This document shows, piece after piece, positions 1 through 57,495 of a stretch of DNA of 57,495 bases. Made by a program: the position numbers and the translations under genes. This stretch comes from a virus (lineage: Duplodnaviria > Caudoviricetes). Location: positions 1 through 57,495 of IMG/VR virus record IMGVR_UViG_3300034071_002361; one strand, 5' to 3'. The notes below the pieces were generated by a model. The model saw only the letters and a list, made by a program, of their open reading frames with translations. It had not been told where the DNA came from and did not search any database. How positions within the stretch are numbered: position 1 is the stretch's first letter; each line of letters opens with the position of its first letter.

Positions 1-523
1 TGCTGACCCAGTAGTTGCGGAACTTCTCGACCTCGTCGTCGAGCTGTGCGCCCCAGAGGCCTCGGCTGTGGGCCGTCACGATCAGGTCTTGGCTCGGCAC
101 CCAGTCGGCCGGTAGGCGCGTCCCTCGGGCGCGCCCTGACGGTTCAGTGATGGTTCCCTGATGGTTACTTGTAGGTTCTGGGGGCACCACGTGCCGGGGT
201 GGGGGGCACGTCGTGCCGGGGTGGGGGGCACGTCGTGCCGGGGTGGGGGGCATCTCCTGCCGGGGGGCACCACGTGCCGGGGTCACGGTGTAGTAGCTCG
301 ACCTGCCCTCCCGGGCGTGGGTCTTCAGGTAGCCACCATCCTCGAGGTCGCGCAGCGCGTTCCTGACGGCGCGCTCACTGAGGCAGGTGCGCCGGGTCAG
401 GGATGCCACGGACGGCCAGCAGACGCCTTCGTCGTTGGCCTGATCGGCAAGAGAGATGATGACGAGCTTCTGCGTGGCGCTGAGTTCCAGCGGCCAGCAG
501 GCACTGAGAATGAAGGTGCTCAA
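1..523 (-). CDS. Phage replication initiator (lambda O-like, N-terminal HTH), 5' part; runs off the window start
   Basis: Manual translation from TTG at 523 (GGAG SD upstream): LSTFILSACWPLELSATQKLVIISLADQANDEGVCWPSVASLTRRTCLSERAVRNAL...RGTRLPADW...EKFRNYWVS; no stop before base 1; contains iterons. Confidence 0.85.
   Translation of the reverse strand, partial: MSTFILSACWPLELSATQKLVIISLADQANDEGVCWPSVASLTRRTCLSERAVRNALRDLEDGGYLKTHAREGRSSYYTVTPARGAPRQEMPPTPARRAPHPGTTCPPPRHVVPPEPTSNHQGTITEPSGRARGTRLPADWVPSQDLIVTAHSRGLWGAQLDDEVEKFRNYWVS
181..283. repeat. Replication-origin iterons (22-bp G-rich tandem units) inside the initiator gene
   Basis: Repeated ggggggcacgtcgtgccggggt units with an internal GGCAC-N3-GTGCC palindrome; position is analogous to lambda ori inside O. 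Confidence 0.75.
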
Positions 524-651
524 GATGTTCTCCACGTGGCCCATGATGGGCCGCTATCGCCAACCCCGTGGGCTAGGGCTGTCCTCGGCTCATGACTTCC
601 GAGTTAGGCGTGCGGCAAACGCGATCGCTCGCGCTGTGGCGGATGATGCGG

Positions 652-927
652 TCAGGCCGCGGCATTGTCCAGCGCCGTGATCTCTGCCGACTCTTTGTCG
701 GCCCGCTCCTGTCCGTGGTACTTCGCGATGAGCCCGATGTAGACCTCGGTCGCGCTGTAGTTGTCCTCCCGGCTCGGCGTGTCGCCGCCCATGCCGGGGC
801 TGAATTGCATGCGGTGGAGCTGCTCGGCGATGCCCCTGCCCTTGGCGCGGCAGCGGTCGGTGAGGCCGCCGCTGTGCCACGAGCAGTAGAACATCCAGTA
901 GCCCATGCAGATGTCGAAGCGATCCAT
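652..927 (-). CDS. Hypothetical early protein
   Basis: MDRFDICMGYWMFYCSWHSGG...; tightly packed in the leftward operon. Confidence 0.65.
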   Translation of the reverse strand: MDRFDICMGYWMFYCSWHSGGLTDRCRAKGRGIAEQLHRMQFSPGMGGDTPSREDNYSATEVYIGLIAKYHGQERADKESAEITALDNAAA

Positions 928-1232
928 CACGCGCTCCCCATCGCGAGCTGGGCTGCAGCCTTGTCGGCCGAGCCCATGCTGGAGTACATGCAGATCACCC
1001 CGAGCGTGGCGATCTCGCCGGTCTCGGGATCCATGATCCTCAGGGTTCCGGCGCGCTTGCCATTCGGCGGCTGCTCGCTGGTGGCGAAGAGGATCATCCC
1101 GTCGGCGCGGACGTAGCCGCCGCTGCCAAGCTCGGTGCGGAAGAACTTCATCTCGTCGGGGCCGAACCAGTTGGCGCGCTTCCACTTCTCGCGGTGGATG
1201 CGCTTGATCTCGGTCATGGTCATGGTCTTCAT
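927..1232 (-). CDS. Hypothetical early protein
   Basis: MKTMTMTEIKRIHREKWKRANWFGPDEMKFF...; GAGG SD. Confidence 0.7.
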   Translation of the reverse strand: MKTMTMTEIKRIHREKWKRANWFGPDEMKFFRTELGSGGYVRADGMILFATSEQPPNGKRAGTLRIMDPETGEIATLGVICMYSSMGSADKAAAQLAMGSA

Positions 1233-1240
1233 TGCTGTCC

Positions 1241-1573
1241 TCACTTCGCGTCGTGGATGTAGTGCGTTTTGCTTCGATTGTCCTCGAGCCACTGGTTGGC
1301 CAGCATCATTGCCTTGGCGTGCTGCTTGCCGTCGACAACGCAGAGCCACCGCTTGCCGCAGAAAGCGTTGCTGCTGCCGCCGTAGCGCGTGCGGGTCGAG
1401 ATGCCGACGGTCTTGAGCCAGCGCTGCAGCTCGCGGATCTCGTGCTTGACCCGCGGCGTGGGGCAGGGGCTGTCGCTGGCCGTGCCTGTGTCGCTGGCGC
1501 CGGCGATGGCCGGGCCCGGGATGGAGTAGCCACGCCATCCATCGAGGCGGCGGTATCGGCTGGGGATTCGCAT
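1241..1573 (-). CDS. Hypothetical early protein
   Basis: MRIPSRYRRLDGWRGY...; GGAGG SD, overlaps upstream stop. Confidence 0.7.
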   Translation of the reverse strand: MRIPSRYRRLDGWRGYSIPGPAIAGASDTGTASDSPCPTPRVKHEIRELQRWLKTVGISTRTRYGGSSNAFCGKRWLCVVDGKQHAKAMMLANQWLEDNRSKTHYIHDAK

Positions 1574-1875
1574 CACACGCCCTCCATCGCAGCGGCCCAC
1601 TCTTCGCCCATCTTCTCGACGACGAACTCGCGGCTGCCCTTGGTGCCTTCCTGCACGTCGGTGCGAGCCGGGATGACGTTGCCCCAGTAGTCTTTCGCGC
1701 GGCTCGTGCCGAGCATGCAGTAGCCGTTGTCGATGGCGGCCATCATGGCCCGGCCGTAGCTGCCTTGCAGGCTCCAGCACCCGTCGTTGATCGCCTTCTG
1801 GATCGACTTGTAGTAGTCGAGCTGGCTGCAGTCGTTGTCGGTTTCGATGTTGTTGACGTCGTTCACGGTCAGCAT
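1573..1875 (-). CDS. Hypothetical early protein, first gene after promoter P1
   Basis: 100-aa ORF with AAGGAG SD. Confidence 0.75.
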   Translation of the reverse strand: MLTVNDVNNIETDNDCSQLDYYKSIQKAINDGCWSLQGSYGRAMMAAIDNGYCMLGTSRAKDYWGNVIPARTDVQEGTKGSREFVVEKMGEEWAAAMEGV

Positions 1876-1886
1876 GTCGTTCTCCT

Positions 1887-1942
1887 TGGCGGCCCATCCG
1901 CCAGTTCCAGAATCATAGCACGGCCCAGTGCCGTGTTGTCAA
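1887..1942 (-). promoter_or_regulatory. Early promoter P1 with operator and leader hairpin
   Basis: TTGACA (1942-1937), 19-bp spacer containing CACGGC-N5-GCCGTG, TATGAT (1917-1912), then hairpin TGGCGG-ATGGG-CCGCCA before the SD. Confidence 0.85.
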
Positions 1943-1944
1943 GT

Positions 1945-1973
1945 AAAAGAATGGGGCTGGTTTCCCAGCCCCA
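1945..1973 (-). terminator. Intrinsic terminator
   Basis: Minus strand TGGGGCTGG-GAAA-CCAGCCCCA followed by TTCTTTT. Confidence 0.8.
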
Positions 1974-2047
1974 CCCCGCTTCACCGGAGAACCCATCCCT
2001 GCGTTAGGCGCATGTCGACGCCCCCCTACTCCGGAAACCAGAGGCTG

Positions 2048-2311
2048 CTACAGCAGCCCATCCCGCACAAGGTGGTCGCGCAGGTGCTCGACCAACCCGT
2101 CGTAAACCTTCGGCCGGCTGACGTGCAGCGTCTTGGTCGTGCCGCACGGGCACTCGAGGACAACCGCATGCCACGGCGTGTTGCGGTACTCGCCCGGGGT
2201 GCGGACGGTGTAGTCGCGGATCTGGCTTACGCCGAACCCGAGCTTCTCAGCCGCGTGGAGGATCTCGTACCGGGCGCGGTTCGTTGCGTGGTCTTTGCGC
2301 ATCAGGTCCAT
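2048..2311 (-). CDS. Hypothetical protein (CxC motif)
   Basis: 87-aa ORF in a packed operon. Confidence 0.6.
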   Translation of the reverse strand: MDLMRKDHATNRARYEILHAAEKLGFGVSQIRDYTVRTPGEYRNTPWHAVVLECPCGTTKTLHVSRPKVYDGLVEHLRDHLVRDGLL

Positions 2312-2508
2312 CCGAACTGCCCCCTCTCGATTGCCCGCTTGTGAATCCTGATCTGCTCGAGCACGTACTCAGCCCGCTCTCTGGCAGCCGGGTGGTGCAT
2401 GTTTTCGCTGCCGTTGGCCAGCTTGTTGTTGGACTTGCGGATTGTTCTGCGCACGTAGGATTCGAGCGCCTCGAACAGCTTCAGCGTTTCGTCGTTGGAT
2501 TGGATCAT
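2302..2508 (-). CDS. Hypothetical protein
   Basis: MIQSNDETLKLFEALESY...; ATGA overlap with upstream gene. Confidence 0.6.
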   Translation of the reverse strand: MIQSNDETLKLFEALESYVRRTIRKSNNKLANGSENMHHPAARERAEYVLEQIRIHKRAIERGQFGWT

Positions 2509-2606
2509 CGCCAGCTCCCGGCGCCGAGCGCCACGTAGAAGAACGCCCACGCCAGCGGCGCAAACAGCACGCCGCCGATGATGTACTTCCAGTCGCCACG
2601 CTTCAT
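2505..2606 (-). CDS. Small membrane peptide
   Basis: MKRGDWKYIIGGVLFAPLAWAFFYVALGAGSWR; one TM segment; AAGGAG SD; 4-bp overlaps at both ends. Confidence 0.6.
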   Translation of the reverse strand: MKRGDWKYIIGGVLFAPLAWAFFYVALGAGSWR

Positions 2607-2872
2607 GGCTTCACTCCTTCGGTCGTCGGTGCAAACAGGTCGCGCAGCTCGCCGGTCTTGCGGTCGATGCGCTCGTGGATCATCCCGACCTCGGCGATGA
2701 GGTCGCGGTCGGCAAGCTCCATCAGGCCGGTGAGGTCGATCCCAGCCTTCCGCTGCGCGATCAGCAGCGAGACGGTGACGTCGATCATGGCGGGCGGTGA
2801 CGCCTCGCCAGACGCAGCCAGAGCCGCCCTGTGGCGCTTCGCCAGCGCCATGGCCCATCGCCCCGGGTTCAT
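2603..2872 (-). CDS. Conserved phage hypothetical protein (DUF6874-like)
   Basis: IDLTGLMELAD...GMIHERIDRKTGELRDLFAP pattern. Confidence 0.55.
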   Translation of the reverse strand: MNPGRWAMALAKRHRAALAASGEASPPAMIDVTVSLLIAQRKAGIDLTGLMELADRDLIAEVGMIHERIDRKTGELRDLFAPTTEGVKP

Positions 2873-3075
2873 CGCGTCACCGCCTTGCTGGCCTCGTCGT
2901 GGGCCTTCAGGGCCATGCGGGCGTACAGCACCTCGCCCGGGCTGTGGCGGCCGAGGCCGCCGGGGATGCGCAGATCCTTGCAGGCCTGCATCAGCGAGGC
3001 GTCGCTCGAGCCGCGGTACGGGACCAGCAGGAGCCGCAGCGCGCGGGCCATCATGTCGGCGGGCGTCTCGCTCAT
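2869..3075 (-). CDS. Hypothetical protein
   Basis: 68-aa ORF with ATGA overlaps. Confidence 0.6.
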   Translation of the reverse strand: MSETPADMMARALRLLLVPYRGSSDASLMQACKDLRIPGGLGRHSPGEVLYARMALKAHDEASKAVTR

Positions 3076-3479
3076 GGGATCAGTCCTGCCTTGCGCGCCT
3101 CGGCCAGCCAGCGGTTGGCGTGCTCGGCCTTGCGCTCGTAGCCCTCATACGCCGAGGCTCCCTCGACGTAGTCGCGGATGACGGCAATGTACTCGCCGGT
3201 CATCTCGCGCAGCGCAATCGCGAGCTGCTTCGCCATGGCCTCGTAGTCCACGACCTCAGCAGGCAGGAGATCCAGCGGGTTTTCTCCGAGCTTGTAGGTC
3301 TTGTCGTAGACGCCATCGGCGGCCCAGCTCTCGAGCGTCTCGCGGCCCTCGCTGTCGGTCATGATTCCGCAGACCGAGTAGTGGCTTTCGGGGTTGGTCA
3401 TGTGGTGGATGATCTTGACGCTCAGGCCGCAGCGGGTCTTGTAGCGCATGCCGACGGCATAGGGGGTGGTCTTGGACAT
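3072..3479 (-). CDS. Hypothetical protein
   Basis: 135 aa, AAGGAG SD; YKTRCG..VKII...W.ADG...NPLDL phage-type motif. Confidence 0.7.
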   Translation of the reverse strand: MSKTTPYAVGMRYKTRCGLSVKIIHHMTNPESHYSVCGIMTDSEGRETLESWAADGVYDKTYKLGENPLDLLPAEVVDYEAMAKQLAIALREMTGEYIAVIRDYVEGASAYEGYERKAEHANRWLAEARKAGLIP

Positions 3480-3490
3480 GGTCGTCTCCT

Positions 3491-3859
3491 TCAGAGGGGG
3501 TAGGTGCCGTCTTCGAACGCGTCGATCATCTTCACGATCAGGTCGCGCTTGGTGTGTGCCGTCTCAGCATCGGGCTGCTTATCCCAGTCAGGCACGGTCC
3601 AGACCCAGCCGGGGAAGTTCGGGTTGGCCACCGGGCGAAGGACCGGGTAGCCGGGGTACTCGTCGGCCGCGGCCTCGAGCGCGGCGTCGATGGCGAGGTT
3701 GTTGCCGTCGTAGTCGTCGGCCATCTCGACCAGTCGGTCGATGACCTCGGTCAGGTTCCACGTCTTGAGCATCTCCGAAGGCGCCGGGTAAATCTGGTCC
3801 TCGGCGGGGAGGCTGTTGTAGACCACGTCGAGCATGGAGGCGAGCTTGGGGTTGTTCAT
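3491..3859 (-). CDS. Hypothetical protein
   Basis: 122 aa, GAGGAGG SD. Confidence 0.7.
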   Translation of the reverse strand: MNNPKLASMLDVVYNSLPAEDQIYPAPSEMLKTWNLTEVIDRLVEMADDYDGNNLAIDAALEAAADEYPGYPVLRPVANPNFPGWVWTVPDWDKQPDAETAHTKRDLIVKMIDAFEDGTYPL

Positions 3860-3862
3860 GGC

Positions 3863-4096
3863 TCAGGCCTCCTCGATCTTGACGTTGACCTCGACGGCCT
3901 CCCACTCGTGGTAGGAGTCCTTCACGCCGTGCATGTCGTTGCTTGCGATCTTGATCATCGCAGCGTGAGCCGAGGCAAAGACGCTGAACAGCTCGGCCGT
4001 TTCGATCTCGGTCGTGATGCCGCCGTGCCACGCGACGTACACGTCGTTGTTGAAGTCCTTCCTGATGGCCGTGGCCTTGACTACGTAACGCTTCAT
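3863..4096 (-). CDS. Hypothetical protein, first gene after P2
   Basis: MKRYVVKATAIRK...; AAGGAG SD. Confidence 0.7.
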   Translation of the reverse strand: MKRYVVKATAIRKDFNNDVYVAWHGGITTEIETAELFSVFASAHAAMIKIASNDMHGVKDSYHEWEAVEVNVKIEEA

Positions 4097-4108
4097 CTCG
4101 CTCTCCTT

Positions 4109-4164
4109 GGGGCGGCCCATCCGCCCCGTTGAGAAGATAATAACACGGCCCAGTGCCGTGTCAA
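4109..4164 (-). promoter_or_regulatory. Early promoter P2 with operator and leader hairpin
   Basis: TTGACA (4164-4159), CACGGC-N5-GCCGTG (4144-4160), TATTAT at 16 bp or TATCTT at 19 bp, hairpin GGGGCGG-ATGGG-CCGCCCC. Confidence 0.82.
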
Positions 4165-5258
4165 GAACCCTGATGAATCTGGATCTGGGCTGCCAGCGCC
4201 TTGTAGGCGTCGGTGCGGCTGGCGCCGCGGCTGGCCAGCTCGGCCAGCGCCAGCTTGGCGGCGTCCAGCAGGCTCATGGCGTTGAAGCGGGCGCGCTCCT
4301 CGGCTTCGAGGCGGGCAGCCTCGGCGGCCTCGGCACGGGCACGCTCCTCGGCCTGAGCGCGCTCGGCGGCTTCCCGGGCGGCGCGCTCCTCGGCAGCCTT
4401 GCGCTCCGCCTCCTGCCGGGCCTCGCGCTCAATGCGCTCGCGCTCCGCGGCCTCGGCCTGCTCCCGGGCACGGATGGCCTCCTGCTCGCGCTGGACGCGC
4501 TCCAGCTCGGCGCGCTGCTCGGCCTCGGCCTTCTCGCGCTCAGCCTTGGCCTGCGCCTCCTGAGCATCGCGGAGGGCCTTCTCGGCCTCCTCGATGCGAG
4601 CCCGCGTCTCCTCCTGCTGCCGGCGCAGCTCGGCCTGCTGGCGCTCCAGCTCGGCGCGCTCGGCCGCCATGCGGGCCTGCTCGGCCTCGTGGGCCTCCAT
4701 TTCGTCGGCCATCTTGCGCAGCTCGGCAGCAGACTCCTCGGCCGCATCTGCATAAGCCCGGCGCTCGACGTCGGTGAACTCCGAAGTATCGGCGCCCTGC
4801 GTGGCAGAGATCAGGCTGGCAAGCTGCTCGCGAACAGCGGCCGAGGATCGACCAACCGAAACGGTGACGAACTGGCGGACCCGGCGCATGCAGGCATCGA
4901 CATGGTCGCGGCGGCGCTGCTCGCGCTCAGCCGCCTCGCGCTTCTCGCGCTCCTTGCGCTCCTGCTCGGCCTTGATCTGGGCGTCGATGGGATTCTCCAG
5001 CGCCTCCAGTTCGGCGGTGATGCGCTTGGCCTCGGCGTCGATCAGCTGGCAGCGGCGCAGCGCCGGCTCTTTGATCTCCTTGCGCTTGGCCTCGAGCGCA
5101 ACGCGCGTCTCGCGGATCTCGCGACGGGCCTCGATGGCCTTGCGCATGCCCTCGGTCGTGGCAACGGGGAAGACGGCGTTCTCGTAGCGCTGGCGGAACT
5201 CGGCCAGAGCCTGCGCAGTCGGGGTGTACTCGGTGATCTCGGTGGTGATGCTGGACAT
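4161..5258 (-). CDS. Coiled-coil protein (E/A/R-rich; DUF1351-like N-terminus)
   Basis: RVALEAKRKEIKEP...IDAEAKRITAELEALENPIDAQIK followed by long EAR heptads. Confidence 0.75.
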   Translation of the reverse strand: MSSITTEITEYTPTAQALAEFRQRYENAVFPVATTEGMRKAIEARREIRETRVALEAKRKEIKEPALRRCQLIDAEAKRITAELEALENPIDAQIKAEQERKEREKREAAEREQRRRDHVDACMRRVRQFVTVSVGRSSAAVREQLASLISATQGADTSEFTDVERRAYADAAEESAAELRKMADEMEAHEAEQARMAAERAELERQQAELRRQQEETRARIEEAEKALRDAQEAQAKAEREKAEAEQRAELERVQREQEAIRAREQAEAAERERIEREARQEAERKAAEERAAREAAERAQAEERARAEAAEAARLEAEERARFNAMSLLDAAKLALAELASRGASRTDAYKALAAQIQIHQGS

Positions 5259-5292
5259 GGCGTATTCCTTCGATCGGGTTGGTTGAATTCGG

Positions 5293-5703
5293 TTACTGGA
5301 CTGCGGCCTTCGCCGTGTCGGAGATCTTCTGCACCATCTCGGTGACCTTGGCCATGTCCGGGTGCAGCTTTTTCAGCTCGTTGTCGAGGTGAAAAATCTC
5401 AGTCCTCAGTTGCTCCAGCGCGGTGGCCGACTTGCGCTTTGCTTCCTTGATCTCGAACAGTCGCTCGCCATCCGCGGGGTCCATGGCGACGCGGGGCGAG
5501 GAGTAGCCGAGGCCAGCGCCGTACTGGTCCCCGCGCGCCGTGATGCGGATCTCGCGGCCGGCGTCGGTCAGGATCAGCATGCCGCCGTCCTTGTAGTGCT
5601 TGATCACCGTGCAGCGCACGTTGGCGCCGGTCGGGCGGCGCGACAGCAGGATGGCTTCGGAGCCGATGGCGTAGTTGAGGTTGATCGCGTTCATGGAAAT
5701 CAT
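5293..5703 (-). CDS. Hypothetical protein
   Basis: MISMNAINLNYAIGSE...; AAGGA SD. Confidence 0.65.
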   Translation of the reverse strand: MISMNAINLNYAIGSEAILLSRRPTGANVRCTVIKHYKDGGMLILTDAGREIRITARGDQYGAGLGYSSPRVAMDPADGERLFEIKEAKRKSATALEQLRTEIFHLDNELKKLHPDMAKVTEMVQKISDTAKAAVQ

Positions 5704-5781
5704 GGTGGTGTCCTTGTGTGGGTTGCCGGTGGCGATGGCCACTCGGTGCTGCCCCCGCGGTGCAGGGGCAGGGCCGAGGGG

Positions 5782-6054
5782 TCAGTCGCGAGGAGTGGTC
5801 TTGCCCTTGAGGTCGACGATGTACGCGCGCTCGCGCTCCGACGTCGGCACTCCGACCGGGACGTAGCTCTCGATCTCGTATGGCGCCTCGATGGGAAGCT
5901 CGACCCGCATGCTCACGACGGCAAGTCCGCCGCGCGGCATGTTCGCCTCGATGATTTTCTTGCCTGCCTGACGCGCGACCTTGCGAAGCGCCTCGTCGCG
6001 GGTGGCGGCAACAGAGAAGCCGATGGCGGTGCTGGCGTAGTAGTGGTGCGACAT
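5782..6054 (-). CDS. Hypothetical protein, first gene after P3
   Basis: MSHHYYASTAIGFSVA...; AAGGAG SD. Confidence 0.7.
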   Translation of the reverse strand: MSHHYYASTAIGFSVAATRDEALRKVARQAGKKIIEANMPRGGLAVVSMRVELPIEAPYEIESYVPVGVPTSERERAYIVDLKGKTTPRD

Positions 6055-6069
6055 TTTGCTCTCCTTGAG

Positions 6070-6127
6070 ATGGCGGCCCATCCGCCATTTCCAGTACATC
6101 ATACACGACACCGGGCCGTGTTGTCAA
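6070..6127 (-). promoter_or_regulatory. Early promoter P3 with operator and leader hairpin
   Basis: TTGACA (6127-6122), 18-bp spacer with a one-mismatch operator (CACGAC-N5-GCCGTG on +), TATGAT (6103-6098), hairpin ATGGCGG-ATGGG-CCGCCAT. Confidence 0.85.
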
Positions 6128-6132
6128 CACCC

Positions 6133-6160
6133 AAAGAAAACCCCGCCGGAGCGGGGTCTT
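6133..6160 (-). terminator. Intrinsic terminator upstream of P3
   Basis: Minus strand AAGACCCCGC-TCCG-GCGGGGTTTTCTTT. Confidence 0.8.
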
Positions 6161-6163
6161 CGA

Positions 6164-7207
6164 TCAGCTCTTGGCTTCAGCCCATGGGCCTAACGATGCG
6201 GGCTCGCCGACCTTCTTGGGCTTGAAGGTGGCGACGAACCCGGGGCGGTCCACATACCAGCGAGACTCGCCCGGCGCCAGCCAGTCGAAGCCCGGGTCGT
6301 TCGAGCCCGGACGCTTGGCCAGCAGGACGTGCTCGTCGGTGCCGTTGGTGATGCGGAACTGCTGGACGCCGGTGAAGGTGCCAATCCCCTCAACAACCCA
6401 AACCTTCGGGGGGAAGCCGTTCTCGTCTCCGCTTCCGGTGACCGCGACGCTGTCTTGCGCCAGCAGCGCGTCGCGATCCGCCTCGAGTGTGGCCAGACGC
6501 TCAGCTCGCGTCGGCCGAGCCGGCATCTCCACCACCGGCACCTCGACAGCGCGGCCAGCCATGCGCGCCTCGTTGCGCTCGGCGATGGCCTCGACCAGCA
6601 GTCCGCGAAGGCGGCGGACCTCGGCCGTCTCCGCGGCGAGCTGTCGCTTGCTGGCCAGTGACGATTGCCACATGCGCCGGGCCTTCTTTCGCGCCTTGGC
6701 CGACTCGCGCCTGAGGGACTCGCTGCGCGATTGCTCGGCAGTCAGCTCAGCCTTCAGTCGGTCGGCCTCGTCTTCTGCCCTGACGCATCGGCTCATCGTC
6801 GACACCAACTCTCGGCCGTTCTCCTCAAGAGCGCCGCGCAACTTGTACACCTCGCTGAATTTCTCGCCGAGCTTGCGCGTATTCTCGGCGCTGGCAGCCT
6901 TGGTCGACTCAAGGAGCGCTCGCGATGCAGTGAGCTGCATGACCAAGCCGTCGACGACGGCTTGCCCGCCGATCAGCCTGCGCCACCAGCTGACGGTCGG
7001 GCCCTCGACGACGTGCAGCACGCCCGGCTTACGCGTCGCATGGTTGCCGCTGGCCATCTGCTGCGCCAGATCGCTGGTCTGTCGATAGATCGCGCTCAGC
7101 CCAGCATCGCGCCTCGCGACATCCTCCTGAGCGCGCTCGTTGCGAAGGCGATCGGCCTCCTCGTTTTGCCCTTGCGTTGGATTCCAGCTCACGGCATGAC
7201 CCTCCAC
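6164..7207 (-). CDS. Hypothetical coiled-coil protein (start may be GTG 7192)
   Basis: 347-aa ORF ending just before the terminator. Confidence 0.65.
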   Translation of the reverse strand: MEGHAVSWNPTQGQNEEADRLRNERAQEDVARRDAGLSAIYRQTSDLAQQMASGNHATRKPGVLHVVEGPTVSWWRRLIGGQAVVDGLVMQLTASRALLESTKAASAENTRKLGEKFSEVYKLRGALEENGRELVSTMSRCVRAEDEADRLKAELTAEQSRSESLRRESAKARKKARRMWQSSLASKRQLAAETAEVRRLRGLLVEAIAERNEARMAGRAVEVPVVEMPARPTRAERLATLEADRDALLAQDSVAVTGSGDENGFPPKVWVVEGIGTFTGVQQFRITNGTDEHVLLAKRPGSNDPGFDWLAPGESRWYVDRPGFVATFKPKKVGEPASLGPWAEAKS

Positions 7208-7392
7208 AGGAAGACGGCGAAGACCACAAGGCCGGCGACGAACAGCAGGTTGCCGGCGAAGAAGACCGCGTCGGCGATGTTGCGGTAGCTCTGCGACGCG
7301 ACATAGGCGATCGGGTTGCTCTTGACGACGCCCTTCGAAAGCGAGCGAAGGATGGCGCCGATGGCGATCAGGATGAATGCGGTAGCAAGCAT
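7189..7392 (-). CDS. Small two-TM membrane protein
   Basis: Two hydrophobic segments; AAGGAG SD. Confidence 0.65.
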   Translation of the reverse strand: MLATAFILIAIGAILRSLSKGVVKSNPIAYVASQSYRNIADAVFFAGNLLFVAGLVVFAVFLWRVMP

Positions 7393-7395
7393 GGG

Positions 7396-7782
7396 TTACT
7401 CCTTGGGGGTGAGGCCGAGTTCTACTCGGGCGGTGTTGAGGTAGAACCGGAGCGTGTCAGCACAGTTGAGCCCGCGCTTTGCCACGTCGTCGGCGTACAT
7501 GCGGTCGGCCAGCGCCTCCGCGCGGCGCTCGAGGCGAGCCCACTCCGCCGCCTTGACCTCCTCGGGGCTCGCGGCGGGGGCAGGGACGCGGTGCAGGTGG
7601 CTGTCCACCACCGCCCGCTCCAGCATCTCGAGCCGCTCCAGTGCGGTGCAGACCTCGTTGCGCAGGGCGATGGCTTCGGCCTGCCGCTGCATCTGGTCCG
7701 GGCTGTGGGCGCCGTAGCGGTAGAGCGAGGCCCTATCGTCCAGCCCGGCCCACGCCCGCTCGCGCAGCGTCGGCCCGGTCAC
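7396..7782 (-). CDS. Hypothetical protein
   Basis: GTG start overlapping upstream stop (GTGA). Confidence 0.6.
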   Translation of the reverse strand: MTGPTLRERAWAGLDDRASLYRYGAHSPDQMQRQAEAIALRNEVCTALERLEMLERAVVDSHLHRVPAPAASPEEVKAAEWARLERRAEALADRMYADDVAKRGLNCADTLRFYLNTARVELGLTPKE

Positions 7783-9269
7783 GCCGCACCGCCCTTGCCG
7801 TAGCCGGCGGCGATAATCAGCTCGGCCGCCTTGCGGCACGTCTCGAGCGTCGGCTTCAGGCCTGCGCCGCACGTAGCTCCGCCGCCTTCGATCCACTCGC
7901 CGTAGCTGTCCCACGGAGCAGAAGCAGCAAGGCGCCCCGCGACCACGTCGTAGAACAGACGATCGGCCAGCGCGTCGACGTCGACTGCGGTCTTGCGAGG
8001 CTCAGGCGCAGTGGCCCGCACCATCTTCACCGTGTCGCCCTTGGCAATGGGCAGCTCCACGCGGCGCAGCCAGATGCCCTCGTTGCGGATGGACTGTCCA
8101 GACGCTTGGTCGTACCGGATGAAGCTCGCGAACCAGCGCCCATCGTCAGCCAGCCCGCCGTAGATCTCAGGGGTTCGGATGAGGTCACCCCCGTGCGGGA
8201 ATGGTGAGATCTTGACCTCGCCAAAGTTGCCGCTGGCCCACCAGCTATCGTCCGGAAGGTCGGGCCTCACAGCCATCTGCCCGGGCTTGAAGCCGCGCTC
8301 GCGCGCATCCTCGGAATTGACCTCGTCGACGACCCAGCCCACGAGCGGTGCCGGCGCGCTGCCAAGGCCGCGCGTCTCGAAGTGGCCGGGCGCCATGGCT
8401 TCGTTCCACTCGGCCACCTTGTCGATCACCGGCGCCACGACCGCGTCGCGCGCAGCCTTGGCCCGCAGGTTCAGGTTCTCGGCGCGCTCCCGGGCCAGCT
8501 CGTCGTCCGCCTTGTTGAGCAGGCGCACCGCCTCTTGGGCATCCACGGGCCGGAAGGCGCGGAAGGCCACCATGCCGTGCGGACTGCCGACCACAACGGC
8601 CGACGGCTCGACAGCGCCGACGTGGTAGTTGGCATGCGCCTTCTGCTCCCGGGCCGCCGCGTCGCGCTCCGCGTCGCGCGCAGCCTCCACCGCCTTGAGC
8701 TGGCCCAGCAGCTCGTCGGCCCGATCCCGGTAGTTGCCGACCAGCGTGTTGCTCGCCATGAGCTGCTCGAGCAGGCTGTCCCGGTCCGCCAGCAGCTTCG
8801 CGTAGCGATCCTCGTCGTCCCGGCATTCGGTCCTGACCCCGCTGGGCGAGTGGATGACCACCTTCTCCACGTAGGGCGAGCCGGTCCGGGGATTGGGCGA
8901 GGACATCACCTCGAAGATGGTCGCGCAGCCCCAGCCATTGGGGAGCTGGCGGTTCCTCGGTACGGCCCGCTCAACGGCCGCATCGAAGGCGCCGCTGTCC
9001 ACGTAGGCGTCGATGGTGGCCTTGACCTCGGTCGTGGCCATGACGCGCCCGTCGTGCAGCGGCACGTCCACAGGGGTAAACGACTCCTCCCGCAGCTCGG
9101 CCTGCCGGCCGTCCGGGCCCATGCCTTCCGTCAGCTTGGCCAGCTCCTCGCGTTGACGCTCCAGACGCCCAAGGCACGCGCCCAGCTCGCCGACCGCAGT
9201 CGAGGACTCGCCATTGGCGATAGCCCTCATCGCGTTCCGAATCGAACGCTCGATACCACTCGTGATCAT
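7779..9269 (-). CDS. Large hypothetical early protein
   Basis: 496-aa ORF with strong TAAGGAGG SD; first gene of the leftward arm. Confidence 0.7.
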   Translation of the reverse strand: MITSGIERSIRNAMRAIANGESSTAVGELGACLGRLERQREELAKLTEGMGPDGRQAELREESFTPVDVPLHDGRVMATTEVKATIDAYVDSGAFDAAVERAVPRNRQLPNGWGCATIFEVMSSPNPRTGSPYVEKVVIHSPSGVRTECRDDEDRYAKLLADRDSLLEQLMASNTLVGNYRDRADELLGQLKAVEAARDAERDAAAREQKAHANYHVGAVEPSAVVVGSPHGMVAFRAFRPVDAQEAVRLLNKADDELARERAENLNLRAKAARDAVVAPVIDKVAEWNEAMAPGHFETRGLGSAPAPLVGWVVDEVNSEDARERGFKPGQMAVRPDLPDDSWWASGNFGEVKISPFPHGGDLIRTPEIYGGLADDGRWFASFIRYDQASGQSIRNEGIWLRRVELPIAKGDTVKMVRATAPEPRKTAVDVDALADRLFYDVVAGRLAASAPWDSYGEWIEGGGATCGAGLKPTLETCRKAAELIIAAGYGKGGAA

Positions 9270-9549
9270 TGCCGCCTCCTTACTGGCACCGCGCCAGTTT
9301 CTGTACGCGATTGTGCGCCCATTTCAGGCCGCAAACCAATAGGCCGAAGCTATCGAGATGGGGGAATTGACCCAAAGCTGTGCATCGAGGTGGCAGCATT
9401 GCCGCGCCCTGTATGTGCCCGGTCGCGCCGGTGCGGGGTAGGGGATTGACCGCCCAGTGCTAGCTGCCCAGCCTCGCAGCGCGACCCGTTCACCTCCAGC
9501 CGGAGCAATCGCCTTGCGCCCGACCGCCGCTCTACCGCAGAATCTCTTC

Positions 9550-9620
9550 AGCCGCCCGTTGTTCGCCTCCTTGAACGCAGCGGCTCCGCCCCGGCCGGGC
9601 CCATCCTGCCGGGGCTTTTT
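9550..9620 (+). ncRNA. Candidate late-leader small RNA (two hairpins, ends at terminator)
   Basis: Possible promoter TTGCGC-18-CAGAAT (9514-9543); hairpin GTTC-GCCTCCTT-GAAC; terminator hairpin with loop containing GGCCCATCC. Confidence 0.4.
9588..9620 (+). terminator. Intrinsic terminator directly upstream of the lysis genes (tR'-like position)
   Basis: GCCCCGGC-N12-GCCGGGGC-TTTTT. Confidence 0.8.
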
Positions 9621-9638
9621 CATGTCTGGGGCACTGGC

Positions 9639-10361
9639 ATGACGCCTCCAGACGGCCTTGAGCTGCTGGCCAAGCTGCCGACGCTCGTCGAGGTCGGCGG
9701 CGCTCTGGCGGCCATCTGGGGTGGCTGGGTGGCATGGCTCCGCTGGGTCTGGCCGAAGTTCAAGGGCACCGGGCGCGCGCTGGCCGGGCTCATGGAGCTG
9801 GGCACCCGGGCCGGCGAGCTGACCGACGGTCTGGGCCGCATGTCCGCCATCGAGGAGTCGCTGGCCGCGGTCAAGCACGAGGTGCTGCCCAATGGCGGCG
9901 GCAGCCTCCGCGACGCGGTAGCGCGCACCGAGGCCAGCGTCAGCCTGTTCCTGAGCCAACAGCGAGCCCGGGACGACGCCGAGGACGAGGTCGTCCGCAT
10001 CGACATCGACGAGACGGGACGCGTCACATGGGTGGCCGCTGCCCTGACCCGCTGGACCGAGCGCACGAGCGACGAGCTGCGCGGCCATGGCTGGCTGAGC
10101 TTCATCCACCCGGACGAGCGCGAGGACGTCGCCGAGGAATACACGCGCTGCATCCGCCACAAGCGCCAGTTCGACTCAGCCTTCCGCCTGATCGATCGCA
10201 GTGGCGAGTCGACGATCGTGCGCATGTCCACGCTGCCGGTGACCATCGTCGTCGGTGGCCGCGAGGAGACGCGCTGGACCGCGATCATGAAGCGCCGAAG
10301 CAACATCCCCGAAGCCTTGGCCGCCCCTGAGCGAGCCCCTGTCCAGAGCCGAGCCCCATGA
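9639..10361 (+). CDS. Membrane protein with C-terminal PAS domain, in the holin position
   Basis: N-terminal TM, PNGGGSLRDAV motif, PAS signature GWLSFIHPDERE...F.SAFRLIDRSGE. Confidence 0.75.
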   Translation: MTPPDGLELLAKLPTLVEVGGALAAIWGGWVAWLRWVWPKFKGTGRALAGLMELGTRAGELTDGLGRMSAIEESLAAVKHEVLPNGGGSLRDAVARTEASVSLFLSQQRARDDAEDEVVRIDIDETGRVTWVAAALTRWTERTSDELRGHGWLSFIHPDEREDVAEEYTRCIRHKRQFDSAFRLIDRSGESTIVRMSTLPVTIVVGGREETRWTAIMKRRSNIPEALAAPERAPVQSRAP

Positions 10362-10966
10362 GCCAGCCTGCCCAACAGCGCCCCGGCCGCGCGCCGCCCC
10401 GCGCTGTCGCTTTCCTCGGTGGCGTGGTCATCCTCGGCGCAACCGGCGCGTGGAACATCATCAGCCGCTGGGAGGGTGGCGGCGAGGTCCACCTCGAGGT
10501 CTACGCCGACCAGCTCGCAGGCGGCCTGCCCACCGTGTGCGATGGCCTCACGCGCCACGTCACCACGACGCCGATCATCGTCGGCCAGAAGTGGACGCTG
10601 GAGCAGTGCGGCCGCGAAGAGAGCATGGCGCTGGAGAAGGTGCAGCAGTCGCTGCTCCGCTGCTTCAAGCGCGTGCCGCCGCAGTCCGTCTTCGACTCCG
10701 CCACCAGCCACGCGTGGAACAACGGCGCGCCCAACACGTGCGCCAGCATCGCCATGAAGCACTGGAACGCAGGCAGCTGGCGCAGTGGCTGCGAGCGCAT
10801 GGCCCGCGATAGCGAGGGCCGGCCGGTGTGGTCCTACGTGCGCACCGGGCGGATGATCCCCGACGGCAAGGGCGGCATGAAGCCCGAGATGCGTTTCGTG
10901 CAGGGCCTGTTCAACCGCCGGCAGGACGAAGCGAACGCCTGCGTCGCCGACATCAAAAACCCCTAG
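10358..10966 (+). CDS. SAR endolysin (GH24 lysozyme)
   Basis: Gly/Ala-rich N-terminal TM; WEG...YADQLAGGLPTVCDGLT catalytic region; GLFNRRQDE C-terminal motif. Confidence 0.88.
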   Translation: MSQPAQQRPGRAPPRAVAFLGGVVILGATGAWNIISRWEGGGEVHLEVYADQLAGGLPTVCDGLTRHVTTTPIIVGQKWTLEQCGREESMALEKVQQSLLRCFKRVPPQSVFDSATSHAWNNGAPNTCASIAMKHWNAGSWRSGCERMARDSEGRPVWSYVRTGRMIPDGKGGMKPEMRFVQGLFNRRQDEANACVADIKNP

Positions 10967-10998
10967 CGCCGTTCGCGGCGCTGCCTGAGCATGTGCCC

Positions 10999-11232
10999 AT
11001 GATCGAAACGCCCACCACGCTGGCAGAAGCCGCAGCGCTCATCCGCGACATCGCAGACCGCGTCGAGGCTGGCGGCCAAGACAACAGCGTCGTGTGCGTC
11101 ATCCAGACCGAAGGCAGGGCCCAGCTCTACCTGTTCGCCGACGAGCCCGTGCTCGCCATGGACGCTGCCTGCAGCATGCTCGAGTCGGCCTGCGCCGCCA
11201 TCGAGATCCAGCCCAACGAGAGGACGCACTGA
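10999..11232 (+). CDS. Hypothetical protein
   Basis: MIETPTTLAEAAALIRDIADRVE...; TGATG coupling to next gene. Confidence 0.6.
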   Translation: MIETPTTLAEAAALIRDIADRVEAGGQDNSVVCVIQTEGRAQLYLFADEPVLAMDAACSMLESACAAIEIQPNERTH

Positions 11233-11543
11233 TGTTCGACCAACTGCGGCTCGTACTGCCCAAAGACTCGCGCCCCACCGAGCTGGCCCTGTCCATCTGG
11301 CGTGCTGGCGTGACGCCGTTCTCGTGGGCGATGCAGCTCGGCCCCGACTTCCTGCCCGAGCAGTCCATGGCCCAGCTCGTGACGTGGTCGGCGCACGAGG
11401 CCTACGAGCGCATGGTCCACGACCAGCATCTGGCCAATGCGATCAACCGCGCCGACGAGCTGCTGCGCGCGCAGGGCTACCACCGCAACGTCGACGACAT
11501 CATCACCGACCAGCTCGTCGAGGAGGTTGCCCGTGCTCAGTAA
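11232..11543 (+). CDS. Hypothetical protein
   Basis: MFDQLRLVLPKD...; translationally coupled. Confidence 0.6.
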   Translation: MFDQLRLVLPKDSRPTELALSIWRAGVTPFSWAMQLGPDFLPEQSMAQLVTWSAHEAYERMVHDQHLANAINRADELLRAQGYHRNVDDIITDQLVEEVARAQ

Positions 11544-11934
11544 GCTAACCCTGCCCGTCGCCACCAAGGTCATCGCTGGCCTCGGCGTCCTGCTGATCGT
11601 CACCGGCATCACGCTGGTGGCAACTGCTCGCTGGGGCTGGAACAAGTCCGTCGCGCTCGCATCGGCACGTCAGGCCTGCGATGACCGCGTCGCCGTCTTG
11701 CAAGCCGAGGCCAAGGCGCAAGGCGCGCAGAACGCGCTGGCCTACACCCGCGGCTTCAACGACGCCGCGCAGCAGGTCGACGAGGACTTCGCCGCCACGC
11801 TCGAGGACATCGCTGGCGAGCAGCGCAGCGTGCTCGGCAAGTACGAGCGCCTGCTGTCCACCATTCCGCCGCTCGATCCGAACTGCGGCCCCGGCCAGCA
11901 GCGCGTCGACGCGTTCAACGAGGGCTGGCAGTGA
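11533..11934 (+). CDS. Inner-membrane spanin (Rz-like)
   Basis: GAGGAGG SD, N-terminal TM, periplasmic coiled coil, C-terminal Cys (DPNCGP). Confidence 0.65.
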   Translation: MLSKLTLPVATKVIAGLGVLLIVTGITLVATARWGWNKSVALASARQACDDRVAVLQAEAKAQGAQNALAYTRGFNDAAQQVDEDFAATLEDIAGEQRSVLGKYERLLSTIPPLDPNCGPGQQRVDAFNEGWQ

Positions 11935-12167
11935 GCAGGGTCGTCATCTCCGTCGACGACACCGCCCGGGTCGCGGCCAAGCTGCGCGCGCACTTCGTGC
12001 CCAAGGAGTCGTTCCAGCCTGACGATGGCGTGCTCGGCTTCATCGATGGCTTCCAGATCATGGTGGACGAGGGCTTCATCAAGATGCTCCGCCCCCGCAA
12101 CCCGCACACGCTGTACCGCAAGCGCATCAAGCGCACCGACAAGACCCGCCGAAGGAGCACCCGATGA
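11931..12167 (+). CDS. Hypothetical protein
   Basis: 78 aa with GTGA overlap. Confidence 0.55.
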   Translation: MSRVVISVDDTARVAAKLRAHFVPKESFQPDDGVLGFIDGFQIMVDEGFIKMLRPRNPHTLYRKRIKRTDKTRRRSTR

Positions 12168-12559
12168 ACAGCCGCGACGCCTCCGTCCCCGCTCACGACG
12201 AGCAGACCCTCGAACAGCTCCTGATCGACAAGGGCCTGATCGACAAGGGCCTGATCGACAAGGGCCTGATCGCCCCGCGCATCACGCCCGAGCGCATCGA
12301 CGCCCTCATCGTCTCCGAGCAGTACCACGTCTTCGACGGTGCTTTCGGTGAAGGCCCGCGCTTCACGGCCTGCCTGCTGACTCTGTCCAACGGCTACCAA
12401 GTGCTCGGGGAGTCGTCGTGCGTTGACCACCGCAACTTCGATGCCGACGTCGGCCGCTCCATCGCCCGCAAGAACGCCCGCGACAAGATCTGGGCGCTGG
12501 AGGGCTACCTGCTGCGTGAGCAGCTCGCCAGCAACGTCGGCGCGGCGGTGGGCGCTTAA
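12164..12559 (+). CDS. Gp49-family phage protein
   Basis: KGLIAPRITPERID...TACLLTLSNGY.VLGESSCVD..NFDADVGR.IAR.NA.DKIWALEGYLL. Confidence 0.85.
   Translation: MNSRDASVPAHDEQTLEQLLIDKGLIDKGLIDKGLIAPRITPERIDALIVSEQYHVFDGAFGEGPRFTACLLTLSNGYQVLGESSCVDHRNFDADVGRSIARKNARDKIWALEGYLLREQLASNVGAAVGA
12220..12272 (+). repeat. 15-bp perfect tandem repeat (3.5 copies) encoding LIDKG x3
   Basis: cctgatcgacaaggg repeated. Confidence 0.95.
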
Positions 12560-12561
12560 CC

Positions 12562-12741
12562 ATGCGCGACCTCGCCCTCACCGCTGGCCTCTGGCTGCTG
12601 TCCCGCGGCGCGACGTTCGTCGGCCTCGTCGTCACGCTGACGGTGTGGGCGATGTTGATCCTCGTCGCGCTACTCGTGCTCGGCCTCGTGCTCGAGTCCA
12701 CGTTCTACGTCCTGCTGTCCCTGTTCGGCGGTGCGCTGTGA
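12562..12741 (+). CDS. Small hydrophobic membrane protein; holin/pinholin candidate
   Basis: Manual translation MRDLALTAGLWLLSRGATFVGLVVTLTVWAMLILVALLVLGLVLESTFYVLLSLFGGAL (59 aa, below the ORF-track cutoff). Confidence 0.5.
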   Translation: MRDLALTAGLWLLSRGATFVGLVVTLTVWAMLILVALLVLGLVLESTFYVLLSLFGGAL

Positions 12742-12974
12742 CTGAGCCCTTGATGACCCACAAAGGCTGGCACCTGTTCTGCCCGGTGAACGTCGGCTTC
12801 GACGACGAGAGCCTGTACATGGAGCCGCGCCACTGGTCGCTCGAGCCTGTGCTGTGGCTGGCCATCAAGCTCGGCGACCTCTTCACCTTCCTCGCTCAGC
12901 AGGCGAACCCGGATTTCCCCGCCGGCTACGTCGTCAAGCTGACCGGCAAGATCAGCCCCAAGTCCTACCTCTAG
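12738..12974 (+). CDS. Hypothetical protein
   Basis: GTGA overlap; THKGWHLFCPV..G.....EPRHW. Confidence 0.6.
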   Translation: MTEPLMTHKGWHLFCPVNVGFDDESLYMEPRHWSLEPVLWLAIKLGDLFTFLAQQANPDFPAGYVVKLTGKISPKSYL

Positions 12975-12983
12975 GAGCCCGCT

Positions 12984-13286
12984 ATGCGCAGCGTCATCTA
13001 CCAGTCCGAAACCATCGACAACGCGGAGCACGAGTTCGGCGAATCCATGGAGCCGCGCATCCCGGCGGTCATGATCACCAACGACGGCTACGAGGTTGCG
13101 ATGCTGTTCACCCGCTCGCAGATCGTCGCGGCCACCGAGCGTGCCGACAACGAGCCTGTCGAGGCCAACGAGATCCTGACGCGGTACGCGCGCAGCCGTG
13201 CCCGGCTGATTGCCATGGTCGTTGGGAGCATCGCCTTCAGCGGCGTCGCTGGCTTCCTCGCTGGCACGCTCGGGGTGGTGCCGTGA
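12984..13286 (+). CDS. Hypothetical protein with C-terminal TM
   Basis: AGGAG SD; hydrophobic C-terminus. Confidence 0.65.
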   Translation: MRSVIYQSETIDNAEHEFGESMEPRIPAVMITNDGYEVAMLFTRSQIVAATERADNEPVEANEILTRYARSRARLIAMVVGSIAFSGVAGFLAGTLGVVP

Positions 13287-13585
13287 GTCGCGCACTGCTG
13301 GCACTGGCCGCGCTGCTGCTGGCCGCCTGCACGCCAAAGCTCCCGCCCGAGTACGTGCCGCCGCTGCTCGTCTGCAGCAACGCGTGCGAGACACCGTGCG
13401 ATCGCACCGTGCCGGCGTGGACACCGCCCGACGTCCTCGACCCGGCCGCGTGGGATCTCATCAAGCCGCAGGTCGTTGCGCCGCTCAAGGCCAAGCTCGA
13501 CGTGTGCGAGGAGCGCCGCGCCGCGTGCGTTGCGTGCATGGACGAGGCCGAGCGTCAGGGCATCGTGATCCGGCAGGACCAGTGA
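13283..13585 (+). CDS. Lipoprotein; outer-membrane spanin (Rz1-like) candidate
   Basis: Signal peptide with lipobox LLLAAC, Pro- and Cys-rich mature region. Confidence 0.65.
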   Translation: MSRALLALAALLLAACTPKLPPEYVPPLLVCSNACETPCDRTVPAWTPPDVLDPAAWDLIKPQVVAPLKAKLDVCEERRAACVACMDEAERQGIVIRQDQ

Positions 13586-14010
13586 ACAAGCTCCCCTCCT
13601 TCCCGCTCGAGGCGAAAGAGGGCGAGTTCATTGCCGCCGACGAGACGCCGCAGCCCGAGGATCTCGCTCGCCTTGAGCTGCCTCATGCGCCTGAAGGCCC
13701 GGCCAACCGGCTCATCGGCAGGCTGCCGGATGTCGCCGACCTCAACCCCGAGTGGATCATCAAGCGCCTCATGGTCGAAGCGACCGACCGCGGCACCCGT
13801 ACGCGGCAGTCGTCGCGCGTCAAGGCGCTGGAGACGCTGGCCAAGATCACGCGCCTGATCGACGACGGCGTGCCGAAGGAGCCTGACGCCGAGGAGCGTG
13901 CCAAGGCGCTCGACCCCGAGACGCGCCGCAAGGTGATCGCCGCCAAGATCAAGCAGCTCGTCGAGGCCGGGGTCATCCAGAGGGAGGATCTCGATGGACC
14001 AGCCCGCTGA
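13582..14010 (+). CDS. Terminase small subunit-like protein
   Basis: EWIIKRLMVEA...SSRVKALETLAK helical motif typical of TerS C-terminal half. Confidence 0.5.
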   Translation: MNKLPSFPLEAKEGEFIAADETPQPEDLARLELPHAPEGPANRLIGRLPDVADLNPEWIIKRLMVEATDRGTRTRQSSRVKALETLAKITRLIDDGVPKEPDAEERAKALDPETRRKVIAAKIKQLVEAGVIQREDLDGPAR

Positions 14011-14608
14011 GGTCTACACGCCGGACCGCATCCGTTCCATGGCCGCGCTGGTCTACCGGCTTTCGGCCGGCAACGCCCACGTGCGCGAGGTGGGCAACTA
14101 CCTCGCCTCCTGCGCTGCAGCGGCCGACCAGAACGGCGACCTGCTGCAGCAGCGCAACCACCTCCGCGCCGAGCTGGGCCGGCTGCAGGGCGCCGTGGCC
14201 GAGGCCGATGCGGCCCGGCTCGAGGTGGCCAGACTGAAGGCCGACCTGCTCCAGACGCTGCAGGCGCTCTCAGCGGCCCGTCAGGTCGCCGCCATGGACC
14301 GCGCAGCCCGGGAGCACGCCGAGGGCGAGATGCGCGGACAGCGGCTCTGGCTCGAGCTGGCGCGCGCCATGGTCGAGGAGGCGCGCCAGCTGCTTCCCGC
14401 CGACAAGGCCGCCCTGCTCGACCCCATGCGCGCCGCCCGCGTGGCCGCCAGTGACCGCGGCCTGCTGGCCGAGGCCGGCCTCATGTTGCGCCGTCTCGCC
14501 CGGTGGGCCAGCCTCGCGGCCCAGAACGCCGGCAACGAGGCGGCCAAGGCCGACGTCGCTGCCGCTGAAGCCCTACTGGAGCGACCCGAGTGGCCGACGA
14601 AATCCTGA
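13994..14608 (+). CDS. Hypothetical coiled-coil protein
   Basis: GGAGG SD; Ala/Leu/Arg helices. Confidence 0.6.
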   Translation: MDQPAEVYTPDRIRSMAALVYRLSAGNAHVREVGNYLASCAAAADQNGDLLQQRNHLRAELGRLQGAVAEADAARLEVARLKADLLQTLQALSAARQVAAMDRAAREHAEGEMRGQRLWLELARAMVEEARQLLPADKAALLDPMRAARVAASDRGLLAEAGLMLRRLARWASLAAQNAGNEAAKADVAAAEALLERPEWPTKS

Positions 14609-15741
14609 CCATCGACGAGATCTACGACGTCGTTAAGTCGCGCTGGCCCGGCGAGGAAGGCCGCATCCTGCGGCAGCTCGGCATTCAGGCGCCGATCCTT
14701 CGCGCCGACCTTGCTGCCGACGGTGGCGCGATCGTTGGCATCGACCCGCCTCCGGGCTATACCGCCACCACGCTGAACGAGCTGCTCGTCGAGATCGCTG
14801 CGAACGGCAGCATCGGCCCGCAGGGCCCGCCCGGCGTCGACGGTGCTCAGGGCCCGCCCGGCACCGGCATGATCTGGTACACGATCATCGGGGCCAACGT
14901 CACCGTCGCCGACAACAGCGGCTACCTCATGGTCACGGGCGGCACGCTGCGCGAGGCGTTCATCCCCGCTGGCGTTGGGCCGGGCTTCCGCTTCGCAGTC
15001 CATGCGGATGGCGCGCAGGTCCGCATCGTCGCGGGCAGCAACACGATCCTCGACGTCGGTGCGGGCAACGACCTGCTCGTGGACACTGGCGCCATCGCGA
15101 TGCTGGTTGCGCGCAGCACGGGCGTTCTGGAGGTCGTCGCCGGGCAGCTCATTGGCCCGCAGGGTGTGCAGGGGCCGGAGGGTCCGGAAGGTCCGCAGGG
15201 CATCCCGGGCACCCCGGGGACCAATGGCACAAACGGCACGAACGGCACCAACGGTGTCGACGGCGCTGACGGTGCCGATGGCGCTGACGGTGCGCCGGGC
15301 TCGGTCTGGTTCGATGGCGCGGGCGTCCCGGGCGCAGGCCTAGGAATCAACGGCGACTACTACCTCAACACCACCAACGGCGACGTCTACACGAAAGCCG
15401 CGGGTGCGTGGTCCGTCACCGGCAACATCCGCGGCCCGGCCGGTAGCGGCGGCGGCGGAGGCGGGGCGCCGGTCAGCACGGCAACGATCAACTTCGGCAC
15501 CGACCCCGCAAGCTCGCAGTGGCAGCAGGTCGTCATCGCCAACACCAGTGTCACCGCCACCAGCAAGATCGAGGTGTGGCTGCATGGCAGCACCGCCGAC
15601 AACAACGCCTACGAGCATGCGTTCGTGCCGATGAAGTTCGGCGTAGTCGCTCGCTCCGCCGGCGTCAACTTCACCCTGCTCTGCACCTGCGACTACGCGC
15701 TGAGCGGGGACTTCCAGATCGCTTACCGAATCACCGACTGA
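14590..15741 (+). CDS. Collagen-repeat tail/head fibre protein
   Basis: Gly-X-Y runs (GPQGPPG, GTNGTNG, GADGADG) and G.NGDYYLNTTNGDVY motif. Confidence 0.8.
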   Translation: MADEILTIDEIYDVVKSRWPGEEGRILRQLGIQAPILRADLAADGGAIVGIDPPPGYTATTLNELLVEIAANGSIGPQGPPGVDGAQGPPGTGMIWYTIIGANVTVADNSGYLMVTGGTLREAFIPAGVGPGFRFAVHADGAQVRIVAGSNTILDVGAGNDLLVDTGAIAMLVARSTGVLEVVAGQLIGPQGVQGPEGPEGPQGIPGTPGTNGTNGTNGTNGVDGADGADGADGAPGSVWFDGAGVPGAGLGINGDYYLNTTNGDVYTKAAGAWSVTGNIRGPAGSGGGGGGAPVSTATINFGTDPASSQWQQVVIANTSVTATSKIEVWLHGSTADNNAYEHAFVPMKFGVVARSAGVNFTLLCTCDYALSGDFQIAYRITD

Positions 15742-15751
15742 GGAACCAACC

Positions 15752-17209
15752 ATGAGCGGAATCCGCCAAGTAGGCCGCACGGGCGAAATCGCAGACGTCA
15801 ATACCGCAGGCGAGCAGCTTGTCGTGCTTCCGAACGTGCATGAGCGCGTCGGCAGCATTCGCTCCCACAGCGAGAACGACAGCGGCGAGCTGACCGGCGA
15901 CCCGTACCTCAAGTCGGCCGAGACGTCTCGCGACTACCGACTTCGCGTCGGCATCGACACGATGCTGCACTACGACGAGTTCAATGCAACGTCGCACAAC
16001 ACGACGAACAATCGCCACGTCTTCGTCGGCATGACGGCAACGCAGGCTGGCGGCGCGATGCTGCTCAATGCGAACAGCAACTTGACCGCGGCGAACGGCG
16101 TGCAGCACACGACGTGGCGGCAGTTCCCGATCATCGACACTGCGCCGCTCTACACGAACGACACGCTCAGCTTCACCGCTGCGCCGCTGGCCAATCAGGT
16201 CGTGGAGTTCGGCCTGTTCCCGCACGGCACCGGCATCGCAGCGCCGACCGATGGCGTGTACTTCCGCTACACCTCGGCTGGCTTGTTCGGTGTCCTCAAC
16301 TACAACGGCGTCGAAACGTCATCCGCAGCCTTCCCGATTCCCGGCGGCACGATCCCGGCGAACGACACGCGCAAGTACACCATCGTGCCCGGCGAGAAGG
16401 CTGTCGAGTTCTGGATGGACGACAAGCTGCTGGGCGAGGTCGTCGTCCCGGCGGCGAACGGCAAGTTCTGCCTGAGCGGCGCACTGCCCAAGTCGATCCA
16501 GTTCCGTAACACTGGCACCGTGACTGGCGCGCCGGTCATGCAGGCCAAGCTCAACGACTGGAGCGTGTCGCTCGCCGACATCGCCACCAACAAGACGTGG
16601 GCCGGGCAGATGGCCTCGATGGGCCTGTCGGCCTATCAGGGCCAGAACGGCGGCACCATCGGCCAGACCGCCCAGTGGGCGAACACCGCCCTGCCCACCG
16701 CCGCTGCCGGCACCAACACCACCGCGGCGCTCGGCACCGGCCTCGGCGGCATCTTCCAGCTCAACGCTCCGGCCACGTCGGCCACCGACGTCATCATCAG
16801 CTCCTTTGCGAACCCGGTCGGAGGCGTGAACCAGACGCCGCGAACGCTGATCCTGCGTGGCGTGTGGATCCACGCAGCCAACGCTGGTGCCGCGGTCGCC
16901 ACCACGCCGACGACATACGCCCTCGCCTGTGCGTTCGGCCACACCGCGCTGACGCTGGCCACCACCGAGACGGCATCGTTCGCCACTGCGACGGCCAAGG
17001 CTCCGCGCCGCATGCCGCTGGGCATCATGTCGTTCCCGGTTGGCGCGCCCATCGGCGCAATCGCCAACGCCGTGCAGGTGGACTTCGAGGCCCCTGTCGT
17101 CGTCAACCCCGGCGAGTTCGTGGCCATCGTGGCCAAGATCCTCACCGGCACCGCGACCGCCTCGCAGGTCACGCAGTTCGTGATCGGCTTCAACGGCTAC
17201 TGGGAGTAA
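15752..17209 (+). CDS. Virion structural protein, beta-rich (receptor-binding candidate)
   Basis: 485 aa, T/A/G-rich; GAGG SD; lies in the fibre cluster. Confidence 0.65.
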   Translation: MSGIRQVGRTGEIADVNTAGEQLVVLPNVHERVGSIRSHSENDSGELTGDPYLKSAETSRDYRLRVGIDTMLHYDEFNATSHNTTNNRHVFVGMTATQAGGAMLLNANSNLTAANGVQHTTWRQFPIIDTAPLYTNDTLSFTAAPLANQVVEFGLFPHGTGIAAPTDGVYFRYTSAGLFGVLNYNGVETSSAAFPIPGGTIPANDTRKYTIVPGEKAVEFWMDDKLLGEVVVPAANGKFCLSGALPKSIQFRNTGTVTGAPVMQAKLNDWSVSLADIATNKTWAGQMASMGLSAYQGQNGGTIGQTAQWANTALPTAAAGTNTTAALGTGLGGIFQLNAPATSATDVIISSFANPVGGVNQTPRTLILRGVWIHAANAGAAVATTPTTYALACAFGHTALTLATTETASFATATAKAPRRMPLGIMSFPVGAPIGAIANAVQVDFEAPVVVNPGEFVAIVAKILTGTATASQVTQFVIGFNGYWE

Positions 17210-17212
17210 TCC

Positions 17213-17632
17213 TTGGACGTCACCCTCTCCAGCCTTCTCGGCGGATTGCAGCTTGGCTCCGCGACGCCGCAGCCGCTGGGCACGGCTGGAGCTGGGTCGT
17301 CCATCTTTGCGGCGCGACAGGACCATGTGCATGCCATGCCCAACGCAGCGGCTGTCGGCGCCGACCCTGCCGGCACTGGCGCGGCACAGGCTGCTGCCGC
17401 CGTGGCGGGCCACACGGCGCTTGCGGACCCGCACCCGCAGTACCTGACCCCGGCAGAGGGCAACGCCGCATACGAGGCCATTGGCGCTGCGGCAGCGGCC
17501 ATTACCGCCCACACCTCGGCCGGCGATCCGCACTCGCAGTACCTGACGCAGGCCGAGGCCGACGCGCTGTACGCACCAGCAACGACGTCCGGCGCCCCCG
17601 GCTTTCTTCTCCTTGACCGAGGCATCCACTGA
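17213..17632 (+). CDS. Tail-fibre fragment with H...DPH.QY repeats
   Basis: ARQDHVH, HTALADPHPQYL, HTSAGDPHSQYL fibre motifs; TTG start with GGAG SD. Confidence 0.65.
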   Translation: MDVTLSSLLGGLQLGSATPQPLGTAGAGSSIFAARQDHVHAMPNAAAVGADPAGTGAAQAAAAVAGHTALADPHPQYLTPAEGNAAYEAIGAAAAAITAHTSAGDPHSQYLTQAEADALYAPATTSGAPGFLLLDRGIH

Positions 17633-18024
17633 TGGCCACCACTCCGAATTACGCTTCGACGCCGCGCAGTGCCGTCGCGCAGATCAGCGCGGCCAACACT
17701 GCGCGCGACGGCACCGGCACCATTGTGTCCGTCATCACCGGCGGCACCAACGGCACGCGCGTCGAGGACATCACCGTGCAGGCGACAGCGACCACGACCG
17801 GCGGCATGGTGCGCCTGTTCCTCTCGCTCGATGGCGGCACGACCAATCGCTTGATCCGCGAGATCCCGGTCACCGCAATCACGCCGAGCGCAACCACTGC
17901 CGCGTTTCGCGCCGACCTCACCGACCTCGGCATCGTCCTCCCGAACAACACCGCGGTGCTCCGTGCGGCGACCAACAACGCGGAGGCGTTCAACGTCATC
18001 GTCAGCCGCGCCGGGGACTTCTGA
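17632..18024 (+). CDS. Fibre-associated structural protein
   Basis: ANTARDGTGTIV...GTRVE..T.QA motif; coupled ORF. Confidence 0.65.
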   Translation: MATTPNYASTPRSAVAQISAANTARDGTGTIVSVITGGTNGTRVEDITVQATATTTGGMVRLFLSLDGGTTNRLIREIPVTAITPSATTAAFRADLTDLGIVLPNNTAVLRAATNNAEAFNVIVSRAGDF

Positions 18025-18407
18025 TGAACTTCGGCCACTTCGCCGGGATCAACGGCCTAGCCCCGTTCGACCGGGGCGATGGCCGAGGCAACGTGCGCGA
18101 CCTCCCTCCGCGACTGGTCAACACCACGTTCACCTTCACCAAGCGCGACAGGGGCGTCGCGTACTGGAACACGAGTACGTCGGGGATCACGCTCAACATC
18201 CCTGACGAGCGCGTCTTCGGACGATTCCCCAACGGGTTCTCGCTCGCGCTGTTCACCGGCAGCTCGAGTGGCACGATCACTGTGCAGGGCCCGGCCGGCG
18301 TCACCATCCTCGAGGGGACGGGCACGGGCTCGTTCGTCATCCCGGCTGGCTCGTCGCGCCTGCTGGCCAAGATCCCCGACACGCTCAACCAGTGGAGGCT
18401 CTGGTGA
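18024..18407 (+). CDS. Fibre-associated protein
   Basis: MNFGHFAG...; TGATG coupling; ends NQWRLW. Confidence 0.6.
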   Translation: MNFGHFAGINGLAPFDRGDGRGNVRDLPPRLVNTTFTFTKRDRGVAYWNTSTSGITLNIPDERVFGRFPNGFSLALFTGSSSGTITVQGPAGVTILEGTGTGSFVIPAGSSRLLAKIPDTLNQWRLW

Positions 18408-19063
18408 GTACCATCAAGGGCGTGATCCGCCGACGCTCTGGCCCGCCGATCATCGATGACCTCGGGAAGACGTGGGTCGCCACCGGCTCAGCGGTGATCA
18501 CCACCGCGCTATCGAAGTTCGGCACTGGCTGCTTGGACATCAGCAGCGCTTCGGGCGACAGCATCACCACGACATCGGGTATGACTGACTACCAGCTCCC
18601 GTCGAACACCGCGTTCTGCTTCGACTTCTGGCTCTACGTCCCGACGCTAAGCGCTGGCGTGATCTTCACCGGCGAGGGGACGAACGCTGTCGGCCTGAAG
18701 ATGAACGCATCGGGCGCACTCACCCCGCTGGAGTTCGGCGTCGGCGACTACTACACGACGTCGAATGCGCTCGTCGCAAACACATGGCAGTACATCGCGT
18801 TCTTCAGGAATGCGTCGAACGTGTCGAACGTCTGCGTCAATGGTTCGGTGGTTGGCAGCGGAAGCATGCCTTCGTCGTTCGGCACGCCATCCGTGTTCAA
18901 CATCGGCGCGTACTCTGCCGGCGGCGCAGAGAACGCTGCGTGCTTTGTTGACGACTTCCGCTATGCCAAGGGGAATGCCCGGTACACGGGCGCGCACAGC
19001 TCGCCAGTTTCAGAAGCGACCGCGGATACCGGCGTAGTTTCACTGCTTCGATTCAACGCATAG
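18404..19063 (+). CDS. LamG/concanavalin A-like domain protein
   Basis: SKFGTG...F.FDFWLY...NTWQYIAFFR...VNG...IG...VDDFRY.KG.ARYT. Confidence 0.8.
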   Translation: MSTIKGVIRRRSGPPIIDDLGKTWVATGSAVITTALSKFGTGCLDISSASGDSITTTSGMTDYQLPSNTAFCFDFWLYVPTLSAGVIFTGEGTNAVGLKMNASGALTPLEFGVGDYYTTSNALVANTWQYIAFFRNASNVSNVCVNGSVVGSGSMPSSFGTPSVFNIGAYSAGGAENAACFVDDFRYAKGNARYTGAHSSPVSEATADTGVVSLLRFNA

Positions 19064-19071
19064 GTGCATCA

Positions 19072-19398
19072 ATGAACAAGCGCATCATCGACGTCAACGA
19101 GCACGTCTCGAGCGAATCACTGTCGACGACGACGGTTATCTCGTGGCAGCCCACCGCTGGCCCGCAGGCTGCGACGATCACCTTCCAGTGCTCGCGCTTC
19201 TTCCAGTACAAGATCGACGGCAGCTACTTCGGAGCGCCTCAGTCCGATGGCGCGATCACCGTGACTGCTGGCCAGCTCGTAGGCCGCATGATCCCGGTGA
19301 TGCTCCCGGGCGGCGAAATCATCGGCGAGCAGCCGGCCGAGCTATTCGACGGCATGCTGCGCGGCCTGTTCCACATGCTCTACAACGAGATGCGCTGA
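19072..19398 (+). CDS. Hypothetical protein (tail-fibre assembly-like)
   Basis: 108-aa ORF in the fibre cluster. Confidence 0.55.
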   Translation: MNKRIIDVNEHVSSESLSTTTVISWQPTAGPQAATITFQCSRFFQYKIDGSYFGAPQSDGAITVTAGQLVGRMIPVMLPGGEIIGEQPAELFDGMLRGLFHMLYNEMR

Positions 19399-19811
19399 TG
19401 GACGGTCCGGCCATTGCCACGCCGATCGAGGATGCGCTTCTCGAGGAGTACGCCATCAAGGGCTGGGATCGCCGAGGGCGCCTGACCAAGATCGGCGACG
19501 CCATCAGCCAGCTGTTCAACGCAGCCTCTGGCGGGGCGCCTGACGAGTCCCTCTCCGGACGCAGCTACTGGAAGTGCGAGCTGTCCGCCAACCCACCCCT
19601 GCGCTGGCGCATCGTGCGCTGGTGCGCCGAGGCGATCTTCTTCTGGCAGGGAGGAAACCACTGCCAGCTCGCTTTCTGGGAGGACATCTACCGCTCCCGG
19701 GCCCGCGGCACGGCGGCCGAGCTGCTTGGCCGTGCCATCGAGTTGCGCACGTGGGGGGAGCAGGGCAGCCTCCGCGACGCAACGGCCAGCACCCACGAGG
19801 AAACGCCATGA
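19398..19811 (+). CDS. Conserved phage protein (SQL.N...GG.PDESLSGR...NHC motif)
   Basis: Motif typical of small proteins next to tail-fibre genes. Confidence 0.65.
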   Translation: MDGPAIATPIEDALLEEYAIKGWDRRGRLTKIGDAISQLFNAASGGAPDESLSGRSYWKCELSANPPLRWRIVRWCAEAIFFWQGGNHCQLAFWEDIYRSRARGTAAELLGRAIELRTWGEQGSLRDATASTHEETP

Positions 19812-20104
19812 CCTGCATCACCATCCACTCGCCGGCAACCGCGGCCGCCATCGGCGGCATCGTCGACCTGACGAACTACGACGACGGCATGCTGTTCGCT
19901 GATGGCCTCGCCGGCGCCGAGGAGGTCGACATCTTCGTGATGGGCGGCCAGACCCTCATCCCGTACACCGTCGGCACGACCGTGCAGAAGCTCACGGCCA
20001 CGGCGCCCATGCTCGTGCTGCAGCCCGGCGTCACCTACAGCGTCAGCAAGGACGCCACGGTGGGCGCCTGCGGCGTGTACGTCCACGTCTCGCCGAAGAA
20101 CTAA
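19808..20104 (+). CDS. Small structural protein
   Basis: GAGG SD; beta-rich 98 aa. Confidence 0.6.
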   Translation: MTCITIHSPATAAAIGGIVDLTNYDDGMLFADGLAGAEEVDIFVMGGQTLIPYTVGTTVQKLTATAPMLVLQPGVTYSVSKDATVGACGVYVHVSPKN

Positions 20105-20172
20105 ACAACGGCTCGGCGCGCGGTTCCGGCCCCGCGACGCGCTGAACTCAACCAGCCGGAGGAGAAACTCCC

Positions 20173-20388
20173 ATGGCACTTTCGCAAGCGAACATCGAAG
20201 CCCGCATGAAGCCGCACTTCCCGGGCGAGCAGGGCAAGCAGCTGGTCGCGATCCTCGTCGAGCTGAACGCAAACATCATCGCGATCAACACGTGGGGCGC
20301 GACGCTGGCGACCAAGCTCAACAACGACGCCACGGTCACCGACACCAACTACGCGTCGCCGAACATCGCGACCATCGGCCTCGGCTAA
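20173..20388 (+). CDS. Small virion protein (decoration/cement-like)
   Basis: GGAGGAG SD; TLATKLNNDATVTDTNYAS. Confidence 0.65.
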   Translation: MALSQANIEARMKPHFPGEQGKQLVAILVELNANIIAINTWGATLATKLNNDATVTDTNYASPNIATIGLG

Positions 20389-20391
20389 GCC

Positions 20392-22509
20392 ATGCCGCTA
20401 CCCCCGGGCATCGGACTCAACCCCAGCACGGGGGCTCTCTCCGGCGTGCCAACCACGCCGGGGACTTATTCGTTCACGCTGCGTGTCCGCGACTCCGCGG
20501 GCAACATGCGCGACCAGCCATCGTCGATCACGGTCTCCGCATACACGCCGCCGAGCCTTAGCGGAACGCTTGCGCAGTTCGCAAACCGCACGGTGTCGTA
20601 CAGCAGTGGCCTCACCGTCAGCGATGGCGTAGCTCCGTTCACGTGGTCTATTGCCTCTGGGGCACTCCCCACTGGCATGACCATCAATGCGGCGACTGGC
20701 GTGATCAGCGGCACGCCGACCGACACCAGCTACACCGACCGGAACATCACGGTTCGCGTCGTCGATGCCAATGGATCTGCTGCGCAAAGCGCGCAGACCA
20801 TTCGCTACGCCAACGTCCTCCTGCTCAGTGGCAGCCTTGACGCTGGCGTCCAGAGCAGCGGCTACAGCGACGGCTTCGATCGCAGTGGCGGCCACAGCCC
20901 GTTCACCTTCGCCATCACCAGCGGCACCTTGCCGTCGGGCCTGACGTTCAACACCAACACCGGCCTGATCACCGGCATCCCTTCCGCGACCAGCTCGACC
21001 GCGCTCACCGTGCGGGTCACGGATGCCAGCGGCGCCACCTCGTCGGCCAGCGGCACGCTCACGATCAACAGCAGCTACGTGGCGATCGACATCACGGGCT
21101 CGGTGACGTCGAACACCCAGAACGTCGAGACGCTCTCGGCGTTCTCGATCACGCCGAACTACTCTGGCGTCGCGGTCACTGGCGGCAGCGGCAGCATCAC
21201 CTACTCGTGGGCCCGCGTGTCCGGAAGCACGGACATCAGCGCCGGCGCTCCGTCCTCGCTTGGCACCAGCTTCGTCGGGTCGGTCTCGCCCGGCGGCAAC
21301 GTGTCGGCGGTGTTCCGCCTCACGGCAACCGATGGCATCAGCAGCGACACGCTCGATGTCACCGTGACGGTCAACAACACCTACGTGACGCTCGCCCTCG
21401 ACGCGTCGTCGCTGCCTCGCTCGACGCGCACCGTTCCGTACGGCATCACCGTCGTCCGCTCCGGTGGCAAGTCGCCATTCACCTTCGCCGTCATCTCGGG
21501 CACCCTGCCGACCGGCATCACGCTCAACGCGTCGACTGGGCAGCTGTCCGGAACGCCGACCGACACCTCGTACACGACGCGCTCGCTCACCTTCCGCGTG
21601 ACCGATGCACTCGGCGCGACGGCTGACGCCAGCGGCTCGATCATCTACCGCAACTTCCCGGCATTCACCTTCGCGTTCCCGCCGGCGATGCGGACCCGTT
21701 CCTACGACACGACGCAGCTCGCGCCGTCGACGTTCCACACCCCGGGCACGTTCTCGCTCATCGGCGGCACCCCGCCGACGGGCATCTCGTTTACGGGCGG
21801 CTCCAGCTTCAGCCTGAGCGGTACGCCGACGGACACGAGCTACACCGATCGCACGCTGACGATTCGTTACGTGGACGCGGCAGGCAACTTGGTGGACACC
21901 GACGGCACGCTGACCTACAAGGACAACGTCGCCATCTCGGGAACTTTCCCGGCGGCGAGTCAGGGCGTGTCCTACAGCAGCACCGCGCTGTCGGCCTCTG
22001 GCGGCTACGGCACCAACGTCTGGAGCGTGGCCAGCGGCTCGCTGCCGACAGGCCTCTCGCTCAACAGCAGCAATGGCGCGCTCACTGGAACGCCCAGCGC
22101 CGCCGGCACGTTCAGCTTCACTGTCCGCGTCACCGACGCTCAGGGCTTCACTGCCGACAGCGCGCAGAGCATCGCTGTCGCTGCCGCGCTATCGGTGTCG
22201 GTCAACGATGCAACGGCTTCGGGCTACGTCTTCAATCCGGAAAACCCGGGCACCGAGTTCGTCATTTCCTTCCCAGACACCGTGGCCACGGCCAGTGGCG
22301 GCACCGGCCCGTACACTTACGCGTGGACGCGCATCAGCGGGAGCGCGCTCATTACGGCGAACAACCCGTCGTCAGGCACGACGCTCTTCAGCGGCACCAT
22401 CGAGGTCGGCGTGACCACCGCCACGTTCCGAGTCACCGCCACCGACGCGGTGCTGGCCACCGCCACGACCGACGTCTCGGTCAGCCTCGAGTACGCGAAC
22501 GCGCTCTGA
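20392..22509 (+). CDS. Multi putative-Ig (He_PIG/cadherin-like) domain virion protein
   Basis: Repeated GG..PFTFA..SG.LP.G.TLN..TG.ISGTPT...T.RVTD units (~6-7 copies). Confidence 0.88.
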   Translation: MPLPPGIGLNPSTGALSGVPTTPGTYSFTLRVRDSAGNMRDQPSSITVSAYTPPSLSGTLAQFANRTVSYSSGLTVSDGVAPFTWSIASGALPTGMTINAATGVISGTPTDTSYTDRNITVRVVDANGSAAQSAQTIRYANVLLLSGSLDAGVQSSGYSDGFDRSGGHSPFTFAITSGTLPSGLTFNTNTGLITGIPSATSSTALTVRVTDASGATSSASGTLTINSSYVAIDITGSVTSNTQNVETLSAFSITPNYSGVAVTGGSGSITYSWARVSGSTDISAGAPSSLGTSFVGSVSPGGNVSAVFRLTATDGISSDTLDVTVTVNNTYVTLALDASSLPRSTRTVPYGITVVRSGGKSPFTFAVISGTLPTGITLNASTGQLSGTPTDTSYTTRSLTFRVTDALGATADASGSIIYRNFPAFTFAFPPAMRTRSYDTTQLAPSTFHTPGTFSLIGGTPPTGISFTGGSSFSLSGTPTDTSYTDRTLTIRYVDAAGNLVDTDGTLTYKDNVAISGTFPAASQGVSYSSTALSASGGYGTNVWSVASGSLPTGLSLNSSNGALTGTPSAAGTFSFTVRVTDAQGFTADSAQSIAVAAALSVSVNDATASGYVFNPENPGTEFVISFPDTVATASGGTGPYTYAWTRISGSALITANNPSSGTTLFSGTIEVGVTTATFRVTATDAVLATATTDVSVSLEYANAL

Positions 22510-22510
22510 C

Positions 22511-22984
22511 ATGGCCGGCCTATCTGCCACCCGCCTGCTCGACGCCCGGCGCTGGACTCGCGAGCAGGCCGAGTCGCTTCTAGGGCTGCTCAGGCTTCGC
22601 CCTACGACGTTCGCCATGCTGGTCGGCAGTTCCACGTGGACCAACATGCCGGCGGCCCTCACGCCGCTTCTGGGGCGTCCTGCTGGCGGCATACCGCTGG
22701 ACATGTCCGAGTACACCCAGATCCGCCTGACGGGCGTGGTGACCACCGCAGGCTCGTCTGGCGCCGTGCTGCAGGCCCGGCTCGCGACGACCGCGCCACT
22801 GGTCGCCGGCAGCTACGCGGCCATCCTCGCCTCGGCATCAATCGCCAGCACCGGGATATTGGATACCGGCTGGCAGTCGGTCAGCGTAGCCTCGCGCGTC
22901 GCCGGCTTTGTCGACGTCCTTGGTTCCGGGGGTGACGGCGCGGCCGACCCTGTCCTCGGAGCCCTGACGCTGTGGGTACGCTGA
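22511..22984 (+). CDS. Hypothetical structural protein
   Basis: 157-aa ORF between the Ig protein and TerL. Confidence 0.55.
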   Translation: MAGLSATRLLDARRWTREQAESLLGLLRLRPTTFAMLVGSSTWTNMPAALTPLLGRPAGGIPLDMSEYTQIRLTGVVTTAGSSGAVLQARLATTAPLVAGSYAAILASASIASTGILDTGWQSVSVASRVAGFVDVLGSGGDGAADPVLGALTLWVR

Positions 22985-24429
22985 ACCTCGACATCGAAGA
23001 GCTTCAGGATCTTGACCTCGACCAGCTGCTGGAGGCCGAGGCCGAATGGCTGCGCTACAACCAGCTCGAGCAGATCTACAGCGAAGACGGCCCGTTCGGG
23101 ATCAGCAAGTACGCCAAGCACCGCGAGATCTTCGAGGCCACCGCGAAGTACGACCACGTGTGCGCCATGGGCGGCAACGGCACCGGCAAGACGTACGGCA
23201 TCGGCGGCTACCTCACGACGCTCCACCTGACCGGCCTGTACCCGCGGTGGTGGAAGGGGCTGCGCTTCCCATACCCGATCAAGGCGCGCGCCTGTGGCGA
23301 CACCCGGCAGACGATGCGCGAGGTCATCCAGCCCGTGCTGTTCGGCGACTTCGCCGAGAAGGGCGAGGAGTTCTACGGCACAGGCCTGATCCCTCGGCAC
23401 CTGCTCCTCAAGCGCAAGATCGTCAGCAACACCAACGGCCTCATCGACTACGCGGCCATCCGCCACGTGCCAAGCAACGGCATCTCGACGCTGCAGCTTC
23501 GCGCCTACGAGCAGGGCCGCGAAGCGTTTCAGGGAACCAAGTTCCACTGGATCTGGGAGGACGAGGAGCCGGACAACGAGATCCACGAAGAGAACGAGAT
23601 GCGAGGCCGTGGTGTCGACGGCAAGATCCTGCTCACGTTCACCCCGCTGTCTGGATTCTCCGAGGTCGTCGAGAGCTTCCTGAAGTTCGAAGAGACGAAC
23701 AAGCAGGGCGGAAGCATGTACTGCGCGCACATCGCGTGGAACGACGTGCCTCACCTGACCGAAGAGTGGAAGCGCAAGCGCCTCGCGAAGATGAAGCCGC
23801 ATCTTCGCAAGAGCCGCGTCTTCGGCATCCCATCCGGCGGCGACGCAATGGTGTACCCAGTGGACGAAGAATTCATCATCTGCAAGCCGTTCCCGATCCC
23901 TGATCACTTCCGTCGCGTCGCTGGTTTCGACCACGGCTGGCACAACACCGCCGCGGTCTGGGTTGCCTACGACAAGGACGAGGACATGGCCTACATCTAC
24001 GGCGAGTACAAGCGCGGCGAGGTCACGATCGAAGTGCATGCCACTGCGCTCAAGGCGCGCGGCGCGTGGATTCCGTTTCTCGGGGACAGCTCGGCGCGCG
24101 ATAGCGACGGAACGCAGATCGTCAACAAGTACAAGACGCTGGGCGTGCGCATGCGACTGCCCGACAAGGCGGTCGATGCAGGCATCCAAGAAGTCCTCGA
24201 GCGGCTCGACAGTGGCCGCCTGAAGATCTTCAGCACCTGCCCGAAGTGGATCGAGGAGTACCGCCGCTACCGCTACAAGGCGGACACCAACGGCATCCCT
24301 CAGGTCGTGAAGCAGAACGACCACCTCATGGACGCAACGCGCTACGCCATCTACGCCGGCCTGAAAGTCGCCGAGCACAACCCCGGAACGCGCACGCCGC
24401 GTGACATCACCAGCAACATGACCTTCTGA
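22972..24429 (+). CDS. terL: Terminase large subunit (P22-like)
   Basis: Walker A GGNGTGKT, Walker B IWEDEEP, motif III LTFTPL, nuclease GFDHG and NDHLMDATRY. Confidence 0.95.
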   Translation: MGTLNLDIEELQDLDLDQLLEAEAEWLRYNQLEQIYSEDGPFGISKYAKHREIFEATAKYDHVCAMGGNGTGKTYGIGGYLTTLHLTGLYPRWWKGLRFPYPIKARACGDTRQTMREVIQPVLFGDFAEKGEEFYGTGLIPRHLLLKRKIVSNTNGLIDYAAIRHVPSNGISTLQLRAYEQGREAFQGTKFHWIWEDEEPDNEIHEENEMRGRGVDGKILLTFTPLSGFSEVVESFLKFEETNKQGGSMYCAHIAWNDVPHLTEEWKRKRLAKMKPHLRKSRVFGIPSGGDAMVYPVDEEFIICKPFPIPDHFRRVAGFDHGWHNTAAVWVAYDKDEDMAYIYGEYKRGEVTIEVHATALKARGAWIPFLGDSSARDSDGTQIVNKYKTLGVRMRLPDKAVDAGIQEVLERLDSGRLKIFSTCPKWIEEYRRYRYKADTNGIPQVVKQNDHLMDATRYAIYAGLKVAEHNPGTRTPRDITSNMTF

Positions 24430-24437
24430 GGACAGCC

Positions 24438-26819
24438 ATGATCACCCAGCAGCAGGCGCTCGAATCCAACGAGGCCAAAGAGGCCGAAGTCGTCGACATC
24501 GCAGAAGACGAGGGTTCCGAGAAGCGAGCCGCCGAAGAGGCCATGGCTCGACGCATCTCGACCATGGACCGCATCGGCGACACGCTCGATGGCCACCTCG
24601 CCGAGGCCGTGCAATTCCGCTCGTCCTTCGAGCGCATGTGGATCGAGGACATCCGCCAGTTCGAGTACGGCGATGCCGGCGAAGGCGCTGGCGCAACGCC
24701 GACCAAGCAGTACAGCAGCGACGAGGAGTGGAAGTCGGTGACCGACAACGTCACCCGCTTCTCGACGATCACCTTCGCCGCCCGGCTTGGCGACATGCTG
24801 TTCCCGACGAACGACCGCAACTGGGACATGGACAAGACGCCGGAGCCCGAGCTTCCTCCGGAGGTCATGCAGAACCTCGAGTCCACGCTGCAGATGATGG
24901 CCTCCGAGGGCAAGATCTCCAGCGAGGCCATGGCCGAACGTCTCGAGGAAATGGTTCTCGAGGTGGCGAGCAAGCGCATGGACAAGATGCGCACCAAGAT
25001 GGACGACCAGCTCACCGAGGCTCGCTACGCCGACAGCGGGCGCGAGCTGATCATGGACGGATGCAAGATTGGCCACGGCGTCATGAAGGGCCCGTTCCCG
25101 AAAGCGAAGAAGCGCCGCCGCTACAAGGCCGGCATGGGCTACGCCGCGGTGATGGAGGAGGTCATGACCGATCCGTGCGTCAAGCGCGTCGATCCGTGGC
25201 TCGTGTTCCCGCGCCCCTGCCGCCGCATCGAAGACTGCCCGGGCGTGTTCGAGCTGCACGAGCTTTCGTCGAAGCGCGTCAGCGACCTGCGCATGCAGCC
25301 GGGCTTCAGTGAGCTGCAGGTCGAGCGCCTCCTCCAGATGGCTCCGACGTGGGCCAGTGTGAGCAGCACCCTCGTGTCGATGCAGCAGCTCGAGGAGGCG
25401 ACCATCACCGGCCGCAACGAGAACTATGCCGTGATGGAGTACCACGGCCAGATGCCTCGCGAGGCTGTCGACATCTTCATCGAGCAGCTGCTGTCCGAGC
25501 AGAAGATCAGCGAGGAGGCGCGCGCCAAGATCGTCTCGGAGATCGAGCGCCGCAACAGCCTGCACCTCAACTGCAACGTCTGGTTCTCCCAAGGCGTCGT
25601 GCTCAAGGTGTCGGTGTCCCCGGTGGACTACGACCACTGCATGTACAAGTTCTTCCGCTTCGAAGAGAACGAGGCCTCTCCGTTCGGCAAGGGCATCCCG
25701 CGCATCCTGCGCGACACGCAGCGCGGCATCACCGTCCTGTGGCGGGCCATCATGCTCAACGCGATCATGGCCGCCGCTCCGCAGATCGCCTTGGCCAAGG
25801 GCTACCTCGAGCCCGAGGGCGGCGGGTCATCCGGCCCGAAGAACCTCCGCTTCGATAAGCCGCGCGTCTGGTCCTTCATCGGCGAGATCGACGACATCCG
25901 CAAGGTGTTCCAAGTCTTCACCGTTCCGTCGACGGTCGGCACCACGCTGCCCGTCTACGAGCGCGCGAAGCAGAATGCGCAGGAGCAGACCATGCTCCCG
26001 CTCATTGCGCAGGGCGAGCCGACGCAGGCTGTGCCGACCAGCTCCGGGCTCGCGATGCTGATGAACGCCAGCAACATCGTGCAGCGCCGTCTGGCTGCGA
26101 GGTTCGATGCCGAGATCACCACGCCGATCATCCAGAGCCTGTACGACTGGAACATGGAGTTCGGGCCGGACGAGGCGAAGGGCGACTACAAGGTCGTGGC
26201 CCGCGCGTCCTCGCACCTGCTGGTCAAGGACATTCAGGCCCAGCACTTCATGACCGCGCTCAGCCTGTACGCCAGCAACCCCAAGCTCGAGCCGCGCATG
26301 CGCTGGGATGCTTGGGCCGAGGAGGGCATGAAGATCCTCGACATGCCGGCCAGCCGCTTCCTGCTGAGCGAGGAGGAGTTCGAGGCTGCTCAGGCCGAAG
26401 CCGCCAAGAACGCGACGCCGGACCCGGAGACCATGAAGGCCGAGGCTGCGGTGAAGGTCGCCGATGCGCGAGTCATGGAGGCGCAGTCCGGCGCCGAGCA
26501 CAAGGCCCGGTCGCTGGAGCTGCAGGCCGAGGATCGCGGCCTCGACTTCGAGGATCGCATCGCCGACCGCGAGAGCCGCGAACGCATCGCCGCGATGGCC
26601 GTGCAGCAGGCGCTCGCCGGGCTCGATGCCGATGGGCAGGCGCGCGTCATGGAGCTGCAGGCGAAGATGCAGAGCGACGCCGATCGCAATGCGACCCAGA
26701 CCCGCATCGCCGGCATGAAAGCCGCGGAGAAGGCGCAGGAGATCGCAGCGCGCGAGCGTGCCGACCAGCGCGAGGTCGAGGCCGAGCAGCGCCGGCCCGA
26801 AGGCCCGGTTCTGGCCTAA
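24438..26819 (+). CDS. Portal protein
   Basis: 793 aa directly after TerL; G.GVMKGP, RVDPW.VFP, PFGKGIP..LRD.Q, T.SGLAMLMNA; long C-terminal helical barrel. Confidence 0.9.
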   Translation: MITQQQALESNEAKEAEVVDIAEDEGSEKRAAEEAMARRISTMDRIGDTLDGHLAEAVQFRSSFERMWIEDIRQFEYGDAGEGAGATPTKQYSSDEEWKSVTDNVTRFSTITFAARLGDMLFPTNDRNWDMDKTPEPELPPEVMQNLESTLQMMASEGKISSEAMAERLEEMVLEVASKRMDKMRTKMDDQLTEARYADSGRELIMDGCKIGHGVMKGPFPKAKKRRRYKAGMGYAAVMEEVMTDPCVKRVDPWLVFPRPCRRIEDCPGVFELHELSSKRVSDLRMQPGFSELQVERLLQMAPTWASVSSTLVSMQQLEEATITGRNENYAVMEYHGQMPREAVDIFIEQLLSEQKISEEARAKIVSEIERRNSLHLNCNVWFSQGVVLKVSVSPVDYDHCMYKFFRFEENEASPFGKGIPRILRDTQRGITVLWRAIMLNAIMAAAPQIALAKGYLEPEGGGSSGPKNLRFDKPRVWSFIGEIDDIRKVFQVFTVPSTVGTTLPVYERAKQNAQEQTMLPLIAQGEPTQAVPTSSGLAMLMNASNIVQRRLAARFDAEITTPIIQSLYDWNMEFGPDEAKGDYKVVARASSHLLVKDIQAQHFMTALSLYASNPKLEPRMRWDAWAEEGMKILDMPASRFLLSEEEFEAAQAEAAKNATPDPETMKAEAAVKVADARVMEAQSGAEHKARSLELQAEDRGLDFEDRIADRESRERIAAMAVQQALAGLDADGQARVMELQAKMQSDADRNATQTRIAGMKAAEKAQEIAARERADQREVEAEQRRPEGPVLA

Positions 26820-26822
26820 GCC

Positions 26823-27026
26823 ATGGAGAGCCCGAACATCCGAATCAACCGCCACTCATCCGAGTGGCGCCAGATCCGCGCCTACATCGAAGCGCGGCTA
26901 ATCGAGCACCGGAAGGCGCTTGAAAGTTCGCTCGTGCCAGTCGAGAGAGTCCCCTCGCTGCGCGCCCGAATCGACGAGCTGAATCTGCTGCTCAAAGCCA
27001 ACCCCGAGGAGCAAGACCATGAGTGA
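26823..27026 (+). CDS. Small conserved protein between portal and scaffold
   Basis: SSEWRQIRAYIEARL...LRARI.EL pattern. Confidence 0.7.
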   Translation: MESPNIRINRHSSEWRQIRAYIEARLIEHRKALESSLVPVERVPSLRARIDELNLLLKANPEEQDHE

Positions 27027-28038
27027 CCCGAACGATCGCTATGCCGGACTGACCGATGAAGAGCGCGCCTTTGCCGAAGGCCTTGGCGACGACTTCGAGC
27101 CGACGCCGGCCGAGGGCGGCACGCCGCAGGATCCGCCGCAGGAGGGCGACCCGGGCGAACCCGGCGAGCAGGGGGTTGACACCCCGGAAAGTGCTGACCA
27201 GCCTGAGGGGCAAGACGACCCGCTGGCCGCGCTTCCCGAGGACATTCGGAACCGCTACGTCGAGCTGGAGTCTGCCCAACGGACGTTGGCAGCCGAACTC
27301 GAAAAGGTGCAGGCCCGCGAGGCCCAGCTCCGCAACGACAACGCAGCCATGGCCGGAAGGCTCAAGCCGCTGCAGCAGCGGCTCGCTGAGTTGGAACGCG
27401 GCCCTGCGCCGCGAACCGAGGGGTCAGTGGATGCAGGCGCCGACGAGATCGCCGCCCTGTTCGCCACCGAAGACTTCGCCGAGTTCGAGCGCATGTTCCC
27501 GCACGAGGCCAAGCTCCAGAAGGAGAAGATCCTCGGAGCCGTCTCTCTCACCGAGAAGAAGCTGCAGTCGGAGATCGCGGGCCTCAAGCGTCAGCTCGAG
27601 GACTTCACCCCGGTGATCGATCAGCTCCGCACGCAGAGGGAAGAGCTGGATTGGCAGAAGCGAGTCGATGCCCTTGCATCCGCTCACCCTGACTTCCAGC
27701 AGATCGACAAGCAGCCCGAGTTCTGGAACTGGTTCAACGGCGAGTACACCGCCAACCAGCCCGCGATCATCCGGCAGCAGCTTCTCGATCCCGCTGTGCG
27801 CAAGCAGATCTTCTCGGACCCCGAATCCACCTCGGCGATCCTGACCACCTACAAGAAGGCCCGCACCCCCGCGACGACGACCGCCGCACCGCCAGCGCCC
27901 AGTGCGCCGGCAGCCAAGGAAGTCGACCCGCGGCTTGCTCTTTCCGTCGCTCCGAACGTCGGCAGCAGCGCCACTCGCGCAGTGAACATCGCTGCCCTGC
28001 CGCCCGAAGAGCAGTTCCTCGCAGGCCTCAACTCCTAA
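27019..28038 (+). CDS. Capsid scaffolding protein
   Basis: Acidic N-terminus, coiled coil, HPDF...PEFWNW motif; directly upstream of capsid gene. Confidence 0.8.
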   Translation: MSDPNDRYAGLTDEERAFAEGLGDDFEPTPAEGGTPQDPPQEGDPGEPGEQGVDTPESADQPEGQDDPLAALPEDIRNRYVELESAQRTLAAELEKVQAREAQLRNDNAAMAGRLKPLQQRLAELERGPAPRTEGSVDAGADEIAALFATEDFAEFERMFPHEAKLQKEKILGAVSLTEKKLQSEIAGLKRQLEDFTPVIDQLRTQREELDWQKRVDALASAHPDFQQIDKQPEFWNWFNGEYTANQPAIIRQQLLDPAVRKQIFSDPESTSAILTTYKKARTPATTTAAPPAPSAPAAKEVDPRLALSVAPNVGSSATRAVNIAALPPEEQFLAGLNS

Positions 28039-28056
28039 AACCCAGCAGGCAACCAC

Positions 28057-29094
28057 ATGGCACTCCAGACTCATCAGGCCTCCAACCCGGCCACCGGCAA
28101 TCCCACCAACCTCTACTCGCTTGGCAAGGTGCTCAAGTCGATCGACGGTGTCTTCGTCCTCGACCGCCTCGTCAAGGTGTACCCGGTCCCGATGAACAAG
28201 AACGAGACGGTGCTGATGGTCCGCTCGATCACCCCCGACCCGCGCCTCACCGAGGTGGCGGAAGGCGTCAACCCGCCCTCGCGCGCCCTCGTGTACGAGT
28301 CGGTGCAGGTCACGCTCGGCGAGTTCGCCGAGGTGTTCGCCGTCTCGAGCCGTCAGGCCGAGCTGGGCGAGACCGACGTCCTGATGGACTCGAAGGACCG
28401 CCTCGTCGACCTGATGCGCCGCACCCGCGAGAAGAACGCTTGGTTCGCCTTCCGCAACGGCACCCAGCGCATCTTCAACGCCACGGCCCACACCGCCCGG
28501 TCGCAGGTCAACGGCGCCATCTCGCTCGGCGCGATCCGCACCGCGGTCCGCACCCTGCAGAACGCCCGCGCGGCCTACATCCGCCAGATCAGCAACGGCT
28601 CCGTGAACAACGGCACGACCGCCACCGAGGCGGCGTACCTGTGCATCACGCACACCGACGCGCAGGCCGACATCCGCGCGCTCCCGGGCTTCGTGCCGCT
28701 GGCCAACATCGGCGGCGGCGCGCGCAACATCCCCGAGCTGTTCGGGCAGGTGGACAACGTGATGTTCATCACGTCGCCCGAGTTCGACCCGTTCTTCGGC
28801 GAAGGCGCCGGCAGCCCGACGGCGCTCAACATGCGCTCGGTGGGCGGCGCCAACGTCGACGTCTACAGCTACGTCATCTTCGGCGCCGAGGCCCTCGGCA
28901 AGTGCAACCTGCGCGGCAAGAGCCAGAGCGGCCTTGGCGCGGTCGAGATGAACGTGCTCGACAAGGCGGACAAGTCGGACGCCACGAACCAGCGCCGTCT
29001 GGTCTCGTGCCGCTGGTGGGATGCTCCGCTGATCCTGCAGCAGCAGCACGTCGTCCGCATCGAGGCGGGCGTCACCGACAAGCTCTACACCTGA
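28057..29094 (+). CDS. Major capsid protein (N4-gp56-like)
   Basis: P.N...TV...EGVNP, Y..ITHTD...DIR.LPGF.P, ELFGQVDNV.F, DVYS..IFG..A, DK.D.TNQR. Confidence 0.9.
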   Translation: MALQTHQASNPATGNPTNLYSLGKVLKSIDGVFVLDRLVKVYPVPMNKNETVLMVRSITPDPRLTEVAEGVNPPSRALVYESVQVTLGEFAEVFAVSSRQAELGETDVLMDSKDRLVDLMRRTREKNAWFAFRNGTQRIFNATAHTARSQVNGAISLGAIRTAVRTLQNARAAYIRQISNGSVNNGTTATEAAYLCITHTDAQADIRALPGFVPLANIGGGARNIPELFGQVDNVMFITSPEFDPFFGEGAGSPTALNMRSVGGANVDVYSYVIFGAEALGKCNLRGKSQSGLGAVEMNVLDKADKSDATNQRRLVSCRWWDAPLILQQQHVVRIEAGVTDKLYT

Positions 29095-29099
29095 CCAAC

Positions 29100-29123
29100 A
29101 GGGGCGGGATGATCCCCGCCCCT
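29100..29123 (+). other. Stem-loop after the capsid gene (no U tract)
   Basis: AGGGGCGGG-ATGATC-CCCGCCCCT. Confidence 0.6.
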
Positions 29124-29142
29124 AACCACAAGGGAAACGAAC

Positions 29143-29625
29143 ATGGCACTCCTCTACTCCAACCTCTACGGTCTGGCCCCGAACGCCGGCACCCCGACGT
29201 GGACCTATCGCGGCCCGCAGATGGAGCGACGCGGTCAGGTGGTCCTGCGCTTTGCCCAGTACACCGGCGCGATCACGTTCAACGCCTCGCCGGCGCTGAA
29301 CGACATCCTGTACATCGGCGGCGGCTTCCTCGCCGGCGAGAAGGTCAAGCGCATCACCAACACGCGCTCGGCGGATCCGGACTCGGCCAACGACTTCACG
29401 TTCAACCTCGGCTGGCGCATCGGCACGGCGGCCACCCCGGGCTCGGCGTTCGCTGCGGCGAGCACCGGCATGCAGGCCACCACCGCGTTCGAAGTCGGCG
29501 AGGCTGCGGCCCTGCCGATCCAAGCCGCGGCCGAGAACGACGACCTGATCCTGACCGCCACCGCCGGTGCGGCCGAGGTCACGACCGCGGTCCACACGTT
29601 CCTCGTCGAGTCGTATATCCCCTGA
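29143..29625 (+). CDS. Capsid decoration/minor capsid protein
   Basis: Beta-rich 160 aa directly after MCP. Confidence 0.6.
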   Translation: MALLYSNLYGLAPNAGTPTWTYRGPQMERRGQVVLRFAQYTGAITFNASPALNDILYIGGGFLAGEKVKRITNTRSADPDSANDFTFNLGWRIGTAATPGSAFAAASTGMQATTAFEVGEAAALPIQAAAENDDLILTATAGAAEVTTAVHTFLVESYIP

Positions 29626-29653
29626 CGGGCGCAGGTCTGCCAGCGGTAACATC

Positions 29654-29683
29654 GGGAGCGGCCCCGTCTGGGGCCGCTTCCCT
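29654..29683 (+). terminator. Hairpin/weak terminator after capsid genes
   Basis: GGGAGCGGCCCC-GTCT-GGGGCCGCTTCCC; poor U tract. Confidence 0.5.
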
Positions 29684-29703
29684 ATCCGCCACCGGAGCCT
29701 GAA

Positions 29704-30459
29704 ATGCCCGCCACGAACATCATCCCCATCGACGAGGCCATCAAGGCGCGGTTCTCGTCGAGCACGACCGAAGAGCTGCAGCAGTACCTGTCCGACGCCG
29801 GCATCGAGTTCGTCTCGACCGAGCCGCAGGACAGCCTGCGACGCAAGTGCCTCGCCATGGTCGGCCTGTCGTCTTCCGATCCCGTCCAGACCCCGGACAA
29901 GAAAGTCGCCGGCAAGAAGTCGACGAAGGAAGACATCGTCCCGCCGTACCGCCTCGACCCGAACGGCCTCTGGGCCGGGCGCAAGTGGCGAGTCCGCGTT
30001 CCGCGCCCCGACGGCAACACGCAGGCCAAGGCCGCGGTGTACTCGTGGAACGGCAAGCGCGAGATGTGGGTGCCGTACGAGGAAGTCGTCAGCATCCCCG
30101 AGCCGATCTACCAGATCATGCTCGACCTCAAGCGCACGATGCACCGCACCGAGGAGATCCCGGGCAGCAAGGGCGAGATGACCACGGTCTTCGAGTTCGC
30201 CGACTTCAGCCTGCAGATCATCGGCATCGACCCGCTCACGGCGGATCGCGCCGGCTCGATCACCGAGTGGTATCAGTGGAAGAAGCCGAGCTGGTTCCGC
30301 AAGCGCAACACGCGCGAGCTGCAGCAGATCGCCGGCATGCTCGACATCGACGTCCGCAAGCGCGACGTCAATCGCACCAGCAAGGCTGACGACGAGCTGA
30401 TCGCCGACATCCTGCTGTTCCTGTTCGCTGACGCGAACGCAGAAGACGCGGAAACGTGA
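29704..30459 (+). CDS. Hypothetical virion morphogenesis protein
   Basis: 251 aa, GGAG SD, in the head-tail region. Confidence 0.65.
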   Translation: MPATNIIPIDEAIKARFSSSTTEELQQYLSDAGIEFVSTEPQDSLRRKCLAMVGLSSSDPVQTPDKKVAGKKSTKEDIVPPYRLDPNGLWAGRKWRVRVPRPDGNTQAKAAVYSWNGKREMWVPYEEVVSIPEPIYQIMLDLKRTMHRTEEIPGSKGEMTTVFEFADFSLQIIGIDPLTADRAGSITEWYQWKKPSWFRKRNTRELQQIAGMLDIDVRKRDVNRTSKADDELIADILLFLFADANAEDAET

Positions 30460-30463
30460 CCCC

Positions 30464-31165
30464 ATGAACTTCCTCGAGCTTGTCCAGAAAGGCTATGGCA
30501 TTTCGCGTGCCGGGCAGGGCGACATCTTTGCCGAGCCGGACACCGTCGCCAACCAGACTGGCAAGCTCAGGGAGTTCGTGGAGTTCGTCGCGATGTCGTG
30601 GGAAGACATCCAGAGCAGCCAGCCCTCGTGGCGCTTCATGCGTCGCGAGGGAACGCTGACCTTGCCCCAAGGCCAGACGACCGTCTCCCCGTCCGCCATC
30701 TCCGACTTCGAGTCGATCGTGCTCGCTGATCCGGATGGCCGCGGCCGCTCCATCTCCCTGTATCGCGAAAGCGTGGCCGATGAGCAGACCGTCCGCTTCG
30801 TTGCTTGGGGCGACTGGCAGCAGAGCTACCTGCAGCGCGGAGCCCGCGGCGTTGGCCAGCCGGGCTGCTTCACCATCAAGCCTGACGGAGACCTCGAGTT
30901 CGACCTCGAGGCTGATGCCGCTTACACGGTGAAGCTGTACTACAAGCGCAGCCCTCAGCCGCTTCAGCAGGACACCGATGAGCCGATCATGCCGGCCAAG
31001 TACCACAAGGCGATCTTCTGGTGGGCTCTGGCCAACTACTACTGCACGAGTCGTCCGGACGCCAAAGCGTTCGAGGCGTCGTGCCGCAGGAACCTCAATC
31101 GCGAGATGCGAGTCCTGCATCACGAGCAGCTCGATGAGCACCTCAGCGTCGAGGTGACGGCGTGA
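30464..31165 (+). CDS. Head-tail adaptor (tail tubular protein A-like)
   Basis: MNFLELVQ...W.DIQ....WRFM...D..YTV...Y...PQ.L..DTDEP.MP..YH.AI. Confidence 0.8.
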   Translation: MNFLELVQKGYGISRAGQGDIFAEPDTVANQTGKLREFVEFVAMSWEDIQSSQPSWRFMRREGTLTLPQGQTTVSPSAISDFESIVLADPDGRGRSISLYRESVADEQTVRFVAWGDWQQSYLQRGARGVGQPGCFTIKPDGDLEFDLEADAAYTVKLYYKRSPQPLQQDTDEPIMPAKYHKAIFWWALANYYCTSRPDAKAFEASCRRNLNREMRVLHHEQLDEHLSVEVTA

Positions 31166-34100
31166 GCCGCGCGCCGGCCATTGCGCTGACCGGCGGCCTC
31201 GACCTCACGACGCCAGCGCCGCTCGCCCGCCCCGGCACTCTCGCCGACTGCGAGAACTACGAGGTCGGCAGCCGTGTCGGCTACACCCGCGTCGACGGGT
31301 TCGAGCGCTTCGACGGGCGTCCGGGCGTCGCCGAGTTCCGCTGCCTGCGCTTGTCGATCTCAGGCATCTCTGGCTCGTTCTCGCTGCGCGATCGCATCAT
31401 CTTCGCGACCGGCATGCCGGCCCTCGGCCATCAGGGCGTCGATGGCTACATCGCCAGCATCAGCCAGAGCGGCTCGAGCGCGACGATCAGCGTCATCTTC
31501 GCCGGCGGCATGTCCGACCCGATTGTTCCGGACACCATCACCAACCAGACCGGAACGGGCTCGGCCAACTGCACCGCGTTCGAGTCGCTGTCCGTCCCTG
31601 ACGGCGAGCAGCAGGACTTCGACTATGCGCTCCTGCAGCTTGCCACCTCGCGGCGCGCCGAGATCGAGACGGTGCCGGGTCGCGCCGGCAGCGACGTGCT
31701 TGGCGGCTTCCTGTTCAAGAACAACGTCTACGCCATCCGCGATCTTCCGCGGGTCAACTTCGAGGGCGGTTACTACACCGACTCCGACGAAGGGCTGCAC
31801 ATCACGATTGATCTCGTCGAGTACAAGATCCTCGATGTCGTGGTGCTTGGCGAGCAGTCGGGCTATGTCGTCTACGACCCGGTCCCCGCCAGCGGCACCG
31901 ATGCCGTTGGCATCGATTCGCCAACGCTGGCATCGCTGCCGCTCAGCGGTTCGCTCAGCTCGGGGTTCGTCGGCATCCCGTACTCCGACGGCCTGTCCGT
32001 AAGCGGCGGCGTCGCCCCGTACTTCTGGTCGCTGGCAGAGAGCGACACAGGCGCTCCTGCACCGCCCGAGCCCGGAGACCTGTCGGAGGTCACGCTGCAG
32101 TCGGAGGTCACGCCAGCGGCGCTGTGGCGCGCCACGAGCACTGGCTGGTCGCGCGTGGACCTCGGCCGAGAGATGGCCTTCACCGGCGGAACCAGCTTCC
32201 TGCGCAACACGCCCCGGGCACTGAGCCTCGACGCGGCCGACGTCAAGACGTCGGCATGGCTGTTTCCGACGACCAGCACCATCAACACGGTCAGTGCGCC
32301 GAACATCAATGCCGACGACGGCACGACTGCATCGCTCGGCGGTGCCGACGGGCAGACGGTCCTGTGCAAGGGGTTCAGCTTCACCAGCATCCCTGCCGGC
32401 GCCCAGATCCTCGGCATCGAGGTTCGCATCGAGCGCCAGTCCAACGTCGGCAACAAGGCCTTCGATGGCGCCGTCATCCTGACCGGCGTCAGCGGCGGCG
32501 TGCAGAACAAGGCGGCTGGCGAGTGGCCGACCGCCCTGACCCTCGCCACGTACGGCGGCGCCGACGACCTGTGGGGCAGCGAGAACATCACGCGAGACGT
32601 GCTCGGTGATCCCGAGTTCGGCGTCATGTTCCTCGTGCGCCGCTCGAATCCGGCCAACGCCATCGTCGCGACGATCGACCACGTGTCGATCAGGGTGACG
32701 TACGCGGAGCGCGCCGGCATGCCGGCCTTCCTGTGGGACGGCACATCGGACGTCCCGGTCACCATCATCAACGTGCAAGCCCTGTCCGGAGACTTCGGCG
32801 CATCGAGTGCCGCCGGCTACATCACCATGACCGCGGCGGTGAACTCTGCCAAGCCGCGACTGGTCAAGGTCGGCGACCAGATCCGCAGCGCCGCGGCCGG
32901 CGGCGGCAACCTGCTCGGCGTCGTCGCCTCGCGTGACCGCCCCATCTTCCTGCCCGGGCAGTTCGAGGTCGACAACAACCGAAGCGCGTACCGCTGGGAG
33001 CAGTACAACTTCTTTGGCGAGGACCGCTACACCTCCATGTACGGCGTCAGCGGCGCTGGCCCTGCGATGTCGTTCGACGGAACCAACGCGATCAAGATCC
33101 GCGTCCCGCTCTCGCCGGGGCAGGATGTCCCGAGGCATATCGCGAAGCACGGAACCATGCTTGCCCTCGGCTACTTCAGCGGCGCGGTCATCTTCTCGGC
33201 CGTTGGCGAGCCGACCGAAATGCGCGCTGCCTTCGGCGCCGCCGCAATCGAGGTTGGCGACAGGCTCACCGCCCTTGCCCCGGGCGGCGGTGATGCGCTG
33301 ACCATCGTGTGCGAGGCCAGCACCTACGTGCTGCGAGGACTGTCGCAGTCGGTGTTCACGCAGAACACCGTCAGCGCGCGACGCGGCGCGATCGAATACA
33401 CGCTTGCCGATCCGGGCAAGACGATCATCGCCGACAGCTTCGGCCTCTTCATCGCCGACTCGCCGGAAAGCTTTGAGCCGGCAAACCGCCAGTACATGAG
33501 CGAGCCCGTGCAGCCGTGGCTGCGCGAGCGACTGCAGGCGACCATCAGCAACGAGCAGCGCTTCCTGCGTCCCGTTGCGGCGCTGGCTGTTCGGTCGAAG
33601 AACCAGTACCGCCTGTACTTCCGCGATGGCCGCGTGCTCACGATGACGATGAGCAATGCCGGAATCGAGATCACCAAGCAGCGCCTCTACTCCGGAAGCG
33701 AGGGCCTTGTCGTTCGAAACATCTGGACGGGCATCGACGCCAGCGGACGCGAGCGAATCTTCTGCTCGTTCAATGCGGCCAAGCAGGGCTACGTGTTCGA
33801 GGCGGATGTTGGCCGATCGTTCGACGGCGAGGCGGTCAGTGCGTTCTTCGTGCTGAACCCCTACAACGCCGGCAGCATCAGTCAGGACAAGGTCATCGAT
33901 CGCTGGTTCTTCGGCGGCACTGGCGGCTACGCCTCGCTTCAGTGGTCGGTAGGCGTCGACGGCAAGTACCCGGACGGTGGCCAGCAGCAGGCCGACCTCG
34001 GCCGCGCGTCGGACGATTCGACGCCACAGAACGGCAGCCGCCGCGCGGCCAAGATGGGCAGCGTCGACCGCCCTGCCGAGGGCAAGGACTTCCTGCTCAG

Positions 34101-34200
34101 GGTCGACAGCTTGACCGACAGCGAGGCGCCGCACAGCCTGCAGTACATCGAACCGTTCATGGAAGCCCGTGGCGACAGCCGCGGCAACCGAGGAAACTGA
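31162..34200 (+). CDS. Tail nozzle/DNA stabilization protein (tubular protein B-like) with inserted domains
   Basis: LTGGLDLTTP...PG.L..CENYE....GY.R.DGFERFDG N-terminus and KNQYRLYF.DG C-terminal motif. Confidence 0.8.
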   Translation: MSRAPAIALTGGLDLTTPAPLARPGTLADCENYEVGSRVGYTRVDGFERFDGRPGVAEFRCLRLSISGISGSFSLRDRIIFATGMPALGHQGVDGYIASISQSGSSATISVIFAGGMSDPIVPDTITNQTGTGSANCTAFESLSVPDGEQQDFDYALLQLATSRRAEIETVPGRAGSDVLGGFLFKNNVYAIRDLPRVNFEGGYYTDSDEGLHITIDLVEYKILDVVVLGEQSGYVVYDPVPASGTDAVGIDSPTLASLPLSGSLSSGFVGIPYSDGLSVSGGVAPYFWSLAESDTGAPAPPEPGDLSEVTLQSEVTPAALWRATSTGWSRVDLGREMAFTGGTSFLRNTPRALSLDAADVKTSAWLFPTTSTINTVSAPNINADDGTTASLGGADGQTVLCKGFSFTSIPAGAQILGIEVRIERQSNVGNKAFDGAVILTGVSGGVQNKAAGEWPTALTLATYGGADDLWGSENITRDVLGDPEFGVMFLVRRSNPANAIVATIDHVSIRVTYAERAGMPAFLWDGTSDVPVTIINVQALSGDFGASSAAGYITMTAAVNSAKPRLVKVGDQIRSAAAGGGNLLGVVASRDRPIFLPGQFEVDNNRSAYRWEQYNFFGEDRYTSMYGVSGAGPAMSFDGTNAIKIRVPLSPGQDVPRHIAKHGTMLALGYFSGAVIFSAVGEPTEMRAAFGAAAIEVGDRLTALAPGGGDALTIVCEASTYVLRGLSQSVFTQNTVSARRGAIEYTLADPGKTIIADSFGLFIADSPESFEPANRQYMSEPVQPWLRERLQATISNEQRFLRPVAALAVRSKNQYRLYFRDGRVLTMTMSNAGIEITKQRLYSGSEGLVVRNIWTGIDASGRERIFCSFNAAKQGYVFEADVGRSFDGEAVSAFFVLNPYNAGSISQDKVIDRWFFGGTGGYASLQWSVGVDGKYPDGGQQQADLGRASDDSTPQNGSRRAAKMGSVDRPAEGKDFLLRVDSLTDSEAPHSLQYIEPFMEARGDSRGNRGN

Positions 34201-34201
34201 A

Positions 34202-35563
34202 ATGGCGCAGCCGCTCATGTCCAATGCCGCAGTCATGCTCCCGCAGGAGGAGAAGCTGGGCTCGGTCACCCCGGCCATGACGCCGGCGCCGGTGCCGACC
34301 CCGGGCGTTGGGATGGTCAGCAGCAAGGCGTCGGTCGGCCCTGACTCGCCGCCGAACTTCGAGCGCAGCCGCGGGCCGATGCCGGGCGACGGGACAATCC
34401 CGATGCCCAAGCCCAATGCCGCGCCCGGCGAGACGCCGATGCCCAAGTACCCCGGGACGGTCGACTCGGCAACCCCGATGCCCAAGCCGCGCCCGCAGCT
34501 CATGGGCTCTGGCACGGCGCCGTCCGCGCCTTCGACGACGGCCGGCCTCGGCGTCGCGAGCGTTGGCGACTGGCGAGCTGGGTTCAGCGAGACGGATCGT
34601 GCAGCGGTCACGCGCTCTGTGCAGGACAGCGAGCTGACCAGCAAGCAGCTCAGCCGCCTGATCGACGAGAACGGCCGCTACATCCAGCAGGCCCGGCTCG
34701 GCGCTCGCGAGGGCGCCGCTTCGCGCGGCATGCTGACCTCGAGCTTCGCTGCTGGCGCAGCCGAGCGTGCGGCCATCGATGCGGCGATGCCTATCGCTCA
34801 GGCTGACGCCAACACGTACTTCAGCACCTCGTCCGAGAACATGGCCGCCCAGAATCAGGACGCCATGCAGGATCAGGCTGGCGGCCGGCAGCTGCTCGGG
34901 CAGGACATCGGCCTTCGTGCCAATGCGTCGGAGTCGGCTCTCAATCGCCAGTTCCAGAGTTCCGAGAACGAGGTCGGTCGACAGTTCCAGAGCAGCGAGG
35001 CTGCAACCGAGCGAGGCTGGCGCAGCACCGAGGCCGGGCGGGATCGCGATCAGCAGACGCGGCTCGAGGATCTCCGTCGCCAGTTCGAGGCGTCGCAGAA
35101 CGAGCAGGAGCGAGCGCGCCTCCGCGAGGCGATGAACAACGAGATGGCGTTCAATCGCGAGCAGGGCGACCTGACGCGACAGCAGCAGCGCGTCAGCGAG
35201 TACAACAACCTGATGGCCAACCGCGAGGCACAGCTCTCGCAGCAGCTTTCGGCGATCTTCAGCAACACCAACATGAAGCCGGAGGAGCAGGCACGCGCCG
35301 CAGAAAACGCCCGCGCCGTGTTCACCTCGACGACCGCCAGCTTCAATGCCGCGTTCGCGCAGGGCGTGCCTTCGATCTTCATGCGGCCCTACGAGATGCA
35401 GCAGCCTGCCCCGGGCACGCAGCCGACGACCCCGGTGGCGCCGACGACGCCGGCGGGAACGGGCCTCCAGCCCGGGTTCACCCCGATCCCCGGCACTGAT
35501 CTGGCCAGCGGCCCGGGCGGCGTGATCCGCCGCGCCATCGATGTGGCGCTCGCCCGCGGATGA
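34202..35563 (+). CDS. Internal virion/ejection protein
   Basis: PMPK repeats, SRG.L.SS.AAGA...A.IDAA.PIAQADA motif, Q/E/R coiled coil. Confidence 0.7.
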   Translation: MAQPLMSNAAVMLPQEEKLGSVTPAMTPAPVPTPGVGMVSSKASVGPDSPPNFERSRGPMPGDGTIPMPKPNAAPGETPMPKYPGTVDSATPMPKPRPQLMGSGTAPSAPSTTAGLGVASVGDWRAGFSETDRAAVTRSVQDSELTSKQLSRLIDENGRYIQQARLGAREGAASRGMLTSSFAAGAAERAAIDAAMPIAQADANTYFSTSSENMAAQNQDAMQDQAGGRQLLGQDIGLRANASESALNRQFQSSENEVGRQFQSSEAATERGWRSTEAGRDRDQQTRLEDLRRQFEASQNEQERARLREAMNNEMAFNREQGDLTRQQQRVSEYNNLMANREAQLSQQLSAIFSNTNMKPEEQARAAENARAVFTSTTASFNAAFAQGVPSIFMRPYEMQQPAPGTQPTTPVAPTTPAGTGLQPGFTPIPGTDLASGPGGVIRRAIDVALARG

Positions 35564-36006
35564 TTGCTCGCGCAGCCACCATGAACGATCTTCCGGCGAT
35601 CATGGAGTACAGCCGGCCAGCCTGCGAGTCGTCGCCGACTTGGGCCGGCCTCGGCTACAACTCGGTGATCTGGCGGCGGACGCTGATGTCGTCGTTCAAG
35701 GATCCGACGATGTGCGTGTTCGGCGCGTTCGCCGGCGGCAAGTGCCACGGCATTCTCGTCGGCATGTCGATGCCGGCCCCGTGGTGCGCTGGCTTTCTCG
35801 CCAGCGATCTCGTGTTCGTCGCTGATCGAGCCGGCGACAAGCTGCTCGACCTGTTCATCGAGTGGTGCGACAAGCGGAAAATCAGGCGAATGGACATGGG
35901 CGTCAGCGACACTGGTCGCGACGAGGCGAAGGATCGGCTGTTCAAGTCGAAGGGCTTTGGTCGCGCTGGCGGCGTGTACTTCAGGATCAACGAGGTGGCG
36001 AAATGA
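35560..36006 (+). CDS. GNAT-fold acetyltransferase-like protein
   Basis: IARAATMNDLPAI...DLVFV.....G.KLL..F.EWC...LF.SKGF...G. Confidence 0.75.
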   Translation: MIARAATMNDLPAIMEYSRPACESSPTWAGLGYNSVIWRRTLMSSFKDPTMCVFGAFAGGKCHGILVGMSMPAPWCAGFLASDLVFVADRAGDKLLDLFIEWCDKRKIRRMDMGVSDTGRDEAKDRLFKSKGFGRAGGVYFRINEVAK

Positions 36007-36866
36007 GTGCCGTGAAAAAGGCCGTCAAGAAGGTCGGCAAGTGGGTCAAGAAGAACTGGAAGAAGATCGTCATCGCAGTGGCGATCGTCTTCACTGCCGG
36101 CGCTGCTGCCGGCGGCCTCGCTGCGATGAAGGGCGCGTTTGCCGCCAAGGGGATCATGGGAGGCATCGGGGCCACCCTCAAAGCCGGAGCTGCCGCCATA
36201 GGCAGCGTGGCAACAGGTGGAGGCATCGCTGGCGCTCAGGCCGCTGCAGGCGGCGTGCTCAATGCTGCGGCGGGCACCGCTGCGGCGGGCACTGCGGGCG
36301 CTGCCGGCGCCGGCGCGGCCAAGCTGGCCACGACCACCGCCGCCAAGGGAACCGCCACTGCGGCGACCAAGGGCGCGGCTGCGGCAACCACCAAGGGCGC
36401 AGCCGCGGCCAGCGGTAAGGCCGCAGCAGCGACGACCGCCAAGACCGCGGCCACAACCGCCAAGGCAGCAACTACTACGGCGTCGACCAAGGCAGCTGCG
36501 GCCACGACGGCAAAAGCCGCCGCGCCGGCAGCGACCAAGGTGGCGGCTGCGACCGCGCCTGCCGCGAAGGCAGCGGGCGCCGTTGGTGCAGCTGCTCCTG
36601 CTGCCCCGGCCGCCGGCGGGTTCATGAACTCGCTGGGCGGTCAAGCGGTCATCCAAGGCGGGCTCGGGCTGCTGTCCGGCTACATGCAGGGCCGGGCCGC
36701 TGACGATGAGCAGCAGGATCAGGGCTACTACGGCGTCGGCCTCAACGGCAACGCCAGCGTCGGCCCGGAGCGCCTGTCGTTCCGCGACCAGAACATCACC
36801 GGCGGCACGCAGACGTGGGCACGTCCGAGCCGACAGCTCATCTACGATCCGGCCACCGAGGGCTGA
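36003..36866 (+). CDS. Ejection/DNA pilot-like protein with Ala/Thr/Lys low-complexity stalk
   Basis: KKAVKKVGKWVKKNWKK then hydrophobic Gly/Ala segments. Confidence 0.65.
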   Translation: MSAVKKAVKKVGKWVKKNWKKIVIAVAIVFTAGAAAGGLAAMKGAFAAKGIMGGIGATLKAGAAAIGSVATGGGIAGAQAAAGGVLNAAAGTAAAGTAGAAGAGAAKLATTTAAKGTATAATKGAAAATTKGAAAASGKAAAATTAKTAATTAKAATTTASTKAAAATTAKAAAPAATKVAAATAPAAKAAGAVGAAAPAAPAAGGFMNSLGGQAVIQGGLGLLSGYMQGRAADDEQQDQGYYGVGLNGNASVGPERLSFRDQNITGGTQTWARPSRQLIYDPATEG

Positions 36867-36868
36867 CC

Positions 36869-37465
36869 ATGGACCCGATGCAGGAACAGCAGCAGACCGG
36901 TGGCGACGACGCCGACACCCAGACCTTCAAGCAGATGGTCAATGGGCTCGTCGGCCACATGTTTGGCGCCGGCGAAGAGGGCATCAAGAAGCGCCTGCGC
37001 GATGGGGCCCAGCAGCTCCCGCAGACCATGGGCACGCTCGCGCTGACGATGATCGAGGAGGCGACGCGCCAAGCTGACGAGGCCGGCGCCCAGTACGACA
37101 CCGACATGCTGCTTGGCGTGGCCTCGGAGGTGATCGACAACCTCATCGACATGGCTGATGCCATGGGCCTGATCGAAGGAACCAGCGACGACAATCTCCG
37201 CGAGGACGCGATGATGCACGCCGTCGAGTCCTACGCCATGACGGCGGAGCCCGGCAGCGAGGAGCAGGAGGCGGCGCAGCAGATGCTGCAGCAGTTCCAG
37301 CAGGACGGCACGATGGCCGAGGCCGAGGCGACCATCGCGGAGATGGGCAAGCGCCGCGGCGTCGACCCGTTCTCGGATGGCGACGCGCCCGTTGACGGCG
37401 GCCAGTCGGCTGGCCAGCCTGCCCCCGGTACGGCCGGTCCCCGGCCACTGATGCAGGGAGCCTGA
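36869..37465 (+). CDS. Hypothetical acidic virion-associated protein
   Basis: 198 aa in the ejection cluster. Confidence 0.65.
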   Translation: MDPMQEQQQTGGDDADTQTFKQMVNGLVGHMFGAGEEGIKKRLRDGAQQLPQTMGTLALTMIEEATRQADEAGAQYDTDMLLGVASEVIDNLIDMADAMGLIEGTSDDNLREDAMMHAVESYAMTAEPGSEEQEAAQQMLQQFQQDGTMAEAEATIAEMGKRRGVDPFSDGDAPVDGGQSAGQPAPGTAGPRPLMQGA

Positions 37466-37467
37466 TC

Positions 37468-38118
37468 ATGTCGAAGCGCGCACGCCGCATGGCACTGATG
37501 GGCGCAGCTCAAGGCGCGCTGCAGGGCGTGCAGACGTGGCTCAATGCGCAGATCCAGCAGCAGCGAGAAGATCGTCTTGCTGCCATTCGCGCGCAGGAGC
37601 GTGGCGAGGATCGCGCATTCCAGCGCGAGACCATGCAGATGCAGGCCGACCAGCGTCAGGCCGAGCGGGGCGAGGACCGCGAATTCCAGACCACGATGCG
37701 CGAGGGTGACCGCGAGTTCCAGCGGCAGACGCTCGAGATGCAGCAGCGGCAGCAGCTGGAGTTGGCAGATAAGTCGCGCGATACGCAGCTTGCCGTCGCC
37801 GGCACGTATCGCCAGCCGCAGGAATCTGCGCCGCTTCGCTACCTCGTGAACCGCAATGGCAACGAGGTCGAGGTGGCCGGCAACGAGCGCCAGCCCGGCG
37901 ATGTCACCATGGGCGCGATCACTGCCAGTGGCGGATTTGTTCCGATTCGTCGCAGCCAACCCGGCAGCCAGTCGAGCGGCGGACGTGACCGCCCGCTGAT
38001 GGGCGAGTCGACTTCGCGACCGGGCGGAGTGATGGCTGACGAGTCCACCGGCGGCGGCGTCGAGAAGCCCGTCTGGGACCAAAAGCTCGGAAGGTTCGTT
38101 CTTCCGTCTCAGCAGTAA
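37468..38118 (+). CDS. Ejection protein-like (Q/R/E-rich)
   Basis: GAAQGALQG N-terminus; ERGEDR.FQ repeats. Confidence 0.65.
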   Translation: MSKRARRMALMGAAQGALQGVQTWLNAQIQQQREDRLAAIRAQERGEDRAFQRETMQMQADQRQAERGEDREFQTTMREGDREFQRQTLEMQQRQQLELADKSRDTQLAVAGTYRQPQESAPLRYLVNRNGNEVEVAGNERQPGDVTMGAITASGGFVPIRRSQPGSQSSGGRDRPLMGESTSRPGGVMADESTGGGVEKPVWDQKLGRFVLPSQQ

Positions 38119-38154
38119 AAGAAAAACCGCAGCACTACAACTTGAGAGGTAAGC

Positions 38155-41100
38155 ATGCGCCGCATTCAGGTGCCGTCGGGACGGATCTTCGAGTTCCCAA
38201 CCGACGCGACGGACGACCAGATCAACGAGTTCCTATCGGGCCTTGATCAGCGCACGCTTTCCGAAGAGCGCAGCACAGCTCGAGCTGCTGGCGACATCGG
38301 CGTCGACTTCGCAGCCGGCGTCGCTGGCATGGTCCCGACCGCGATCGATGCGGTGCAGGTCGACGAGGTGCCTCGCGCTGTAACTGCCGAAGGCCGGGCG
38401 CGCGCCCTGATGGGCGAAACCGCTGGCGACATCGTCGGTGCAATCCAGAGCGTCAGCCCGGCTGGCGACATCGAGAAGCGCACGATTCGCGCCACGGAGA
38501 TGGCTGCCGGCGGACTGCGCGGCGCGGGCGAAACGCTTCAGGAAGTTGGCGCCATGCCCGGCCGCCCCGTCGAGCAGGCCCTGACCGCAACCGGCATCCC
38601 GGGCGCAGCGCTCATCGGCAGGAACGTCGACAAGATCGGTGGCTTCTTGCAGCGCGCTGGCGACTTCATCGGCGGCGACATTGCTGAGGCGCGCGCCACG
38701 GAGAATGCGCAGCGCGTTGCTGCCGGGCAGAAAACGCTCGAGCAGGAATCGCAGCAGCAGGTCACCAGTCGAGCGGCTAACGCGGTCAGCGGCTTTGTCG
38801 ACGATCAGGCGAACAACCTGCGAAGCGATTACGCCAATGCCATCTCCGCCGAGATGGGCAAGGCCATTGATGGCGGCGTCGGCACCACTGCCGAGTTCAT
38901 TGCCGACAGCCCGGGCGAGGCACTCAGCGCTGTGCTCGGCGGCTCGGCGGCCTACCTGATCCCGGGCCTTGCCTCGGCCCGTCTGGCCAAGATCGCCGGC
39001 GCGTCGGAGGGTCTTGCCACGGCCGCGGCGGTGCAAGGCACCAGCGCCGTCGTATCGGCGCAGGGCGCCGAGGGGGCCCGAGACCTCGTCATGGGCATGA
39101 GCGAGGAGCAGCTGCTCAGCGTGCCCGAGTACATGGCCGAGCGTGACCGCGGCCTTGACCACGAGCAGGCCCAGCTCGCCATCGCCAACAAGGCGTACGA
39201 CGCCGCTGCAGGCGCAGGCTTCGCGCTGAACGCCACCACTGGCGCCGTCGCCCAGCGCCTTGGCCTCGCCCCGGTCGAGCAGCTCATGGCCCGTGGCGGC
39301 CGCATCCCGGGTGTTGGCCGCGTCGCCGGCGCCGTGGGCTCTGCGATTCGCGAGGCCCCGGGCGAGGCGCTGCAGGGCGCGGGTGAGGCCCTTGGCCAAA
39401 ACCTTGGCGGCGTCGCCGCCGGGACCATGGAGGGCCGCGACGCCTTCGAGGGCGTCGGTGCCAATGCGCTGCTCGAGGCCGCGGCCGGCGCCGGAATCGG
39501 CGGCATCACCGGCTTCGTTGCCCCTCAGGCCAAGGCGGCCGAGGTCACCAGCCAGCCGACCGACCAGACCAACCCGGCGGCTCAGGCCGCCCGGGACGTG
39601 GCAGAGATCTACAGCGCGGCTCGTCAGGCCGAGCAGGAGCGCCCCAGCGCGCCGCCTGCCACCGCCCCCGTCGACGCTGCGCCAGAGCAGCCGGCGCCCG
39701 CCACAGCCTCGCCTGCTTCGCTCATGGGCGGCTTCGCCGCCGCGACCCCGCTCGACCAGAACGCCAAGCCCGCTGACGAACTCGAGGCCCAGCTCCAGCA
39801 GGCCGGCGCTGCCCCGGTCATCCGCCCTGCCGCGGAGCCCGAAGGCATGGCTGCGCTCGAGGCCTTCCAGCGTCAGCAGGCTGCACAGAATCCCCCGGCG
39901 TCGACCTCCGCTCCGTTGGGCGAAACGCCTCAACATGACGGCGCGGTAACGCCGGGGGCCCAATCGCGTCCGCGGCCGCGCGACCTGCCGGCCGTCGTGC
40001 CGTCGCCGAAGCGCGCCAAGGTTCCGCTGCGCGAGCTGAAGGCCGCCGGCCAGACGCAGCTCCCGCCGATCCGCCCGGCAGTTCCCGTCCGCGCCCCAGT
40101 CGTGGCGCCGCCCCCGGACGTTGCCGCCGCGGTGGCCGCGCAGCCTGACCGCATCAGCTTCAGCGACAACGACGTCGTCGCCCGGGCCAAGCTCGAGCAG
40201 ACCTTCCTCGGCTTCGGCATCGAGCCGGAGCTGGCGCGCACCATGGCGCAGAACGACACCGTCCCCAGTGGCGCCATCCGCGACAGCGTTACCGGCGGCT
40301 TCGACGGTCGCGCCGACGGCGTCAAGTCCGGCACCCTGCAGCGCGCGATCGACCACGTCGACCAGACGGGCGAGGATTCGTTCTTCGTCAGTGCCGACAT
40401 CAGCAACCTCGGCGGCCTGAACAAGTTCCACAACGACGTGGCCGACGAGGCGAACCGCGACTTCCGCGGCCTGACCGACGTCCTGCTGGAGGAGCTGCGC
40501 GCCACCGGCGCCGACGTCGTCCCCATGCGTACCGGCGGCGACGAGGTCGGCTACGTGGTCGTGAACGCTTCGCAAGAAGCTGTCAATGCGGCCACCGAAC
40601 GAGCACGGTCCCGTGCCGTGGAGTATGCTCGGTCCCGGGGCTTCGACCAGATCCCGCACACCAAGGCGTCCCGCACCGACAAGGGCGTGACTTTCCACAC
40701 CGGGGTGGCGCGCATCCAGCCGGGCCTGACCGTCGAGGAGATCGCCCGCGAGGCAGACCTCGGCGTGAATGCCAGCAAGAATGCGGCCTCGCCAACCAAG
40801 GAGACGAGCACCAATGAGCGACGAGAAGCGACTGGAGAGGCTGGGCCTCTCGCATCTGGCGGACAAGCCGGACGAGCTGCAGGCGGAGACGCAGCGGCAG
40901 CTGGCGGAACTGCGGGCGAAGTCGGATCGACTGCGCAGCGAGCGGATGGCCAGCGCCCCGGCGCCGCGCCGCAGCCCGATGGCGGCAGCCCCGGCCAAGT
41001 AGCCGGCGGCACTGCGCCGGCTTCCGCTGGCGCACGCATCGACCCCTTCGTCGAGTCGACCGTTCGCGCGCTGGGCCTGAGCCCGGATGCTGTGGCCATC

Positions 41101-44100
41101 GTCGACGCGCCGTCCGATCTGCCTGCCGGCGTCAGCAGCCGCGGCCTCGACGGCAAGACTGAGGGCATCTACGACCCGAAGACCGGCAAGGTCTACCTGT
41201 TCCGCGGCGCGCTGGTCAGCCCTTCGCGCGCCGTCTGGGTCACCCTCCACGAGCTGGCCGGCCACAAGGGCCTGCGCGCCCTGCTGCCGCAGGAGCAGTT
41301 TGCCCGGACCATGCAGGAGGCCGGGACCAATCCGACCATCCGCGGCATCGCCATGGCCATGATGGCCGAGGCCCGGGCTGAGGCAGAGGCCGGCGCCGCC
41401 GGCGCGCGCCCGGCCACCGACCCGACGCTGTTCATCGAAGAGGCGCTGGCCGAGTACACGGCTGCGTGGTTCACCGGCGACATCGATGCGCTGATGGATC
41501 GCTACGGCGATGCCGTGATGTTCTCGCGCCAGCAGACGGCCGAGATCGATTCGCGCATTGAGCAGGAGCGCAAGGCTGCTGAGGGCGTGGTCAAGCGCGC
41601 CATCGCCGCGGTGAAGCGCGCCCTCTTCAACACGCCGGACGTCGGCACTCGCCTGCGCATGAGCGACGCCGAGGTGGTCGGACTCATCAGCAACGCTTAC
41701 AAGTCGCTGCGCGCTGGCCAGAAACAGGCGGCTGAAGGCGCGACCATGCAGAGCCGCGTGCCGCTCTCGTCGAAGTGGATGACCGAGGACTTCGCCAAGG
41801 CGCGCAAGCAGCTTGGCCTGAGTGTCGACGGCGAGAACAAGGTGCGCAGCGTTGGCGAGGCGCTCGATGCCTACGTCGCCAAGCGCAATGGGCGAATCGA
41901 ACCGAAGGATCGCAGCCCCGAGGCGATGACCAAGATCGCCGCCGCGATGGCCGACGAGGTCATGGTGCAGATCGGCGACACCGCGCAGCAGACCGGCTCC
42001 GGCGTCGGCTGGTATTCGGTCAACTACCCGAACGCGGTGCGCCGCCTTGCGTCGCGATTCCCTGAGCTGGACAGCGACAGCGAGGCTGCAGCTCGCGGCA
42101 TGGTCAATGCCGATTCCGCTCGCAACCTGTTCACGATGATCCTCGCCGTGACGTCGAACGGCGAGAAGGTGCGCCAGAACCTGAAGATGGCGACGGAGAT
42201 GTTCGCCGCCTTCCGTGATGGCGCCAGCCTGCGCGACGCCATGCCGGGCACTCGCCGCGCCGAGGCTCTCGAGAACAACATCGAGGTGATCGATCAGCTC
42301 ATCTCTCGCTTTGGCATGGACGGCATTCGCCAGCACCTGCTGTCGGAGATGACCGTCAAGGAGATCAATGCCGAGCTGCGCAAGCGCGGCGAGAAGCCGA
42401 GCAGCGACTACACGGCAGACATGACGCTGCCGCGATCGGCCCTGTACTTCGGCGCCAAGCTGGGCGCGTTCTACGCGAACCTCGCTGGCTCCACTGGCTA
42501 CCTGACCATGGACCTGTGGTGGTCGCGCAGCTTCAACCGCTACCGCGCGAACATGCTCCCGGCTCCGACGGATAGCGGCATGGCTGCGCTTCGCGGCCTG
42601 CTTGGCCTGCCGGACAGCGCCAGCATGGAGCAGCTCATCGAGGCCGCTACGCCGTACTGGAAGGCCTACAAGGATCGCGGCTATAAGGACGGCAGCGACA
42701 TCGAGAAGAAGGCCAACACCTTCATCAAGGCCGCCGTGCTCGAGCTGAACGAGGCGCCGACCAGCGCGACCGAGCGCAAGTTCATGGTCGAGACGGCGAT
42801 CGAGGCCCAGCGCCGCCTTCGCCGCCGCGGCGTCGACCTCACGCTGGCCGACATTCAGGCCGCCCTTTGGTACTATGAGAAGCGTCTGTACGACGGCCTT
42901 GGTGTTCGCGGCCGTGACGACATTGGCTACGAGGAGGCCATCAATGAACAAGCCCAAGGTGATCGACCCGACGGACCCGCTGCACGAGGCGGTGGATCGG
43001 GCGGTGATGTCGTCGAACCCGGCCGATCGGGCGCAGAAGCTGATGGCGCTCGCGGGCGTCGAGCCGGCCGAGGACTCGCCCGAGCAGGGCGCGATGCGCG
43101 TGGCCAAGATGCGGGCGCAGAACCGCAGCCTGCTCTCCAGAGCCGCCTCCCCGGCGCGCCGGTAGTCCGTGGCTTCGACGGGCCGGACCCCCGGCTCGTC
43201 GCTGTTGCTGAGCAGTACGCCCGGGACAACGGCATCCAGCTCCGTCGACAGGCGGAGTACGTCAAGGTCGACCCCGAGCGCGCCAAGCGCATCGCCGACG
43301 CTTACGAGGCGATGGAGCACGCGCCGAATGACCCGCGCGTCCGCGCCGCCTACCGCTCGCTGATCGACCAGACGCTTGCCCAGTACCGCGCGCTCGAGGC
43401 CGCGGGCTACCGCTTCTGGTTCATCGATCTCGAGAGCGAGGCTGGCCAGCAGTACACCAGCTCGCCGTGGAACGCGATGCGCGACATCCGCGCCAACCAG
43501 CGCATGGGCGTGTTCCCGACGGCCGAGGGCTTCGGCAGCGGGGCCAGCGACCTCGATGTCGCCGACAACCCCATGCTCGAGGACACCGGCATCCGCTGGC
43601 CGTTCGGTGGCCCGGACGGCGAGGCCAAGCCGGTGCTGGCCAACGACCTGTTCCGTGCCGTGCATGACGCCTTCGGCCATGGCATCGAGGGCTCTGGCTT
43701 CCGCGCCGACGGCGAGGAGAACGCGTGGCAGGCCCACGTCCGCCTGTTCACTGGCGACGCGGTGGCGGCCATCACCAGCGAGACGCGCGGCCAGAACTCG
43801 TGGCTCAACTTCGGCCCGTTCGGTGAACGCAACCGCACCGCCTCCGCCGAGGAGACGGTGTTCGCAGACCAGAAGACCGGCCTCATGCCAGAATGGACGT
43901 GGCTCGAAGGTCGAGCTGGCGACATGCAGGAGGACGCCAATGAACAAGAGCAAGCCGACACCCGCGCCGCCGCCGATGGACAGCCCGGAGTTCGACGCGA
44001 TGGTGCGCCGGGCAGTGCAGGCGGACCTCTCCAGTCGCGCAGCTTCCCCGAAGACGCCCCGTCCTTCCGGCAGCGCAAGCAGCAAAAAGACGCGGTAAGC

Positions 44101-47100
44101 GCGAACGGCATCCACTACAGCGGCACCGCCGGGCTCACTGCGCTCGACGGCAAGTTCGCTGGAGCTGGCTCTGCCGGCAATGAGCGTCGCCGATTCGGCA
44201 CTGGCCAGTACGGTGCTCGCGCTGAGCCGGGCGACACCGGCCGCCGCCTGTACTTCTACGTGCAGGAAGGCGACACGCCGCCGCGCAAGGAGGACGTCGT
44301 CGCCGGCAACAACCGCTACGCGGTCGAGCTGACGAACCTCTACGACTACGAGGCAGACCCGCGCGGACTGCGCGAGGATGCCGGCGCGAACATGGACTAC
44401 CTCGAGGAGCTGGTGAACGACGCCGGCTTCGACGGCCTTCTGCTGCCTCCGCTCGCTGGCATCGAAGGCAAGATCGCGATCCTGCACGGGCTCAAGAAGA
44501 AGGTGCCGATCATCAGCGCGCCGCTGCAGTCGCGCAGCAAATCGGCGATCGGCGACGAGTGGGGCGCCAGCCACTCCGGCAGCTCGGCCATCACCACGGC
44601 GTCGATGCAGATCATGGCGATCCCGGGCCGCGAGATGGAGCAGTGGCGATCGCGTGAGAGCGTCGATCGACTCGAGCGCATGGCCGTCACTGCCCTGTCC
44701 GAGATTGCCGCTGATCGCGAAGGCTCCGAGGAGCGCCTGTACCACGGCTTCGAAGATGTCGACGGCCGCGAGTTCCCGATCGGTCGAGTGGTCAAGCTCG
44801 GCTTGACGTCTGCCAGTGGCGACCTCAGCAGCTCCGCCTCGTATGGCATCCGCCTCGATGAGGCTGACCAGCGCGGCACGCCGACGGCCTATGAGTTCCC
44901 TGTCGGAACTCCGATGTCGGCATACGGAGTCTGGAGCGAGGCCGACGCTCGCGAGTTCGGGCACCGCTATTCGGAGGCCATCGTTGCCGGCGAGTACGAG
45001 GTCACCGGAGTTCGCGAAGAGCGCGCAAGCAACTGGCGCCGCACCCCTGTGCGCGTCGTGTCGCTCAAGCCCCTTCGCGTCTTCGATCCTCAGGCCATGC
45101 AGTGGACGCCTGTCGGTGACGCGCCGCTGCAGTCGCGCCAGACGCAGGACGCCCGCGCTGCCGCAGCAGCTCTCCGCACGCGCAAGTCGCAGCTCGCTCG
45201 CGAGCTGACCACGAACCTGACCACTGCCGAACAGGTCAAGGCGTGGACGCAGCGCGCTCGCCTGTTGATCGGCGAGGTGTCGACGTCGCGCGACTTCGCC
45301 GAAGAGATCGTCGAGGCCAAGCGCATGCTGACGCCTGAGCGCCGCGACGCACTGCAGGGCGACCGCGAGGCGCTGAAGCGTTACGACGCGGTGCGCGACA
45401 TGATCGCGATCGCCGAGCAGGGCATGTCCGCAGTCCGCTCGAAGCAGGCGCAGGCCAATCGCCTGCTGGACAAGGTCGAGCGCCGCACGTCGACGATGTC
45501 GTTGGCCGAGCGCGAGGCGCTGGTCGACGAGCTGACTGGCGCACTCGATGAGGCAGAGCGTGCCTACGTCGCCGCAAAGCGAATCGCCGACTGGCGCGCG
45601 GCCAACGACTACAAGGTGATCAAGGCGCACAAGAAGCGCAGCGACATGCTCGACTTCCTCGCTGCCGAGGGCTACCAGCAGGGCAGCTTCCTGTGGGCAA
45701 GCAACGGCATCAAGGATCTCGCGGCCAAGGCGAAGCGGTACTTCCGCCGCCTGCTGCAGGACAAGATGATCGACATGCGCGACGTGCAGGACGAGATCGA
45801 GCGCCAGCTCGGCCGTTCGATCGACGACCTGCAGAACGTGTACCGCATGGAGAACCTGATGCACGGCAAGACCGCCGATCGCATCGAGTCCTTCCGCGTG
45901 AAGCTGGTCGAGCCGCTGAAGGCTGCGGTCAAGGCGACTGGCCTGTCTCAGGACGCCGTCGACAAGTACCTCTGGGCGAAGCACGCCAAGGAGCGCAACG
46001 CCAAGATCCGGGCGATCCGCCCGGGCGTGGACGACGGCAGCGGCATGACCGACGCCGAGGCCGATGCCCAGCTCGCCAGCTACACCCCGGAGCAGCTCGC
46101 CTCTCTGGAGGCCGTCAGCCGCCGCGTGGAGGCCGTGAGGCGCGCCTCGCTGCAGACGCTGGTCGAGGCAGGGCAGCTGACCGCGGAGGCCGCACAGGCG
46201 ATCCAGAGCAGCTACAGCCACTACGTCCCGCTGCGCGGCAAGGACGGCGAGGGCGAGGAGCGCGTCGGCGGCCGCGGCACTGGGCAGGGCATCAGCGCCG
46301 GCAGCCCGGGCGTGCAGCGCGCGCTCGGCCGCAAGACCCCGCCGAAGAACATCCTCGCCGAGCTTGTCGGCGACGGCGAGCGCGCCATCGTGCAGGCCGG
46401 CAAGGCCGAGGTCGGGCGCTCCCTGCTGCGTCTGGTGCTGTCGTACCCGAACCCGGGCCTGTGGTCGCTCGAGCCGGTCGTGCTCGAGCCGAAGTTCAGC
46501 GAGGCGACCGGCGAGGTGTACCTGTCGATCGGCACGCCGGACGACGCCGAGACGGTGATCGTGAAGCACAACGGCAAGCCGTACCGCGTGCAGATCAAGC
46601 ACCCGCGATTGGTCGAGGCGCTGAAGAACACTGGCGTCACTGGCACCGAGTGGGCGGTGAAGTACATCGGCTGGGTCAACCGCTGGTTCTCCGCGGTCTT
46701 CACCCGGTTCAACCCGGGCTTCGTGCCGGTGAACCTTGCGCGCGACCTGCTGCAGGGCGCGAGCGGCCTGTACGCGGAGCTGGGCGCCAAGAGCGCCGGC
46801 GTTGTGCTGGCCAACTGGCGCGCCGCCTTCGCTGCTTCGTATCGCGATTCGCGCGGCCAGCGCGGCGACAGCACCATTGCCGACGACAAGAAGGCCATGG
46901 TCGACTGGGCCCGCGAGTTCGCAGAGCAGGGCGGCAAGACCGGCTACACCGCAATGGAAGACTCGGACACGCTGCAGCAGAAGATCGAGGACTCGATGCT
47001 CCCGATCGCTGACGTCGTGCGCAAGCACAAGGGCAACCCGATCCCGGTGCTCGCACAGGTCTTCGAGCGCAGCGACACGCTTCAGTGGATCGAGGACGTC

Positions 47101-48516
47101 AACGACGGCGTCGAGAATGCTCTGCGCATCGCGACCTACGCTCACCTCCGCAAGGACAAGGGCTGGTCGAAGCAGCGTGCAGCGACCTACGCGAAGGAGA
47201 TGACGGTCAACTTCAACCGCAAGGGCATGGCTGGCTCCTTCATAAACTCGCTGTACCTGTTCTTCAATGCGGCCGTGCAGGGCTCGCGTCGCACACTGCA
47301 GCTCATGAACCACCCGAAGGTCAGGGTCATGCTCGGCGGTCTGGCCATGGGCCAGTTCGCCTTTGCCATGGCGCTCGGCATGCAGACGTTCGGCGATGAC
47401 GACGACGAGACGCTGTGGGAGAAGATCCCCGACCACGCCAAGCGCCGCGGCTTCATCATCCCGCTGGGCTTCGACGACGACGGCACCGCCCGCTACATCT
47501 CGATCCCGATGCCGTTCGGCTTCAACGTGTTCCCGGCGACTGGCGGCTACCTCGCCAACTACCTGAGCCCGAACTGGCGCGGCCGCATGGGCGACTCGCC
47601 GATCAAGCACGGCACCGAGGCGATGGCATACATGACCTCGACTGCGATCGACGCAGTGAGCCCTGTCCCGGTCGGCGAGGAGGGCTGGTTCCAGCCGACG
47701 CTGGTCCGCCTCTACACCAACCTCGAGCGCAACAAGGACGACCTCGGCCGGCGCATTCGCCCGAGCGAGGACTTCAGTGAGTTCGACCTGCCGCGCGCCG
47801 CGCTTTACACGCCGGGCACGCCGGAGTCGCTGGTGCTTATCGCCAAGGGCCTGAACCGCCTCGGCGGCGGCGATGACCTGACCCCGCCGAAGCTTGCGCC
47901 AAGCTTCACCGACGTCAGCCCGAACGACCTCGAGTACCTGCTTGGCCAGTTCACTGGCGGCCCGGGAACGGTGCTGCTGCAGTCGACGCGTGCAGCGACG
48001 CGCGAGCTGGCGATCGGCGACATGGCCAGCTTCGACATCCCGGTCGTGCGTGCGGTGTCCGGTGGCGTGCGCCCTGAGCAGCGCGAGGCTGCGCGCTTCT
48101 ACGACAACAAGGACACCTACGAGCGCAACCTCGAGCGCATCCAAGTGGCCTATGCCGAAGGTGGTATCGAGGAGATGCGTCGCGTGCAGGCCGAGCTTGG
48201 CCCGGCCTACGCGGGCATCGATCCGAAGATTCGCAAGACGACCACGGAGAACGGCGAAGCCGGCACTGCGTTCGTCAACGCCAGCGGCCAGCCTCAGCTG
48301 GCGCCGCTGGAGGGCAGCGTGCTTGAGGAGTACCGCGCCGCGGAGAGGGATCTGCGCGAGATCTCAGCGGCAATGCGCGCGGTCTACAACAACCGCGACC
48401 TCGGCCCTATCGAGCGCCAGCGCCAGCTCGTCGAGCTTCAGCGCAAGCGCGAGGATGCGACCAAGGAGTTCAACCGCCTGATGTCCCGGGCGAATGTCGC
48501 AAGGTCGGGCGGCTAG
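38155..48516 (+). CDS. Giant polyvalent ejection-type protein: GGDEF, HExxxH metallopeptidase, glycosylase-like, HDxxGH, two ART-like and LPD38-like C-terminal domains
   Basis: 3453-aa ORF with GAGG SD; motifs RTGGDEV, HELAGH..EEALAE, GWY/LAVTS/TMDLW/QAALW, HDAFGH, IHYS/LYFY, LYHG/TSAS/SEAIV, NP.F...N..RD, TVNFNRKG, LYLFFNAAVQG, IPMPFG. Confidence 0.85.
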   Translation: MRRIQVPSGRIFEFPTDATDDQINEFLSGLDQRTLSEERSTARAAGDIGVDFAAGVAGMVPTAIDAVQVDEVPRAVTAEGRARALMGETAGDIVGAIQSVSPAGDIEKRTIRATEMAAGGLRGAGETLQEVGAMPGRPVEQALTATGIPGAALIGRNVDKIGGFLQRAGDFIGGDIAEARATENAQRVAAGQKTLEQESQQQVTSRAANAVSGFVDDQANNLRSDYANAISAEMGKAIDGGVGTTAEFIADSPGEALSAVLGGSAAYLIPGLASARLAKIAGASEGLATAAAVQGTSAVVSAQGAEGARDLVMGMSEEQLLSVPEYMAERDRGLDHEQAQLAIANKAYDAAAGAGFALNATTGAVAQRLGLAPVEQLMARGGRIPGVGRVAGAVGSAIREAPGEALQGAGEALGQNLGGVAAGTMEGRDAFEGVGANALLEAAAGAGIGGITGFVAPQAKAAEVTSQPTDQTNPAAQAARDVAEIYSAARQAEQERPSAPPATAPVDAAPEQPAPATASPASLMGGFAAATPLDQNAKPADELEAQLQQAGAAPVIRPAAEPEGMAALEAFQRQQAAQNPPASTSAPLGETPQHDGAVTPGAQSRPRPRDLPAVVPSPKRAKVPLRELKAAGQTQLPPIRPAVPVRAPVVAPPPDVAAAVAAQPDRISFSDNDVVARAKLEQTFLGFGIEPELARTMAQNDTVPSGAIRDSVTGGFDGRADGVKSGTLQRAIDHVDQTGEDSFFVSADISNLGGLNKFHNDVADEANRDFRGLTDVLLEELRATGADVVPMRTGGDEVGYVVVNASQEAVNAATERARSRAVEYARSRGFDQIPHTKASRTDKGVTFHTGVARIQPGLTVEEIAREADLGVNASKNAASPTKETSTNERREATGEAGPLASGGQAGRAAGGDAAAAGGTAGEVGSTAQRADGQRPGAAPQPDGGSPGQVAGGTAPASAGARIDPFVESTVRALGLSPDAVAIVDAPSDLPAGVSSRGLDGKTEGIYDPKTGKVYLFRGALVSPSRAVWVTLHELAGHKGLRALLPQEQFARTMQEAGTNPTIRGIAMAMMAEARAEAEAGAAGARPATDPTLFIEEALAEYTAAWFTGDIDALMDRYGDAVMFSRQQTAEIDSRIEQERKAAEGVVKRAIAAVKRALFNTPDVGTRLRMSDAEVVGLISNAYKSLRAGQKQAAEGATMQSRVPLSSKWMTEDFAKARKQLGLSVDGENKVRSVGEALDAYVAKRNGRIEPKDRSPEAMTKIAAAMADEVMVQIGDTAQQTGSGVGWYSVNYPNAVRRLASRFPELDSDSEAAARGMVNADSARNLFTMILAVTSNGEKVRQNLKMATEMFAAFRDGASLRDAMPGTRRAEALENNIEVIDQLISRFGMDGIRQHLLSEMTVKEINAELRKRGEKPSSDYTADMTLPRSALYFGAKLGAFYANLAGSTGYLTMDLWWSRSFNRYRANMLPAPTDSGMAALRGLLGLPDSASMEQLIEAATPYWKAYKDRGYKDGSDIEKKANTFIKAAVLELNEAPTSATERKFMVETAIEAQRRLRRRGVDLTLADIQAALWYYEKRLYDGLGVRGRDDIGYEEAINEQAQGDRPDGPAARGGGSGGDVVEPGRSGAEADGARGRRAGRGLARAGRDARGQDAGAEPQPALQSRLPGAPVVRGFDGPDPRLVAVAEQYARDNGIQLRRQAEYVKVDPERAKRIADAYEAMEHAPNDPRVRAAYRSLIDQTLAQYRALEAAGYRFWFIDLESEAGQQYTSSPWNAMRDIRANQRMGVFPTAEGFGSGASDLDVADNPMLEDTGIRWPFGGPDGEAKPVLANDLFRAVHDAFGHGIEGSGFRADGEENAWQAHVRLFTGDAVAAITSETRGQNSWLNFGPFGERNRTASAEETVFADQKTGLMPEWTWLEGRAGDMQEDANEQEQADTRAAADGQPGVRRDGAPGSAGGPLQSRSFPEDAPSFRQRKQQKDAVSANGIHYSGTAGLTALDGKFAGAGSAGNERRRFGTGQYGARAEPGDTGRRLYFYVQEGDTPPRKEDVVAGNNRYAVELTNLYDYEADPRGLREDAGANMDYLEELVNDAGFDGLLLPPLAGIEGKIAILHGLKKKVPIISAPLQSRSKSAIGDEWGASHSGSSAITTASMQIMAIPGREMEQWRSRESVDRLERMAVTALSEIAADREGSEERLYHGFEDVDGREFPIGRVVKLGLTSASGDLSSSASYGIRLDEADQRGTPTAYEFPVGTPMSAYGVWSEADAREFGHRYSEAIVAGEYEVTGVREERASNWRRTPVRVVSLKPLRVFDPQAMQWTPVGDAPLQSRQTQDARAAAAALRTRKSQLARELTTNLTTAEQVKAWTQRARLLIGEVSTSRDFAEEIVEAKRMLTPERRDALQGDREALKRYDAVRDMIAIAEQGMSAVRSKQAQANRLLDKVERRTSTMSLAEREALVDELTGALDEAERAYVAAKRIADWRAANDYKVIKAHKKRSDMLDFLAAEGYQQGSFLWASNGIKDLAAKAKRYFRRLLQDKMIDMRDVQDEIERQLGRSIDDLQNVYRMENLMHGKTADRIESFRVKLVEPLKAAVKATGLSQDAVDKYLWAKHAKERNAKIRAIRPGVDDGSGMTDAEADAQLASYTPEQLASLEAVSRRVEAVRRASLQTLVEAGQLTAEAAQAIQSSYSHYVPLRGKDGEGEERVGGRGTGQGISAGSPGVQRALGRKTPPKNILAELVGDGERAIVQAGKAEVGRSLLRLVLSYPNPGLWSLEPVVLEPKFSEATGEVYLSIGTPDDAETVIVKHNGKPYRVQIKHPRLVEALKNTGVTGTEWAVKYIGWVNRWFSAVFTRFNPGFVPVNLARDLLQGASGLYAELGAKSAGVVLANWRAAFAASYRDSRGQRGDSTIADDKKAMVDWAREFAEQGGKTGYTAMEDSDTLQQKIEDSMLPIADVVRKHKGNPIPVLAQVFERSDTLQWIEDVNDGVENALRIATYAHLRKDKGWSKQRAATYAKEMTVNFNRKGMAGSFINSLYLFFNAAVQGSRRTLQLMNHPKVRVMLGGLAMGQFAFAMALGMQTFGDDDDETLWEKIPDHAKRRGFIIPLGFDDDGTARYISIPMPFGFNVFPATGGYLANYLSPNWRGRMGDSPIKHGTEAMAYMTSTAIDAVSPVPVGEEGWFQPTLVRLYTNLERNKDDLGRRIRPSEDFSEFDLPRAALYTPGTPESLVLIAKGLNRLGGGDDLTPPKLAPSFTDVSPNDLEYLLGQFTGGPGTVLLQSTRAATRELAIGDMASFDIPVVRAVSGGVRPEQREAARFYDNKDTYERNLERIQVAYAEGGIEEMRRVQAELGPAYAGIDPKIRKTTTENGEAGTAFVNASGQPQLAPLEGSVLEEYRAAERDLREISAAMRAVYNNRDLGPIERQRQLVELQRKREDATKEFNRLMSRANVARSGG
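40814..41002 (+). CDS. Nested +1-frame small ORF after the GGDEF domain (62 aa)
   Basis: AAGGAG SD 10 nt before ATG; MSDEKRLERLGLSHLADKPDELQAETQRQLAELRAK is helical and protein-like. Confidence 0.55.
   Translation: MSDEKRLERLGLSHLADKPDELQAETQRQLAELRAKSDRLRSERMASAPAPRRSPMAAAPAK
42944..43165 (+). CDS. Nested +1-frame small ORF after the glycosylase-like domain (73 aa)
   Basis: GAGGAGG SD 6 nt before ATG; MNKPKVIDPTDPLHEAVDRAVMSSNPADRAQKLMALAG. Confidence 0.6.
   Translation: MNKPKVIDPTDPLHEAVDRAVMSSNPADRAQKLMALAGVEPAEDSPEQGAMRVAKMRAQNRSLLSRAASPARR
43940..44098 (+). CDS. Nested +1-frame small ORF after the HDxxGH domain (52 aa)
   Basis: AGGAGG SD 6 nt before ATG; MNKSKPTPAPPPMDSPEFDAMVRRAVQADL. 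Confidence 0.55.
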   Translation: MNKSKPTPAPPPMDSPEFDAMVRRAVQADLSSRAASPKTPRPSGSASSKKTR

Positions 48517-48823
48517 GCCGCTCCTGCCGTCGCTTCTCTGCCAGCTCGACGAGGTCGGCGGGGAAGTGGCGGCAGCCGGCGCATCGCCAGTTCTCCGCCA
48601 TGGGCACGGGGTCGGTGCTGGGATCGCTGGCCCACGACATGCACTTCTGGGTGAAGGCCCATGGGATAAGCGTCACGCGCTGAGTCACATCGACGGTCAT
48701 CGTCTCGATGTTGGTGGCGATGGGTACTCGACCCTCGTTCGCCGGGTAGCTCGCCATTGCCTCGCCGTTGTAGCAGAGCGGGCGCATTGCCGGCCCGCCT
48801 GTGCCTTGCGTCGGGCGCGTCAT
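48470..48823 (-). CDS. Cys-containing hypothetical protein, convergent overlap with the giant gene
   Basis: RPLCYN...IPWAFTQKC...WRCAGCRH. Confidence 0.6.
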   Translation of the reverse strand: MTRPTQGTGGPAMRPLCYNGEAMASYPANEGRVPIATNIETMTVDVTQRVTLIPWAFTQKCMSWASDPSTDPVPMAENWRCAGCRHFPADLVELAEKRRQERPSRPTLRHSPGTSGG

Positions 48824-48993
48824 GTGAGGCCCGCCTTCGCCCGGCGGAACGAGATTTGCTGCCGATGGCACAGCGCCTTCAGCGCGCCGACGGTGACGTC
48901 GTAGTGCTTGGCCACCTCCTTCAAGGTCTGCGTCTTCGCGCGCTCGCGCACGTCGCCGATCTCCGCGGTGGTCCACACAGCACGAGCCCTCAT
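48820..48993 (-). CDS. Small HTH-like protein
   Basis: WTTAEI...TLKEVAKHYDVTVGALKALC. Confidence 0.6.
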   Translation of the reverse strand: MRARAVWTTAEIGDVRERAKTQTLKEVAKHYDVTVGALKALCHRQQISFRRAKAGLT

Positions 48994-49178
48994 GCGCGCA
49001 CCTCGTGCTTGGTGCAGCCAAAGTCGGCAGGCGTGTAGAGCGCGTCGTTGCAATCGCCGCCGTCGATCCACCAGTTGACCTCAACCTGCATGCAGGGGCG
49101 GCGGCCCTGAATGTCTCCACCGCGCGAGTAGTCAATATTCGGGTGCCCCCAGTGCTTGCACGTCTCGCACCTGTTCAT
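48990..49178 (-). CDS. Small Cys-rich protein
   Basis: CETCKHW...C...TPADFGC..HE. Confidence 0.65.
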   Translation of the reverse strand: MNRCETCKHWGHPNIDYSRGGDIQGRRPCMQVEVNWWIDGGDCNDALYTPADFGCTKHEVRA

Positions 49179-49384
49179 GCGCGCACCGCGAAGCGCGCGG
49201 TGTCCTGCGCTTCCCAGAGTTCGATGGCCTGCTGCAGCGTCGGCATCTTCGCCGTGCGCAGTCCGCACGGGTAGCACTCCAGCAGGTGCTGGTCCCTGCC
49301 GAGGACGTGGTAGTGCTTCGGCTGCTTGCCGCAGCCGGGGCATCCGGCAAGCGTGCCCTCGATCTTGATCTGGCGTTGGATCAT
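49175..49384 (-). CDS. Lar-like (restriction alleviation) zinc-finger protein
   Basis: L.GCPGCG.....EC.PCG.......AIELW; AAGGAG SD. Confidence 0.6.
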   Translation of the reverse strand: MIQRQIKIEGTLAGCPGCGKQPKHYHVLGRDQHLLECYPCGLRTAKMPTLQQAIELWEAQDTARFAVRA

Positions 49385-49436
49385 GGTCGTCTCCTTGGGG
49401 TGCCGGGCCAGCTCGTCCTCTGGCCCGGCGTGCTGC

Positions 49437-49649
49437 TTAGAGCGGGAGCTGCTGCTGCGCAACGCGCGGCTGCGTCTCGGCCACTTCGAGCACGATGCCC
49501 GTCATGGCAAGGCGCGCCGCGTCGGCCGCGCTCGGCTTGGTGACCTCGTAGTCGGACTCGGCGACGTGCCGGATGGCGGTCGACGGGATCGGCGCTTCGA
49601 CGAGCCGTGTGACGCCGGTGTGGATGTTCTTGATCTGGTACAGGGGCAT
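49437..49649 (-). CDS. Conserved phage hypothetical protein
   Basis: RLVEA..PS.AIRHVA...Y.V....A.D...L...GI.LE; GAGGAG SD. Confidence 0.65.
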   Translation of the reverse strand: MPLYQIKNIHTGVTRLVEAPIPSTAIRHVAESDYEVTKPSAADAARLAMTGIVLEVAETQPRVAQQQLPL

Positions 49650-49650
49650 C

Positions 49651-50403
49651 TCAGTTCTCCTCGGCGCTGGTGGAAGTCTGCGCGTCGCCGGCACCGGCAG
49701 CGTCCGCGAGTTCGTTGATTGCTTCGATGGAGCGAGGCTGGTTCGACTGCTGCTCCAGCCGCGCTTGCAGGTCGCTGATAGCAGCGCGATCGTTCTCCGT
49801 GATCCCGCGGTGCGGCTGCGTGGCGGTGACGTCCTCGGCCTCCTCCTTGGTCAGGAAGCCCATGGACACCTCGGGCGCGTAGATTCGGGACCAGAAGCCA
49901 GCGGCGCGGTACATGAACATCAGCTCCGGCATGGTCTTCCACTTCGAACCGGACTTCGTGGTCCAGCCCTCGGCGTCGGCCATCTGCCAAGTGATCCACG
50001 GGCCGATGCAGATCTCGCCCGTCTCGCGATCCTTAGCCATTGCTCGCACGGCGTACTCTTTCCTCGACGCGTCGTCGCCGCCGCGCGTTTCGAAGCGCAT
50101 CGGGGTGAAGCGGCCGCAGGTGTTGACGGTCGCGATCAGGAACGACGACGACCAGCTCGGCCGGCCTTGGATGATGTGCAGCGCCTGCATCACCTGCAGC
50201 GGGTTCGCGCGCAGGCGGTCGGCGATGTCGAGGGCGATGACGACGTTGGCCAGCTTGTCCGGGCCACGATAGGCCTCGGGCACGATGGTGCTGGCGCCGA
50301 ACGCACGGGCGCGGCGCTGCATCAGTTCCCAGTGCTGAGTCGCCTCGTTGCTCTGGGGGACAAGCGCGGCGCGCTCGGCCGCGGTGGTGATCTCGGTGGT
50401 CAT
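49651..50403 (-). CDS. RecT-like single-strand annealing protein
   Basis: IVPEAYRG...NVVIALDIA.RL..NPLQVMQ.L.II.GRPSWSS.F; KWKTMPELM..YRA..FW.R.YAPE. Confidence 0.8.
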   Translation of the reverse strand: MTTEITTAAERAALVPQSNEATQHWELMQRRARAFGASTIVPEAYRGPDKLANVVIALDIADRLRANPLQVMQALHIIQGRPSWSSSFLIATVNTCGRFTPMRFETRGGDDASRKEYAVRAMAKDRETGEICIGPWITWQMADAEGWTTKSGSKWKTMPELMFMYRAAGFWSRIYAPEVSMGFLTKEEAEDVTATQPHRGITENDRAAISDLQARLEQQSNQPRSIEAINELADAAGAGDAQTSTSAEEN

Positions 50404-50405
50404 GA

Positions 50406-51260
50406 TTAGCCTCGGTCGGAATAGGCCCAGCCCGGGAGGGTCAGGACTTCGATGTTGTCGGAGTAGGCGGGCCAGCGGCCGGTGCGCATGCACTCGGCCA
50501 GCTTGTCCATGGAGCGGTGCAGGATCTGGAAGCCGCGCTCTTCAGCGGCCGCGTCGATGTGATAGACGCCGACGGCGTGCGGCTTGGGCTTCTCGACCGG
50601 GAGCAGCAGGTAGTTGCGCAGCGGCCGGTCGTTCGCGGAAAAGCCGCTGCTGTAGTGGCAGTGCTGGCGGTGGTAGCCGTAGCGCGCAACGCTGCGACCG
50701 AACTCGATGGGGCTCGCATCCTCGGTGGACTTCAGGTCCATCGCGAACTGCAGCTCCTCGTGCCACCAGTCGGCGCGAGCCTTGCACAGCAGGCCGGTGC
50801 GCTTGTCGATCCAGCGCAGCGTGACCTCGGGCCTGCCACCTTCGATGATCAGGCGCGCGGTCTTGTGTCGGAGCACGGCGTCGCGCATGGCCATGGCCAG
50901 CTTCTTCTCGCCTTCCTCGACGACAGACGTTCCCGGGGGCAGAGACTTCAGCCACTCGTCGCGGATCGCCCGGTTGGTGCTCGACTGCATCTTGCCGAAG
51001 TACGGCATCTCGACGTAGTGCTCGTTGAACTTGTCCGGCTCGAGGATCGCAGAGTGAACGATGCGGCCGACACGAAAGTGCTGCTGCTCCTTGAACTCTT
51101 CGTCCGGGGTCTTCGGCTTGTTGCGGTCCTGCACCCACTGGAAGTAGTGGGCGGGTGTCCGCTCGTCGATGACCTTGAGGCCTGAGTTGTTGGCTTCGCC
51201 GAGCACGGTGCGGTGGTAATCCGCTGCCGGCTCGTCGAGAAAGATCCCGATGCGGGACAT
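50406..51260 (-). CDS. RecE/exonuclease VIII-like PD-(D/E)XK nuclease (DUF3799-like)
   Basis: YH...SGLK...PAHY...G...H.AILEP; E....W.D..TG..CKARADW...DLKST; YGYH.Q...Y. Confidence 0.88.
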   Translation of the reverse strand: MSRIGIFLDEPAADYHRTVLGEANNSGLKVIDERTPAHYFQWVQDRNKPKTPDEEFKEQQHFRVGRIVHSAILEPDKFNEHYVEMPYFGKMQSSTNRAIRDEWLKSLPPGTSVVEEGEKKLAMAMRDAVLRHKTARLIIEGGRPEVTLRWIDKRTGLLCKARADWWHEELQFAMDLKSTEDASPIEFGRSVARYGYHRQHCHYSSGFSANDRPLRNYLLLPVEKPKPHAVGVYHIDAAAEERGFQILHRSMDKLAECMRTGRWPAYSDNIEVLTLPGWAYSDRG

Positions 51261-51281
51261 GACGCCTCCTGATATTGCTGC

Positions 51282-51331
51282 GCTGGCCCATCCAGCCAAT
51301 GCAGAATACGCGCGGTGTACAGAAACTTCAA
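51282..51331 (-). promoter_or_regulatory. Promoter for the recombination module with a fifth leader hairpin
   Basis: TTGAAG-17-TATTCT; hairpin GCTGG-ATGGG-CCAGC; no CACGGC operator. Confidence 0.6.
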
Positions 51332-51342
51332 GAGGAGCTACG

Positions 51343-51603
51343 ATGAAGCTGCGCGAGTACATCGAGAAGGCATCACTGGATGGCGAGGGCTTGGGCCTGA
51401 CCAACCCGGTGCTGAAGCGGATTGCGTACCGGGCTCGCTGCAGCGAGCACATGGTGTATGCCATTGCGCGCGGGGTTCGGTTCGCCGGCATCGACCTCGC
51501 CGAGAAGATCAGCCGAGCTACCGAACGGCACGTGACCCCACTGGAGCTGATGAATGACAACCCCCGAAAGCGCGGACCAGCGCCTGCAAATCGCACTGAC
51601 TGA
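51343..51603 (+). CDS. Cro-like HTH transcriptional regulator
   Basis: GAGGAG SD; MKLREYI...IA....CS...VY.IA.G.R.....LA.KI..AT...VT..EL. Confidence 0.7.
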   Translation: MKLREYIEKASLDGEGLGLTNPVLKRIAYRARCSEHMVYAIARGVRFAGIDLAEKISRATERHVTPLELMNDNPRKRGPAPANRTD

Positions 51604-52012
51604 CGCGGGTGCGAAGTACCCGACCTACGCCACAGGCGGCAGCGCCGGCCTCGACCTGTTCGCCAACGAGGACGTGACCGTCCCGGCCTTCGACCGCAAG
51701 CTGGTCCACACGGGCAACATCTTCCGCATCCCGCGCGGCTGGGCTGGTCTGGTGTGCAGTCGCAGCGGGCTCGCACTGAAGAGCGGGATCGAGGTGCTCA
51801 ATGCCCCCGGCATCATCGATAGCGACTACCGCGGCGAGGTTTGCGTGATCCTGTTCAACACCACTCGTCATCCGTTCGAGGTTCGTCGTGGTGACCGCAT
51901 CGCACAGATGGTCGTCACCCCGCACCTGTCGCCGTACTTCGATCGCGTCCTGACGGTCGACATGGACGAGACGATCCGCGGCGCCGGCGGCTTCGGGAGC
52001 ACCGGTCGATGA
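51554..52012 (+). CDS. dut: dUTPase
   Basis: AGLDL, SRSGLA, PGIIDSDYRGE, GDRIAQ, RGAGGFGSTG (all five motifs). Confidence 0.97.
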   Translation: MTTPESADQRLQIALTDAGAKYPTYATGGSAGLDLFANEDVTVPAFDRKLVHTGNIFRIPRGWAGLVCSRSGLALKSGIEVLNAPGIIDSDYRGEVCVILFNTTRHPFEVRRGDRIAQMVVTPHLSPYFDRVLTVDMDETIRGAGGFGSTGR

Positions 52013-52311
52013 TCTCTCTCCCGGTCATCTTCGGCCGGGCCGGAGAGGCGACCTGCCCGGACTACTACACGCAGGTCGCCGAACGCGCGGCGTCAACAGC
52101 GGAGGGGCGCAGCGGCAGGCTGTTCATCCGCATCGATGCAGCCGGCCGGTTCGTTGTCGACGACCATGCTGGTGAGCCGCGCTACTTGGTCATGGCGTTC
52201 GACAACGCATGCGACCCCGACCTGATCGCCTCGGAGATCATCGAGGCGGTCAAGTCGAGGGGCTTGGATTTTGGAAGCTTCAGGGGCAGGCCGAGAAGGG
52301 TGAAGCCATGA
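52009..52311 (+). CDS. Hypothetical protein
   Basis: ATGA overlap with dut. Confidence 0.55.
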   Translation: MISLPVIFGRAGEATCPDYYTQVAERAASTAEGRSGRLFIRIDAAGRFVVDDHAGEPRYLVMAFDNACDPDLIASEIIEAVKSRGLDFGSFRGRPRRVKP

Positions 52312-52652
52312 CGATCAAGGTGAAGGATATGCGGGCGGCAGCGAAGCGAATGCTGGACCGCGCCGTCGGAACAAAGATCGGCGTCTGGTGTCTTGTTGGA
52401 TGGGACGGTGAAGGCATCACGGCAAGCGACAAGGTGCGAAGCACGCTTCCGTGCGAGCGCGTCGAGGCTCGTGATGGTGAGGCTCTTGGCGATGTCGAGA
52501 TGCGACTGGCCATGGCCGCAATGCGCCTTCGATCGAAGATTGCCGATGCGCTGAGCAAGCCGCGCAAGGCGCAGCCAAGTCCACGAAAGCTGGGCAATCC
52601 GCTCGCGCGGAAGGGCATCTATCGCAGCCGCGAAAAGCCCGAGGGGAAGTAG
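52308..52652 (+). CDS. Hypothetical protein
   Basis: MTIKVKDMRAAA...; ATGA overlap. Confidence 0.55.
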   Translation: MTIKVKDMRAAAKRMLDRAVGTKIGVWCLVGWDGEGITASDKVRSTLPCERVEARDGEALGDVEMRLAMAAMRLRSKIADALSKPRKAQPSPRKLGNPLARKGIYRSREKPEGK

Positions 52653-52658
52653 GCTTCC

Positions 52659-52922
52659 ATGGGTCACAAGATTCACTACTACCACAGCGTGACCAAGGAA
52701 GAGAGGAAGCGCGCGTCGCGCAACGGCACAGCGCGCCGCCATGGTCCGACAGTGGTCTACGTCGATGGCAAGCCCGTCGTGTTGCAGAAAGTGGCGAAGG
52801 AGATGGGCGTCGAGTTCGATCGCCTGTCGAGGCGAGTGCAGCGCGCACGCGCCGCCGGAACAAAGCTCACCATGGAGCTGATCAGGCGACCTTTCCCCGG
52901 GCAGTGCAAAACACCATCTTGA
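52659..52922 (+). CDS. Small basic HTH-like protein
   Basis: VYVDGK.V.LQKVAKEMGV....L.RRV.R. Confidence 0.55.
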   Translation: MGHKIHYYHSVTKEERKRASRNGTARRHGPTVVYVDGKPVVLQKVAKEMGVEFDRLSRRVQRARAAGTKLTMELIRRPFPGQCKTPS

Positions 52923-53172
52923 TCGGGGCGCCCTCGCCGTAGCGGGGGCGTGGCGCGAAGTCGTTAGGGTCATAGGGCTGCGCCTTCCACCGGTCCTCGA
53001 GGTAGGCGGCTGCCGCGGCCCGTGCCTCGCCCTCCAGCCCGGACGCCTCGAGCGCAGCGCGCCACGCTTCCCGGGACCGGGGCTGGTAGGTCGCGATCCT
53101 GTGCCCGGCCAGCACCCCCTCGCAGTGGGCCTCAGACGCAACAGGCGGGCCGCTGCCGCGCTTACCCGCCAC
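52882..53172 (-). CDS. Hypothetical protein
   Basis: Last gene of the leftward operon; convergent overlap. Confidence 0.45.
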   Translation of the reverse strand: MAGKRGSGPPVASEAHCEGVLAGHRIATYQPRSREAWRAALEASGLEGEARAAAAAYLEDRWKAQPYDPNDFAPRPRYGEGAPIKMVFCTARGKVA

Positions 53173-53707
53173 GGGGCCACTCGCCCTTCAGGTAAACACG
53201 GATGGCCGACAGCGCCGCGTCTGCGCCGTAGGCGAAGCAGAACGCCTGCCCGCTGGACATGATCGCCCGGGCACGCTTGAGCTGGTCCTCGCTCGGCCTG
53301 CCGTCGCTGGCCTTCAGCTCGATCCACAGGCCGCCCATGGTGCGGCCGTCCTTCATCACCTGAAGGATCGGAAGAGCGTAGTCCGGCGTCCCCTTCTTCG
53401 CGCCCTGCCGCTTCATCTTCGCCGAGCGAATCATGCCGGCCTTGCCGGCTCCGCCCTCCATGGGCAAGTGCCACAGGTGCTCCTCCCACCACTGGCCTCG
53501 AGCCATGGCGACCAGCAGCTCGCCCTCCTGATCCTCGGTGCGGTACTTCCAGATCGGGACGTCAACCAGTGGCGGAAGATCGGTGACGTGCGGGATGTGC
53601 ACGCCGAACCTTCCGCGCATCTCCTTGGGCTGCATGCCCTGCGCCAGACGCTCGGCGTTTTCCTTCGACAGCTTCGCGCGCCGATAGCTCTTCGGGCTCC
53701 CGCTCAT
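53162..53707 (-). CDS. VRR-NUC family nuclease / Holliday-junction resolvase-like
   Basis: H.P.EG.......KMKRQGAKKGTPD....GLWIELKA.DGRPS.DQ. Confidence 0.85.
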   Translation of the reverse strand: MSGSPKSYRRAKLSKENAERLAQGMQPKEMRGRFGVHIPHVTDLPPLVDVPIWKYRTEDQEGELLVAMARGQWWEEHLWHLPMEGGAGKAGMIRSAKMKRQGAKKGTPDYALPILQVMKDGRTMGGLWIELKASDGRPSEDQLKRARAIMSSGQAFCFAYGADAALSAIRVYLKGEWPRGG

Positions 53708-53955
53708 TCCTTGCTCCGTGCGTTGTCAATAGCGGCGTCTAGCAGCCGTCGCACTCGGTCGATGTCTCCGCCGTCGAGCGTCGAGCATCCCCAAGCCTCG
53801 ACCAAGTATCGAAGCTCCGCCCGCGCTGCGTCGCGCCCGGCCTCAAGCTCGCGGATCACGGCGTCGGCATCATCCCAGAGGCAAGCATCGACTAGCTCGC
53901 CTTGGCTGCCGTCGCGGTGAATGTGCGCGGCTAGGAATCTCGTCAGCGGCTTCAC
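53704..53955 (-). CDS. Hypothetical protein
   Basis: GTG start after AAGGAG; ends LDAAIDNARSKE. Confidence 0.55.
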   Translation of the reverse strand: MKPLTRFLAAHIHRDGSQGELVDACLWDDADAVIRELEAGRDAARAELRYLVEAWGCSTLDGGDIDRVRRLLDAAIDNARSKE

Positions 53956-54182
53956 GGCGTCTCCTTCGGCGGCTCGGGCAATGGCATCCAGTGGGTCACT
54001 CGACCTGTAGCCGCAAGCTCTGAATCCCAAAAGCCAGTGAGGTATGACTGAACTACCACGTACCCGCGACTTTGGAAGTAAGGGTGTCTCGGATTGAATA
54101 TCAGCGTCCCAACGTCGTGCCACGTAAGTACCGGCGTACCTTTCGGCGCACTCTCAATCGGCATCCACTCAGCCACGATCAT
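53952..54182 (-). CDS. DUF551-like protein
   Basis: EWMPIESAPKG...VTHWMPLPEPP. Confidence 0.8.
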   Translation of the reverse strand: MIVAEWMPIESAPKGTPVLTWHDVGTLIFNPRHPYFQSRGYVVVQSYLTGFWDSELAATGRVTHWMPLPEPPKETP

Positions 54183-54534
54183 TCTCCTTCACCGCCGCGA
54201 GGGCGGGCACGACCGGGTGCGCCGTCCAGTGCGTGTGATAGCCGGGCCAGTCGTCGTCGTTCGGCGTCCCGATCCATGCCGCCTCTTCCACGGGCAGCTT
54301 CCACCAAGTCACCGGGCCGAAGTCCTCGCACCACTCGGACAGCGGGCGAGCCTCCACCACCCCGGCCTGCGCGTTCAGCGCGGCGGCGTCCTTCAACGCC
54401 TGCACCTTCTGCGGCAAGTCGGCATAGCTCCACAGCACGCCCATCGGTTGCGGCCCGTTCACGATGACTGAAATTTCTGCCAGCAACTTCGACAGCCGCT
54501 CGATCAAATACTCCTCCTCGGTTTGCTCGCTCAT
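54169..54534 (-). CDS. Conserved phage hypothetical protein
   Basis: RPLSEW.ED.GPV.WW..PV.E..W.GTP.D.DWPGYHTHWT. Confidence 0.7.
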   Translation of the reverse strand: MSEQTEEEYLIERLSKLLAEISVIVNGPQPMGVLWSYADLPQKVQALKDAAALNAQAGVVEARPLSEWCEDFGPVTWWKLPVEEAAWIGTPNDDDWPGYHTHWTAHPVVPALAAVKENDRG

Positions 54535-54692
54535 TGTCCGTGATCCTTCAAGATTTCATGCTTCGCAAGCTCAAGCGCGCCGATTGCTTCGGTCACGCTG
54601 AGTCCTGCGCCGTTCTCGTACACCGCCGCCTTGATCGCATCGACAAGGCGCTGCAAGTCGTGGCGTGCGCTTCCAAGTGCAACAACGCTCAC
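54531..54692 (-). CDS. Small hypothetical protein
   Basis: LVDAIKAAVYE...LSV.EAIGALELAK. Confidence 0.55.
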   Translation of the reverse strand: MSVVALGSARHDLQRLVDAIKAAVYENGAGLSVTEAIGALELAKHEILKDHGQ

Positions 54693-55069
54693 TTGCCCAC
54701 CCCCAGCGATGCGCGGATGCGCTGCCATGCGGCCTTGCGCTTCGGATTCCCATTGCAGTCCATCCACTCGCCCACCAGTGCCACATCCTCCGCGCTGGCC
54801 TGCGGCTGCGGGGTGGCGTAGAACTTGGTGCCAACGGGCGGCGGTGATTTATTCAGCCACTCGATTTGCACCAGCGCGAACTCGCTAGCTGCCGATTGCC
54901 ACGGCCCAAGGTCAGCGGCCACGACTTTCGCCACCGGCTCGGCCTGCGGCGCAGCAAGCATGGCCTCGACAATGCCTCGGCACTCTTCCGCCCAGTACCG
55001 CGAACGCTGGAACGTAGACAGGTCAAAGTCGCGGCGCATGTAGGCCACGCGCTTTTGCAGATCAGTCAC
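54689..55069 (-). CDS. Hypothetical protein (Eaa/DUF-type mosaic)
   Basis: AMLAAPQAEPVA...PPVGTKFYATPQP. Confidence 0.6.
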   Translation of the reverse strand: MTDLQKRVAYMRRDFDLSTFQRSRYWAEECRGIVEAMLAAPQAEPVAKVVAADLGPWQSAASEFALVQIEWLNKSPPPVGTKFYATPQPQASAEDVALVGEWMDCNGNPKRKAAWQRIRASLGVGK

Positions 55070-55451
55070 GGCACTCCTCCGTTGCGCGGATCACGCGCTG
55101 CTTGCGGCCGCTCTTGCCGAGCACGCGGTCGCCGGTGTCGATGATCAGGCCCTTGCGCAGCAGCGCGCTGAAGCGTGCCGTCAGGGTCGGGTAGGTGATC
55201 CACGGCAGCGCCTCGAGCAGGGCGTCCTGCGTCGTGCCCGCCTTGCCTGCGGCGCGGATCGCGACGAGCACCTTCTCTTCGACGCTCGAGGTGTCCACCG
55301 AGTAGGCGGCCTGCACGCTCGTGTCGCCAGCGTCAGCCCGGTGCAGCAGCGGCGCGTCGGTGCCGAGCACGACGCCGGTCAGCGCATCGATGGCGCGCTT
55401 GTTGTTCGCGGTACTGGCGATGATCTCGCCGATGGTTTTTCCCAGTGACAT
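55062..55451 (-). CDS. Winged-helix DNA-binding protein
   Basis: DTSVQAA...VL.AI...G.T...L.....T.TARFS.L..KGLI.DTG.R....GRKQ.V. Confidence 0.7.
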   Translation of the reverse strand: MSLGKTIGEIIASTANNKRAIDALTGVVLGTDAPLLHRADAGDTSVQAAYSVDTSSVEEKVLVAIRAAGKAGTTQDALLEALPWITYPTLTARFSALLRKGLIIDTGDRVLGKSGRKQRVIRATEECRD

Positions 55452-55471
55452 GTTCGCCTCCTTGTGGCGGA

Positions 55472-55723
55472 TTACTTGCGGCGCTTGCGCGGCAGCGGAT
55501 CTTCGCCGACCGCGTGCAGGACCAGAGCCCAGCTCGCTGCCGACGGGTACTTGTGCGACAGCGTTTTCTCGATCGCCTCCCATCGCTGCGCCGTTCGCTC
55601 GTTGACCATGGCCATCTCGGCGAGCTGCGCCTGAGTCAGGTCGTGGCGCTTGCGCAGCTTGCGCACATCCTCAGGCGACGGCGGCTGGTAGCTCTTCAGA
55701 ATGCTGACGGTCTTGTTGCTCAT
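55472..55723 (-). CDS. XRE-family HTH regulator
   Basis: PSPEDVRKLRKRHDLTQAQLAEM..VN.RT.QRWEA. Confidence 0.8.
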   Translation of the reverse strand: MSNKTVSILKSYQPPSPEDVRKLRKRHDLTQAQLAEMAMVNERTAQRWEAIEKTLSHKYPSAASWALVLHAVGEDPLPRKRRK

Positions 55724-55908
55724 GCGTTGTCGTCCAGTTTGTCGAGCAGGTCGTACCAGCGCTGCTTGCTGGTGAGATAGGAGGTGTCGAGGCCGGAGTG
55801 CCCTGACTCGACGAGGATGTCGCGGAAGCGCTTGGCATCCGACTCGGTGAAGGTGCCGCCCATCAGGTCGCGAAGCTGGGCGGGGTTCATGCTGCGGGAG
55901 ATGATCAT
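55720..55908 (-). CDS. Small hypothetical protein
   Basis: MIISRSMNPAQLRDLMG...; ATGA overlap with the XRE gene. Confidence 0.55.
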   Translation of the reverse strand: MIISRSMNPAQLRDLMGGTFTESDAKRFRDILVESGHSGLDTSYLTSKQRWYDLLDKLDDNA

Positions 55909-55910
55909 GC

Positions 55911-56153
55911 TCAGATCTCGTTGTAGTGTTTGAGGTAGCGGGGTTCGAGCCAAGCTGGGCAGTCGTGAATTCGCGACGCACGACGGTCGGTCTTTTTCGG
56001 CTGCCACTTGATGAACAGGCACCTGTTCCCCGGGAGGGTTGGCGGGCGCTCCTGAATAACCCCAACCCGACCCTTCAGTACGCGCTGCACATCGACCTTG
56101 AAATCCTCGATGTCGCGAATGACGACCTTGTCGCCGGGCTTGAACTCGCTCAC
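55911..56153 (-). CDS. Small SH3-like (KOW-type) protein
   Basis: EFKPGDKVVI...GRVGVI. Confidence 0.55.
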   Translation of the reverse strand: MSEFKPGDKVVIRDIEDFKVDVQRVLKGRVGVIQERPPTLPGNRCLFIKWQPKKTDRRASRIHDCPAWLEPRYLKHYNEI

Positions 56154-56440
56154 TGGTTGGCCTCGATGACGGCTCTGTCGTCTTTGACGGTGTACTTGAT
56201 CCCGACAGCGTCGAGCGCGTTGGTGATCTTCTTGAGGTTCTTCGCCCGCATCTCCGGCGTTTCCCTGATGTAGTGGTTGCCGGTGACCCAGTACGCACAG
56301 ACGTTTCCGTCCATGGCGCGGTAGACGCAGACGCCGCTGGTGTAGTCGCGCCACCCGCGGATGCGCGTAGAGCTTGAGGTGCTGGCCGGGACTCGCGCCC
56401 GGCGCATCGCGCCGCTGACTTTCTGCACGGTGATTGCCAT
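56150..56440 (-). CDS. Hypothetical protein
   Basis: MAITVQKVSGAMRRA...; AAGGAG SD. Confidence 0.6.
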   Translation of the reverse strand: MAITVQKVSGAMRRARVPASTSSSTRIRGWRDYTSGVCVYRAMDGNVCAYWVTGNHYIRETPEMRAKNLKKITNALDAVGIKYTVKDDRAVIEANQ

Positions 56441-56441
56441 C

Positions 56442-56630
56442 TCAGGACTCCTTGCCGACGCGGACGCGCAGGCCCTCGTTGATGCCGACGTACATGTGCG
56501 CATCCGGAGCATCCGACTTGGCGATCTTCTCGGCCGCATCGACAAGGAGGTTGGCAGCTGCGGTGTTGGTTTCGTAGATGACGGCGGCAAGCTTGCGGGC
56601 GCCGCCGGTCGTGGTCTTGATGTATTCCAT
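56442..56630 (-). CDS. Hypothetical protein, first gene after P4
   Basis: MEYIKTTTGG...; AAGGAG SD. Confidence 0.65.
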   Translation of the reverse strand: MEYIKTTTGGARKLAAVIYETNTAAANLLVDAAEKIAKSDAPDAHMYVGINEGLRVRVGKES

Positions 56631-56641
56631 GGGATCTCCTT

Positions 56642-56697
56642 CAGCGGCCCATCCGCTGGTGGCAGAAGCATAACACGGCACTAGGCCGTGCTGTCAA
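56642..56697 (-). promoter_or_regulatory. Early promoter P4 with operator and leader hairpin
   Basis: TTGACA (56697-56692), 19-bp spacer with CACGGC-N5-GCCGTG, TATGCT (56672-56667), hairpin CAGCGG-ATGGG-CCGCTG. Confidence 0.85.
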
Positions 56698-57307
56698 CAC
56701 CCCCGCCGCCATCCTGTCGCGCCCGCTCCTCGTCCGTCAGCCCGTCAGGTTCGTTGGCCCCGGGCAGGATCGAAGGCATGGCCATCAGCGTTGCGGCGAT
56801 CTCGTCGAGGGCGGACCTCACACGCTCCGGGCTCGCCGGCTTCGGCGGCGGCGCCTTCTGCTGAGACAGCGCCGGGACCGGGTCAGGAAGCGGCTGGCCG
56901 CGCACCACAGCGTCGCGCGCTTCGTCGTAGGCCTCGAGCAGCATCCGATCAGCGGCACGCCCCTCGGCCCGCCTGTAGGCGTGGGAGTCGATGTTCTGCC
57001 ACACCATGACGGCGAACGACGACCGGCCGCCGGCCGGGTTGGCCAGCTCGCGGCGCACCGCCGGCAGGCTGGGGATACCGAGGCACATGCAGCGGAAGCT
57101 GCCGACGCTCGGCGGGAAATCGCCCGGGCGGGCAGCGCAGCCGCGTAGGCCCTCGGCCAGCTGCTGGCCAGTGAGTCCGGCCAGTGCCTTCGCCCACGTG
57201 TCGGCCTGCATCGTCAGCTTGCCGTCCTCGCCGACCGGCGTAGGCCCGAGGTCACGAACCCACAGCCCGGGGTACATCGCGGTCATTCGCTCCCACAGGA
57301 TCGCCAT
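56681..57307 (-). CDS. Replication protein P-like (helicase loader)
   Basis: LWERMTAMY...W...W..ALAGLT..QL..GL..C.....FPPS...FR..C; directly downstream of the initiator; start may be further upstream (57433/57421). Confidence 0.75.
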   Translation of the reverse strand: MAILWERMTAMYPGLWVRDLGPTPVGEDGKLTMQADTWAKALAGLTGQQLAEGLRGCAARPGDFPPSVGSFRCMCLGIPSLPAVRRELANPAGGRSSFAVMVWQNIDSHAYRRAEGRAADRMLLEAYDEARDAVVRGQPLPDPVPALSQQKAPPPKPASPERVRSALDEIAATLMAMPSILPGANEPDGLTDEERARQDGGGGVDSTA

Positions 57308-57494
57308 GGTGCTCTTGGTCTGCGAGGTTGCCGTGCTCGCGGTGGTAGGCGGCGCACCGGTTGACCCACTCGAAATTGCTTTCGCCGCGGCGTCGTGCGA
57401 GTGGATTGGCTGGCTGGTCATTGGCGGCTCCATTGGGCTTGGCGTACTTCGTTGCGTTGATGATCCAGTTGCGGAAGGTGGCGCTCCAGTCCAG
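57252..57494 (-). CDS. Phage replication initiator, 3' part (continues from 1..523)
   Basis: LDWSATFRNWIINA... fits the conserved FR.YW...DW.AT.RNW C-terminal motif begun at window start. Confidence 0.8.
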   Translation of the reverse strand: MDWSATFRNWIINATKYAKPNGAANDQPANPLARRRGESNFEWVNRCAAYHREHGNLADQEHHGDPVGANDRDVPRAVGS

Positions 57495-57495
57495 C

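Follow-up and report, generated by a model that had tools for sequence, protein, structure and literature searches.

The leader hairpins and their cassettes

What does a small hairpin with one and the same loop do at the head of several scattered transcription units of a phage? The question is raised by the window, the whole 57,495-nucleotide stretch of tailed-phage DNA analysed here, in which a sequence-only reading had described five minus-strand hairpins with an ATGGG loop (m1 to m5, Table 1). The sequences read at each site were exactly those described, and a scripted scan for ATGGG-loop hairpins with at least four perfect pairs returned these five in the window and no others, all on the minus strand; the repeated leader hairpin is real and the observation is confirmed. 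All five stems are perfect and free of bulges, and a covariance model scores them at 23.7-30.1 bits, with the next-best match in the window at 15.9. The exact 9-mer GGATGGGCC occurs six times in the window, each time on the minus strand, while 100 dinucleotide shuffles gave a mean of 0.83 copies and a maximum of 5, none reaching six. Folding z-scores do not set the leaders apart (-0.39, -2.97, -1.29, +0.35 and -1.10 for m1 to m5), no T run follows the hairpin at any of the five sites, and an outer helix reaching the Shine-Dalgarno sequence (SD) is predicted in only some window copies and is not kept in relatives.

Table 1. Elements of the five cassettes and of the region around the sixth copy of the 9-mer
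Feature	Position	Strand	Sequence or structure	Remarks
Leader hairpin m1	1887..1903	-	TGGCGG-ATGGG-CCGCCA, 6 bp	covariance model 28.5 bits
Leader hairpin m2	4109..4127	-	GGGGCGG-ATGGG-CCGCCCC, 7 bp	30.1 bits; syntenic copies in L344 and L345
Leader hairpin m3	6070..6088	-	ATGGCGG-ATGGG-CCGCCAT, 7 bp	28.3 bits
Leader hairpin m4	51282..51296	-	GCTGG-ATGGG-CCAGC, 5 bp	23.7 bits; different promoter; 5' of RecE-like exonuclease gene
Leader hairpin m5	56642..56658	-	CAGCGG-ATGGG-CCGCTG, 6 bp	26.9 bits
m1 promoter-like site	1912..1942	-	TTGACA 1942-1937, TATGAT 1917-1912; spacer N19	17-bp palindrome CACGGC-N5-GCCGTG 1935-1919
m2 promoter-like site	4137..4164	-	TTGACA, 16-nt spacer, TATTAT	palindrome 4144-4160
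m3 promoter-like site	6098..6127	-	TTGACA, 18-nt spacer, TATGAT	palindrome 6104-6120
m4 promoter-like site	51303..51331	-	TTGAAG-N17-TATTCT	no palindrome; divergent from plus-strand gene 51343-51603
m5 promoter-like site	56667..56697	-	TTGACA, 19-nt spacer, TATGCT	palindrome 56674-56690
Terminator-like hairpin	1948..1977	-	hairpin and T run	just 5' of m1 promoter
Terminator-like hairpin	6140..6152	-	hairpin and T run	just 5' of m3 promoter; kept in relative L345
m1 SD and start codon	1873..1886	-	AGGAGA, ATG	100-aa ORFan 1573-1875
m2 SD and start codon	4094..4108	-	AAGGAGAG, ATG	77-aa ORFan 3863-4096
m3 SD and start codon	6052..6066	-	AAGGAGAG, ATG	90-aa ORFan 5782-6054
m4 SD and start codon	51258..51270	-	AGGAGG, ATG	exonuclease gene 50406-51260
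m5 SD and start codon	56628..56641	-	AAGGAGA, ATG	62-aa ORFan 56442-56630
Sixth GGATGGGCC copy	9598-9606	-		apex of longer hairpin 9588-9615
Intrinsic-terminator-like hairpin	9588..9620	+	GCCCCGGC-cg-GG-CCCAT-CC-t-GCCGGGGC, then TTTTT
Small hairpin	9561..9576	+	CCTCCT in loop	complementary to early-leader SDs; 12 nt 5' of terminator hairpin

Judged by sequence, the hairpin does lie, as had been claimed, between the -10 box and the SD at all five sites. The -10 box is separated from the first paired base by 8, 9, 9, 6 and 8 nt in m1 to m5, the end of the stem from an AGGAG-type SD by 0-12 nt, and the SD from the ATG by 5-8 nt. The m2 and m3 promoters match the consensus at 11 of 12 hexamer positions in a consensus scan, and those of m1, m4 and m5 were found by separate hexamer scoring; four cassettes share one promoter type and the fifth (m4) has another. 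From 5' to 3' the cassette is best read as a terminator, a sigma70-type promoter whose spacer holds a 17-bp palindromic operator, the hairpin, the SD and the ATG. Judging from their gene content, the five operons would be early ones. From the consensus promoters, two of which have 19-nt spacers, the hairpin is predicted to sit at the extreme 5' end of the mRNA.

A pentaloop on a 5-7 bp stem early in the transcript, with terminator-like hairpins between units (5' of m1 and m3), recalls the boxB/nut-like site that the sequence-only reading had put forward: polymerase starting at each early promoter would read through the inter-cassette terminators by processive antitermination. As in lambda nut, a small pentaloop hairpin stands in the promoter-proximal RNA of early operons. 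In lambda, boxB has a stem of 5 bp and a purine-rich, GNRA-like pentaloop; the boxA word precedes it by a few nucleotides, and N is an arginine-rich antiterminator protein. Here, however, the loop is AUGGG in all copies and so differs from the GNRA-like purine kind; a match to a boxA-like word was found on neither strand of the window, and the 0-3 nt predicted between start and stem leave no room for one. No early protein had an N-like family match or an obvious arginine-rich N-terminal motif, though proteins of this kind are small and divergent enough to escape recognition. Each unit also has its own promoter, and the hairpin abuts the SD. We consider antitermination of this kind quite improbable.

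Covariation of the stem and conservation of the loop

The claim that the stems covary was borne out in a set of 22 hairpins, drawn from the window and from 14 further viral contigs, in which four pairs are forced by the selection of the set. Pairing was found in 73.2% of cells, as against 23.6-44.8% when the 3' partner was slid, and the observed covariation score was reached by 0 of 500 shuffles. The three pairs outside the four forced ones are formed in 13, 18 and 16 of the 22 rows. The syntenic m2 copy in the metagenomic relative L344, whose adjoining protein is 83% identical, reads GGGGCG-ATGGG-CGCCAC; its second pair is changed on both sides, from GG/CC to CG/CG, and the ATGGG loop is kept. 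This covariation shows the hairpin structure to be under selection.

The core had also been called invariant, which holds within the window and fails in relatives, where L344 alters the GG/CC. Since the loop survives this change, the conserved unit is G-AUGGG-C and not GGAUG. The cross-phage set was collected with patterns that fix the core, so the invariance of the loop across phages is partly a product of construction, and the unforced support for its conservation is limited to L344, L071 and a variant in G004. When hairpins of at least 5 bp were collected without fixing the core, ATGGG loops (n=10) were no more frequent than permuted loops (1-31).

The same comparison bears on a CsrA/RsmA-type site, another of the suggested mechanisms, in which a GGA in the loop would act together with the GGA of the SD. 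All six window copies do contain GGAUG, with a second GGA in the SD, but the GG is paired with CC, and the GGA is lost in L344 while the loop stays. It is absent as well from the G004 AAUGGG variant (12486-12503) and from GCG-ATGGG-CGC hairpins elsewhere, and such a site leaves the invariant UGGGC part unexplained. The base-paired GG rules against this candidate, which the syntenic copy already contradicts, and we give it almost no credence.

Comparison with relatives also showed homology breaking at the cassette edges, at least as far as sequence alignment can tell. In L344 and L345 homology with the window stops at the m2 ATG and skips the promoter spacer, and genes behind cassettes are swapped or missing; in a relative from run X3, positions 1888-1945 are replaced by 490 other letters. 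These breaks would suit an element that acts as DNA, either a recombination joint or cruciform or a site for a DNA-binding protein at +1 to +20, and there is a precedent in the stem-loops of PeSL (promoter-early stem-loop) cassettes, proposed as recombination targets (PMC2839356). However, the orientation of the hairpin is fixed relative to the SD, long stems are missing in the reverse-complement control described below, and the compensated variation of the stem speaks for pairing and against recognition of half-sites. There is only a very small chance, in our view, that the element works at the DNA level.

Recurrence in other viral records

A covariance model and searches of phage genomes and Rfam had been proposed as a check on the hairpin; when run, they found it in other phages and in no Rfam family. 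In other viral records it stands on the sense strand only, behind unrelated sigma70-like promoters: G006 has three copies (28.8-30.9 bits), G004 two copies plus the AATGGG variant, and G007, G005, G008 and G003 one each. Where the promoter scored at least 6.5 of 12, the stem begins 6-9 nt behind the -10 box in nine of 12 cases; the gap is 12 or 14 nt in the other three, G007, L055 and L222.

The hairpin is specific to the sense strand. A scan of IMG/VR for CGGATGGGCCG followed by an SD gave 70 loci, or 56 unique sites; 12 have stems of 5 bp or longer and 34 are followed by a start codon. The reverse-complement control gave 50 loci (35 unique), of which one has a stem of 5 bp or longer, none a stem of 6 bp or longer, and 12 a start codon; the reversed-loop control gave nine loci (eight unique sites), where again a single stem reaches 5 bp or more. 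Covarying stems, strand specificity relative to the SD and recurrence behind unrelated promoters together support the view of the hairpin as a structured RNA signal.

Such a signal could be an operator at which a phage- or host-encoded RNA-binding protein turns translation of the first gene of each early operon down or up, in the manner of coat-protein or RegA-type operators. Operators of this sort are usually built like the hairpin, from an asymmetric, invariant loop and a covarying stem next to the SD, and an A lies 5' of the 4-bp core in 9 of the 17 non-window hairpins, unpaired in seven by our reading. However, no A is bulged out of the window stems, none of the early proteins could be recognised as RNA-binding, and no protein family is common to the eight motif-bearing records, window included (all-against-all BLASTP, 1201 ORFs). 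The widest family reaches five of the eight, and the window belongs to none. A protein operator strikes us as rather improbable.

A complementary loop on the late strand

Of the three proposed mechanisms, the last, with the hairpins as the target of a small RNA at 9550-9620, interests us most, but the strand has to be switched. Read on the minus strand, this region carries the motif in the same sense; on the plus strand, the complementary loop is present within a terminator hairpin. This hairpin lies 19 nt 5' of the first late-strand ATG (9639), and its apex GGCCCATCC is an exact 9-nt antisense of the five hairpin cores, which makes kissing-loop control possible. The terminated leader RNA of the late operon would then be the antisense, its GG-CCCAU-CC loop pairing with G-AUGGG-C and its CCUCCU loop with the SDs of the five leaders. 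If so, translation or stability of the early messages would be shut off together once the late promoter fires.

Several observations favour such an antisense. The sixth 9-mer falls at the apex of a hairpin, close before the first late ATG, with a T5 run on the plus strand only. The plus-strand fold puts both complementary words in loops, in a 5'-3' order that fits antiparallel pairing, and the minus strand there has no module-like promoter and no start codon after its SD-like word. Hairpins of 11-12 bp with a CCCAU loop also occur on the module strand in G006 (one) and G004 (two). The eight records contain 167 hairpins whose stems are 8 bp or longer; five have the loop in either orientation, four of which are not modules, and non-overlapping permuted loops give 0-3. 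Against this, the phage itself offers a single case, the kinship of G004 with G006 brings the total to only two lineages, and the complementary-loop hairpin is absent from G001, G003, G005, G007 and G008. One extra chance copy of the 9-mer would not be rare by the shuffles above, and a plus-strand consensus promoter was not found at 9270-9580. A ranking of duplex energies for the pairing was uninformative. On balance we regard antisense control as unlikely.

Loop-loop antisense controls include the c4 RNA of phages P1 and P7 and CopA-CopT of plasmid R1. There, a short structured RNA is known to pair through exposed loops with a target hairpin and ribosome-binding region, as is putative here. 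Unlike these systems, the candidate antisense would be a terminated late leader with five unlinked targets and a 9-nt match; the Rfam C4 family had no match in the window.

A proposed cis-acting element of an early cassette

The explanation we prefer, tentatively and at somewhat short of even chances, makes the hairpin an RNA element that acts in cis and the final module of a repeated early cassette of the PeSL type, standing ahead of small variable genes. PeSL cassettes are known from T4-type phages (PMC2839356; PMC4122927). Each repeat joins a strong early promoter of sigma70-like type to a G+C-rich stem-loop and finishes, on its 3' side, with an SD and a start codon; the cassettes head small ORFan genes, recombination occurs at them, and subclasses have the stem-loop between -10 box and SD or between -35 and -10 (PMC2839356). 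Their stem-loops are there described as terminators or attenuators, without a conserved loop (PMC2839356). The window likewise repeats a promoter, an adjacent stem-loop and an SD with ATG before small variable genes, and its cassettes appear to be modular exchange joints. It differs from PeSL in that the loop is invariant, the stem-loop lies within the transcript and separate terminators stand upstream. With no T run behind it, the stem-loop does not look like a terminator or attenuator, and the gene content is not T4-like; this phage is unrelated to the T4-type group, has 67% G+C and encodes a giant LPD38-domain protein.

As a cis-acting element, the hairpin would be a short G+C-rich stem with a G-AUGGG-C loop that opens each of the five early mRNAs and adjoins its SD, with transcription predicted to start 0-3 nt 5' of the stem. 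The base-paired 5' end may shield the message from 5'-end-dependent decay, which in bacteria involves RppH and RNase E, and the hairpin may keep the SD free of upstream pairing. Bacterial and phage mRNAs can carry 5'-terminal stabiliser stem-loops, the ompA leader being an example. From -10 box to stem the distance is 6-9 nt here, as it is in most of the other phages. To our knowledge, however, stabiliser hairpins act by structure alone, with no loop sequence conserved across genes, whereas here the loop is conserved. Generic 5' protection needs no invariant loop, so the loop goes unexplained unless a partner exists. No such partner was identified; it would probably belong to the host and not be specific to the phage, and in this phage the antisense loop of the late-leader RNA might be an additional one.

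A second known arrangement comes from Cluster K mycobacteriophages, in which a short asymmetric element (SAS) lies in one orientation beside the SD of many non-structural genes or takes that SD in; the extended form (ESAS) has an inverted repeat just upstream, and the authors considered that an RNA or a protein, from host or phage, might be its partner (PMC3203893). The likeness lies in a short, asymmetric, conserved element in one orientation beside the SD; sequence and host group differ, SAS contains the SD itself, and ESAS conserves its arms and not its spacer, whereas the phage hairpins here conserve the loop and vary the arms.

The hairpin matches no catalogued RNA family and recurs in unrelated phages. 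Rfam 15 gave no match at gathering score in the window, an E-value search of seven loci returned only two terminator-like sub-threshold matches, and the hairpin in 12 bacterial loci had no match either. In the S6:S18-binding rpsF leader, helix H2 has a variable loop that the protein is reported not to contact, a conserved CC bulge lies between helices H1 and H2, and H1 pairs with the SD (PMC3895269, PMC4647458). Unlike the leader so described, the phage hairpins have neither the CC bulge nor an SD-sequestering helix H1; their perfect, bulge-free stems, with an SD helix in some copies only, led us to reject membership of this family. The hairpin is absent from the E. coli rpsF leader, and in six Oceanospirillales-type genomes and one other the apex of rpsF helix H2 reads CCGG-AUGGG-CCGG.

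A leader hairpin in five early cassettes

Five minus-strand hairpins with an ATGGG (AUGGG) loop, m1-m5, lie where the sequence-only reading placed them, as borne out by the sequence and a script check (see table of features). Our analysis indicates that the element is real and RNA-like, and that it most probably acts as the 5'-terminal leader stem-loop of a mobile early-expression cassette. The 9-mer GGATGGGCC occurs six times in the window, on the minus strand every time, whereas shuffled windows held a mean of 0.83 copies and none of 100 reached six. With one mismatch allowed there are 15 occurrences, below the shuffle mean of 23.95, so the excess is confined to the exact word. The five window copies scored 23.7-30.1 bits in a covariance model, followed by hits at 15.9, 15.4 (the sixth copy) and 15.1 bits.

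Four of the hairpins (m1, m2, m3 and m5) share an upstream module of TTGACA, a spacer palindrome and then TATGAT, TATTAT or TATGCT; the promoter-like site of m4 is of another type and is divergent from a plus-strand gene. The palindrome (17 bp, CACGGC-N5-GYCGTG) sits in the -35/-10 spacer and looks like a repressor operator. A further copy with one mismatch lies within the giant gene. Terminator-like hairpins with T runs stand directly upstream of the m1 and m3 promoters. With a usual start site 6-8 nt past the -10 box, the stems are predicted to begin at about +1 to +3, and the Shine-Dalgarno sequence (SD) follows 0-12 nt past the stem in all five. Two other readings of these sites were rejected: a coding role for the loop ATG, since this is in frame with the downstream gene at m2 and m3, out of frame at m1 and m4 and meets a stop after three codons at m5, and a sigma54 reading, since the GG-N10-GC spacing of a sigma54 -24/-12 promoter fits m1 and m3 only.

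Positions of features in the window
Feature	Position	Strand	Remark
Hairpin m1	1887-1903	-	palindrome 1919-1935; -10 box to stem 8 nt
Hairpin m2	4109-4127	-	palindrome 4144-4160; -10 box to stem 9 nt
Hairpin m3	6070-6088	-	palindrome 6104-6120; -10 box to stem 9 nt
Hairpin m4	51282-51296	-	-10 box to stem 6 nt
Hairpin m5	56642-56658	-	palindrome 56674-56690; -10 box to stem 8 nt
Extra palindrome copy	40604-40620		one mismatch
Segment replaced in X3 relative	1888-1945		promoter and most of m1 hairpin
Gene omitted from L344/L345 homology	5293-5742
Divergent gap	9270-9638		ATGs at 9269 (-) and 9639 (+)
GGGGA(A)TTGACC repeats	9362-9372, 9441-9451		upstream of terminator
Sixth copy, terminator shape	9588-9620	+
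Mini-ORF, 6 codons	9622-9642		overlaps ATG at 9639
Late genes	9639-48516	+
3453-aa ORF	38155-48516	+	LPD38 domain
Early genes	9269 to 1; 57495 to about 49175	-
Three-gene island	51343-52311	+	divergent from cassette m4
Gene running off left end	2-544	-
Open frame entering at right end	57252-57494	-
Depth peak	4270-4546		inside 365-aa gene

Covariation and specificity of the hairpin

The covariation of outer stem bases claimed for these hairpins holds within the window, where the pairs third to seventh from the loop vary with pairing retained. Hairpins from other viral contigs were collected by two IMG/VR pattern scans. The first, GGATGGGCC followed by an SD, gave at least 119 loci, with stems of at least 4 bp at 12 of the sites listed, about the level of chance extension; the second, CGGATGGGCCG followed by an SD, gave 70 loci. 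Among window and scan loci, 23 sites combined at least four perfect pairs with an SD and a start codon, and 22 of these were aligned, L102 being omitted for its coding-sequence look. Paired cells made up 73.2% of this alignment, versus 23.6-44.8% with the partner slid, and the observed covariation score was reached by none of 500 shuffles. The inner four pairs were forced by the selection criterion; the next three, which were unforced, were paired in 13, 18 and 16 of the 22 rows.

The best single datum for a selected structure is the syntenic copy on L344. This metagenome contig and a second one, L345, encode homologues (83% and 77% identical, respectively) of the protein from window positions 4161-5258. 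On L345 the order is terminator, TTGACA, palindrome CGTCC..GGACG, TATAGT, 9 nt, the hairpin GGGGCGG-ATGGG-CCGCCCC and SD; at the m2 position on L344 the hairpin is GGGGCG-ATGGG-CGCCAC. The GG/CC of the core, previously considered invariant, is thus CG/CG in L344 while pairing and loop are retained, which defines the conserved unit as the loop and its closing G-C pair. Other unforced variants, each followed by an SD, are GTACGC-ATGGG-GCGTAC (locus L071) and GCCGGC-AATGGG-GCCGGC (G004, another viral record). We consider it very probable that the hairpin is a selected RNA structure.

Three IMG/VR control scans, each for a form of the core followed by an SD, showed that the long-stem population is restricted to the sense orientation and to this loop, which argues for an RNA element. 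One count calls for caution: across all gathered loci, 10 hairpins of at least 5 bp had an ATGGG loop without the fixed core, within the range of 1-31 given by permuted loops. A scan for GCGATGGGCGC plus SD (at least 120 loci) was unsuitable for counting, as it returned mostly Ala-Met-Gly-Ala coding sequence, with only the three forced pairs at 69 of the 103 unique sites listed. It did yield real-looking leaders at five loci (L393, L386, L480, L387 and L402). In three of these viral contigs (L393, L386 and L480) a leader made of two hairpins, with GGGTCGTAGAAGG as a conserved linker and an apical hairpin of GCG-ATGGG-CGC type, stands before homologous small proteins.

Control scans of IMG/VR for the core followed by an SD
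Core	Loci	Unique sites	Stem at least 5 bp	Longest stem	Start codon
Real, sense	70	56	12	10 bp	34
Reverse complement	50	35	1	5 bp	12
Reversed loop	9	8	1	5 bp	2

Cassette exchange and occurrence in other phages

The homology between L344/L345 and the window runs at 90% identity across the m2 cassette and ends 3 nt beyond the ATG; at m3 it includes the terminator and the -35 box and leaves out the operator, and it omits one window gene altogether. The ORFans that follow the cassettes are different genes in L344/L345 and in the window. At the same place L344/L345 have a different palindrome, which would be compatible with cassettes that are otherwise homologous and differ in immunity type. A relative in the metagenome DNA run X3 carries 490 other letters in place of the m1 promoter and most of its hairpin, and one DNA piece in run X2 is identical to the window over m2. 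This behaviour at homology breaks is like that of the PeSL (promoter-early stem-loop) cassettes described for T4-type phages (PMC2839356). A second analogue is provided by the start-associated sequences (SAS/ESAS) of Cluster K mycobacteriophages, whose function is unknown (PMC3203893).

A covariance-model search of whole phage records, which the sequence-only reading had proposed, found further copies in six records: three in G006 (43.85 kb, with terminal repeats), two in G004 along with its AATGGG variant, and one each in G007, G005, G008 and G003. A separate promoter-like site, such as TTGCAC-N17-TAGCTT or TTGTGC-N18-TAGAGT, precedes each copy, mostly with 7-9 nt between -10 box and stem, and the genes downstream are unrelated among themselves. 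BLASTP of 1201 ORFs found no family common to all eight motif-bearing records, so a common phage-encoded protein partner is unlikely at this sensitivity; the widest family spanned five of the eight, and the window was in none. The window proteins, compared with the motif-bearing loci, showed no common neighbour, and none of 33 distant IMG/VR loci with relatives of the 365-aa protein carried an ATGGG hairpin of at least 5 bp. The combined operator and hairpin pattern had a single IMG/VR match (L126), in coding sequence and lacking the hairpin.

The element is absent from the RNA catalogues searched, and the suggested Rfam comparison returned no match at the hairpin. Full-text literature matches to the 9-mer, among those listed, were in primer or eukaryotic contexts only; 'AUGGG' with 'pentaloop' returned nothing relevant, and the literature found on early promoters with a conserved stem-loop held no description of this hairpin element.

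Bacterial occurrences

Scanning genome contigs for CCGGATGGGCCGG plus SD gave at least 120 loci, and many of the matches listed were one conserved Streptomyces coding stretch, so no statistic can be drawn from it. In non-coding sequence, the hairpin caps helix H2 of the rpsF (S6) leader in at least six Oceanospirillales-type genomes and one other; among the matches listed, a hairpin also stands before an rplJ gene and another before an L25 gene (loci L232, L234, L239, L288, L313, L332, L317; L295; L249). In the rpsF leaders an A on the 5' side of the CCGG stem is unpaired, and a CCCAU word that could pair with the loop lies just before the SD. Mimicry of the S6:S18 site was rejected, since the H2 loop is described as variable and free of protein contact (PMC3895269), and the E. 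coli rpsF leader lacks the hairpin. Mimicry of, or pairing with, rRNA is ruled out for the one gammaproteobacterial genome examined: its 16S (1539 nt) and 23S (2887 nt) rRNAs contain neither CCCAT nor a G-ATGGG-C hairpin, which leaves no pairing of the loop through a perfect 5-mer.

In at least six alphaproteobacterial genomes, an IS110-family transposase carries the hairpin in its 5' UTR. This 5' UTR is structured and conserved (L255, L292, L293, L296, L319 and L333), has an arm CCCGG-ATGGG-CCGGG directly before the SD, and may be part of the element's non-coding RNA. On L268, binned as Stenotrophomonas and probably a phage contig, a six-tRNA array is directly followed by a promoter-like site, then by a CCGG-ATGGG-CCGG hairpin and by an SD.

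The sixth copy and possible mechanisms

The first minus-strand and first plus-strand genes diverge, and the sixth copy lies in the gap that separates them. Read on the minus strand, it lacks a module-like promoter in front and a start codon after its SD-like word. On the plus strand it reads GCCCCGGC-cg-GG-CCCAT-CC-t-GCCGGGGC and then TTTTT, the shape of an intrinsic terminator 19 nt before the late genes. This would put the late promoter upstream, so that late transcription must read through, and the hairpin with its T5 run would imply that the late operon is controlled by read-through or antitermination. Upstream of the hairpin are two GGGGA(A)TTGACC repeats, and a mini-ORF overlaps the first late ATG.

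The predicted plus-strand fold has CCCAU at the apex, and a small hairpin 12 nt upstream exposes CCUCCU in its loop. The first word is complementary to the leader loop and the second to the leader SD, and their order is the one required for antiparallel pairing. A prematurely terminated late-operon leader could then serve as a trans-acting antisense RNA in this phage, docking its two loops on the hairpin and SD of five early mRNAs at once, which would amount to an RNA-only early-to-late switch. The partner role in the G004/G006 lineage could fall to CCCAU-loop terminator hairpins carried by the same transcripts; hairpins of 11-12 bp capped by CCCAU occur on the module strand of G006 and G004, and one lies 18 nt past a stop codon. 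The eight records hold 167 hairpins with stems of 8 bp or more; five of them have the CCCAU loop in either orientation, and four of the five are not modules. A complementary-loop hairpin partner is absent from five of the eight records, and the 25 matches to SSSSCCCATSSSS in five records form hairpins only in the modules themselves. When all 5' regions were ranked by RNA.duplexfold against the putative late-leader RNA, the five leaders did not stand apart from the others. Kissing-loop antisense control is possible, not established and, in our judgement, unlikely.

We tentatively favour, at somewhat less than even chances, a mechanism in which the leader hairpin acts as a stabiliser and translation insulator. 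It seems improbable that G-AUGGG-C hairpins make up an undescribed, widespread phage 5'-UTR motif, with scattered bacterial leaders, that works by loop-loop action and late-leader antisense. If real at the RNA level, the hairpin would be a compact, portable leader element of ~17-25 nt at the start of early mRNAs in unrelated high-G+C phages, and its loop sequence must have a reader. It would then be a candidate family for RNA catalogues, a handle on the coordination of early expression in uncultured phages and, for expression design in G+C-rich hosts, a part that is ready to use. The link to a terminated late-leader RNA, if true, would be a new coupling of late transcription to early shut-off. 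If the loop is irrelevant, an ordinary promoter-hairpin-SD cassette of the PeSL kind remains.

The phage record

The window is the entire IMG/VR virus record (57,495 bp), which CheckV rates 100% complete and which is classed as linear, with 64-70% G+C along its length. It has no tRNA gene, and no named phage is close to it: identity is 42% for the best terminase match, and DNA matches to named phages span at most 5% of an 8-kb query. The plus strand encodes an endolysin, tail-fibre proteins, portal, major head protein, terminase and a giant protein of 3453 aa. The giant protein has an LPD38 ('large polyvalent protein') domain and a weak GGDEF-like stretch that stays below threshold; no RNA polymerase domain was detected in it. 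The minus-strand genes are called early from their content, namely small ORFans, a RecE-like PDDEXK exonuclease and a helicase-loader-like protein. Within the early region, a plus-strand island encodes an 86-aa basic protein (a small Cro-type regulator by eye, with no family match), a dUTPase (phrog_135, 4.2e-52) and a 100-aa ORFan. At the left end one gene continues past the record, and an open frame crosses the right end; the record is probably a circularly permuted sequence that was cut within a gene. A depth peak in all four metagenome runs lies within the 365-aa gene, which is rich in Ala, Glu and Lys; cross-mapping of a segment that is low in complexity or widely shared probably explains it.

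Follow-up and report, generated by a model that had tools for sequence, protein, structure and literature searches.

Organization of the early/late junction

The stretch analysed here, which we call the window, is a complete viral contig of 57,495 bp with 67% G+C, and a GC3-based gene call divides its genes into two blocks of opposite orientation. Minus-strand genes run from 9269 down to 1 and from 57495 down to ~48,600, and their products serve recombination and replication (a helicase loader, a PDDEXK exonuclease, RecT, a resolvase-like nuclease and a Lar-like protein). The plus-strand block extends from 9639 to 48516 and encodes a PAS-domain membrane-type protein, an endolysin, tail proteins, TerL, a portal/adaptor-like protein and a 3453-aa polyvalent protein with an LPD38 domain. 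Because of the gene strands on either side, positions 9270–9638 form a divergent junction between an early-type and a late-type block. The first minus-strand gene at this junction (7779–9269) encodes a 496-aa protein for which a search gave no relatives.

Searches of cultured phages returned no near-DNA match to the window, no match to the PAS protein and only noise (E about 4) for the leader module described below; TerL is at most 42% identical to its cultured counterparts, with N4-like phages among the nearest. Neither an integrase or repressor nor a member of a Q-like antiterminator family was found among the proteins scanned, which cover part of the ORFs and leave many small ones outside. 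The contigs of three DNA runs contained no variants at the junction or the leaders, and a look for expression data turned up no RNA run with the phage.

The plus strand of the junction carries a compact unit followed by the first late genes:

9514–9543, plus strand: candidate late-leader promoter, TTGCGC (9514–9519), an 18-nt spacer and CAGAAT (9538–9543)
9550–9585, plus strand: hairpin 1, with an anti-SD CCUCCU hexaloop at 9566–9571 in the minimum free energy (MFE) fold
9588–9620, plus strand: hairpin 2, of intrinsic-terminator type, with outer stem GCCCCGGC/GCCGGGGC, apex CCCAU and then UUUUU
9639–10361, plus strand: first late gene after the unit, a 240-aa protein with a hydrophobic N-terminus and a PAS domain (PAS_3, E 2.3e-10)
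10358–10966, plus strand: endolysin (Phage_lysozyme, E 2.1e-11; phrog_7 endolysin, E 3e-25)

A 71-nt RNA spanning 9550–9620 is predicted to fold into two hairpins with an MFE of -36.4 kcal/mol, and the apical loops of these hairpins are the two elements considered below for pairing. The sequence GCCTCCTT lies at 9565–9572 in hairpin 1, and GGCCCATCC at 9598–9606 contains the CCCAU apex of hairpin 2. The latter hairpin (-21.3 kcal/mol) combines an 8-bp GC outer stem with a weak inner helix (CGGG/CCUG, including one G:U pair), and its GC-rich stem followed by a U-tract is the arrangement of a Rho-independent terminator; the terminator scan did not list it because its loop exceeds the 8-nt limit of that scan. 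TTTTT occupies 9616–9620, and the ATG of the first late gene follows 18 nt on, at 9639. Read as a leader, the minus strand of the unit offers a hairpin and then AAGGAGG, after which there is no ATG, GTG or TTG at a usable distance and no ORF starts. Direct reading of the sequence bears out what a first-pass annotation had stated of the segment 9514–9620.

Five early leaders share a hairpin apex

The nine-mer GGATGGGCC occurs exactly six times in the window, always on the minus strand (1891, 4114, 6075, 9598, 51285 and 56646), against a mean of 0.83 copies in 100 dinucleotide shuffles, none of which reached six. Copies with one mismatch are not enriched (15 observed versus 23.95 expected). One extra chance copy in 57 kb is unsurprising at an expectation of 0.83, so the significance of any single copy rests on its position at a hairpin apex and on its conservation. 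Five copies form the apices of 5'-leader hairpins located between a sigma70-like promoter and a Shine–Dalgarno sequence (SD) with its ATG, and the sixth (9598–9606) lies at the early/late junction:

1875–1942, minus strand: early leader 1, TTGACA, palindrome CACGGC..GCCGTG, TATGAT, hairpin TGGCGG-AUGGG-CCGCCA (1887–1903), AGGAG, ATG at 1875
4096–4164, minus strand: early leader 2, TTGACA-16-TATTAT with the palindrome, hairpin GGGGCGG-AUGGG-CCGCCCC (4109–4127), AAGGAG, ATG at 4096
6054–6127, minus strand: early leader 3, TTGACA-18-TATGAT with the palindrome, hairpin AUGGCGG-AUGGG-CCGCCAU (6070–6088), CAAGGAG, ATG at 6054
51260–51335, minus strand: early leader 4, TTGAAG..TATTCT without the palindrome, hairpin GCUGG-AUGGG-CCAGC (51282–51296), AGGAGGCG, ATG at 51260
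56630–56700, minus strand: early leader 5, TTGACA, palindrome, TATGCT, hairpin CAGCGG-AUGGG-CCGCUG (56642–56658), AAGGAG, ATG at 56630 (62-aa ORF)

These leaders have the layout that the first-pass annotation ascribed to them, a hairpin followed by (A)AGGAG, and an ATG comes next in each; the gene behind early leader 4 is the PDDEXK exonuclease. The claim that all early operons are addressed was too broad: five units carry the hairpin, and the first minus-strand gene (7779–9269) has a leader hairpin of another type. The same annotation had suggested immunity in a phage with no obvious CI. This suggestion is not supported: nothing shows lysogeny, and operator-like palindromes lie between the -35 and -10 boxes in four of the five leader promoters (those of the copies at 1891, 4114, 6075 and 56646). 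The palindromes are phage-specific (CACGGC..GCCGTG in the window; ACGTCC..GGACGT and CACGAAC..GTTCGTG in two relatives, G001 and G005), and they look like candidate operators for a putative protein regulator; the gene of such a regulator was not found.

For a comparative analysis, 20 leader hairpins were aligned on their loops (five from the window, four from G001, seven from G005, three from G003 and one from G007). The G-AUGGG-C apex is invariant in all 20, on variable stems. Six of the seven stem pairs show compensatory double changes, 91.3% of the cells are paired, and the covariation score is 0.717 versus 0.162 in shuffles (reached in 0 of 500), with slid registers causing it to collapse. 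Judged by the structured-RNA test on this alignment, selection has maintained the AUGGG leader hairpin as an RNA structure. No Rfam family corresponds to it, and the whole window is without a hit at gathering score; it constitutes an undescribed, well-supported RNA motif present in several unrelated uncultured phages.

Five unrelated contigs (G006 and G009–G012), three of them near-complete (G006, G010 and G012), contain leader-type AUGGG hairpins but no CCCAU partner, and the leader hairpin therefore has some function of its own. Across the contigs compared, the CCCAU anti-loop is an add-on where leaders are multiplied. Stabilizing hairpins are known at the extreme 5' ends of mRNAs, a position that matches that of the leader hairpin. 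CsrA-type GGA sites were dropped as an explanation because the GGA falls outside the invariant leader apex. G006 was also considered as a relative of the window and rejected, with none of eight proteins matching by tblastn and with tblastx HSPs that amount to short GC-rich noise.

The junction unit is a conserved late-strand module

Three kinds of search led to relatives: with the adjacent PAS protein, with a degenerate pattern of the unit and with a TerL alignment. The PAS protein, searched alone or as an alignment, gave full-length matches only in G001 and G005, and its partial N-terminal matches had nothing relevant nearby. All five family genomes with AUGGG leaders carry the unit on their late strand: the window, G001, G005, G013 and G014 (TerL identity to the window 59–65% for G001, G005 and G013, and 55% for G014). 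Its order is the same throughout, a hairpin with a CUCC-containing C/U-rich loop, a GC hairpin with G-CCCAU-C, a U-run and a late start codon. Hairpin 1 keeps its CUCC-containing loop in 5/5 units on different stems, and hairpin 2 keeps its G-CCCAU-C apex in 5/5 on unrelated ones (outer stems GCCCCGGC, GAAGCCCGG, CCCCGCG, GCGCCCGCC and CCCCGGGAGG). Loops of the unit and loops of the leaders are thus kept together in 5/5, as expected of the contact that the first-pass annotation had proposed. Non-coding sequence no longer aligns at these protein divergences, and retention of the loop where it does not align therefore indicates selection on the loop. RNAalifold on a MAFFT alignment of three units misaligned hairpin 1 and recovered only hairpin 2.

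In the window, G001 and G005, hairpin 2 (-21 to -23 kcal/mol) is followed by a U-run; G013 and G014 have a like fold, again with a U-run. The tract is U5 in the window and U7 after one base in G005, and it is weaker in G001 (U4 after GCC). A mismatch or internal loop sets off a 4-bp apical helix in the window, G001, G005 and G013; in G014 the stem runs through 10 bp without a break (11 pairs in one fold). The promoter TTGCGC-18-CAGAAT proposed in the first pass survives as a pair of conserved boxes, with CCTTGCRC-N17/18-CAsmAT occurring once per genome at the equivalent place in the window, G001 and G005. As a promoter it is less convincing: the boxes match 8/12 consensus positions and were not listed by a consensus scan, and in G013 no promoter could be placed ahead of the unit. 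G014 has TTGACG-N17-CACCTT at this position. In the window, G001 and G005 units, no conserved -10-like pause element was seen in the initial transcribed region.

The gene 3' of the unit differs between genomes, G013 and G014 lacking the PAS protein, which makes the unit an independent module and not the leader of one gene. In G005, two late-direction genes of the gp49/66 family lie directly upstream, so an early-strand leader at this place would be antisense to coding sequence. This gene order, together with the presence of the U-run on the late strand in all five genomes, fixes the strand of the unit.

Leaders and unit co-occur: five genomes have both, and two more distant members, G015 (complete) and G016 (75% complete), have neither, a pattern that may reflect a single gain or loss. 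No recurring hairpin loop that could represent an alternative loop pair was found in G015 or G016, and the fragments G017 and G018 were left out of the presence/absence count. In an unrelated lineage, G003 combines three AUGGG leaders with a single 11-bp CCCAU hairpin directly behind a stop codon, and its relative G008 carries two AUGGG leaders and two CCCAU hairpins of 12–13 bp. Leaders and CCCAU hairpins share one strand in both, and there is no anti-SD hairpin.

Predicted pairing between the unit and the leaders

The CCCAU apex of hairpin 2 is exactly complementary to the AUGGG apex of the leaders, and both contain conserved 7-nt cores; judged from sequence, a chance match of two conserved complementary 7-nt apices is very unlikely. 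Two-site complementarity in the correct antiparallel order is present in 5/5 window leaders. For each of them, the loop–loop site has a hybrid energy of -18.1 kcal/mol and a net value of about -6.6 kcal/mol in an accessibility-aware score, and totals over both sites after opening costs range from -7.4 to -11.4 kcal/mol, or from -7.7 to -12.0 kcal/mol when the target segments are chosen slightly differently.

Two-site pairing, the core of the first-pass proposal, is accordingly net favourable for all five leaders, but energy does not single them out from the rest of the genome. In a genome-wide accessibility-aware scan, three leaders rank 3, 15 and 18 among 2853 sense-strand windows and two fall outside the top 25, with coding windows reaching -18.8 kcal/mol. 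When one site was required for each apical loop, 211 places qualified, among which the leaders rank 3, 6, 12, 23 and 24. The leader pentaloop on a stable GC stem is also poor geometry for a full kissing helix.

In a 5×5 matrix of hairpin 1 loops against leader SD regions, the own-genome assignment is the best of 120 permutations by both mean and maximum match length, the match extending into genome-specific bases that flank the SD. Gene conversion among leader-like modules is unlikely to account for this, because stems within one genome are not homogenized. Matches of at least 7 nt to the hairpin 1 loop lie upstream of 7/23 minus-strand genes versus 0/31 plus-strand genes in a gene list that leaves out the fifth leader gene and includes some approximate start codons. 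Outside the invariant 7-nt core, the hairpin 2 apex does not match its own genome preferentially (66 of 120 permutations), and since no lineage was found in which the loop pair had changed, loop–loop covariation is not seen. The first-pass expectation of covariation in related phages is therefore borne out for the anti-SD loop, which tracks its own leaders, and not for the apex of hairpin 2. A 3×3 energy matrix gave an own-genome preference only for G001, and a strand test based on G:U pairs was contradictory, favouring the late strand in the window and the early strand in G005.

A proposed late-leader antisense RNA and its alternatives

The presence of a short terminated unit before the lysis genes of an uncultured lake phage, with loops matched to its early leaders, suggests an RNA-based shut-off of early genes. 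We propose, as a plausible but tentative reading and the likeliest of those considered, that the unit encodes a trans-acting late-leader antisense RNA. A weak sigma70-like late promoter would give rise to an RNA of ~70 nt with two hairpins that ends at hairpin 2. The CCCAU apex would dock on the AUGGG apex of the five early leader hairpins, which would serve as an address, and the weakness of its apical helix would allow hairpin 2 to open at the tip for this contact. The adjacent SD would be covered by the CCUCCU(U) loop of hairpin 1, which would occlude ribosome binding, lowering the translation, and perhaps the stability, of the first gene in each tagged early operon. The 5' end of read-through late mRNA, being identical to the short RNA, would probably act likewise, and shut-off would grow as late transcription rises. 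That the RNA is made, is terminated at hairpin 2 and pairs in vivo, and the direction and sign of the regulation, are what we infer from these features.

Several alternatives account for part of the same observations. The unit might act only in cis, as a promoter-proximal terminator that gates late and lysis transcription in the manner of lambda PR'-tR', with readthrough by a phage factor or by leak and with the complementarity to the leaders a relic of an inverted leader module. Its place directly before the lysis genes, the strong hairpin and U-run in the window, G001 and G005, the like fold with a U-run in G013 and G014, the resemblance of its minus strand to a decayed leader and the failure of pairing energies to single out the leaders all fit such an attenuator. 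A terminator needs no set loop, however, yet G-CCCAU-C and the CUCC loop are kept in 5/5 units while the stems have changed. The tracking of own-genome SD flanks by the hairpin 1 loop also speaks against it, as do the lack of a Q-like antiterminator among the proteins scanned and of a visible conserved -10-like pause element. We regard action in cis alone as unlikely, though the most serious of the alternatives.

The contact might instead work in the reverse or in a reciprocal direction, with abundant early-leader RNAs pairing with the 5' end of the late transcript, at the loop of hairpin 1 and the apex of hairpin 2 that lie ahead of the holin-like first late gene. Translation of the lysis genes, or processing of the leader, would be restrained for as long as early transcription stays high, giving a reciprocal RNA toggle. 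Complementarity and covariation serve this reading equally well. In every genome the SD and start of the first late gene come immediately after the unit, and at early times of infection the 5–7 leader copies of a genome would be in excess over its single late leader. A loop–loop contact made after hairpin 2 has formed is unlikely to stop termination, however, and because the downstream gene varies between genomes, lysis timing cannot be the sole purpose. Reverse action strikes us as distinctly unlikely.

It is improbable that no RNA–RNA pairing takes place at all, with a phage or host factor binding both classes of hairpin or a 7-bp DNA site being read either way, and with the leader hairpin acting as a stand-alone stabilizer, translation element or antitermination element. 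The single, partnerless leader-type hairpins of unrelated phage contigs, and the location of the leader hairpin at the mRNA end where stabilizing hairpins are known, would fit this reading. A factor that reads AUGGG in RNA would not read CCCAU, however; the compensating stems, with double changes in 6/7 pairs, favour a folded single strand over a duplex DNA site; and the anti-SD loop and its covariation would be left unexplained.

The first-pass annotation had judged the copy at 9598 not to be a sixth leader, and we concur: that it is an early-strand leader or decoy for the 496-aa gene, or a chance complementarity, is highly improbable, even though its strand orientation is that of the five leaders, AAGGAGG follows it on the minus strand, one chance nine-mer in 57 kb is not unusual and the G005 hairpin pairs slightly better on the early strand (G:U for A.C), since the minus strand has no upstream promoter-like sequence, operator palindrome or usable start codon, the late strand is the one that carries the U-run and promoter boxes, the early-strand reading in G005 would be antisense to late-direction genes that end just upstream, and conservation in five genomes excludes chance.

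Hairpin promoters of the N4 type were considered for the leaders, given the N4-like phages near TerL and the 3453-aa ORF, and rejected. The 3453-aa protein, the candidate for a virion RNA polymerase, is an LPD38 polyvalent protein; its PHROG matches are all of unknown function, and it has no sequence match to solved structures. Every leader hairpin lies downstream of a sigma70-type promoter, which also counts against this explanation.

Relation to known RNA regulators

Temporal switching in phages is usually credited to proteins, namely repressors, antiterminators, sigma factors and new polymerases, and the phage antisense RNAs known to us each act on one transcript. If the trans-acting antisense reading is correct, one late-leader RNA would address the whole set of tagged early operons through a label hairpin and the SD, giving a compact and evolvable shut-off of early genes. 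A wider speculation, which we consider unlikely, is portable RNA addressing, in which a shared label hairpin lets one late-leader RNA silence a set of operons while the early leaders restrain the lysis leader, yielding a protein-free reciprocal early/late toggle. Equally unlikely is its extension to G003 and G008, whose anti-label, capping operon-end hairpins, would have been adopted independently. Our literature searches found, within their reach, no description of this arrangement. The unit matched no described family; by analogy, it resembles StxS in position and c4 and OxyS in its two-site logic.

StxS is a by-product RNA of PR'-tR' that acts as an sRNA (PMC7547250). As with StxS and lambda 6S, the short RNA predicted here would run from a late promoter to a terminator immediately upstream of late and lysis genes (PMC7547250). 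The layout may be of the PR'-tR' type, with a hairpin of -21.3 kcal/mol and U5 placed 18 nt before an ATG, and with promoter boxes that are conserved but weak (8/12). Unlike StxS, whose targets are host rpoS and stx1, the unit would act on the 5–7 early leaders of the phage itself through their shared hairpin. Unlike lambdoid PR'-tR', no Q antiterminator (among the proteins scanned), Q-binding element or pause signal was found here, and the unit has no sequence or Rfam relationship to StxS or 6S. If the proposal holds, StxS would be joined by a second terminator by-product RNA that has acquired a regulatory role. OxyS and fhlA interact through two kissing loops, one of them the terminator loop of the sRNA and one located at the translation-initiation region of the target (PMC11979758). 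The contacts predicted here from sequence similarly comprise two loop–loop interactions, one through the terminator loop and one at the translation-initiation region; OxyS, however, is a host sRNA with one such target, whereas the unit would be a phage RNA whose address hairpin recurs, conserved, across its targets.

Below the Rfam threshold, 9541–9624 matches best to sRNAs that combine an anti-SD loop with a terminator: anti-hemB (RF02837, 21.4 bits versus a gathering score of 49.5), sX13 (RF02232, 15.0 versus 50) and Betaproteobacteria toxic sRNA (RF02278, 13.1 versus 50), all far below gathering. Like these families, the unit has a CCUCC hairpin loop followed by a Rho-independent terminator; to our knowledge, none of the three has a second, address-type loop.

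The c4 RNA of P1 and P7 is a phage antisense RNA with two short complementary sites, one of which lies over a ribosome-binding site. The unit likewise has two sites complementary to its target, one over the ribosome-binding site in 5/5 window leaders, and we regard this as a functional analogy only. Unlike c4, which controls one operon (ant) in the immunity region, it faces five or more early operons and precedes late genes. Neither C4 (RF01695) nor c4-a1b1 (RF03163) gave a gathering-score hit in the window, G001 or G005, and neither appeared in 9270–9700 even at E<=10; four c4-type loci in the same Rfam run scored 69–83 bits.

The degenerate pattern of the unit returned 44 matches, comprising 34 from one c4-type family, two relatives of the window and eight that look like chance. 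The CCCAU hairpin has no AUGGG leader partners in the parts of the c4 loci examined. Rfam identifies C4 in 4/4 of the c4-type stretches checked and c4-a1b1 in 2/4. All 34 prophage stretches carry the boxes CCTTGCGC-N18-CAGAAT and, at a similar distance, a hairpin with a G-CCCAU-C apex, a likeness to the unit that could reflect either homology or convergence. This c4-type family adjoins prtR in a Pseudomonas prophage/tailocin region.

AUGGG and CCCAU hairpins in other phages

Leader-type hairpins with an AUGGG apex are also found singly in unrelated GC-rich phage contigs (G006, G007 and G009-G012), where several are followed by a Shine-Dalgarno (SD) sequence and a start codon:

G006, 18413-18433: single AUGGG hairpin
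G007, 5781-5801: single AUGGG hairpin
G009, about 19177: single AUGGG hairpin
G010, about 8452: single AUGGG hairpin
G011, about 8491: single AUGGG hairpin
G012, about 3401 and 34552: single AUGGG hairpins

No CCCAU partner was found for these hairpins in the same six contigs. The AUGGG hairpin seems to be a widespread and undescribed 5'-UTR element. In G014, a related genome carrying the window's unit (the predicted two-hairpin late-leader RNA), a short divergent promoter region at about 4180-4275 is flanked by two outward-facing AUGGG leaders, so tagged operons lie on both strands there.

The phages G003 and G008, which belong to an unrelated lineage, have operon ends at which long GC hairpins of 11-13 bp expose CCCAU at their apex:

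G003, about 11995-12025 (stretch L069): CCCAU operon-end hairpin
G008, about 10890-10925 and 16030-16065 (stretch L117): CCCAU operon-end hairpins

Because these hairpins lie on the same strand as the AUGGG 5'-leader hairpins, one mRNA could carry both loops, with complementary sequences exposed at its 5' and 3' ends.

The promoter-like boxes of the window's unit, CCTTGCGC-N18-CAGAAT, recur in a Pseudomonas prophage/tailocin family that accounts for 34 of the 44 stretches matching a degenerate pattern of the unit:

L042, 463-693: example of the Pseudomonas family (within L022-L065)

About 55 nt past the boxes, members of this family have a hairpin with a G-CCCAU-C apex. It corresponds to hairpin one of Rfam c4-a1b1, and a C4 antisense RNA comes after it; another CCCAU hairpin, in the same orientation, is found ~1 kb further downstream. 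A link between this c4-type family and the window's unit is possible.

Candidate regulatory sites at the junction and early promoters

Within the junction between the divergent early-type and late-type blocks, GGGG(A)ATTGACC reads twice on the plus strand (9363-9376 and within 9441-9481). The second copy forms TTGACC-N17-CAGCCT, also found in the junction of the related phage G001, and could serve either as another plus-strand promoter or as the site of a regulator. The first minus-strand gene, encoding 496 aa, has its own leader hairpin:

9273-9300, minus strand: CTGGC-GCGGT-GCCAG

This hairpin sits immediately upstream of TAAGGAGG and ATG. The equivalent site in G001 reads CCAGC-GCCGTT-GCTGG; the stem is therefore compensated, and the loop is unlike AUGGG.

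Four of the window's five leader promoters contain a palindrome, CACGGC..GCCGTG, between the -35 and -10 boxes:

1906-1942, minus strand: promoter palindrome
4137-4164, minus strand: promoter palindrome
6098-6127, minus strand: promoter palindrome
about 56665-56700, minus strand: promoter palindrome

Its sequence differs by phage, being ACGTCC..GGACGT in the early promoters of G001 and CACGAAC..GTTCGTG in those of G005, another relative. The palindrome looks like a candidate operator for a DNA-binding regulator of the early operons.

Proteins of the late block

Two late genes encode the following proteins:

38155-48516, plus strand: protein of 3453 aa bearing a 'large polyvalent protein' domain, LPD38
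9639-10361, plus strand: first late gene, just 5' of the endolysin gene; hydrophobic N-terminus and PAS domain

The LPD38 protein, which had no match among solved structures, contains a weak GGDEF-like stretch. Proteins at the holin position do not usually contain a sensory domain, and relatives of the PAS protein in Mycetocola genomes and other prophages cover its N-terminal part only.

Follow-up and report, generated by a model that had tools for sequence, protein, structure and literature searches.

Probable small +1-frame genes nested in the inter-module linkers of a phage large polyvalent-protein gene

The gene of a phage large polyvalent protein very likely contains three real nested genes, n1, n2 and n3, of which n3 is the weaker case. 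They are small and are read in the +1 frame of the giant ORF. The explanation that we prefer, and to which we give an even chance of being correct, is that such genes occupy the linkers between modules and that their products hold the neighbouring module in the producing cell.

The window, by which we mean the entire stretch of 57,495 nucleotides that was analysed, is a complete phage record (57.5 kb, 67% GC). Its giant ORF (38155..48516, on the forward strand like all features below; 3453 aa) is preceded by the terminase, portal, scaffold and major head genes and encodes a large polyvalent protein with an LPD38 domain (47416..48048, residues 3088–3298, E=1.8e-23). The end of module 1 (40342..40785, residues 730–877) is a weak GGDEF-like stretch, and the label GGDEF given to it in an earlier note on this DNA could not be confirmed: it scores 16–19 bits (16.4–18.7) in Pfam against a cut-off of 23.8, and its PDB match has E=0.72. 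Module 2a (41005..41712), which is also found in the related locus L002, carries H-E-x-x-x-H at 41248–41265, a motif from which it may be read as a putative zincin. Module 2b (41752..42942) is a conserved all-alpha domain of about 400 aa that ends in D-D-I-G-Y-E-E-A-I, is common among the polyvalent proteins of uncultured phages and was modelled with a pLDDT of 87.4. DUF7178 is a lead for this module. Module 3 (43168..43938) has H-D-x-x-G-H at residues 166–171 of this piece and was modelled with a pLDDT of 86.3. Neither the model of module 2b nor that of module 3 matches a PDB fold at E≤0.001. The descriptions "glycosylase-like" and "catalytic" are likewise unconfirmed. The giant gene also carries a 3303-aa antisense shadow ORF.

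The start codons of n1 (40814..41002, 62 aa), n2 (42944..43165, 73 aa) and n3 (43940..44098, 52 aa) all lie in frame +1 of the giant ORF, each inside AAT-GAG or AAT-GAA, and each is preceded by a Shine-Dalgarno (SD) word: AAGGAG at 40798..40803, 10 nt upstream of the n1 ATG, GAGGAGG at 42931..42937, 6 nt upstream of that of n2, and AGGAGG at 43928..43933, 6 nt upstream of that of n3. The sequence confirms the earlier note in all these particulars. In the main frame, the two Glu codons of G-Y-E-E-A-I spell out the SD of n2, and the start regions of n2 and n3 have the SD and an 11-nt word in common. The giant ORF contains 49 +1-frame ATGs, of which 20 open at least 50 aa and four have an SD (at least 5 letters at 4–12 nt). 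An SD combined with at least 50 open codons is found at only three of the 49, namely those of n1, n2 and n3, and all three SDs have six letters.

Codon usage singles out the same places. The GC content at third codon positions (GC3) of the main frame is 0.855 overall and drops to 0.52 at 40777–40959, 0.54 at 42865–43152 and 0.61 at 43885–44052; among the seven segments below 0.65, none is longer or lower than these three. A codon-usage log-likelihood scan of the giant ORF finds seven sites at which frame +1 outscores the main frame, with scores of 24.1 for n1, 23.3 for n2 and 13.8 for n3, for which codon usage and the SD are the support, and of at most 5.1 for the remaining four. Twelve further genes of the window that are genuine, together 5,917 aa, contain no internal alternative-frame segment that scores 5 or more. 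Contigs of sequencing run X1, the probable source, show zero differences at the three junctions (40700–42899, 42875–43607 and 43887–44200), and the independent run X2 shows none at 40865–41123, 42864–43108 and 44029–44179, which lie inside n1, across the start of n2 and over the end of n3 and do not cover the starts of n1 and n3. The stretch is present in no RNA run.

Comparison with relatives shows n2 to be under purifying selection as a protein. Its family is recognised by the motif V-x-D-[EP]-x-D-P-[LV]-[WH]-S-S...G-[LM]-S-P-x-E-R, which occurs in the +1 frame after module 2b in 41 of 54 module-2b junctions with GC contents of 43–69%; the main frame continues for at least 98 aa in 53 of the 54. 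Of 31 distinct n2-type junctions, none has a stop in the main frame and all 31 have one in the third frame. Across 30 distinct 29-codon blocks, diversity at the three +1 codon positions is 0.397/0.264/0.475 and therefore main-frame position 3 is the least variable. Amino-acid identity reaches 0.526 in the +1 frame, compared with 0.376 for the main and 0.394 for the third frame; per site, the respective BLOSUM scores are 2.85, 1.38 and 1.34. The proposed codon-position bias is thus present in the homologues of n2, the substitutions of which follow the +1 codon phase. Further nested families in relatives have the same phase pattern (60/38/112 for family B, 122/176/211 for D and 24/41/53 for C). 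A profile search among 1.84 billion proteins finds 57 members of the n2 family (E≤1e-3), 53 of which are at most 184 aa long, and the +1 frame is open for at least 43 aa after the anchor in nine of nine held-out MAG loci.

The conserved part of n2 comprises residues 4–42 (nt 42953–43069). Its C-terminal 30 or so residues coincide with the beginning of module 3, where the main frame is constrained, and the C-terminal third gives no signal of +1 selection (BLOSUM 0.47 in +1 versus 2.17 in the main frame). Long family members contain several short conserved motifs, with N-L-P-F-D-P and Y-D-P-I-E-D-A-M...F-G-F at the very end; n2 of the window is without these later motifs. An n2-type partner is not obligatory, because 13 of the 54 junctions lack the motif by regular expression and the +1 frame stops 6–9 codons past the anchor in L041, L043 and L059.

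Comparison of the junction sequences shows that synonymous codon choice in the host frame maintains the start signals of the n2 family. The ATG is present in all 41 motif-bearing junctions. It sits in main-frame GAT-GAC, and 19 of 20 distinct D-D junctions use GAT for the first Asp, although the share of GAT among the Asp codons there is only 0.21–0.69; in L016, it is retained via AAT-GAC despite an Asp-to-Asn change. The upstream Arg codon is AGG or AGA in 17 of 17 G-R/G-N-R junctions, yielding GGAAGGA or GGGAGGA, although the share of AGR among Arg codons is only 0.08–0.52. Mean main-frame synonymous diversity is 0.50 over codons −44 to −11 and 0.19 over −10 to +1, a drop that coincides exactly with the beginning of the nested SD and ATG. 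Among the held-out loci, the closest relative, L067, closes the +1 frame with a stop just one codon ahead of its ATG and carries GGAGG at a distance of 9 nt upstream, and in L035 and L022 just five +1-frame codons separate the previous stop from the ATG.

The same kind of comparison shows purifying selection on the n1 protein, less deeply supported than that on n2 as it draws on one relative and on free-standing homologues. Against L002, whose modules are 54% identical to those of the window, n1 is identical at 33 of 58 residues in +1 and at 19 of 58 in each other frame; the differences by nested codon position are 17/17/27, and the SD and ATG are retained, with AGGAGG 7 nt upstream of the ATG in L002. 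The N-terminal 30 or so residues, around R-L-x-R-L-G-[LM]-x-H-L-x-[DG]-K-P, are conserved. In L062–L065, the homologues of n1 are free-standing small genes that start at the same Met, and in L060 the polyvalent protein is split after the anchor; partners in split or free-standing form, in line with the proposed fusion of gene pairs, do exist. The relatives of n1 stand next to a primase-like gene, stand alone or form the N-terminus of a kinase-FHA protein, and none was found with a GGDEF-like module, contrary to the pairing proposed for n1.

n3 behaves differently. Against L002, its identity is 32/51 in +1 and also in the third frame and 33/51 in the main frame, and because its differences by nested position are 13/15/8 it carries no +1 signal; the claim that the +1 frame is selected over a passenger main-frame linker therefore holds for n1 and n2 and is not supported for n3. 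The proposed partnership of n3 with the H-D-x-x-G-H module is not supported either: module 3 is present in 20 other loci (16 distinct sequences) and in L067, and in none of them does a conserved +1 ORF come after it. In L002, a single nested ORF of n2-n3 type has a C-terminal part that matches n3, which also resembles the end of P0026; compared with that ORF, the window has module 3 as an insertion separating an n2-like from an n3-like part. The most plausible reading of n3 is that it was once the C-terminal half of an n2-n3 protein, which the insertion of module 3 would have cut off and which would then have gained a new SD and ATG.

Binding of a nested product to its module is predicted for n2 only. 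Co-folding of module 2b with n2 gives a score of 0.76, while the best of three controls reaches 0.00, in agreement with the suggested pairing of n2 with its upstream domain, and it does not distinguish a free n2 peptide from one attached in cis. Of 80 solved complexes, 58 attain the co-fold mark, as do 2 of 110 mismatched pairs; these counts are rough here because own alignments were used. The runs share at least 80% of contacts, the partner has a pLDDT of 72, and the predicted interface is formed by n2 residues 4–42, its N-terminal two-helix part. Conservation of the module 2b interface is 0.688 compared to 0.633 elsewhere, a difference that is not significant (permutation p=0.08).

The co-fold result fits equally well a possible, but clearly less probable, reading in which the nested proteins are docking or assembly adaptors and not inhibitors. 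The peptide would plug into module 2b and so attach other parts to the giant protein, be it the following piece where the polyvalent protein is split, or capsid and portal parts required for its packaging. In L060, the main frame stops three codons after the anchor and the peptide heads the next protein of 852 aa, which matches Zeta_toxin and DUF3626; in P0038, an n2-type peptide precedes another domain; and the long family members string short conserved motifs together. As the modules are already covalently joined in 53 of 54 junctions, however, docking is not needed there, a second binding partner has not been identified, and the n2 of the window lacks the later motifs.

That the nested ORFs are relics, swallowed at a gene fusion and now untranslated, unneeded and slowly decaying, is improbable. 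The frame-neutral n3, which looks like the cut-off half of a longer ORF, the unselected tail of n2 and the loss of the ORF in some relatives would fit this, but in a relic the open frame and the SD would be gone, whereas n2 keeps its coding phase and its starts across 30 distinct sequences of 43–69% GC and n1 is better conserved in +1 than in other frames despite the divergence of the L002 modules. Still less credible is a +1 frameshift at the module end without separate initiation, by which a truncated polyprotein would carry a peptide that folds back on its own module. The peptide does begin a few codons past the module end, and the co-fold places it against that module; in prfB and dnaX purine-rich SD-like words near the shift site stimulate frameshifting. 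As in prfB-type +1 shifting, an SD-like word lies near the change to +1 and the new frame would give a C-terminal peptide; unlike there, the start codon is conserved, surviving even the substitution in L016, the +1 frame is closed just before the ATG in L067 and shortly before it in L035 and L022, the n1 homologues begin independently at the same Met, and the junction DNA shows no slippery or rare-codon site that is conserved. The least probable reading by our estimate, largely refuted for n1 and n2, is an artefact of chance or of composition (67% GC, Gly/Ala/Arg-rich linkers), or DNA conserved as a joint for module-shuffling recombination. The antisense shadow ORF, the 20 +1-frame stop-to-stop stretches of at least 50 aa in the giant gene, the Arg/Pro-rich junk in some +1 segments of relatives (three in L016, one in L041) and the finding of 46 of 47 scan matches in +1, possibly in part a bias of the method, speak for it. 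Phase-specific substitutions, conservative replacements and BLOSUM scores twice those of the other frames are nevertheless signals at the level of protein and not of DNA, control genes give no matches, the third frame has stops in 31 of 31 junctions, and the family profile matches 57 called proteins.

Small proteins that are encoded beside an injected protein, bind to it inside the producer and are left there when it is exported are familiar as the class I chaperones of type III secretion. The delivery machine differs here, and no sequence or fold relation to them was found. A small phage gene wholly within a larger one in the +1 frame is known from the embedded spanins Rz/Rz1 of lambda, which, in the accessible portions of PMC6139136 and PMC5295617, have their own start, are overlooked by gene callers and encode a product that binds the product of the host gene. 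In contrast to spanins, the nested proteins described here have no lipoprotein signal, membrane anchor or link to lysis; up to three of their genes lie in one host gene, within linkers between modules that leave the host frame free of constraint, and further families are present in relatives. Polymorphic-toxin effector-immunity and toxin-antitoxin pairs, including those of phage MuF type, resemble our case in the small cognate protein beside its predicted target and in the shuffling of domains as cassettes, as far as the portions available of PMC5576092 and PMC13392607 describe them. There, the immunity gene is a separate ORF after the toxin gene, while here the small gene is overprinted inside the larger one; one of the three ORFs, n3, does not co-occur with its module, and toxicity of the modules and its neutralisation are hypothetical here. 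The large polyvalent proteins of phages and conjugative elements were described by Iyer et al. 2017 (PMC5512222), whose text, exclusive of supplementary files, has zero occurrences of "frameshift", "overlapping" and "linker" and does not mention nested genes. No prior description of such genes in polyvalent-protein linkers was found in the literature.

Returning to the preferred explanation, we propose the following model. The inter-module linkers of the gene for a virion polyvalent protein would contain separate small +1-frame genes, each with its own SD and ATG and translated off the same late mRNA. The giant frame would cross them as a nearly unconstrained Gly/Ala/Arg-rich linker, the sole requirement being that it stays open. 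The small protein would hold the adjacent module, as an escort or as an inhibitor with a possible immunity role, until the giant protein is packaged, and the module would therefore travel with its partner gene hidden in the flanking linker.

The giant ORF that hosts the nested frames (38155–48516, 3453 aa) lies in a complete virus record of 57,495 bp with a GC content of 67%. It contains an LPD38 domain (PF18857; E=1.8e-23, 84.1 bits against a cut-off of 27), matches giant-protein PHROG families with E-values down to 1.6e-140, and has terminase, portal/adaptor, scaffold and major head genes upstream. By the outline of that family in PMC5512222 it counts as a large polyvalent protein of the phage type and, by analogy with the family description given there, its product would be carried in the virion and passed into the host. 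When the giant gene was compared with 50,697 phage records by megablast, no match was obtained; a tblastn search with the end of module 2b, the piece of the giant protein that precedes the second nested ORF, gave a single distant match in a named phage, Limnohabitans phage DC33 (28.7% identity). Almost the full length of the giant gene is faced by a 3303-aa ORF on the minus strand (38233–48144). Segments of this ORF look like shadow frames when codon usage is scanned, and an antisense ORF of this sort is typical of high-GC3 genes.

Three ORFs, n1 (40814–41002, 62 aa), n2 (42944–43165, 73 aa) and n3 (43940–44098, 52 aa), are situated wholly inside the giant ORF, on the same strand and in its +1 frame. 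The description of these ORFs in the earlier note is confirmed for the ATGs and their AAT-GAN setting, for the Shine-Dalgarno (SD) words and their distances from the ATGs, and for the lengths in amino acids. The GC3 of the main frame is 0.855 overall, and its three longest and deepest dips (0.52, 0.54 and 0.61) coincide with the three ORFs. In a codon-usage scan of the giant gene, the +1 frame rises clearly above the main frame only at these ORFs (24.1, 23.3 and 13.8), the four other +1 spots scoring 5.1 or less. Weak extra spots at 39901–39984 (5.1) and 44131–44232 (0.8 or less) contain no SD-ATG in the scan of +1 ATGs. Elsewhere in the window, 12 other genuine genes (5,917 aa) have 0 internal alternative-frame segments and seven further genes have such a segment only in the 5′ stop-to-stop extension; ten further high-GC3 ORFs with many alternative-frame segments were taken as shadow or mis-framed ORFs. 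The +1 frame of the giant gene holds 49 ATGs, 20 of which open at least 50 codons and 4 of which have an SD, and only the three claimed ATGs combine both properties. High GC content does not explain the three-ORF signal. At all three junctions, contigs of the probable source run (X1) agree with the window with zero differences. The same holds for an independent lake run (X2) in the interior of n1, at the n2 start and at the n3 end. X2 is a second lake-water run, from another study and year, and it shows the same phage over the compared pieces of 40700–44200, with an identical sequence. RNA runs that contain the stretch were sought, and none was listed; the matching runs are contigs, which carry no information on transcripts. 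We consider n2 to be a real gene and n1 very probably so, while the status of n3 is uncertain.

The n2 family offers the broadest comparison. We fetched 60 related loci from viral contigs, 53 of which contain module 2b (41752–42942), a domain of ~400 aa located just before n2 and ending in D-D-I-G-Y-E-E-A-I. Counting the window, a peptide with the motif V-x-D-[EP]-x-D-P-[LV]-[WH]-S-S...G-[LM]-S-P-x-E-R directly follows module 2b, always in the +1 frame, in 41 of the 54 junctions, in loci whose GC content ranges from 43 to 69%. The giant frame continues for at least 98 aa past the junction in 53 of the 54. Over 31 distinct junctions with a mean length of 60 codons, stops interrupt the main frame in 0/31 and the third frame in 31/31. 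In 30 distinct blocks of 29 codons, the nucleotide diversity at the three +1 codon positions is 0.397/0.264/0.475, so that the usual coding pattern is displayed by the +1 frame. The third position of the main frame is the least variable over these blocks; in the module just upstream, the main-frame codon positions have diversities of 0.166/0.086/0.473. For the +1, main and third frames, respectively, the blocks have amino acid identities of 0.526, 0.376 and 0.394 and BLOSUM scores per site of 2.85, 1.38 and 1.34. Diversity, identity and BLOSUM by frame all imply that, over this stretch, the giant frame acts like a non-coding frame that is only kept open. By these patterns, the embedded n2 frame is under purifying selection.

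A profile of the n2 family retrieved 57 proteins at E≤1e-3 (20 at ≤1e-10) from among 1.84 billion cluster representatives, and 53 of the 57 are no longer than 184 aa. The long members add the motif N-L-P-F-D-P and, at the C-terminus, Y-D-P-I-E-D-A-M...F-G-F. The latter block has a coding-phase pattern in its own right, with differences of 60/38/112 and identities of 233/190/177 of 314 codons. A peptide-pattern search of representative genomes found no prophage relatives.

The start signals of n2 are maintained through the codon choice of the giant frame. Each of the 41 motif-bearing junctions offers a +1 ATG, placed either at the conserved core or ahead of it. In most loci it is written within the main-frame Asp-Asp codons GAT-GAC, and the first Asp is encoded by GAT in 19 of the 20 distinct D-D junctions, against a GAT share of only 0.21–0.69 among the Asp codons there. 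In locus L016 (69% GC) this Asp is replaced by Asn, yet the ATG is retained via AAT-GAC. The Arg codon located 3–4 codons upstream is AGG or AGA in 17/17 G-R/G-N-R junctions (AGR makes up 0.08–0.52 of Arg codons) and writes GGAAGGA or GGGAGGA at SD distance. Across 30 sequences, the mean synonymous diversity of the main frame is 0.50 in codons −44 to −11 and 0.19 in codons −10 to +1, the drop beginning exactly at the SD and ATG. The window has lost this upstream start (it has GAC-GAC and CGN Arg codons there) and instead has a new ATG seven codons ahead of the core, with the SD GAGGAGG written by Glu-Glu codons.

A held-out set of 9 MAG contigs, found by the module pattern alone, is in agreement with these findings and bears on how ribosomes would enter the +1 frame. 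This frame is open for at least 43 aa after the anchor in 9/9, the motif is clear in 2 of these contigs (L067 and L072), and about five others carry a divergent form of it. L067 is the closest relative of the window, with 58% identity from module 2b through module 3; its MAG label hints at a host among the Burkholderiales. Its +1 frame has a stop one codon ahead of the ATG and a GGAGG 9 nt upstream, which argues for initiation and not frameshifting as the mode of entry. A programmed +1 ribosomal frameshift, in which the nested peptide would be made as an extension of the giant protein, is ruled against by this stop, by the presence of the ATG in every motif-bearing junction, and by the fact that no conserved shift site is visible. 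The maintained start signals thus mark the n2-family ORFs as separate genes. The expectation that SD and ATG would be kept in homologues was borne out for n2 at the family junctions and for n1 in one relative; the start of n3 was seen in the window only.

The relative that keeps n1 is L002, whose modules are 54% identical to those of the window. The n1 ORFs share 33/58 residues in the +1 frame and 19/58 in each of the other frames, their differences fall as 17/17/27 by nested codon position, and the ATG and strong SD are retained. This single pair indicates purifying selection on n1. The N-terminal motif of n1 also occurs in the called proteins P0001 (69% identical) and P0002 and in five further metagenome loci (L062–L066). 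In L062–L065 the homologue is a free-standing small gene, and the would-be giant frame is open for only 40–117 aa. In L066 (1456–2805), a metagenome contig with 67% GC, a 450-aa protein that has an FHA domain and resembles protein kinases over one stretch begins with an n1-type motif, which means that the motif is not confined to phage polyvalent genes. Judging from these occurrences, n1 is a real protein family. The domain before it (module 1, ending at 40342–40785) had been labeled GGDEF, a name that we do not retain since the Pfam match is below the cut-off. The occurrences of n1 do not tie it to this weak GGDEF-like stretch: n1 and its module are found together in one relative only, and elsewhere n1 occurs without that module.

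The case of n3 is different. Its codon-usage score is 13.8 in the scan of the giant gene and 9.6 in a scan of 61 giant genes, and it has an SD of 6 letters. Comparison with L002 gives it no support, with identities of 32/51, 33/51 and 32/51 in the three frames and differences of 13/15/8. The earlier note regarded n3 as the partner of module 3 (43168–43938), and this pairing is not supported: module 3 was examined in 20 other loci (16 distinct sequences) and in L067, and in none of these does a conserved +1 ORF come after it. Relative to L002, the region 41713–43965 of the window, which comprises module 2b, n2, module 3 and the start of n3, is an insert; in L002 itself, an n2-like middle part and an n3-like end belong to a single nested ORF. 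The called protein P0026 begins like n2, and its C-terminal end resembles, by eye, that of n3 and of the L002 ORF. The start regions of n2 (42931–42954) and n3 (43928–43950) share AGGAGG, the first three codons and a common 11-nt word spanning the ATG, and look like a joint duplicated upon insertion of module 3. Considering the insert and joined ORF in L002, the end of P0026, the shared starts and the missing ORF after module 3 elsewhere, the most plausible reading of n3 is that it was once the C-terminal half of an n2–n3 protein, became detached and acquired a new start.

The modules preceding n2 and n3 had been described as catalytic-looking, and database searches did not bear this out. The well-conserved modules 2b and 3 have no match in Pfam or among PDB sequences (nothing below E=0.16), and their models, predicted with pLDDT of 87.4 and 86.3, respectively, gave 0 matches at E≤0.001 in a PDB fold search. 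The BFVD viral fold library contains 14 matches to module 2b, located in polyvalent proteins of uncultured phages, and module 2b may be DUF7178, a lead from the Atlas. The Atlas search with the called protein P0003 yielded no usable match, and searches of Pfam and PHROGs gave no family for the nested peptides.

Binding of a nested peptide to its upstream domain, suggested in the earlier note for each pair, was modeled for n2, where the prediction is favorable. Co-folding of module 2b (alignment of 41 rows) with n2 (31 of 32 rows used) scored 0.76, and the best of 3 controls scored 0.00. Of 80 solved complexes, 58 reach the mark used, as do 2 of 110 mismatched pairs; this calibration is approximate, as our own alignments were used. 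The contacts agree to at least 80% among the three runs, and the partner has a pLDDT of 72. On the n2 side, the predicted interface covers residues 4–42, which form the conserved part and include both invariant Asp residues and the near-invariant Arg and Leu. On the module side it covers residues 174–254 and 335–365, including the invariant Y-L-T-M-D stretch, and is not significantly more conserved than the rest of the module (p=0.08). The n2 peptide is thus predicted to bind module 2b, in a model that does not separate a free peptide from one attached in cis.

Nested frames were also sought in related giant genes. The scan of 61 giant genes gave 47 alternative-frame segments (39 distinct peptides), 46 of them in +1. 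This excess may partly be a bias of the method. The +1 frame would also be favored because the first codon letter of the giant frame is the silent third letter of the nested one, so that stops, which begin with T, can always be avoided. In the recurrent families C and D the nested third positions vary most (24/41/53 and 122/176/211, respectively), and both frames are more conserved than the third frame. Two further recurrent +1 families were observed at L035 (7700–7861), L024 (3323–3541) and their relatives, with starts M-[DE]-L-x-x-K-[IL]-K-x-L-E-[ND]-S-K-P and M-A-x-V...G-Q-M-[FL]-G-G; here too the third frame is less conserved than the other two, which suggests dual coding. Other candidates fared less well. 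Segments such as three in L016 and one in L041 read as Arg/Pro-rich junk; E_L008, F_L005b, G_L021, H_L041 and I_L012 have no homologous segment among the loci; and the comparison of L058 with L056 (candidate J; 7/10/6, identities 17/22/17) is not supportive. A putative +1 family “E” upstream of module 3 was rejected, as its ungapped BLOSUM score over 7 loci is 2.17 in the main frame and 0.47 in +1; the likeness of its +1 peptides is due to the conserved main-frame motif P-L-x-G-A-P.

On this comparative evidence, n2 and n1 have been selected as proteins with maintained starts, and the question is what they would do. We infer that the small nested proteins would be translated, together with the giant protein, from the late mRNA and would hold the neighboring modules, as inhibitor or escort, until packaging. 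The main rival is that the nested peptide is a docking or adaptor part. It is favored by the called protein P0038, by the construction of long n2-family members from several motifs, and by L060 (6836–9391), where the giant frame stops 3 codons past module 2b and an n2-like peptide heads the next protein, of 852 aa, with matches to Zeta_toxin (E=4.5e-6) and DUF3626; at this locus the polyvalent gene is divided in two.

Among known architectures, that of lambda Rz1 comes closest: it is embedded in the +1 frame of Rz, interacts with the Rz product and is overlooked by gene callers (PMC6139136); n1–n3 are likewise embedded in the +1 frame of a larger gene. An Rz1-type o-spanin as such was rejected, as the context here is an ejection-type polyvalent gene after head genes and not a lysis cassette, and the likeness would be one of architecture only. 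The nearest known logic is that of an effector–immunity pair. The present arrangement differs from known systems in having several nested genes per host gene, in their placement in inter-module linkers, in a host frame that is a free passenger, and in parts of the nested genes that appear to travel with modules. The text of the founding polyvalent-protein paper covered here has 0 occurrences of overlapping genes or frameshifts (PMC5512222). In agreement with the earlier note, we found no previous description of this arrangement in the titles and abstract openings of the polyvalent-protein, overlapping-gene and immunity-in-toxin-gene literature.

More broadly, and only tentatively, since we hold it to be possible but somewhat doubtful, the inter-module linkers of polyvalent genes in uncultured phages may encode a second proteome in the +1 frame, composed of private module partners that move together with their modules and can be split by insertion, as in n2/n3. 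Linkers would then be routinely overprinted by several recurring families, each partner being an inhibitor, an escort or a dock, and module and partner gene would move jointly during module shuffling. If so, this would be a general way of encoding effector–partner pairs within one reading frame. The window also illustrates how overlapping genes can last: the giant frame runs through as an unconstrained linker, and the first letters of its codons fall on the silent third letters of the nested gene. As gene callers forbid genes inside genes, the nested proteins are missing from phage annotation. Substitutions that leave the giant protein unchanged are enough to abolish their starts. If the nested proteins do hold their neighbors, this would account for the ability of a phage to produce, inside its own host cell, a long series of modules that may be harmful, and a natural ligand or inhibitor would provide a handle on each module of unknown function.

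Follow-up and report, generated by a model that had tools for sequence, protein, structure and literature searches.

The giant gene and its protein

The window, i.e., the whole 57,495-nucleotide stretch of viral DNA analysed here, carries a giant open reading frame (P0002) preceded on the same strand by a set of structural genes: terminase (22972-24429), portal (24438-26819), scaffold (27019-28038) and major head (28057-29094), as well as tail-like ORFs. The following features were mapped within the giant gene:

38155..48516, plus strand: giant ORF P0002, an open frame of 3453 aa, encoding a putative ejection protein of the phage polyvalent type, with a GGDEF domain
40168..40251, plus strand: two-helix hairpin (aa 672-699), N-terminal to the GGDEF fold, a predicted dimerisation element
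40276..40788, plus strand: GGDEF-fold nucleotide cyclase-like domain (aa 708-878), located by the family HMM, a sub-threshold Pfam match, the structure model and fold matches
41749..41757, plus strand: QSR junction motif TMQSR/V, the first boundary downstream of the GGDEF-bearing segment
39961-39969, 43138-43146, 44032-44040, 44527-44535 and 45130-45138, plus strand: other QSR copies
45505..48498, plus strand: conserved C-terminal module (aa 2451-3448), with LPD38 inside it at 47416-48048

Searching the 3453-aa protein against Pfam gave a strong LPD38 match (E 1.8e-23, 84.1 bits versus a cut-off of 27), and PHROGs 14770, 616 and 10691 matched aa 2451-3448. By tblastn, this C-terminal module was found in 335 phage records, covering at least 80% of the module in 162 of them, at about 28% identity. 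Stx, Vibrio, Ralstonia and Burkholderia phages were among the matches, and a 2793-aa ‘LPD38 domain-containing protein’ of phiXuzhou21-Stx2a matched the module at its own C-terminal end. The giant ORF thus presents the traits that define polyvalent proteins (very large size, several unrelated domains, an LPD-type domain and a location among the late structural genes), and, judging by its size, LPD38, gene neighbourhood and C-terminal likeness to the giant protein of short-tailed Stx phages, it is a phage polyvalent protein.

The giant LPD38 proteins of short-tailed Stx phages, together with those of Ralstonia, Vibrio and Burkholderia phages, share with it the ~1000-aa C-terminal module (about 28% identity over about 95%), and the Stx phage proteins also share the size class (2793 and 2811 aa) and late-region position; they differ in carrying other N-terminal cargo, with no GGDEF domain reported there. 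In a recent preprint (10.64898/2026.04.10.717836), gp47 of phage phi24B, a 2811-aa protein with LPD5, LPD1 and LPD38, was detected in virions by proteomics and proposed to be an ejection protein. Shared domain names and the matches to other Stx phages, rather than a direct alignment, suggest that gp47 is homologous to the giant ORF. The original prediction, which had placed the domain in a ‘probable virion-injected protein’, agrees with the LPD38 polyvalent architecture, the site after the structural module and this likely homology to a protein class present in phi24B virions.

Polyvalent proteins frequently, but not obligatorily, contain a zincin-like metallopeptidase domain for self-processing. 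At aa 1032-1037 the giant protein reads H-E-L-A-G-H, which has the spacing HExxxH instead of the zincin HExxH and no Pfam or NCBIfam match; the ESM Atlas neighbours of aa 960-1201 were unnamed clusters, one of which had LPD23 in 18% of its members. Pfam and NCBIfam searches of the remaining QSR-bounded segments returned nothing significant. The QSR motif itself is strongly over-represented in the giant protein (6 observed versus 0.73 expected; for LQSR, 4 versus 0.05), and one relative, G001, has QSR-type motifs at matching junctions. Among 149 other proteins of the family QSR was not enriched (41 observed versus 43.4 expected).

A 3303-aa ORF on the opposite strand (38233-48144, minus strand) was rejected as a by-product of the 67% G+C content, since all homology lies on the plus strand. 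A promoter and terminator scan around the giant gene gave no signal exceeding that of shuffled sequences. Neither the whole gene (megablast) nor the GGDEF domain (tblastn) had a match among 50,697 phage records; no named phage in this set therefore carries a close copy. A MAG fragment with 80% identity hints at a Silanimonas-like host for the phage.

A GGDEF domain within the giant protein

All the GGDEF motifs listed in the original prediction were found, in the order claimed, in the translation of 40279-40785 (plus strand), residues 709-877 of the protein: RDSVTGGF, FVSADISNLGGLN, RTGGDEV, VTFHTGVA and EIAREADLGVNASK. The position given for the signature motif needed correction, as RTGGDEV occupies 40528-40548, and 40534-40548 spans GGDEV only. 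The comparison with the Pfam GGDEF profile (PF00990), which had been put forward as a check, gave a significant E-value and a score under the gathering cut-off: the isolated domain scored 22.7 bits (E 9e-5, profile positions 19-156 of 161), 1.1 bits short of the gathering score of 23.8. Similar values were obtained when the window copy was searched alongside aligned relatives (22.4 bits, E 1.1e-4) and when the whole record was searched in six frames (22.1 bits, E 3.4e-6). With NCBIfam TIGR00254, the window copy scored 20.8 bits (E 2.5e-4) versus a cut-off of 37.4. It thus falls below both curated cut-offs, which are operational marks and not biological features.

The assignment nevertheless holds transitively, because PF00990 matched 8 of 15 aligned relatives at E <= 0.01, with a best E of 4.4e-13. 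When a profile of the family was compared with PDB sequences, all 11 of the matches with E <= 1 were GGDEF proteins; the single domain (phmmer) gave one weak match, DosC, at E 0.67. In the nearest ESM Atlas clusters, PF00990 was present in 14-61% of members. The family HMM scored 203.9 bits on the domain and found it to be the sole copy in six frames; with filters off, no second, degenerate copy was detected in the window, the next stretch scoring -0.9 bits.

Structure prediction, put forward as a way to refute the domain, pointed the same way. An AlphaFold2 model of a 226-aa construct comprising the hairpin and the GGDEF domain (pLDDT 92.7, pTM 0.87) resembles solved GGDEF domains. Foldseek against the PDB gave 88 matches at E <= 0.001, the best 49 of which were all GGDEF proteins with a probability of 1.00, headed by SiaD (7e6g, 2e-9). 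With VIA-align, run over 48,161 chains, ranks 1-33 were all GGDEF-domain proteins (Z 18.1 to 12.1), and the best matches, which were diguanylate cyclases of known structure (Z 16-18), superposed with an rmsd of 2.1-3.0 over about 150-170 residues. These were followed by a class III adenylyl cyclase (Z 10.0), Cas10 (9.8) and mCpol (8.4), and an identity with any of these three was rejected, given their Z of 10 or less versus 16-18 for diguanylate cyclases. Fold, profile and conserved catalytic residues together uphold the GGDEF-like identity originally proposed.

Individual residues were mapped by alignment to the solved chains of DgcB (6tts) and GacA (6d9m), with family counts taken over 182 copies of the domain:

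40282..40296, plus strand: D710-S-V-T-G714, counterpart of the DxLTG opening motif by alignment with 6d9m (D in 168/182, T in 159/182, G in 161/182)
40396..40422, plus strand: D748-ISNLGGL-N756, with the predicted metal-binding Asp and base-contacting Asn, aligned with the D...N of DgcB and GacA (D748 in 160/182, N751 in 179/182, G754 in 175/182, N756 in 177/182)
40453..40455, plus strand: N767, where canonical enzymes have the base-selectivity Asp and the Hypr enzyme GacA has Ser348 (N in 139/182, D in 39/182)
40528..40548, plus strand: R792-T-G-G-D-E-V798, the signature hairpin, with Val instead of Phe (R in 175/182, G in 172/182, G in 171/182, D in 161/182, E in 158/182; L, F, V, I or M at position 798)
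40651..40665, plus strand: I-P-H835-T-K837, a family-specific His-x-Lys loop with no aligned residues in canonical GGDEF chains (H in 156/182, K in 165/182)
40777..40779, plus strand: K875, which corresponds to the Lys of the C-terminal motif A-x-K-x-x-G-R-N and pairs in the alignment with the K of ‘ASKRGGRN’ in 6tts (K in 150/182)

The domain shares with canonical diguanylate cyclases (PleD, WspR, DgcB, SiaD; PF00990) a fold at Z 16-18, the DxxTG opening, the metal Asp, the base-contacting Asn, the R-x-GGDE hairpin, the C-terminal Lys and, by prediction, a two-fold dimer formed via N-terminal helices. It differs from them in several respects. The domain has no sensor or receiver domain, and the RxxD site is absent, the window reading R782-A-T-G785 with Gly at the Asp position in 152/182 copies. 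Such a site, which mediates allosteric product inhibition, is common but not universal in diguanylate cyclases. NLGGLN takes the place of the canonical (D/H)-F-K-x-(I/V)-N segment, and the Lys of this first-strand motif is thus gone; the Arg four residues after K875 is likewise not conserved (position 879 is variable). We take this Lys and this Arg to be the canonical phosphate-binding residues. The extra His-x-Lys loop, in which both residues are invariant in the 15 aligned sequences, is a gap or unaligned in the DgcB chain. As for guanine recognition, the Asn is kept (N756), while an Asn takes the place of the partner Asp in the window, the family ‘AN’ standing opposite the ‘GD’ of 6tts and the ‘GS’ of 6d9m. 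The suggestion of altered substrate-binding residues was therefore right in substance, with Asn at the Asp/Ser selectivity position and the D-x-F-K Lys replaced within the invariant NLGGLN.

Across the wider family, which comprises 359 representative clusters (50% identity, E <= 1e-3), nearly all copies lie within giant proteins, where their domain partners include ART-PolyVal, InPase, NUDIX, LPD39, RadC and SLT. The hosts include Lysobacterales, Burkholderiales, Paracoccus, Nocardia and Mycolicibacterium. Taking the catalytic core to be G794 and G795 together with acidic residues at positions 748, 796 and 797, we found it intact in 109 of 114 single-copy domains; the window copy shows the full consensus D-N-R-GGDE-H-K-K, as do 84 of these 114. 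Where the domain occurs in tandem (34 pairs), the core is present in both copies in 11 pairs, in the C-terminal copy only in 18 and in the N-terminal copy only in 5; no pair lacks it in both.

Predicted mechanism and competing explanations

We favour the reading that residues from about 660 to 885 form a helical hairpin and a true GGDEF domain that would be delivered at infection and probably acts as a nucleotide cyclase with constitutive activity. The giant protein, of which there are probably few copies per virion, would be packaged in the capsid and exit with the DNA at infection, possibly being split into modules at its x-[LM]-QSR junctions. The N-terminal hairpin would then join two copies of the domain, with their GGDE hairpins opposed. 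Each half-site would bind a purine NTP through base contacts with Asn756 and Asn767 and through the metal ligands Asp748 and Asp796, and Glu797 of one subunit would activate the 3'-OH of the nucleotide on the other, generating a cyclic dinucleotide. Given the absence of both a sensor domain and an RxxD site, such an enzyme would swamp the cell with its product soon after infection. Since the window holds a single copy, activity would need two giant proteins, or fragments of them, to meet.

Pairing of this kind is predicted by the complex model. Two copies with GTP and Mg gave an ipSAE of 0.62, compared with 0.06 for the best of three controls, a score that may derive from the similar GGDEF dimers already solved. 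The mark used for this score was attained by 20 of 30 proteins solved as same-chain pairs and by 1 of 23 solved as single chains, and a homodimer with antiparallel half-sites passes it as a prediction. Between runs, at least 93% of contacts agreed, with a partner pLDDT of at least 88. The predicted interface consists of the hairpin (aa 676-706) and of G794-E797 set against 763-767 of the partner copy, with the lowest-error contacts arising from construct residues 17-47, the hairpin region; in the AlphaFold2 model the hairpin helices (construct residues 13-27 and 32-40) have a pLDDT of at least 90. A relative with tandem copies was modelled at a pTM of 0.82 despite a disordered 32-residue linker.

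Which dinucleotide such a cyclase would make is less clear-cut, c-di-GMP being our default guess. Searches for EAL and PilZ domains in the phage found none at E <= 0.1, so no partner of that kind points to c-di-GMP. According to the GacA study (PMC6456294), the Asp or Ser identity of the selectivity residue sets GTP-only versus promiscuous purine use. The same study reports that 4 of 5 canonical enzymes were inactive once the Asp at this position had been changed to Ser, so that substitutions there can be costly. The Asn at this position in the window makes c-di-AMP or cGAMP-type products possible. There is accordingly some chance, well short of an even one, that the domain is an active GGDEF-type enzyme with a product other than c-di-GMP, such as c-di-AMP, 3'3'-cGAMP, a mixed linkage or linear pppNpN, which could target nucleotide-based defence or rival elements instead of the host c-di-GMP network. 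The occurrence of Asn or Asp at the purine-choice position of GacA (PMC6456294), the family's own invariant NLGGLN and H-x-K around the pocket, and its spread over hosts as different as Lysobacterales and Mycolicibacterium all argue in this direction. So do the 23 of 34 tandem pairs in which only one copy keeps the core: these resemble, by our comparison, pseudo-heterodimeric cyclases, and would not yield a symmetric two-bond product. On the other hand, the guanine-contacting Asn is nearly invariant (177/182), Asn is isosteric with the canonical Asp, and the nearest structures are all diguanylate cyclases.

We consider it unlikely that the domain is a nucleotide-binding GGDEF fold and not a cyclase, e.g., a sensor or sponge of GTP, ATP or a cyclic dinucleotide, a YybT/GdpP-like NTPase, or a structural or dimerising module. 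Some degenerate GGDEF domains do serve as binding modules or ATPases, YybT being an example, and several features of the window copy are in line with such a role: its sub-threshold scores with the curated Pfam and NCBIfam models, the missing Lys and Arg phosphate ligands and the dominance of the helical hairpin in the predicted dimer interface. The change of the selectivity Asp to Asn and of the final Phe to Val likewise speak against a cyclase. However, 109 of 114 single copies retain the metal ligands and the general-base Glu, as does at least one copy in each of the 34 tandem pairs, which is hard to explain without catalysis, and the RxxD motif through which receptor-type GGDEF domains usually bind c-di-GMP is lacking (Gly at the Asp position in 152/182). 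Least probable, and in our view improbable, is an active cyclase that is not injected, the giant protein being no virion component and the enzyme acting either at a late stage in the cell that makes the phage or in the lysogenic state (it would, for instance, change lysogen biofilm or motility, or exclude other phages): relatives do lie in the chromosomes of Nocardia, Trinickia, Variovorax and Mycolicibacterium, but the gene sits within the late structural block and a protein of the same architecture class was detected in phi24B virions (10.64898/2026.04.10.717836).

Relation to known systems and significance

The roles suggested in the original prediction, namely rewiring of host second messengers, receptor shutdown, exclusion of other phages and interference with nucleotide-based defence, are conjectural. 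An injected cyclase is not a new idea, since GGDEF domains in polyvalent proteins, exemplified by a prophage protein of Acetonema longum, were described and given similar roles by Iyer, Burroughs, Anand, de Souza and Aravind (2017, J Bacteriol; PMC5512222, as far as its accessible text goes). There, as here, GGDEF is one cargo module of a giant phage or prophage protein predicted to be delivered on invasion, with cyclic nucleotide signals predicted to be used or jammed, and LPD38 is common to the phage-type polyvalent proteins and ours. The same text calls these domains ‘not very widespread’, in contrast to the 359 clusters at 50% identity found here, and the NLGGLN, the H-x-K, the selectivity Asn, the lack of RxxD and the half-degenerate tandems of the window family go beyond what it covers.

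Among other cyclases, the Hypr enzymes that make 3'3'-cGAMP (GacA, Bd0367) are alike in having a non-Asp residue at the selectivity position facing the Watson-Crick edge and an Asp-first GGDE(F) hairpin, and 6d9m was among the top sequence and fold matches of the window domain. They differ in having Ser or Thr, instead of Asn, at this position and in being receiver-regulated cellular proteins with an I-site region. Cas10 and the mCpol of Panoptes (OptS) have a related palm fold and make cyclic (oligo)nucleotides in phage-host conflict (PMC12657218), but with Z values of 9.8 and 8.4 versus 16-18 they are more distant, and they are host defence enzymes, unlike the phage-borne window domain.

A broader reading, which we regard as a long shot, is that the family forms a clade of its own, abundant and made up of unregulated GGDEF-type cyclases that phages and conjugative elements carry as injected cargo and that could jam or pre-empt nucleotide-based immunity. 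Its marks would be the lack of a sensor and of an I-site, the selectivity Asn, the NLGGLN and H-x-K, and frequent tandem pseudo-heterodimers. If so, its product, maybe not c-di-GMP but another cyclic or linear dinucleotide, would act in the first minutes of infection, either as a competitor for the effector sites of CBASS or type III systems or by replenishing the pool of decoy nucleotides watched by Panoptes-type guards.

It is known that phages destroy the immune nucleotides of their hosts or mop them up. Bringing in a ready-made nucleotide cyclase with the virion, as we propose for the window phage, would be the reverse tactic, for which, although predicted since 2017, our searches gave no bench test. 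The hairpin-plus-GGDEF unit of ~226 aa, which has the complete set of catalytic residues and was modelled with confidence, offers a compact test object, and its hundreds of relatives, including natural tandems with one non-catalytic copy, provide material for comparison. The repeated x-[LM]-QSR junctions, in turn, give a handle on how giant ejection proteins may be processed into working parts. Identifying the product would separate manipulation of c-di-GMP, which bears on motility, pili and biofilm and thereby on receptor display and superinfection, from action on nucleotide-based defence.

The GGDEF domain and its family

The 57.5-kb window, a complete virus record that lacks tRNA genes and has a G+C content of 67%, encodes a giant protein whose residue numbers are used throughout:

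38155-48516, + strand: giant protein, single open frame, 3453 aa
40279-40785, + strand: GGDEF-like stretch, residues 709-877 of the giant protein

The original prediction had assigned a GGDEF domain to the latter stretch, and its 169-residue translation does contain all of the quoted motifs in the stated order; the sole slip concerned RTGGDEV, which is present but lies at 40528-40548 rather than 40534-40548. We rejected an antisense frame of 3303 aa (38233-48144, - strand) that mirrors the giant gene and has no homology support; it is most likely a by-product of the G+C content.

Taken alone, the sequence of the window copy gives weak but consistent evidence for a GGDEF domain. The proposed search against PF00990 yielded a match of 22.4-22.7 bits (E ~1e-4) spanning profile positions 19-157 of 161, yet ~1 bit below the gathering score of 23.8. 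The copy also scored far below the cut-off of NCBIfam TIGR00254, and its sole phmmer match among PDB sequences was DosC (E 0.67). We then turned to relatives, searching 1.84 billion representatives exhaustively with HMMER, with aa 660-885 (a helical hairpin plus the GGDEF domain) as the query. At E <= 1e-3 this family comprised 359 proteins, of which 231 passed E <= 1e-10 and 60 passed E <= 1e-30; the best 150 of the 359 were nearly all giants (up to 7849 aa) or fragments. Eight of 15 aligned members matched PF00990 at E <= 0.01 (best 4.4e-13), and the profile of this alignment found 11 PDB sequences at E <= 1, all 11 of them GGDEF proteins. In the nearest ESM Atlas clusters, 14-61% of members carry PF00990.

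The AlphaFold2 model built on the 15-member alignment (pLDDT 92.7, pTM 0.87) bore out the predicted GGDEF fold. Foldseek matched it to 88 PDB chains at E <= 0.001, and the matches listed were all diguanylate cyclases or GGDEF domains, including SiaD, WspR, PleD and DgcB. In VIA-align, an independent all-against-all search, ranks 1-33 were GGDEF-domain proteins (Z 18.1 to 12.1), followed by class III adenylyl cyclase (Z 10.0), Cas10 (9.8) and Panoptes mCpol (8.4). The predicted structure settles the question, placing the domain inside the GGDEF family proper and not just in the wider palm-cyclase superfamily.

Active site, predicted dimer and tandem copies

Residues were counted over 182 aligned domain copies from 148 of the best 150 of the 359 family proteins; stretches covering fewer than 140 query positions were dropped, at the cost of two whole proteins and of the second copy in 10 others.

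Conservation of active-site positions among the 182 copies
D710-x-V-T-G: D in 168/182
D748: 160/182
N751-L-G-G-L-N756: 141-179 of 182
A766: 163/182
Position 767: N 139/182, D 39/182 (N in the window)
R792: 175/182
G794, G795: 172/182, 171/182
D796: 161/182
E797: 158/182
H835: 156/182
K837: 165/182
G844: 180/182
K875: 150/182

HMM alignments to the solved chains of DgcB (6tts) and GacA (6d9m) place D748 at the first-strand metal Asp, N756 at the base-contacting Asn, N767 at a position occupied by Asp in DgcB ('GD') and by Ser in GacA ('GS'), the family GGDE at GG(D/E)E, and K875 at the Lys of A-S-K-R-G-G-R-N. In GacA, as described by Hallberg et al. 2019 (PMC6456294), Ser348 contacts the Watson-Crick face at a position where canonical enzymes have Asp, Asn339 contacts the sugar face, Asp374 binds Mg2+, and Glu375 acts across the dimer, taking the proton from the 3'-OH of the nucleotide bound in the opposite half-site; judging from the motifs, the aligned GacA letters presumably are these numbered residues. 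The family differs from canonical cyclases in several respects: the first motif has NLGGLN in place of the segment with F-K, Arg is not conserved four residues past K875, and the final signature letter is Val in the window and varies among L, F, V, I and M in the family. Moreover, the family has no RxxD I-site (R782-A-T-G785 in the window, with Gly at the Asp position in 152/182 copies) and carries an extra conserved I-P-H-x-K loop.

Two GGDEF domains are required to join two nucleotides. When two copies of aa 660-885 were modeled with two GTP and two Mg, the predicted dimer scored 0.62 (best of three controls, 0.06); the runs had at least 93% of contacts in common, and pLDDT of the partners was 88 or more. 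In calibration, 20 of 30 proteins with solved one-chain pairs and 1 of 23 with solved single chains attain this mark; the calibration does not extend to the custom alignment or the riding ligands, and the pass may reflect similar dimers already solved. The predicted interface is symmetric, is formed mainly by the N-terminal two-helix hairpin (aa 676-706), and sets G794-E797 against residues 763-767 of the partner, beside the selectivity Asn, a modeled geometry consistent with catalysis across the dimer as reported for GacA. The prediction supports binding of two copies.

To follow selection on catalysis, we scored the catalytic core as intact when 794 and 795 were both Gly and positions 748, 796 and 797 all carried acidic residues. 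Of the 114 single-copy domains, a class that may conceal partial second copies owing to the 140-position filter, 109 have an intact core and 84 the complete consensus signature, which is also present in the window copy, the only copy in the window. Local phmmer found tandem pairs in 44 of the best 150 family proteins (including P0004, P0006 and P0009). In 34 of these pairs both copies were of scorable length; the core was intact in both copies in 11, in the C-terminal copy only in 18, in the N-terminal copy only in five and in neither in none. Since at least one core is kept in each pair while its partner decays, a purely structural or binding role is disfavored; by analogy, this pattern resembles that seen in pseudo-heterodimeric cyclases. 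The N-terminal copy often lost catalytic residues and kept the pocket residues N751, N756, R792, H835 and K837. In one tandem relative, the fold was predicted with pTM 0.82 in spite of a disordered linker, which suggests a defined intramolecular pairing of the copies.

The carrier protein and its QSR junctions

Upstream of the giant gene, on the same strand, lie terminase, portal, scaffold, major head and tail-like genes. A 464-aa ORF in this direction (34169-35563, + strand) weakly matches the PHROG 'pilot protein for DNA ejection' (E 4e-4); several neighboring ORFs (31162-34200, 35862-38118) have no PHROG match. Within the giant protein and its QSR-bounded segments, we noted the following:

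aa 3088-3298: LPD38 (Pfam, E 1.8e-23)
aa 2451-3448: match to PHROGs of unknown function
39961-39969, 41749-41757, 43138-43146, 44032-44040, 44527-44535, 45130-45138, + strand: six QSR tripeptides, consensus x-[LM]-QSR
41248-41265, + strand: H-E-L-A-G-H motif with HExxxH spacing, within aa 960-1201, in the same QSR-bounded segment as the GGDEF domain
41758-45138, + strand: QSR-bounded segments aa 1202-1664, 1665-1962, 1963-2127 and 2128-2328, putative cargo domains

By tblastn, the C-terminal 1005 aa matched 335 phage records, 162 of them over at least 80% of the query at ~28% identity, in short-tailed Stx phages and Vibrio, Ralstonia and Burkholderia phages; the phiXuzhou21-Stx2a match corresponds to the C terminus of an 'LPD38 domain-containing protein' of 2793 aa. 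A 2026 preprint (10.64898/2026.04.10.717836) describes phi24B gp47 (2811 aa, LPD5 + LPD1 + LPD38 + MuF-C) as abundant in virions by proteomics and invisible in the reconstruction, and its authors propose an encapsidated ejection protein. Judging from shared size and domain names, gp47 is probably a homologue of the matched Stx-phage proteins.

The GGDEF module is shuffled among architectures, with ART-PolyVal, InPase, NUDIX, LPD39, RadC and SLT as partners. Such a carrier and such shuffling are the behavior of polyvalent proteins as defined by Iyer et al. 2017. The closest cellular match is a fragment in a Silanimonas MAG (80% identical). The family also occurs in chromosomal giants of Mycolicibacterium, Mycobacterium and Nocardia (3463-5972 aa; proteins P0160-P0164; loci L024-L032, L034) with glutamine-deamidase-like, alpha/beta-hydrolase and GNAT domains. 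These giants are likely to be the polyvalent proteins of conjugative elements. Two family loci lie ~29 kb apart on one Nocardia contig.

The giant protein has six QSR tripeptides where its composition predicts 0.73 (LQSR, four against 0.05), each of them in a linker between folded segments. The closest viral relative (G001), a 2801-aa protein 57% identical, has QSR motifs at matching junctions, two of them back to back (APMQSRAPVQSR) where one module of the giant protein is absent. In 149 other family proteins QSR is no more frequent than expected (41 observed, 43.4 expected), so the motif is specific to this phage lineage. The motifs may be cleavage sites or module boundaries, in which case the GGDEF domain and the HELAGH region would share a fragment, aa 606-1201. 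That region, directly C-terminal to the GGDEF domain, looks folded and matched neither Pfam nor NCBIfam; its Atlas neighbors are unnamed, and it may be a divergent metallopeptidase. The motif follows the GGDEF module in 5 of 149 relatives. Iyer et al. 2017 (PMC5512222) predict that metallopeptidase domains process polyvalent proteins into functional parts. The four downstream segments had no Pfam or NCBIfam match at useful E-values, and aa 1829-1895 match phrog_3170 (function not assigned). The G001 locus (L038; G001:C1:24000-36500), 82% identical in the GGDEF domain, encodes no segments equivalent to aa 1202-1937 and ~2145-2322, which shows whole-module loss or gain between close relatives.

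Proposed function

The domain is real and its kind already published: Iyer et al. 2017 (PMC5512222) include GGDEF, which they describe as 'not very widespread', in their set of nucleotide-metabolism domains found in polyvalent proteins. The role they suggest is either to disrupt nucleotide-based responses of the host or to switch on responses directed at rival elements. Our literature search, covering only a minority of subscription journals, found no experimental study of such a domain. What is new here is the family size, the pocket signature, the absence of regulatory elements and the tandem-copy decay pattern.

The default product would be c-di-GMP, because the guanine-contacting Asn is kept and all close structures are diguanylate cyclases. 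Given Asn in the selectivity position and the changes in the phosphate ligands, other purine dinucleotides may be made instead; the 57.5-kb window has no EAL or PilZ gene hinting at a target. The fold and the conservation of the residues are established. Beyond these, we propose with moderate confidence in the chain as a whole that the domain, presumably packaged in the virion and dimerizing, would act as an unregulated cyclase directly after entry, probably to the benefit of the phage.
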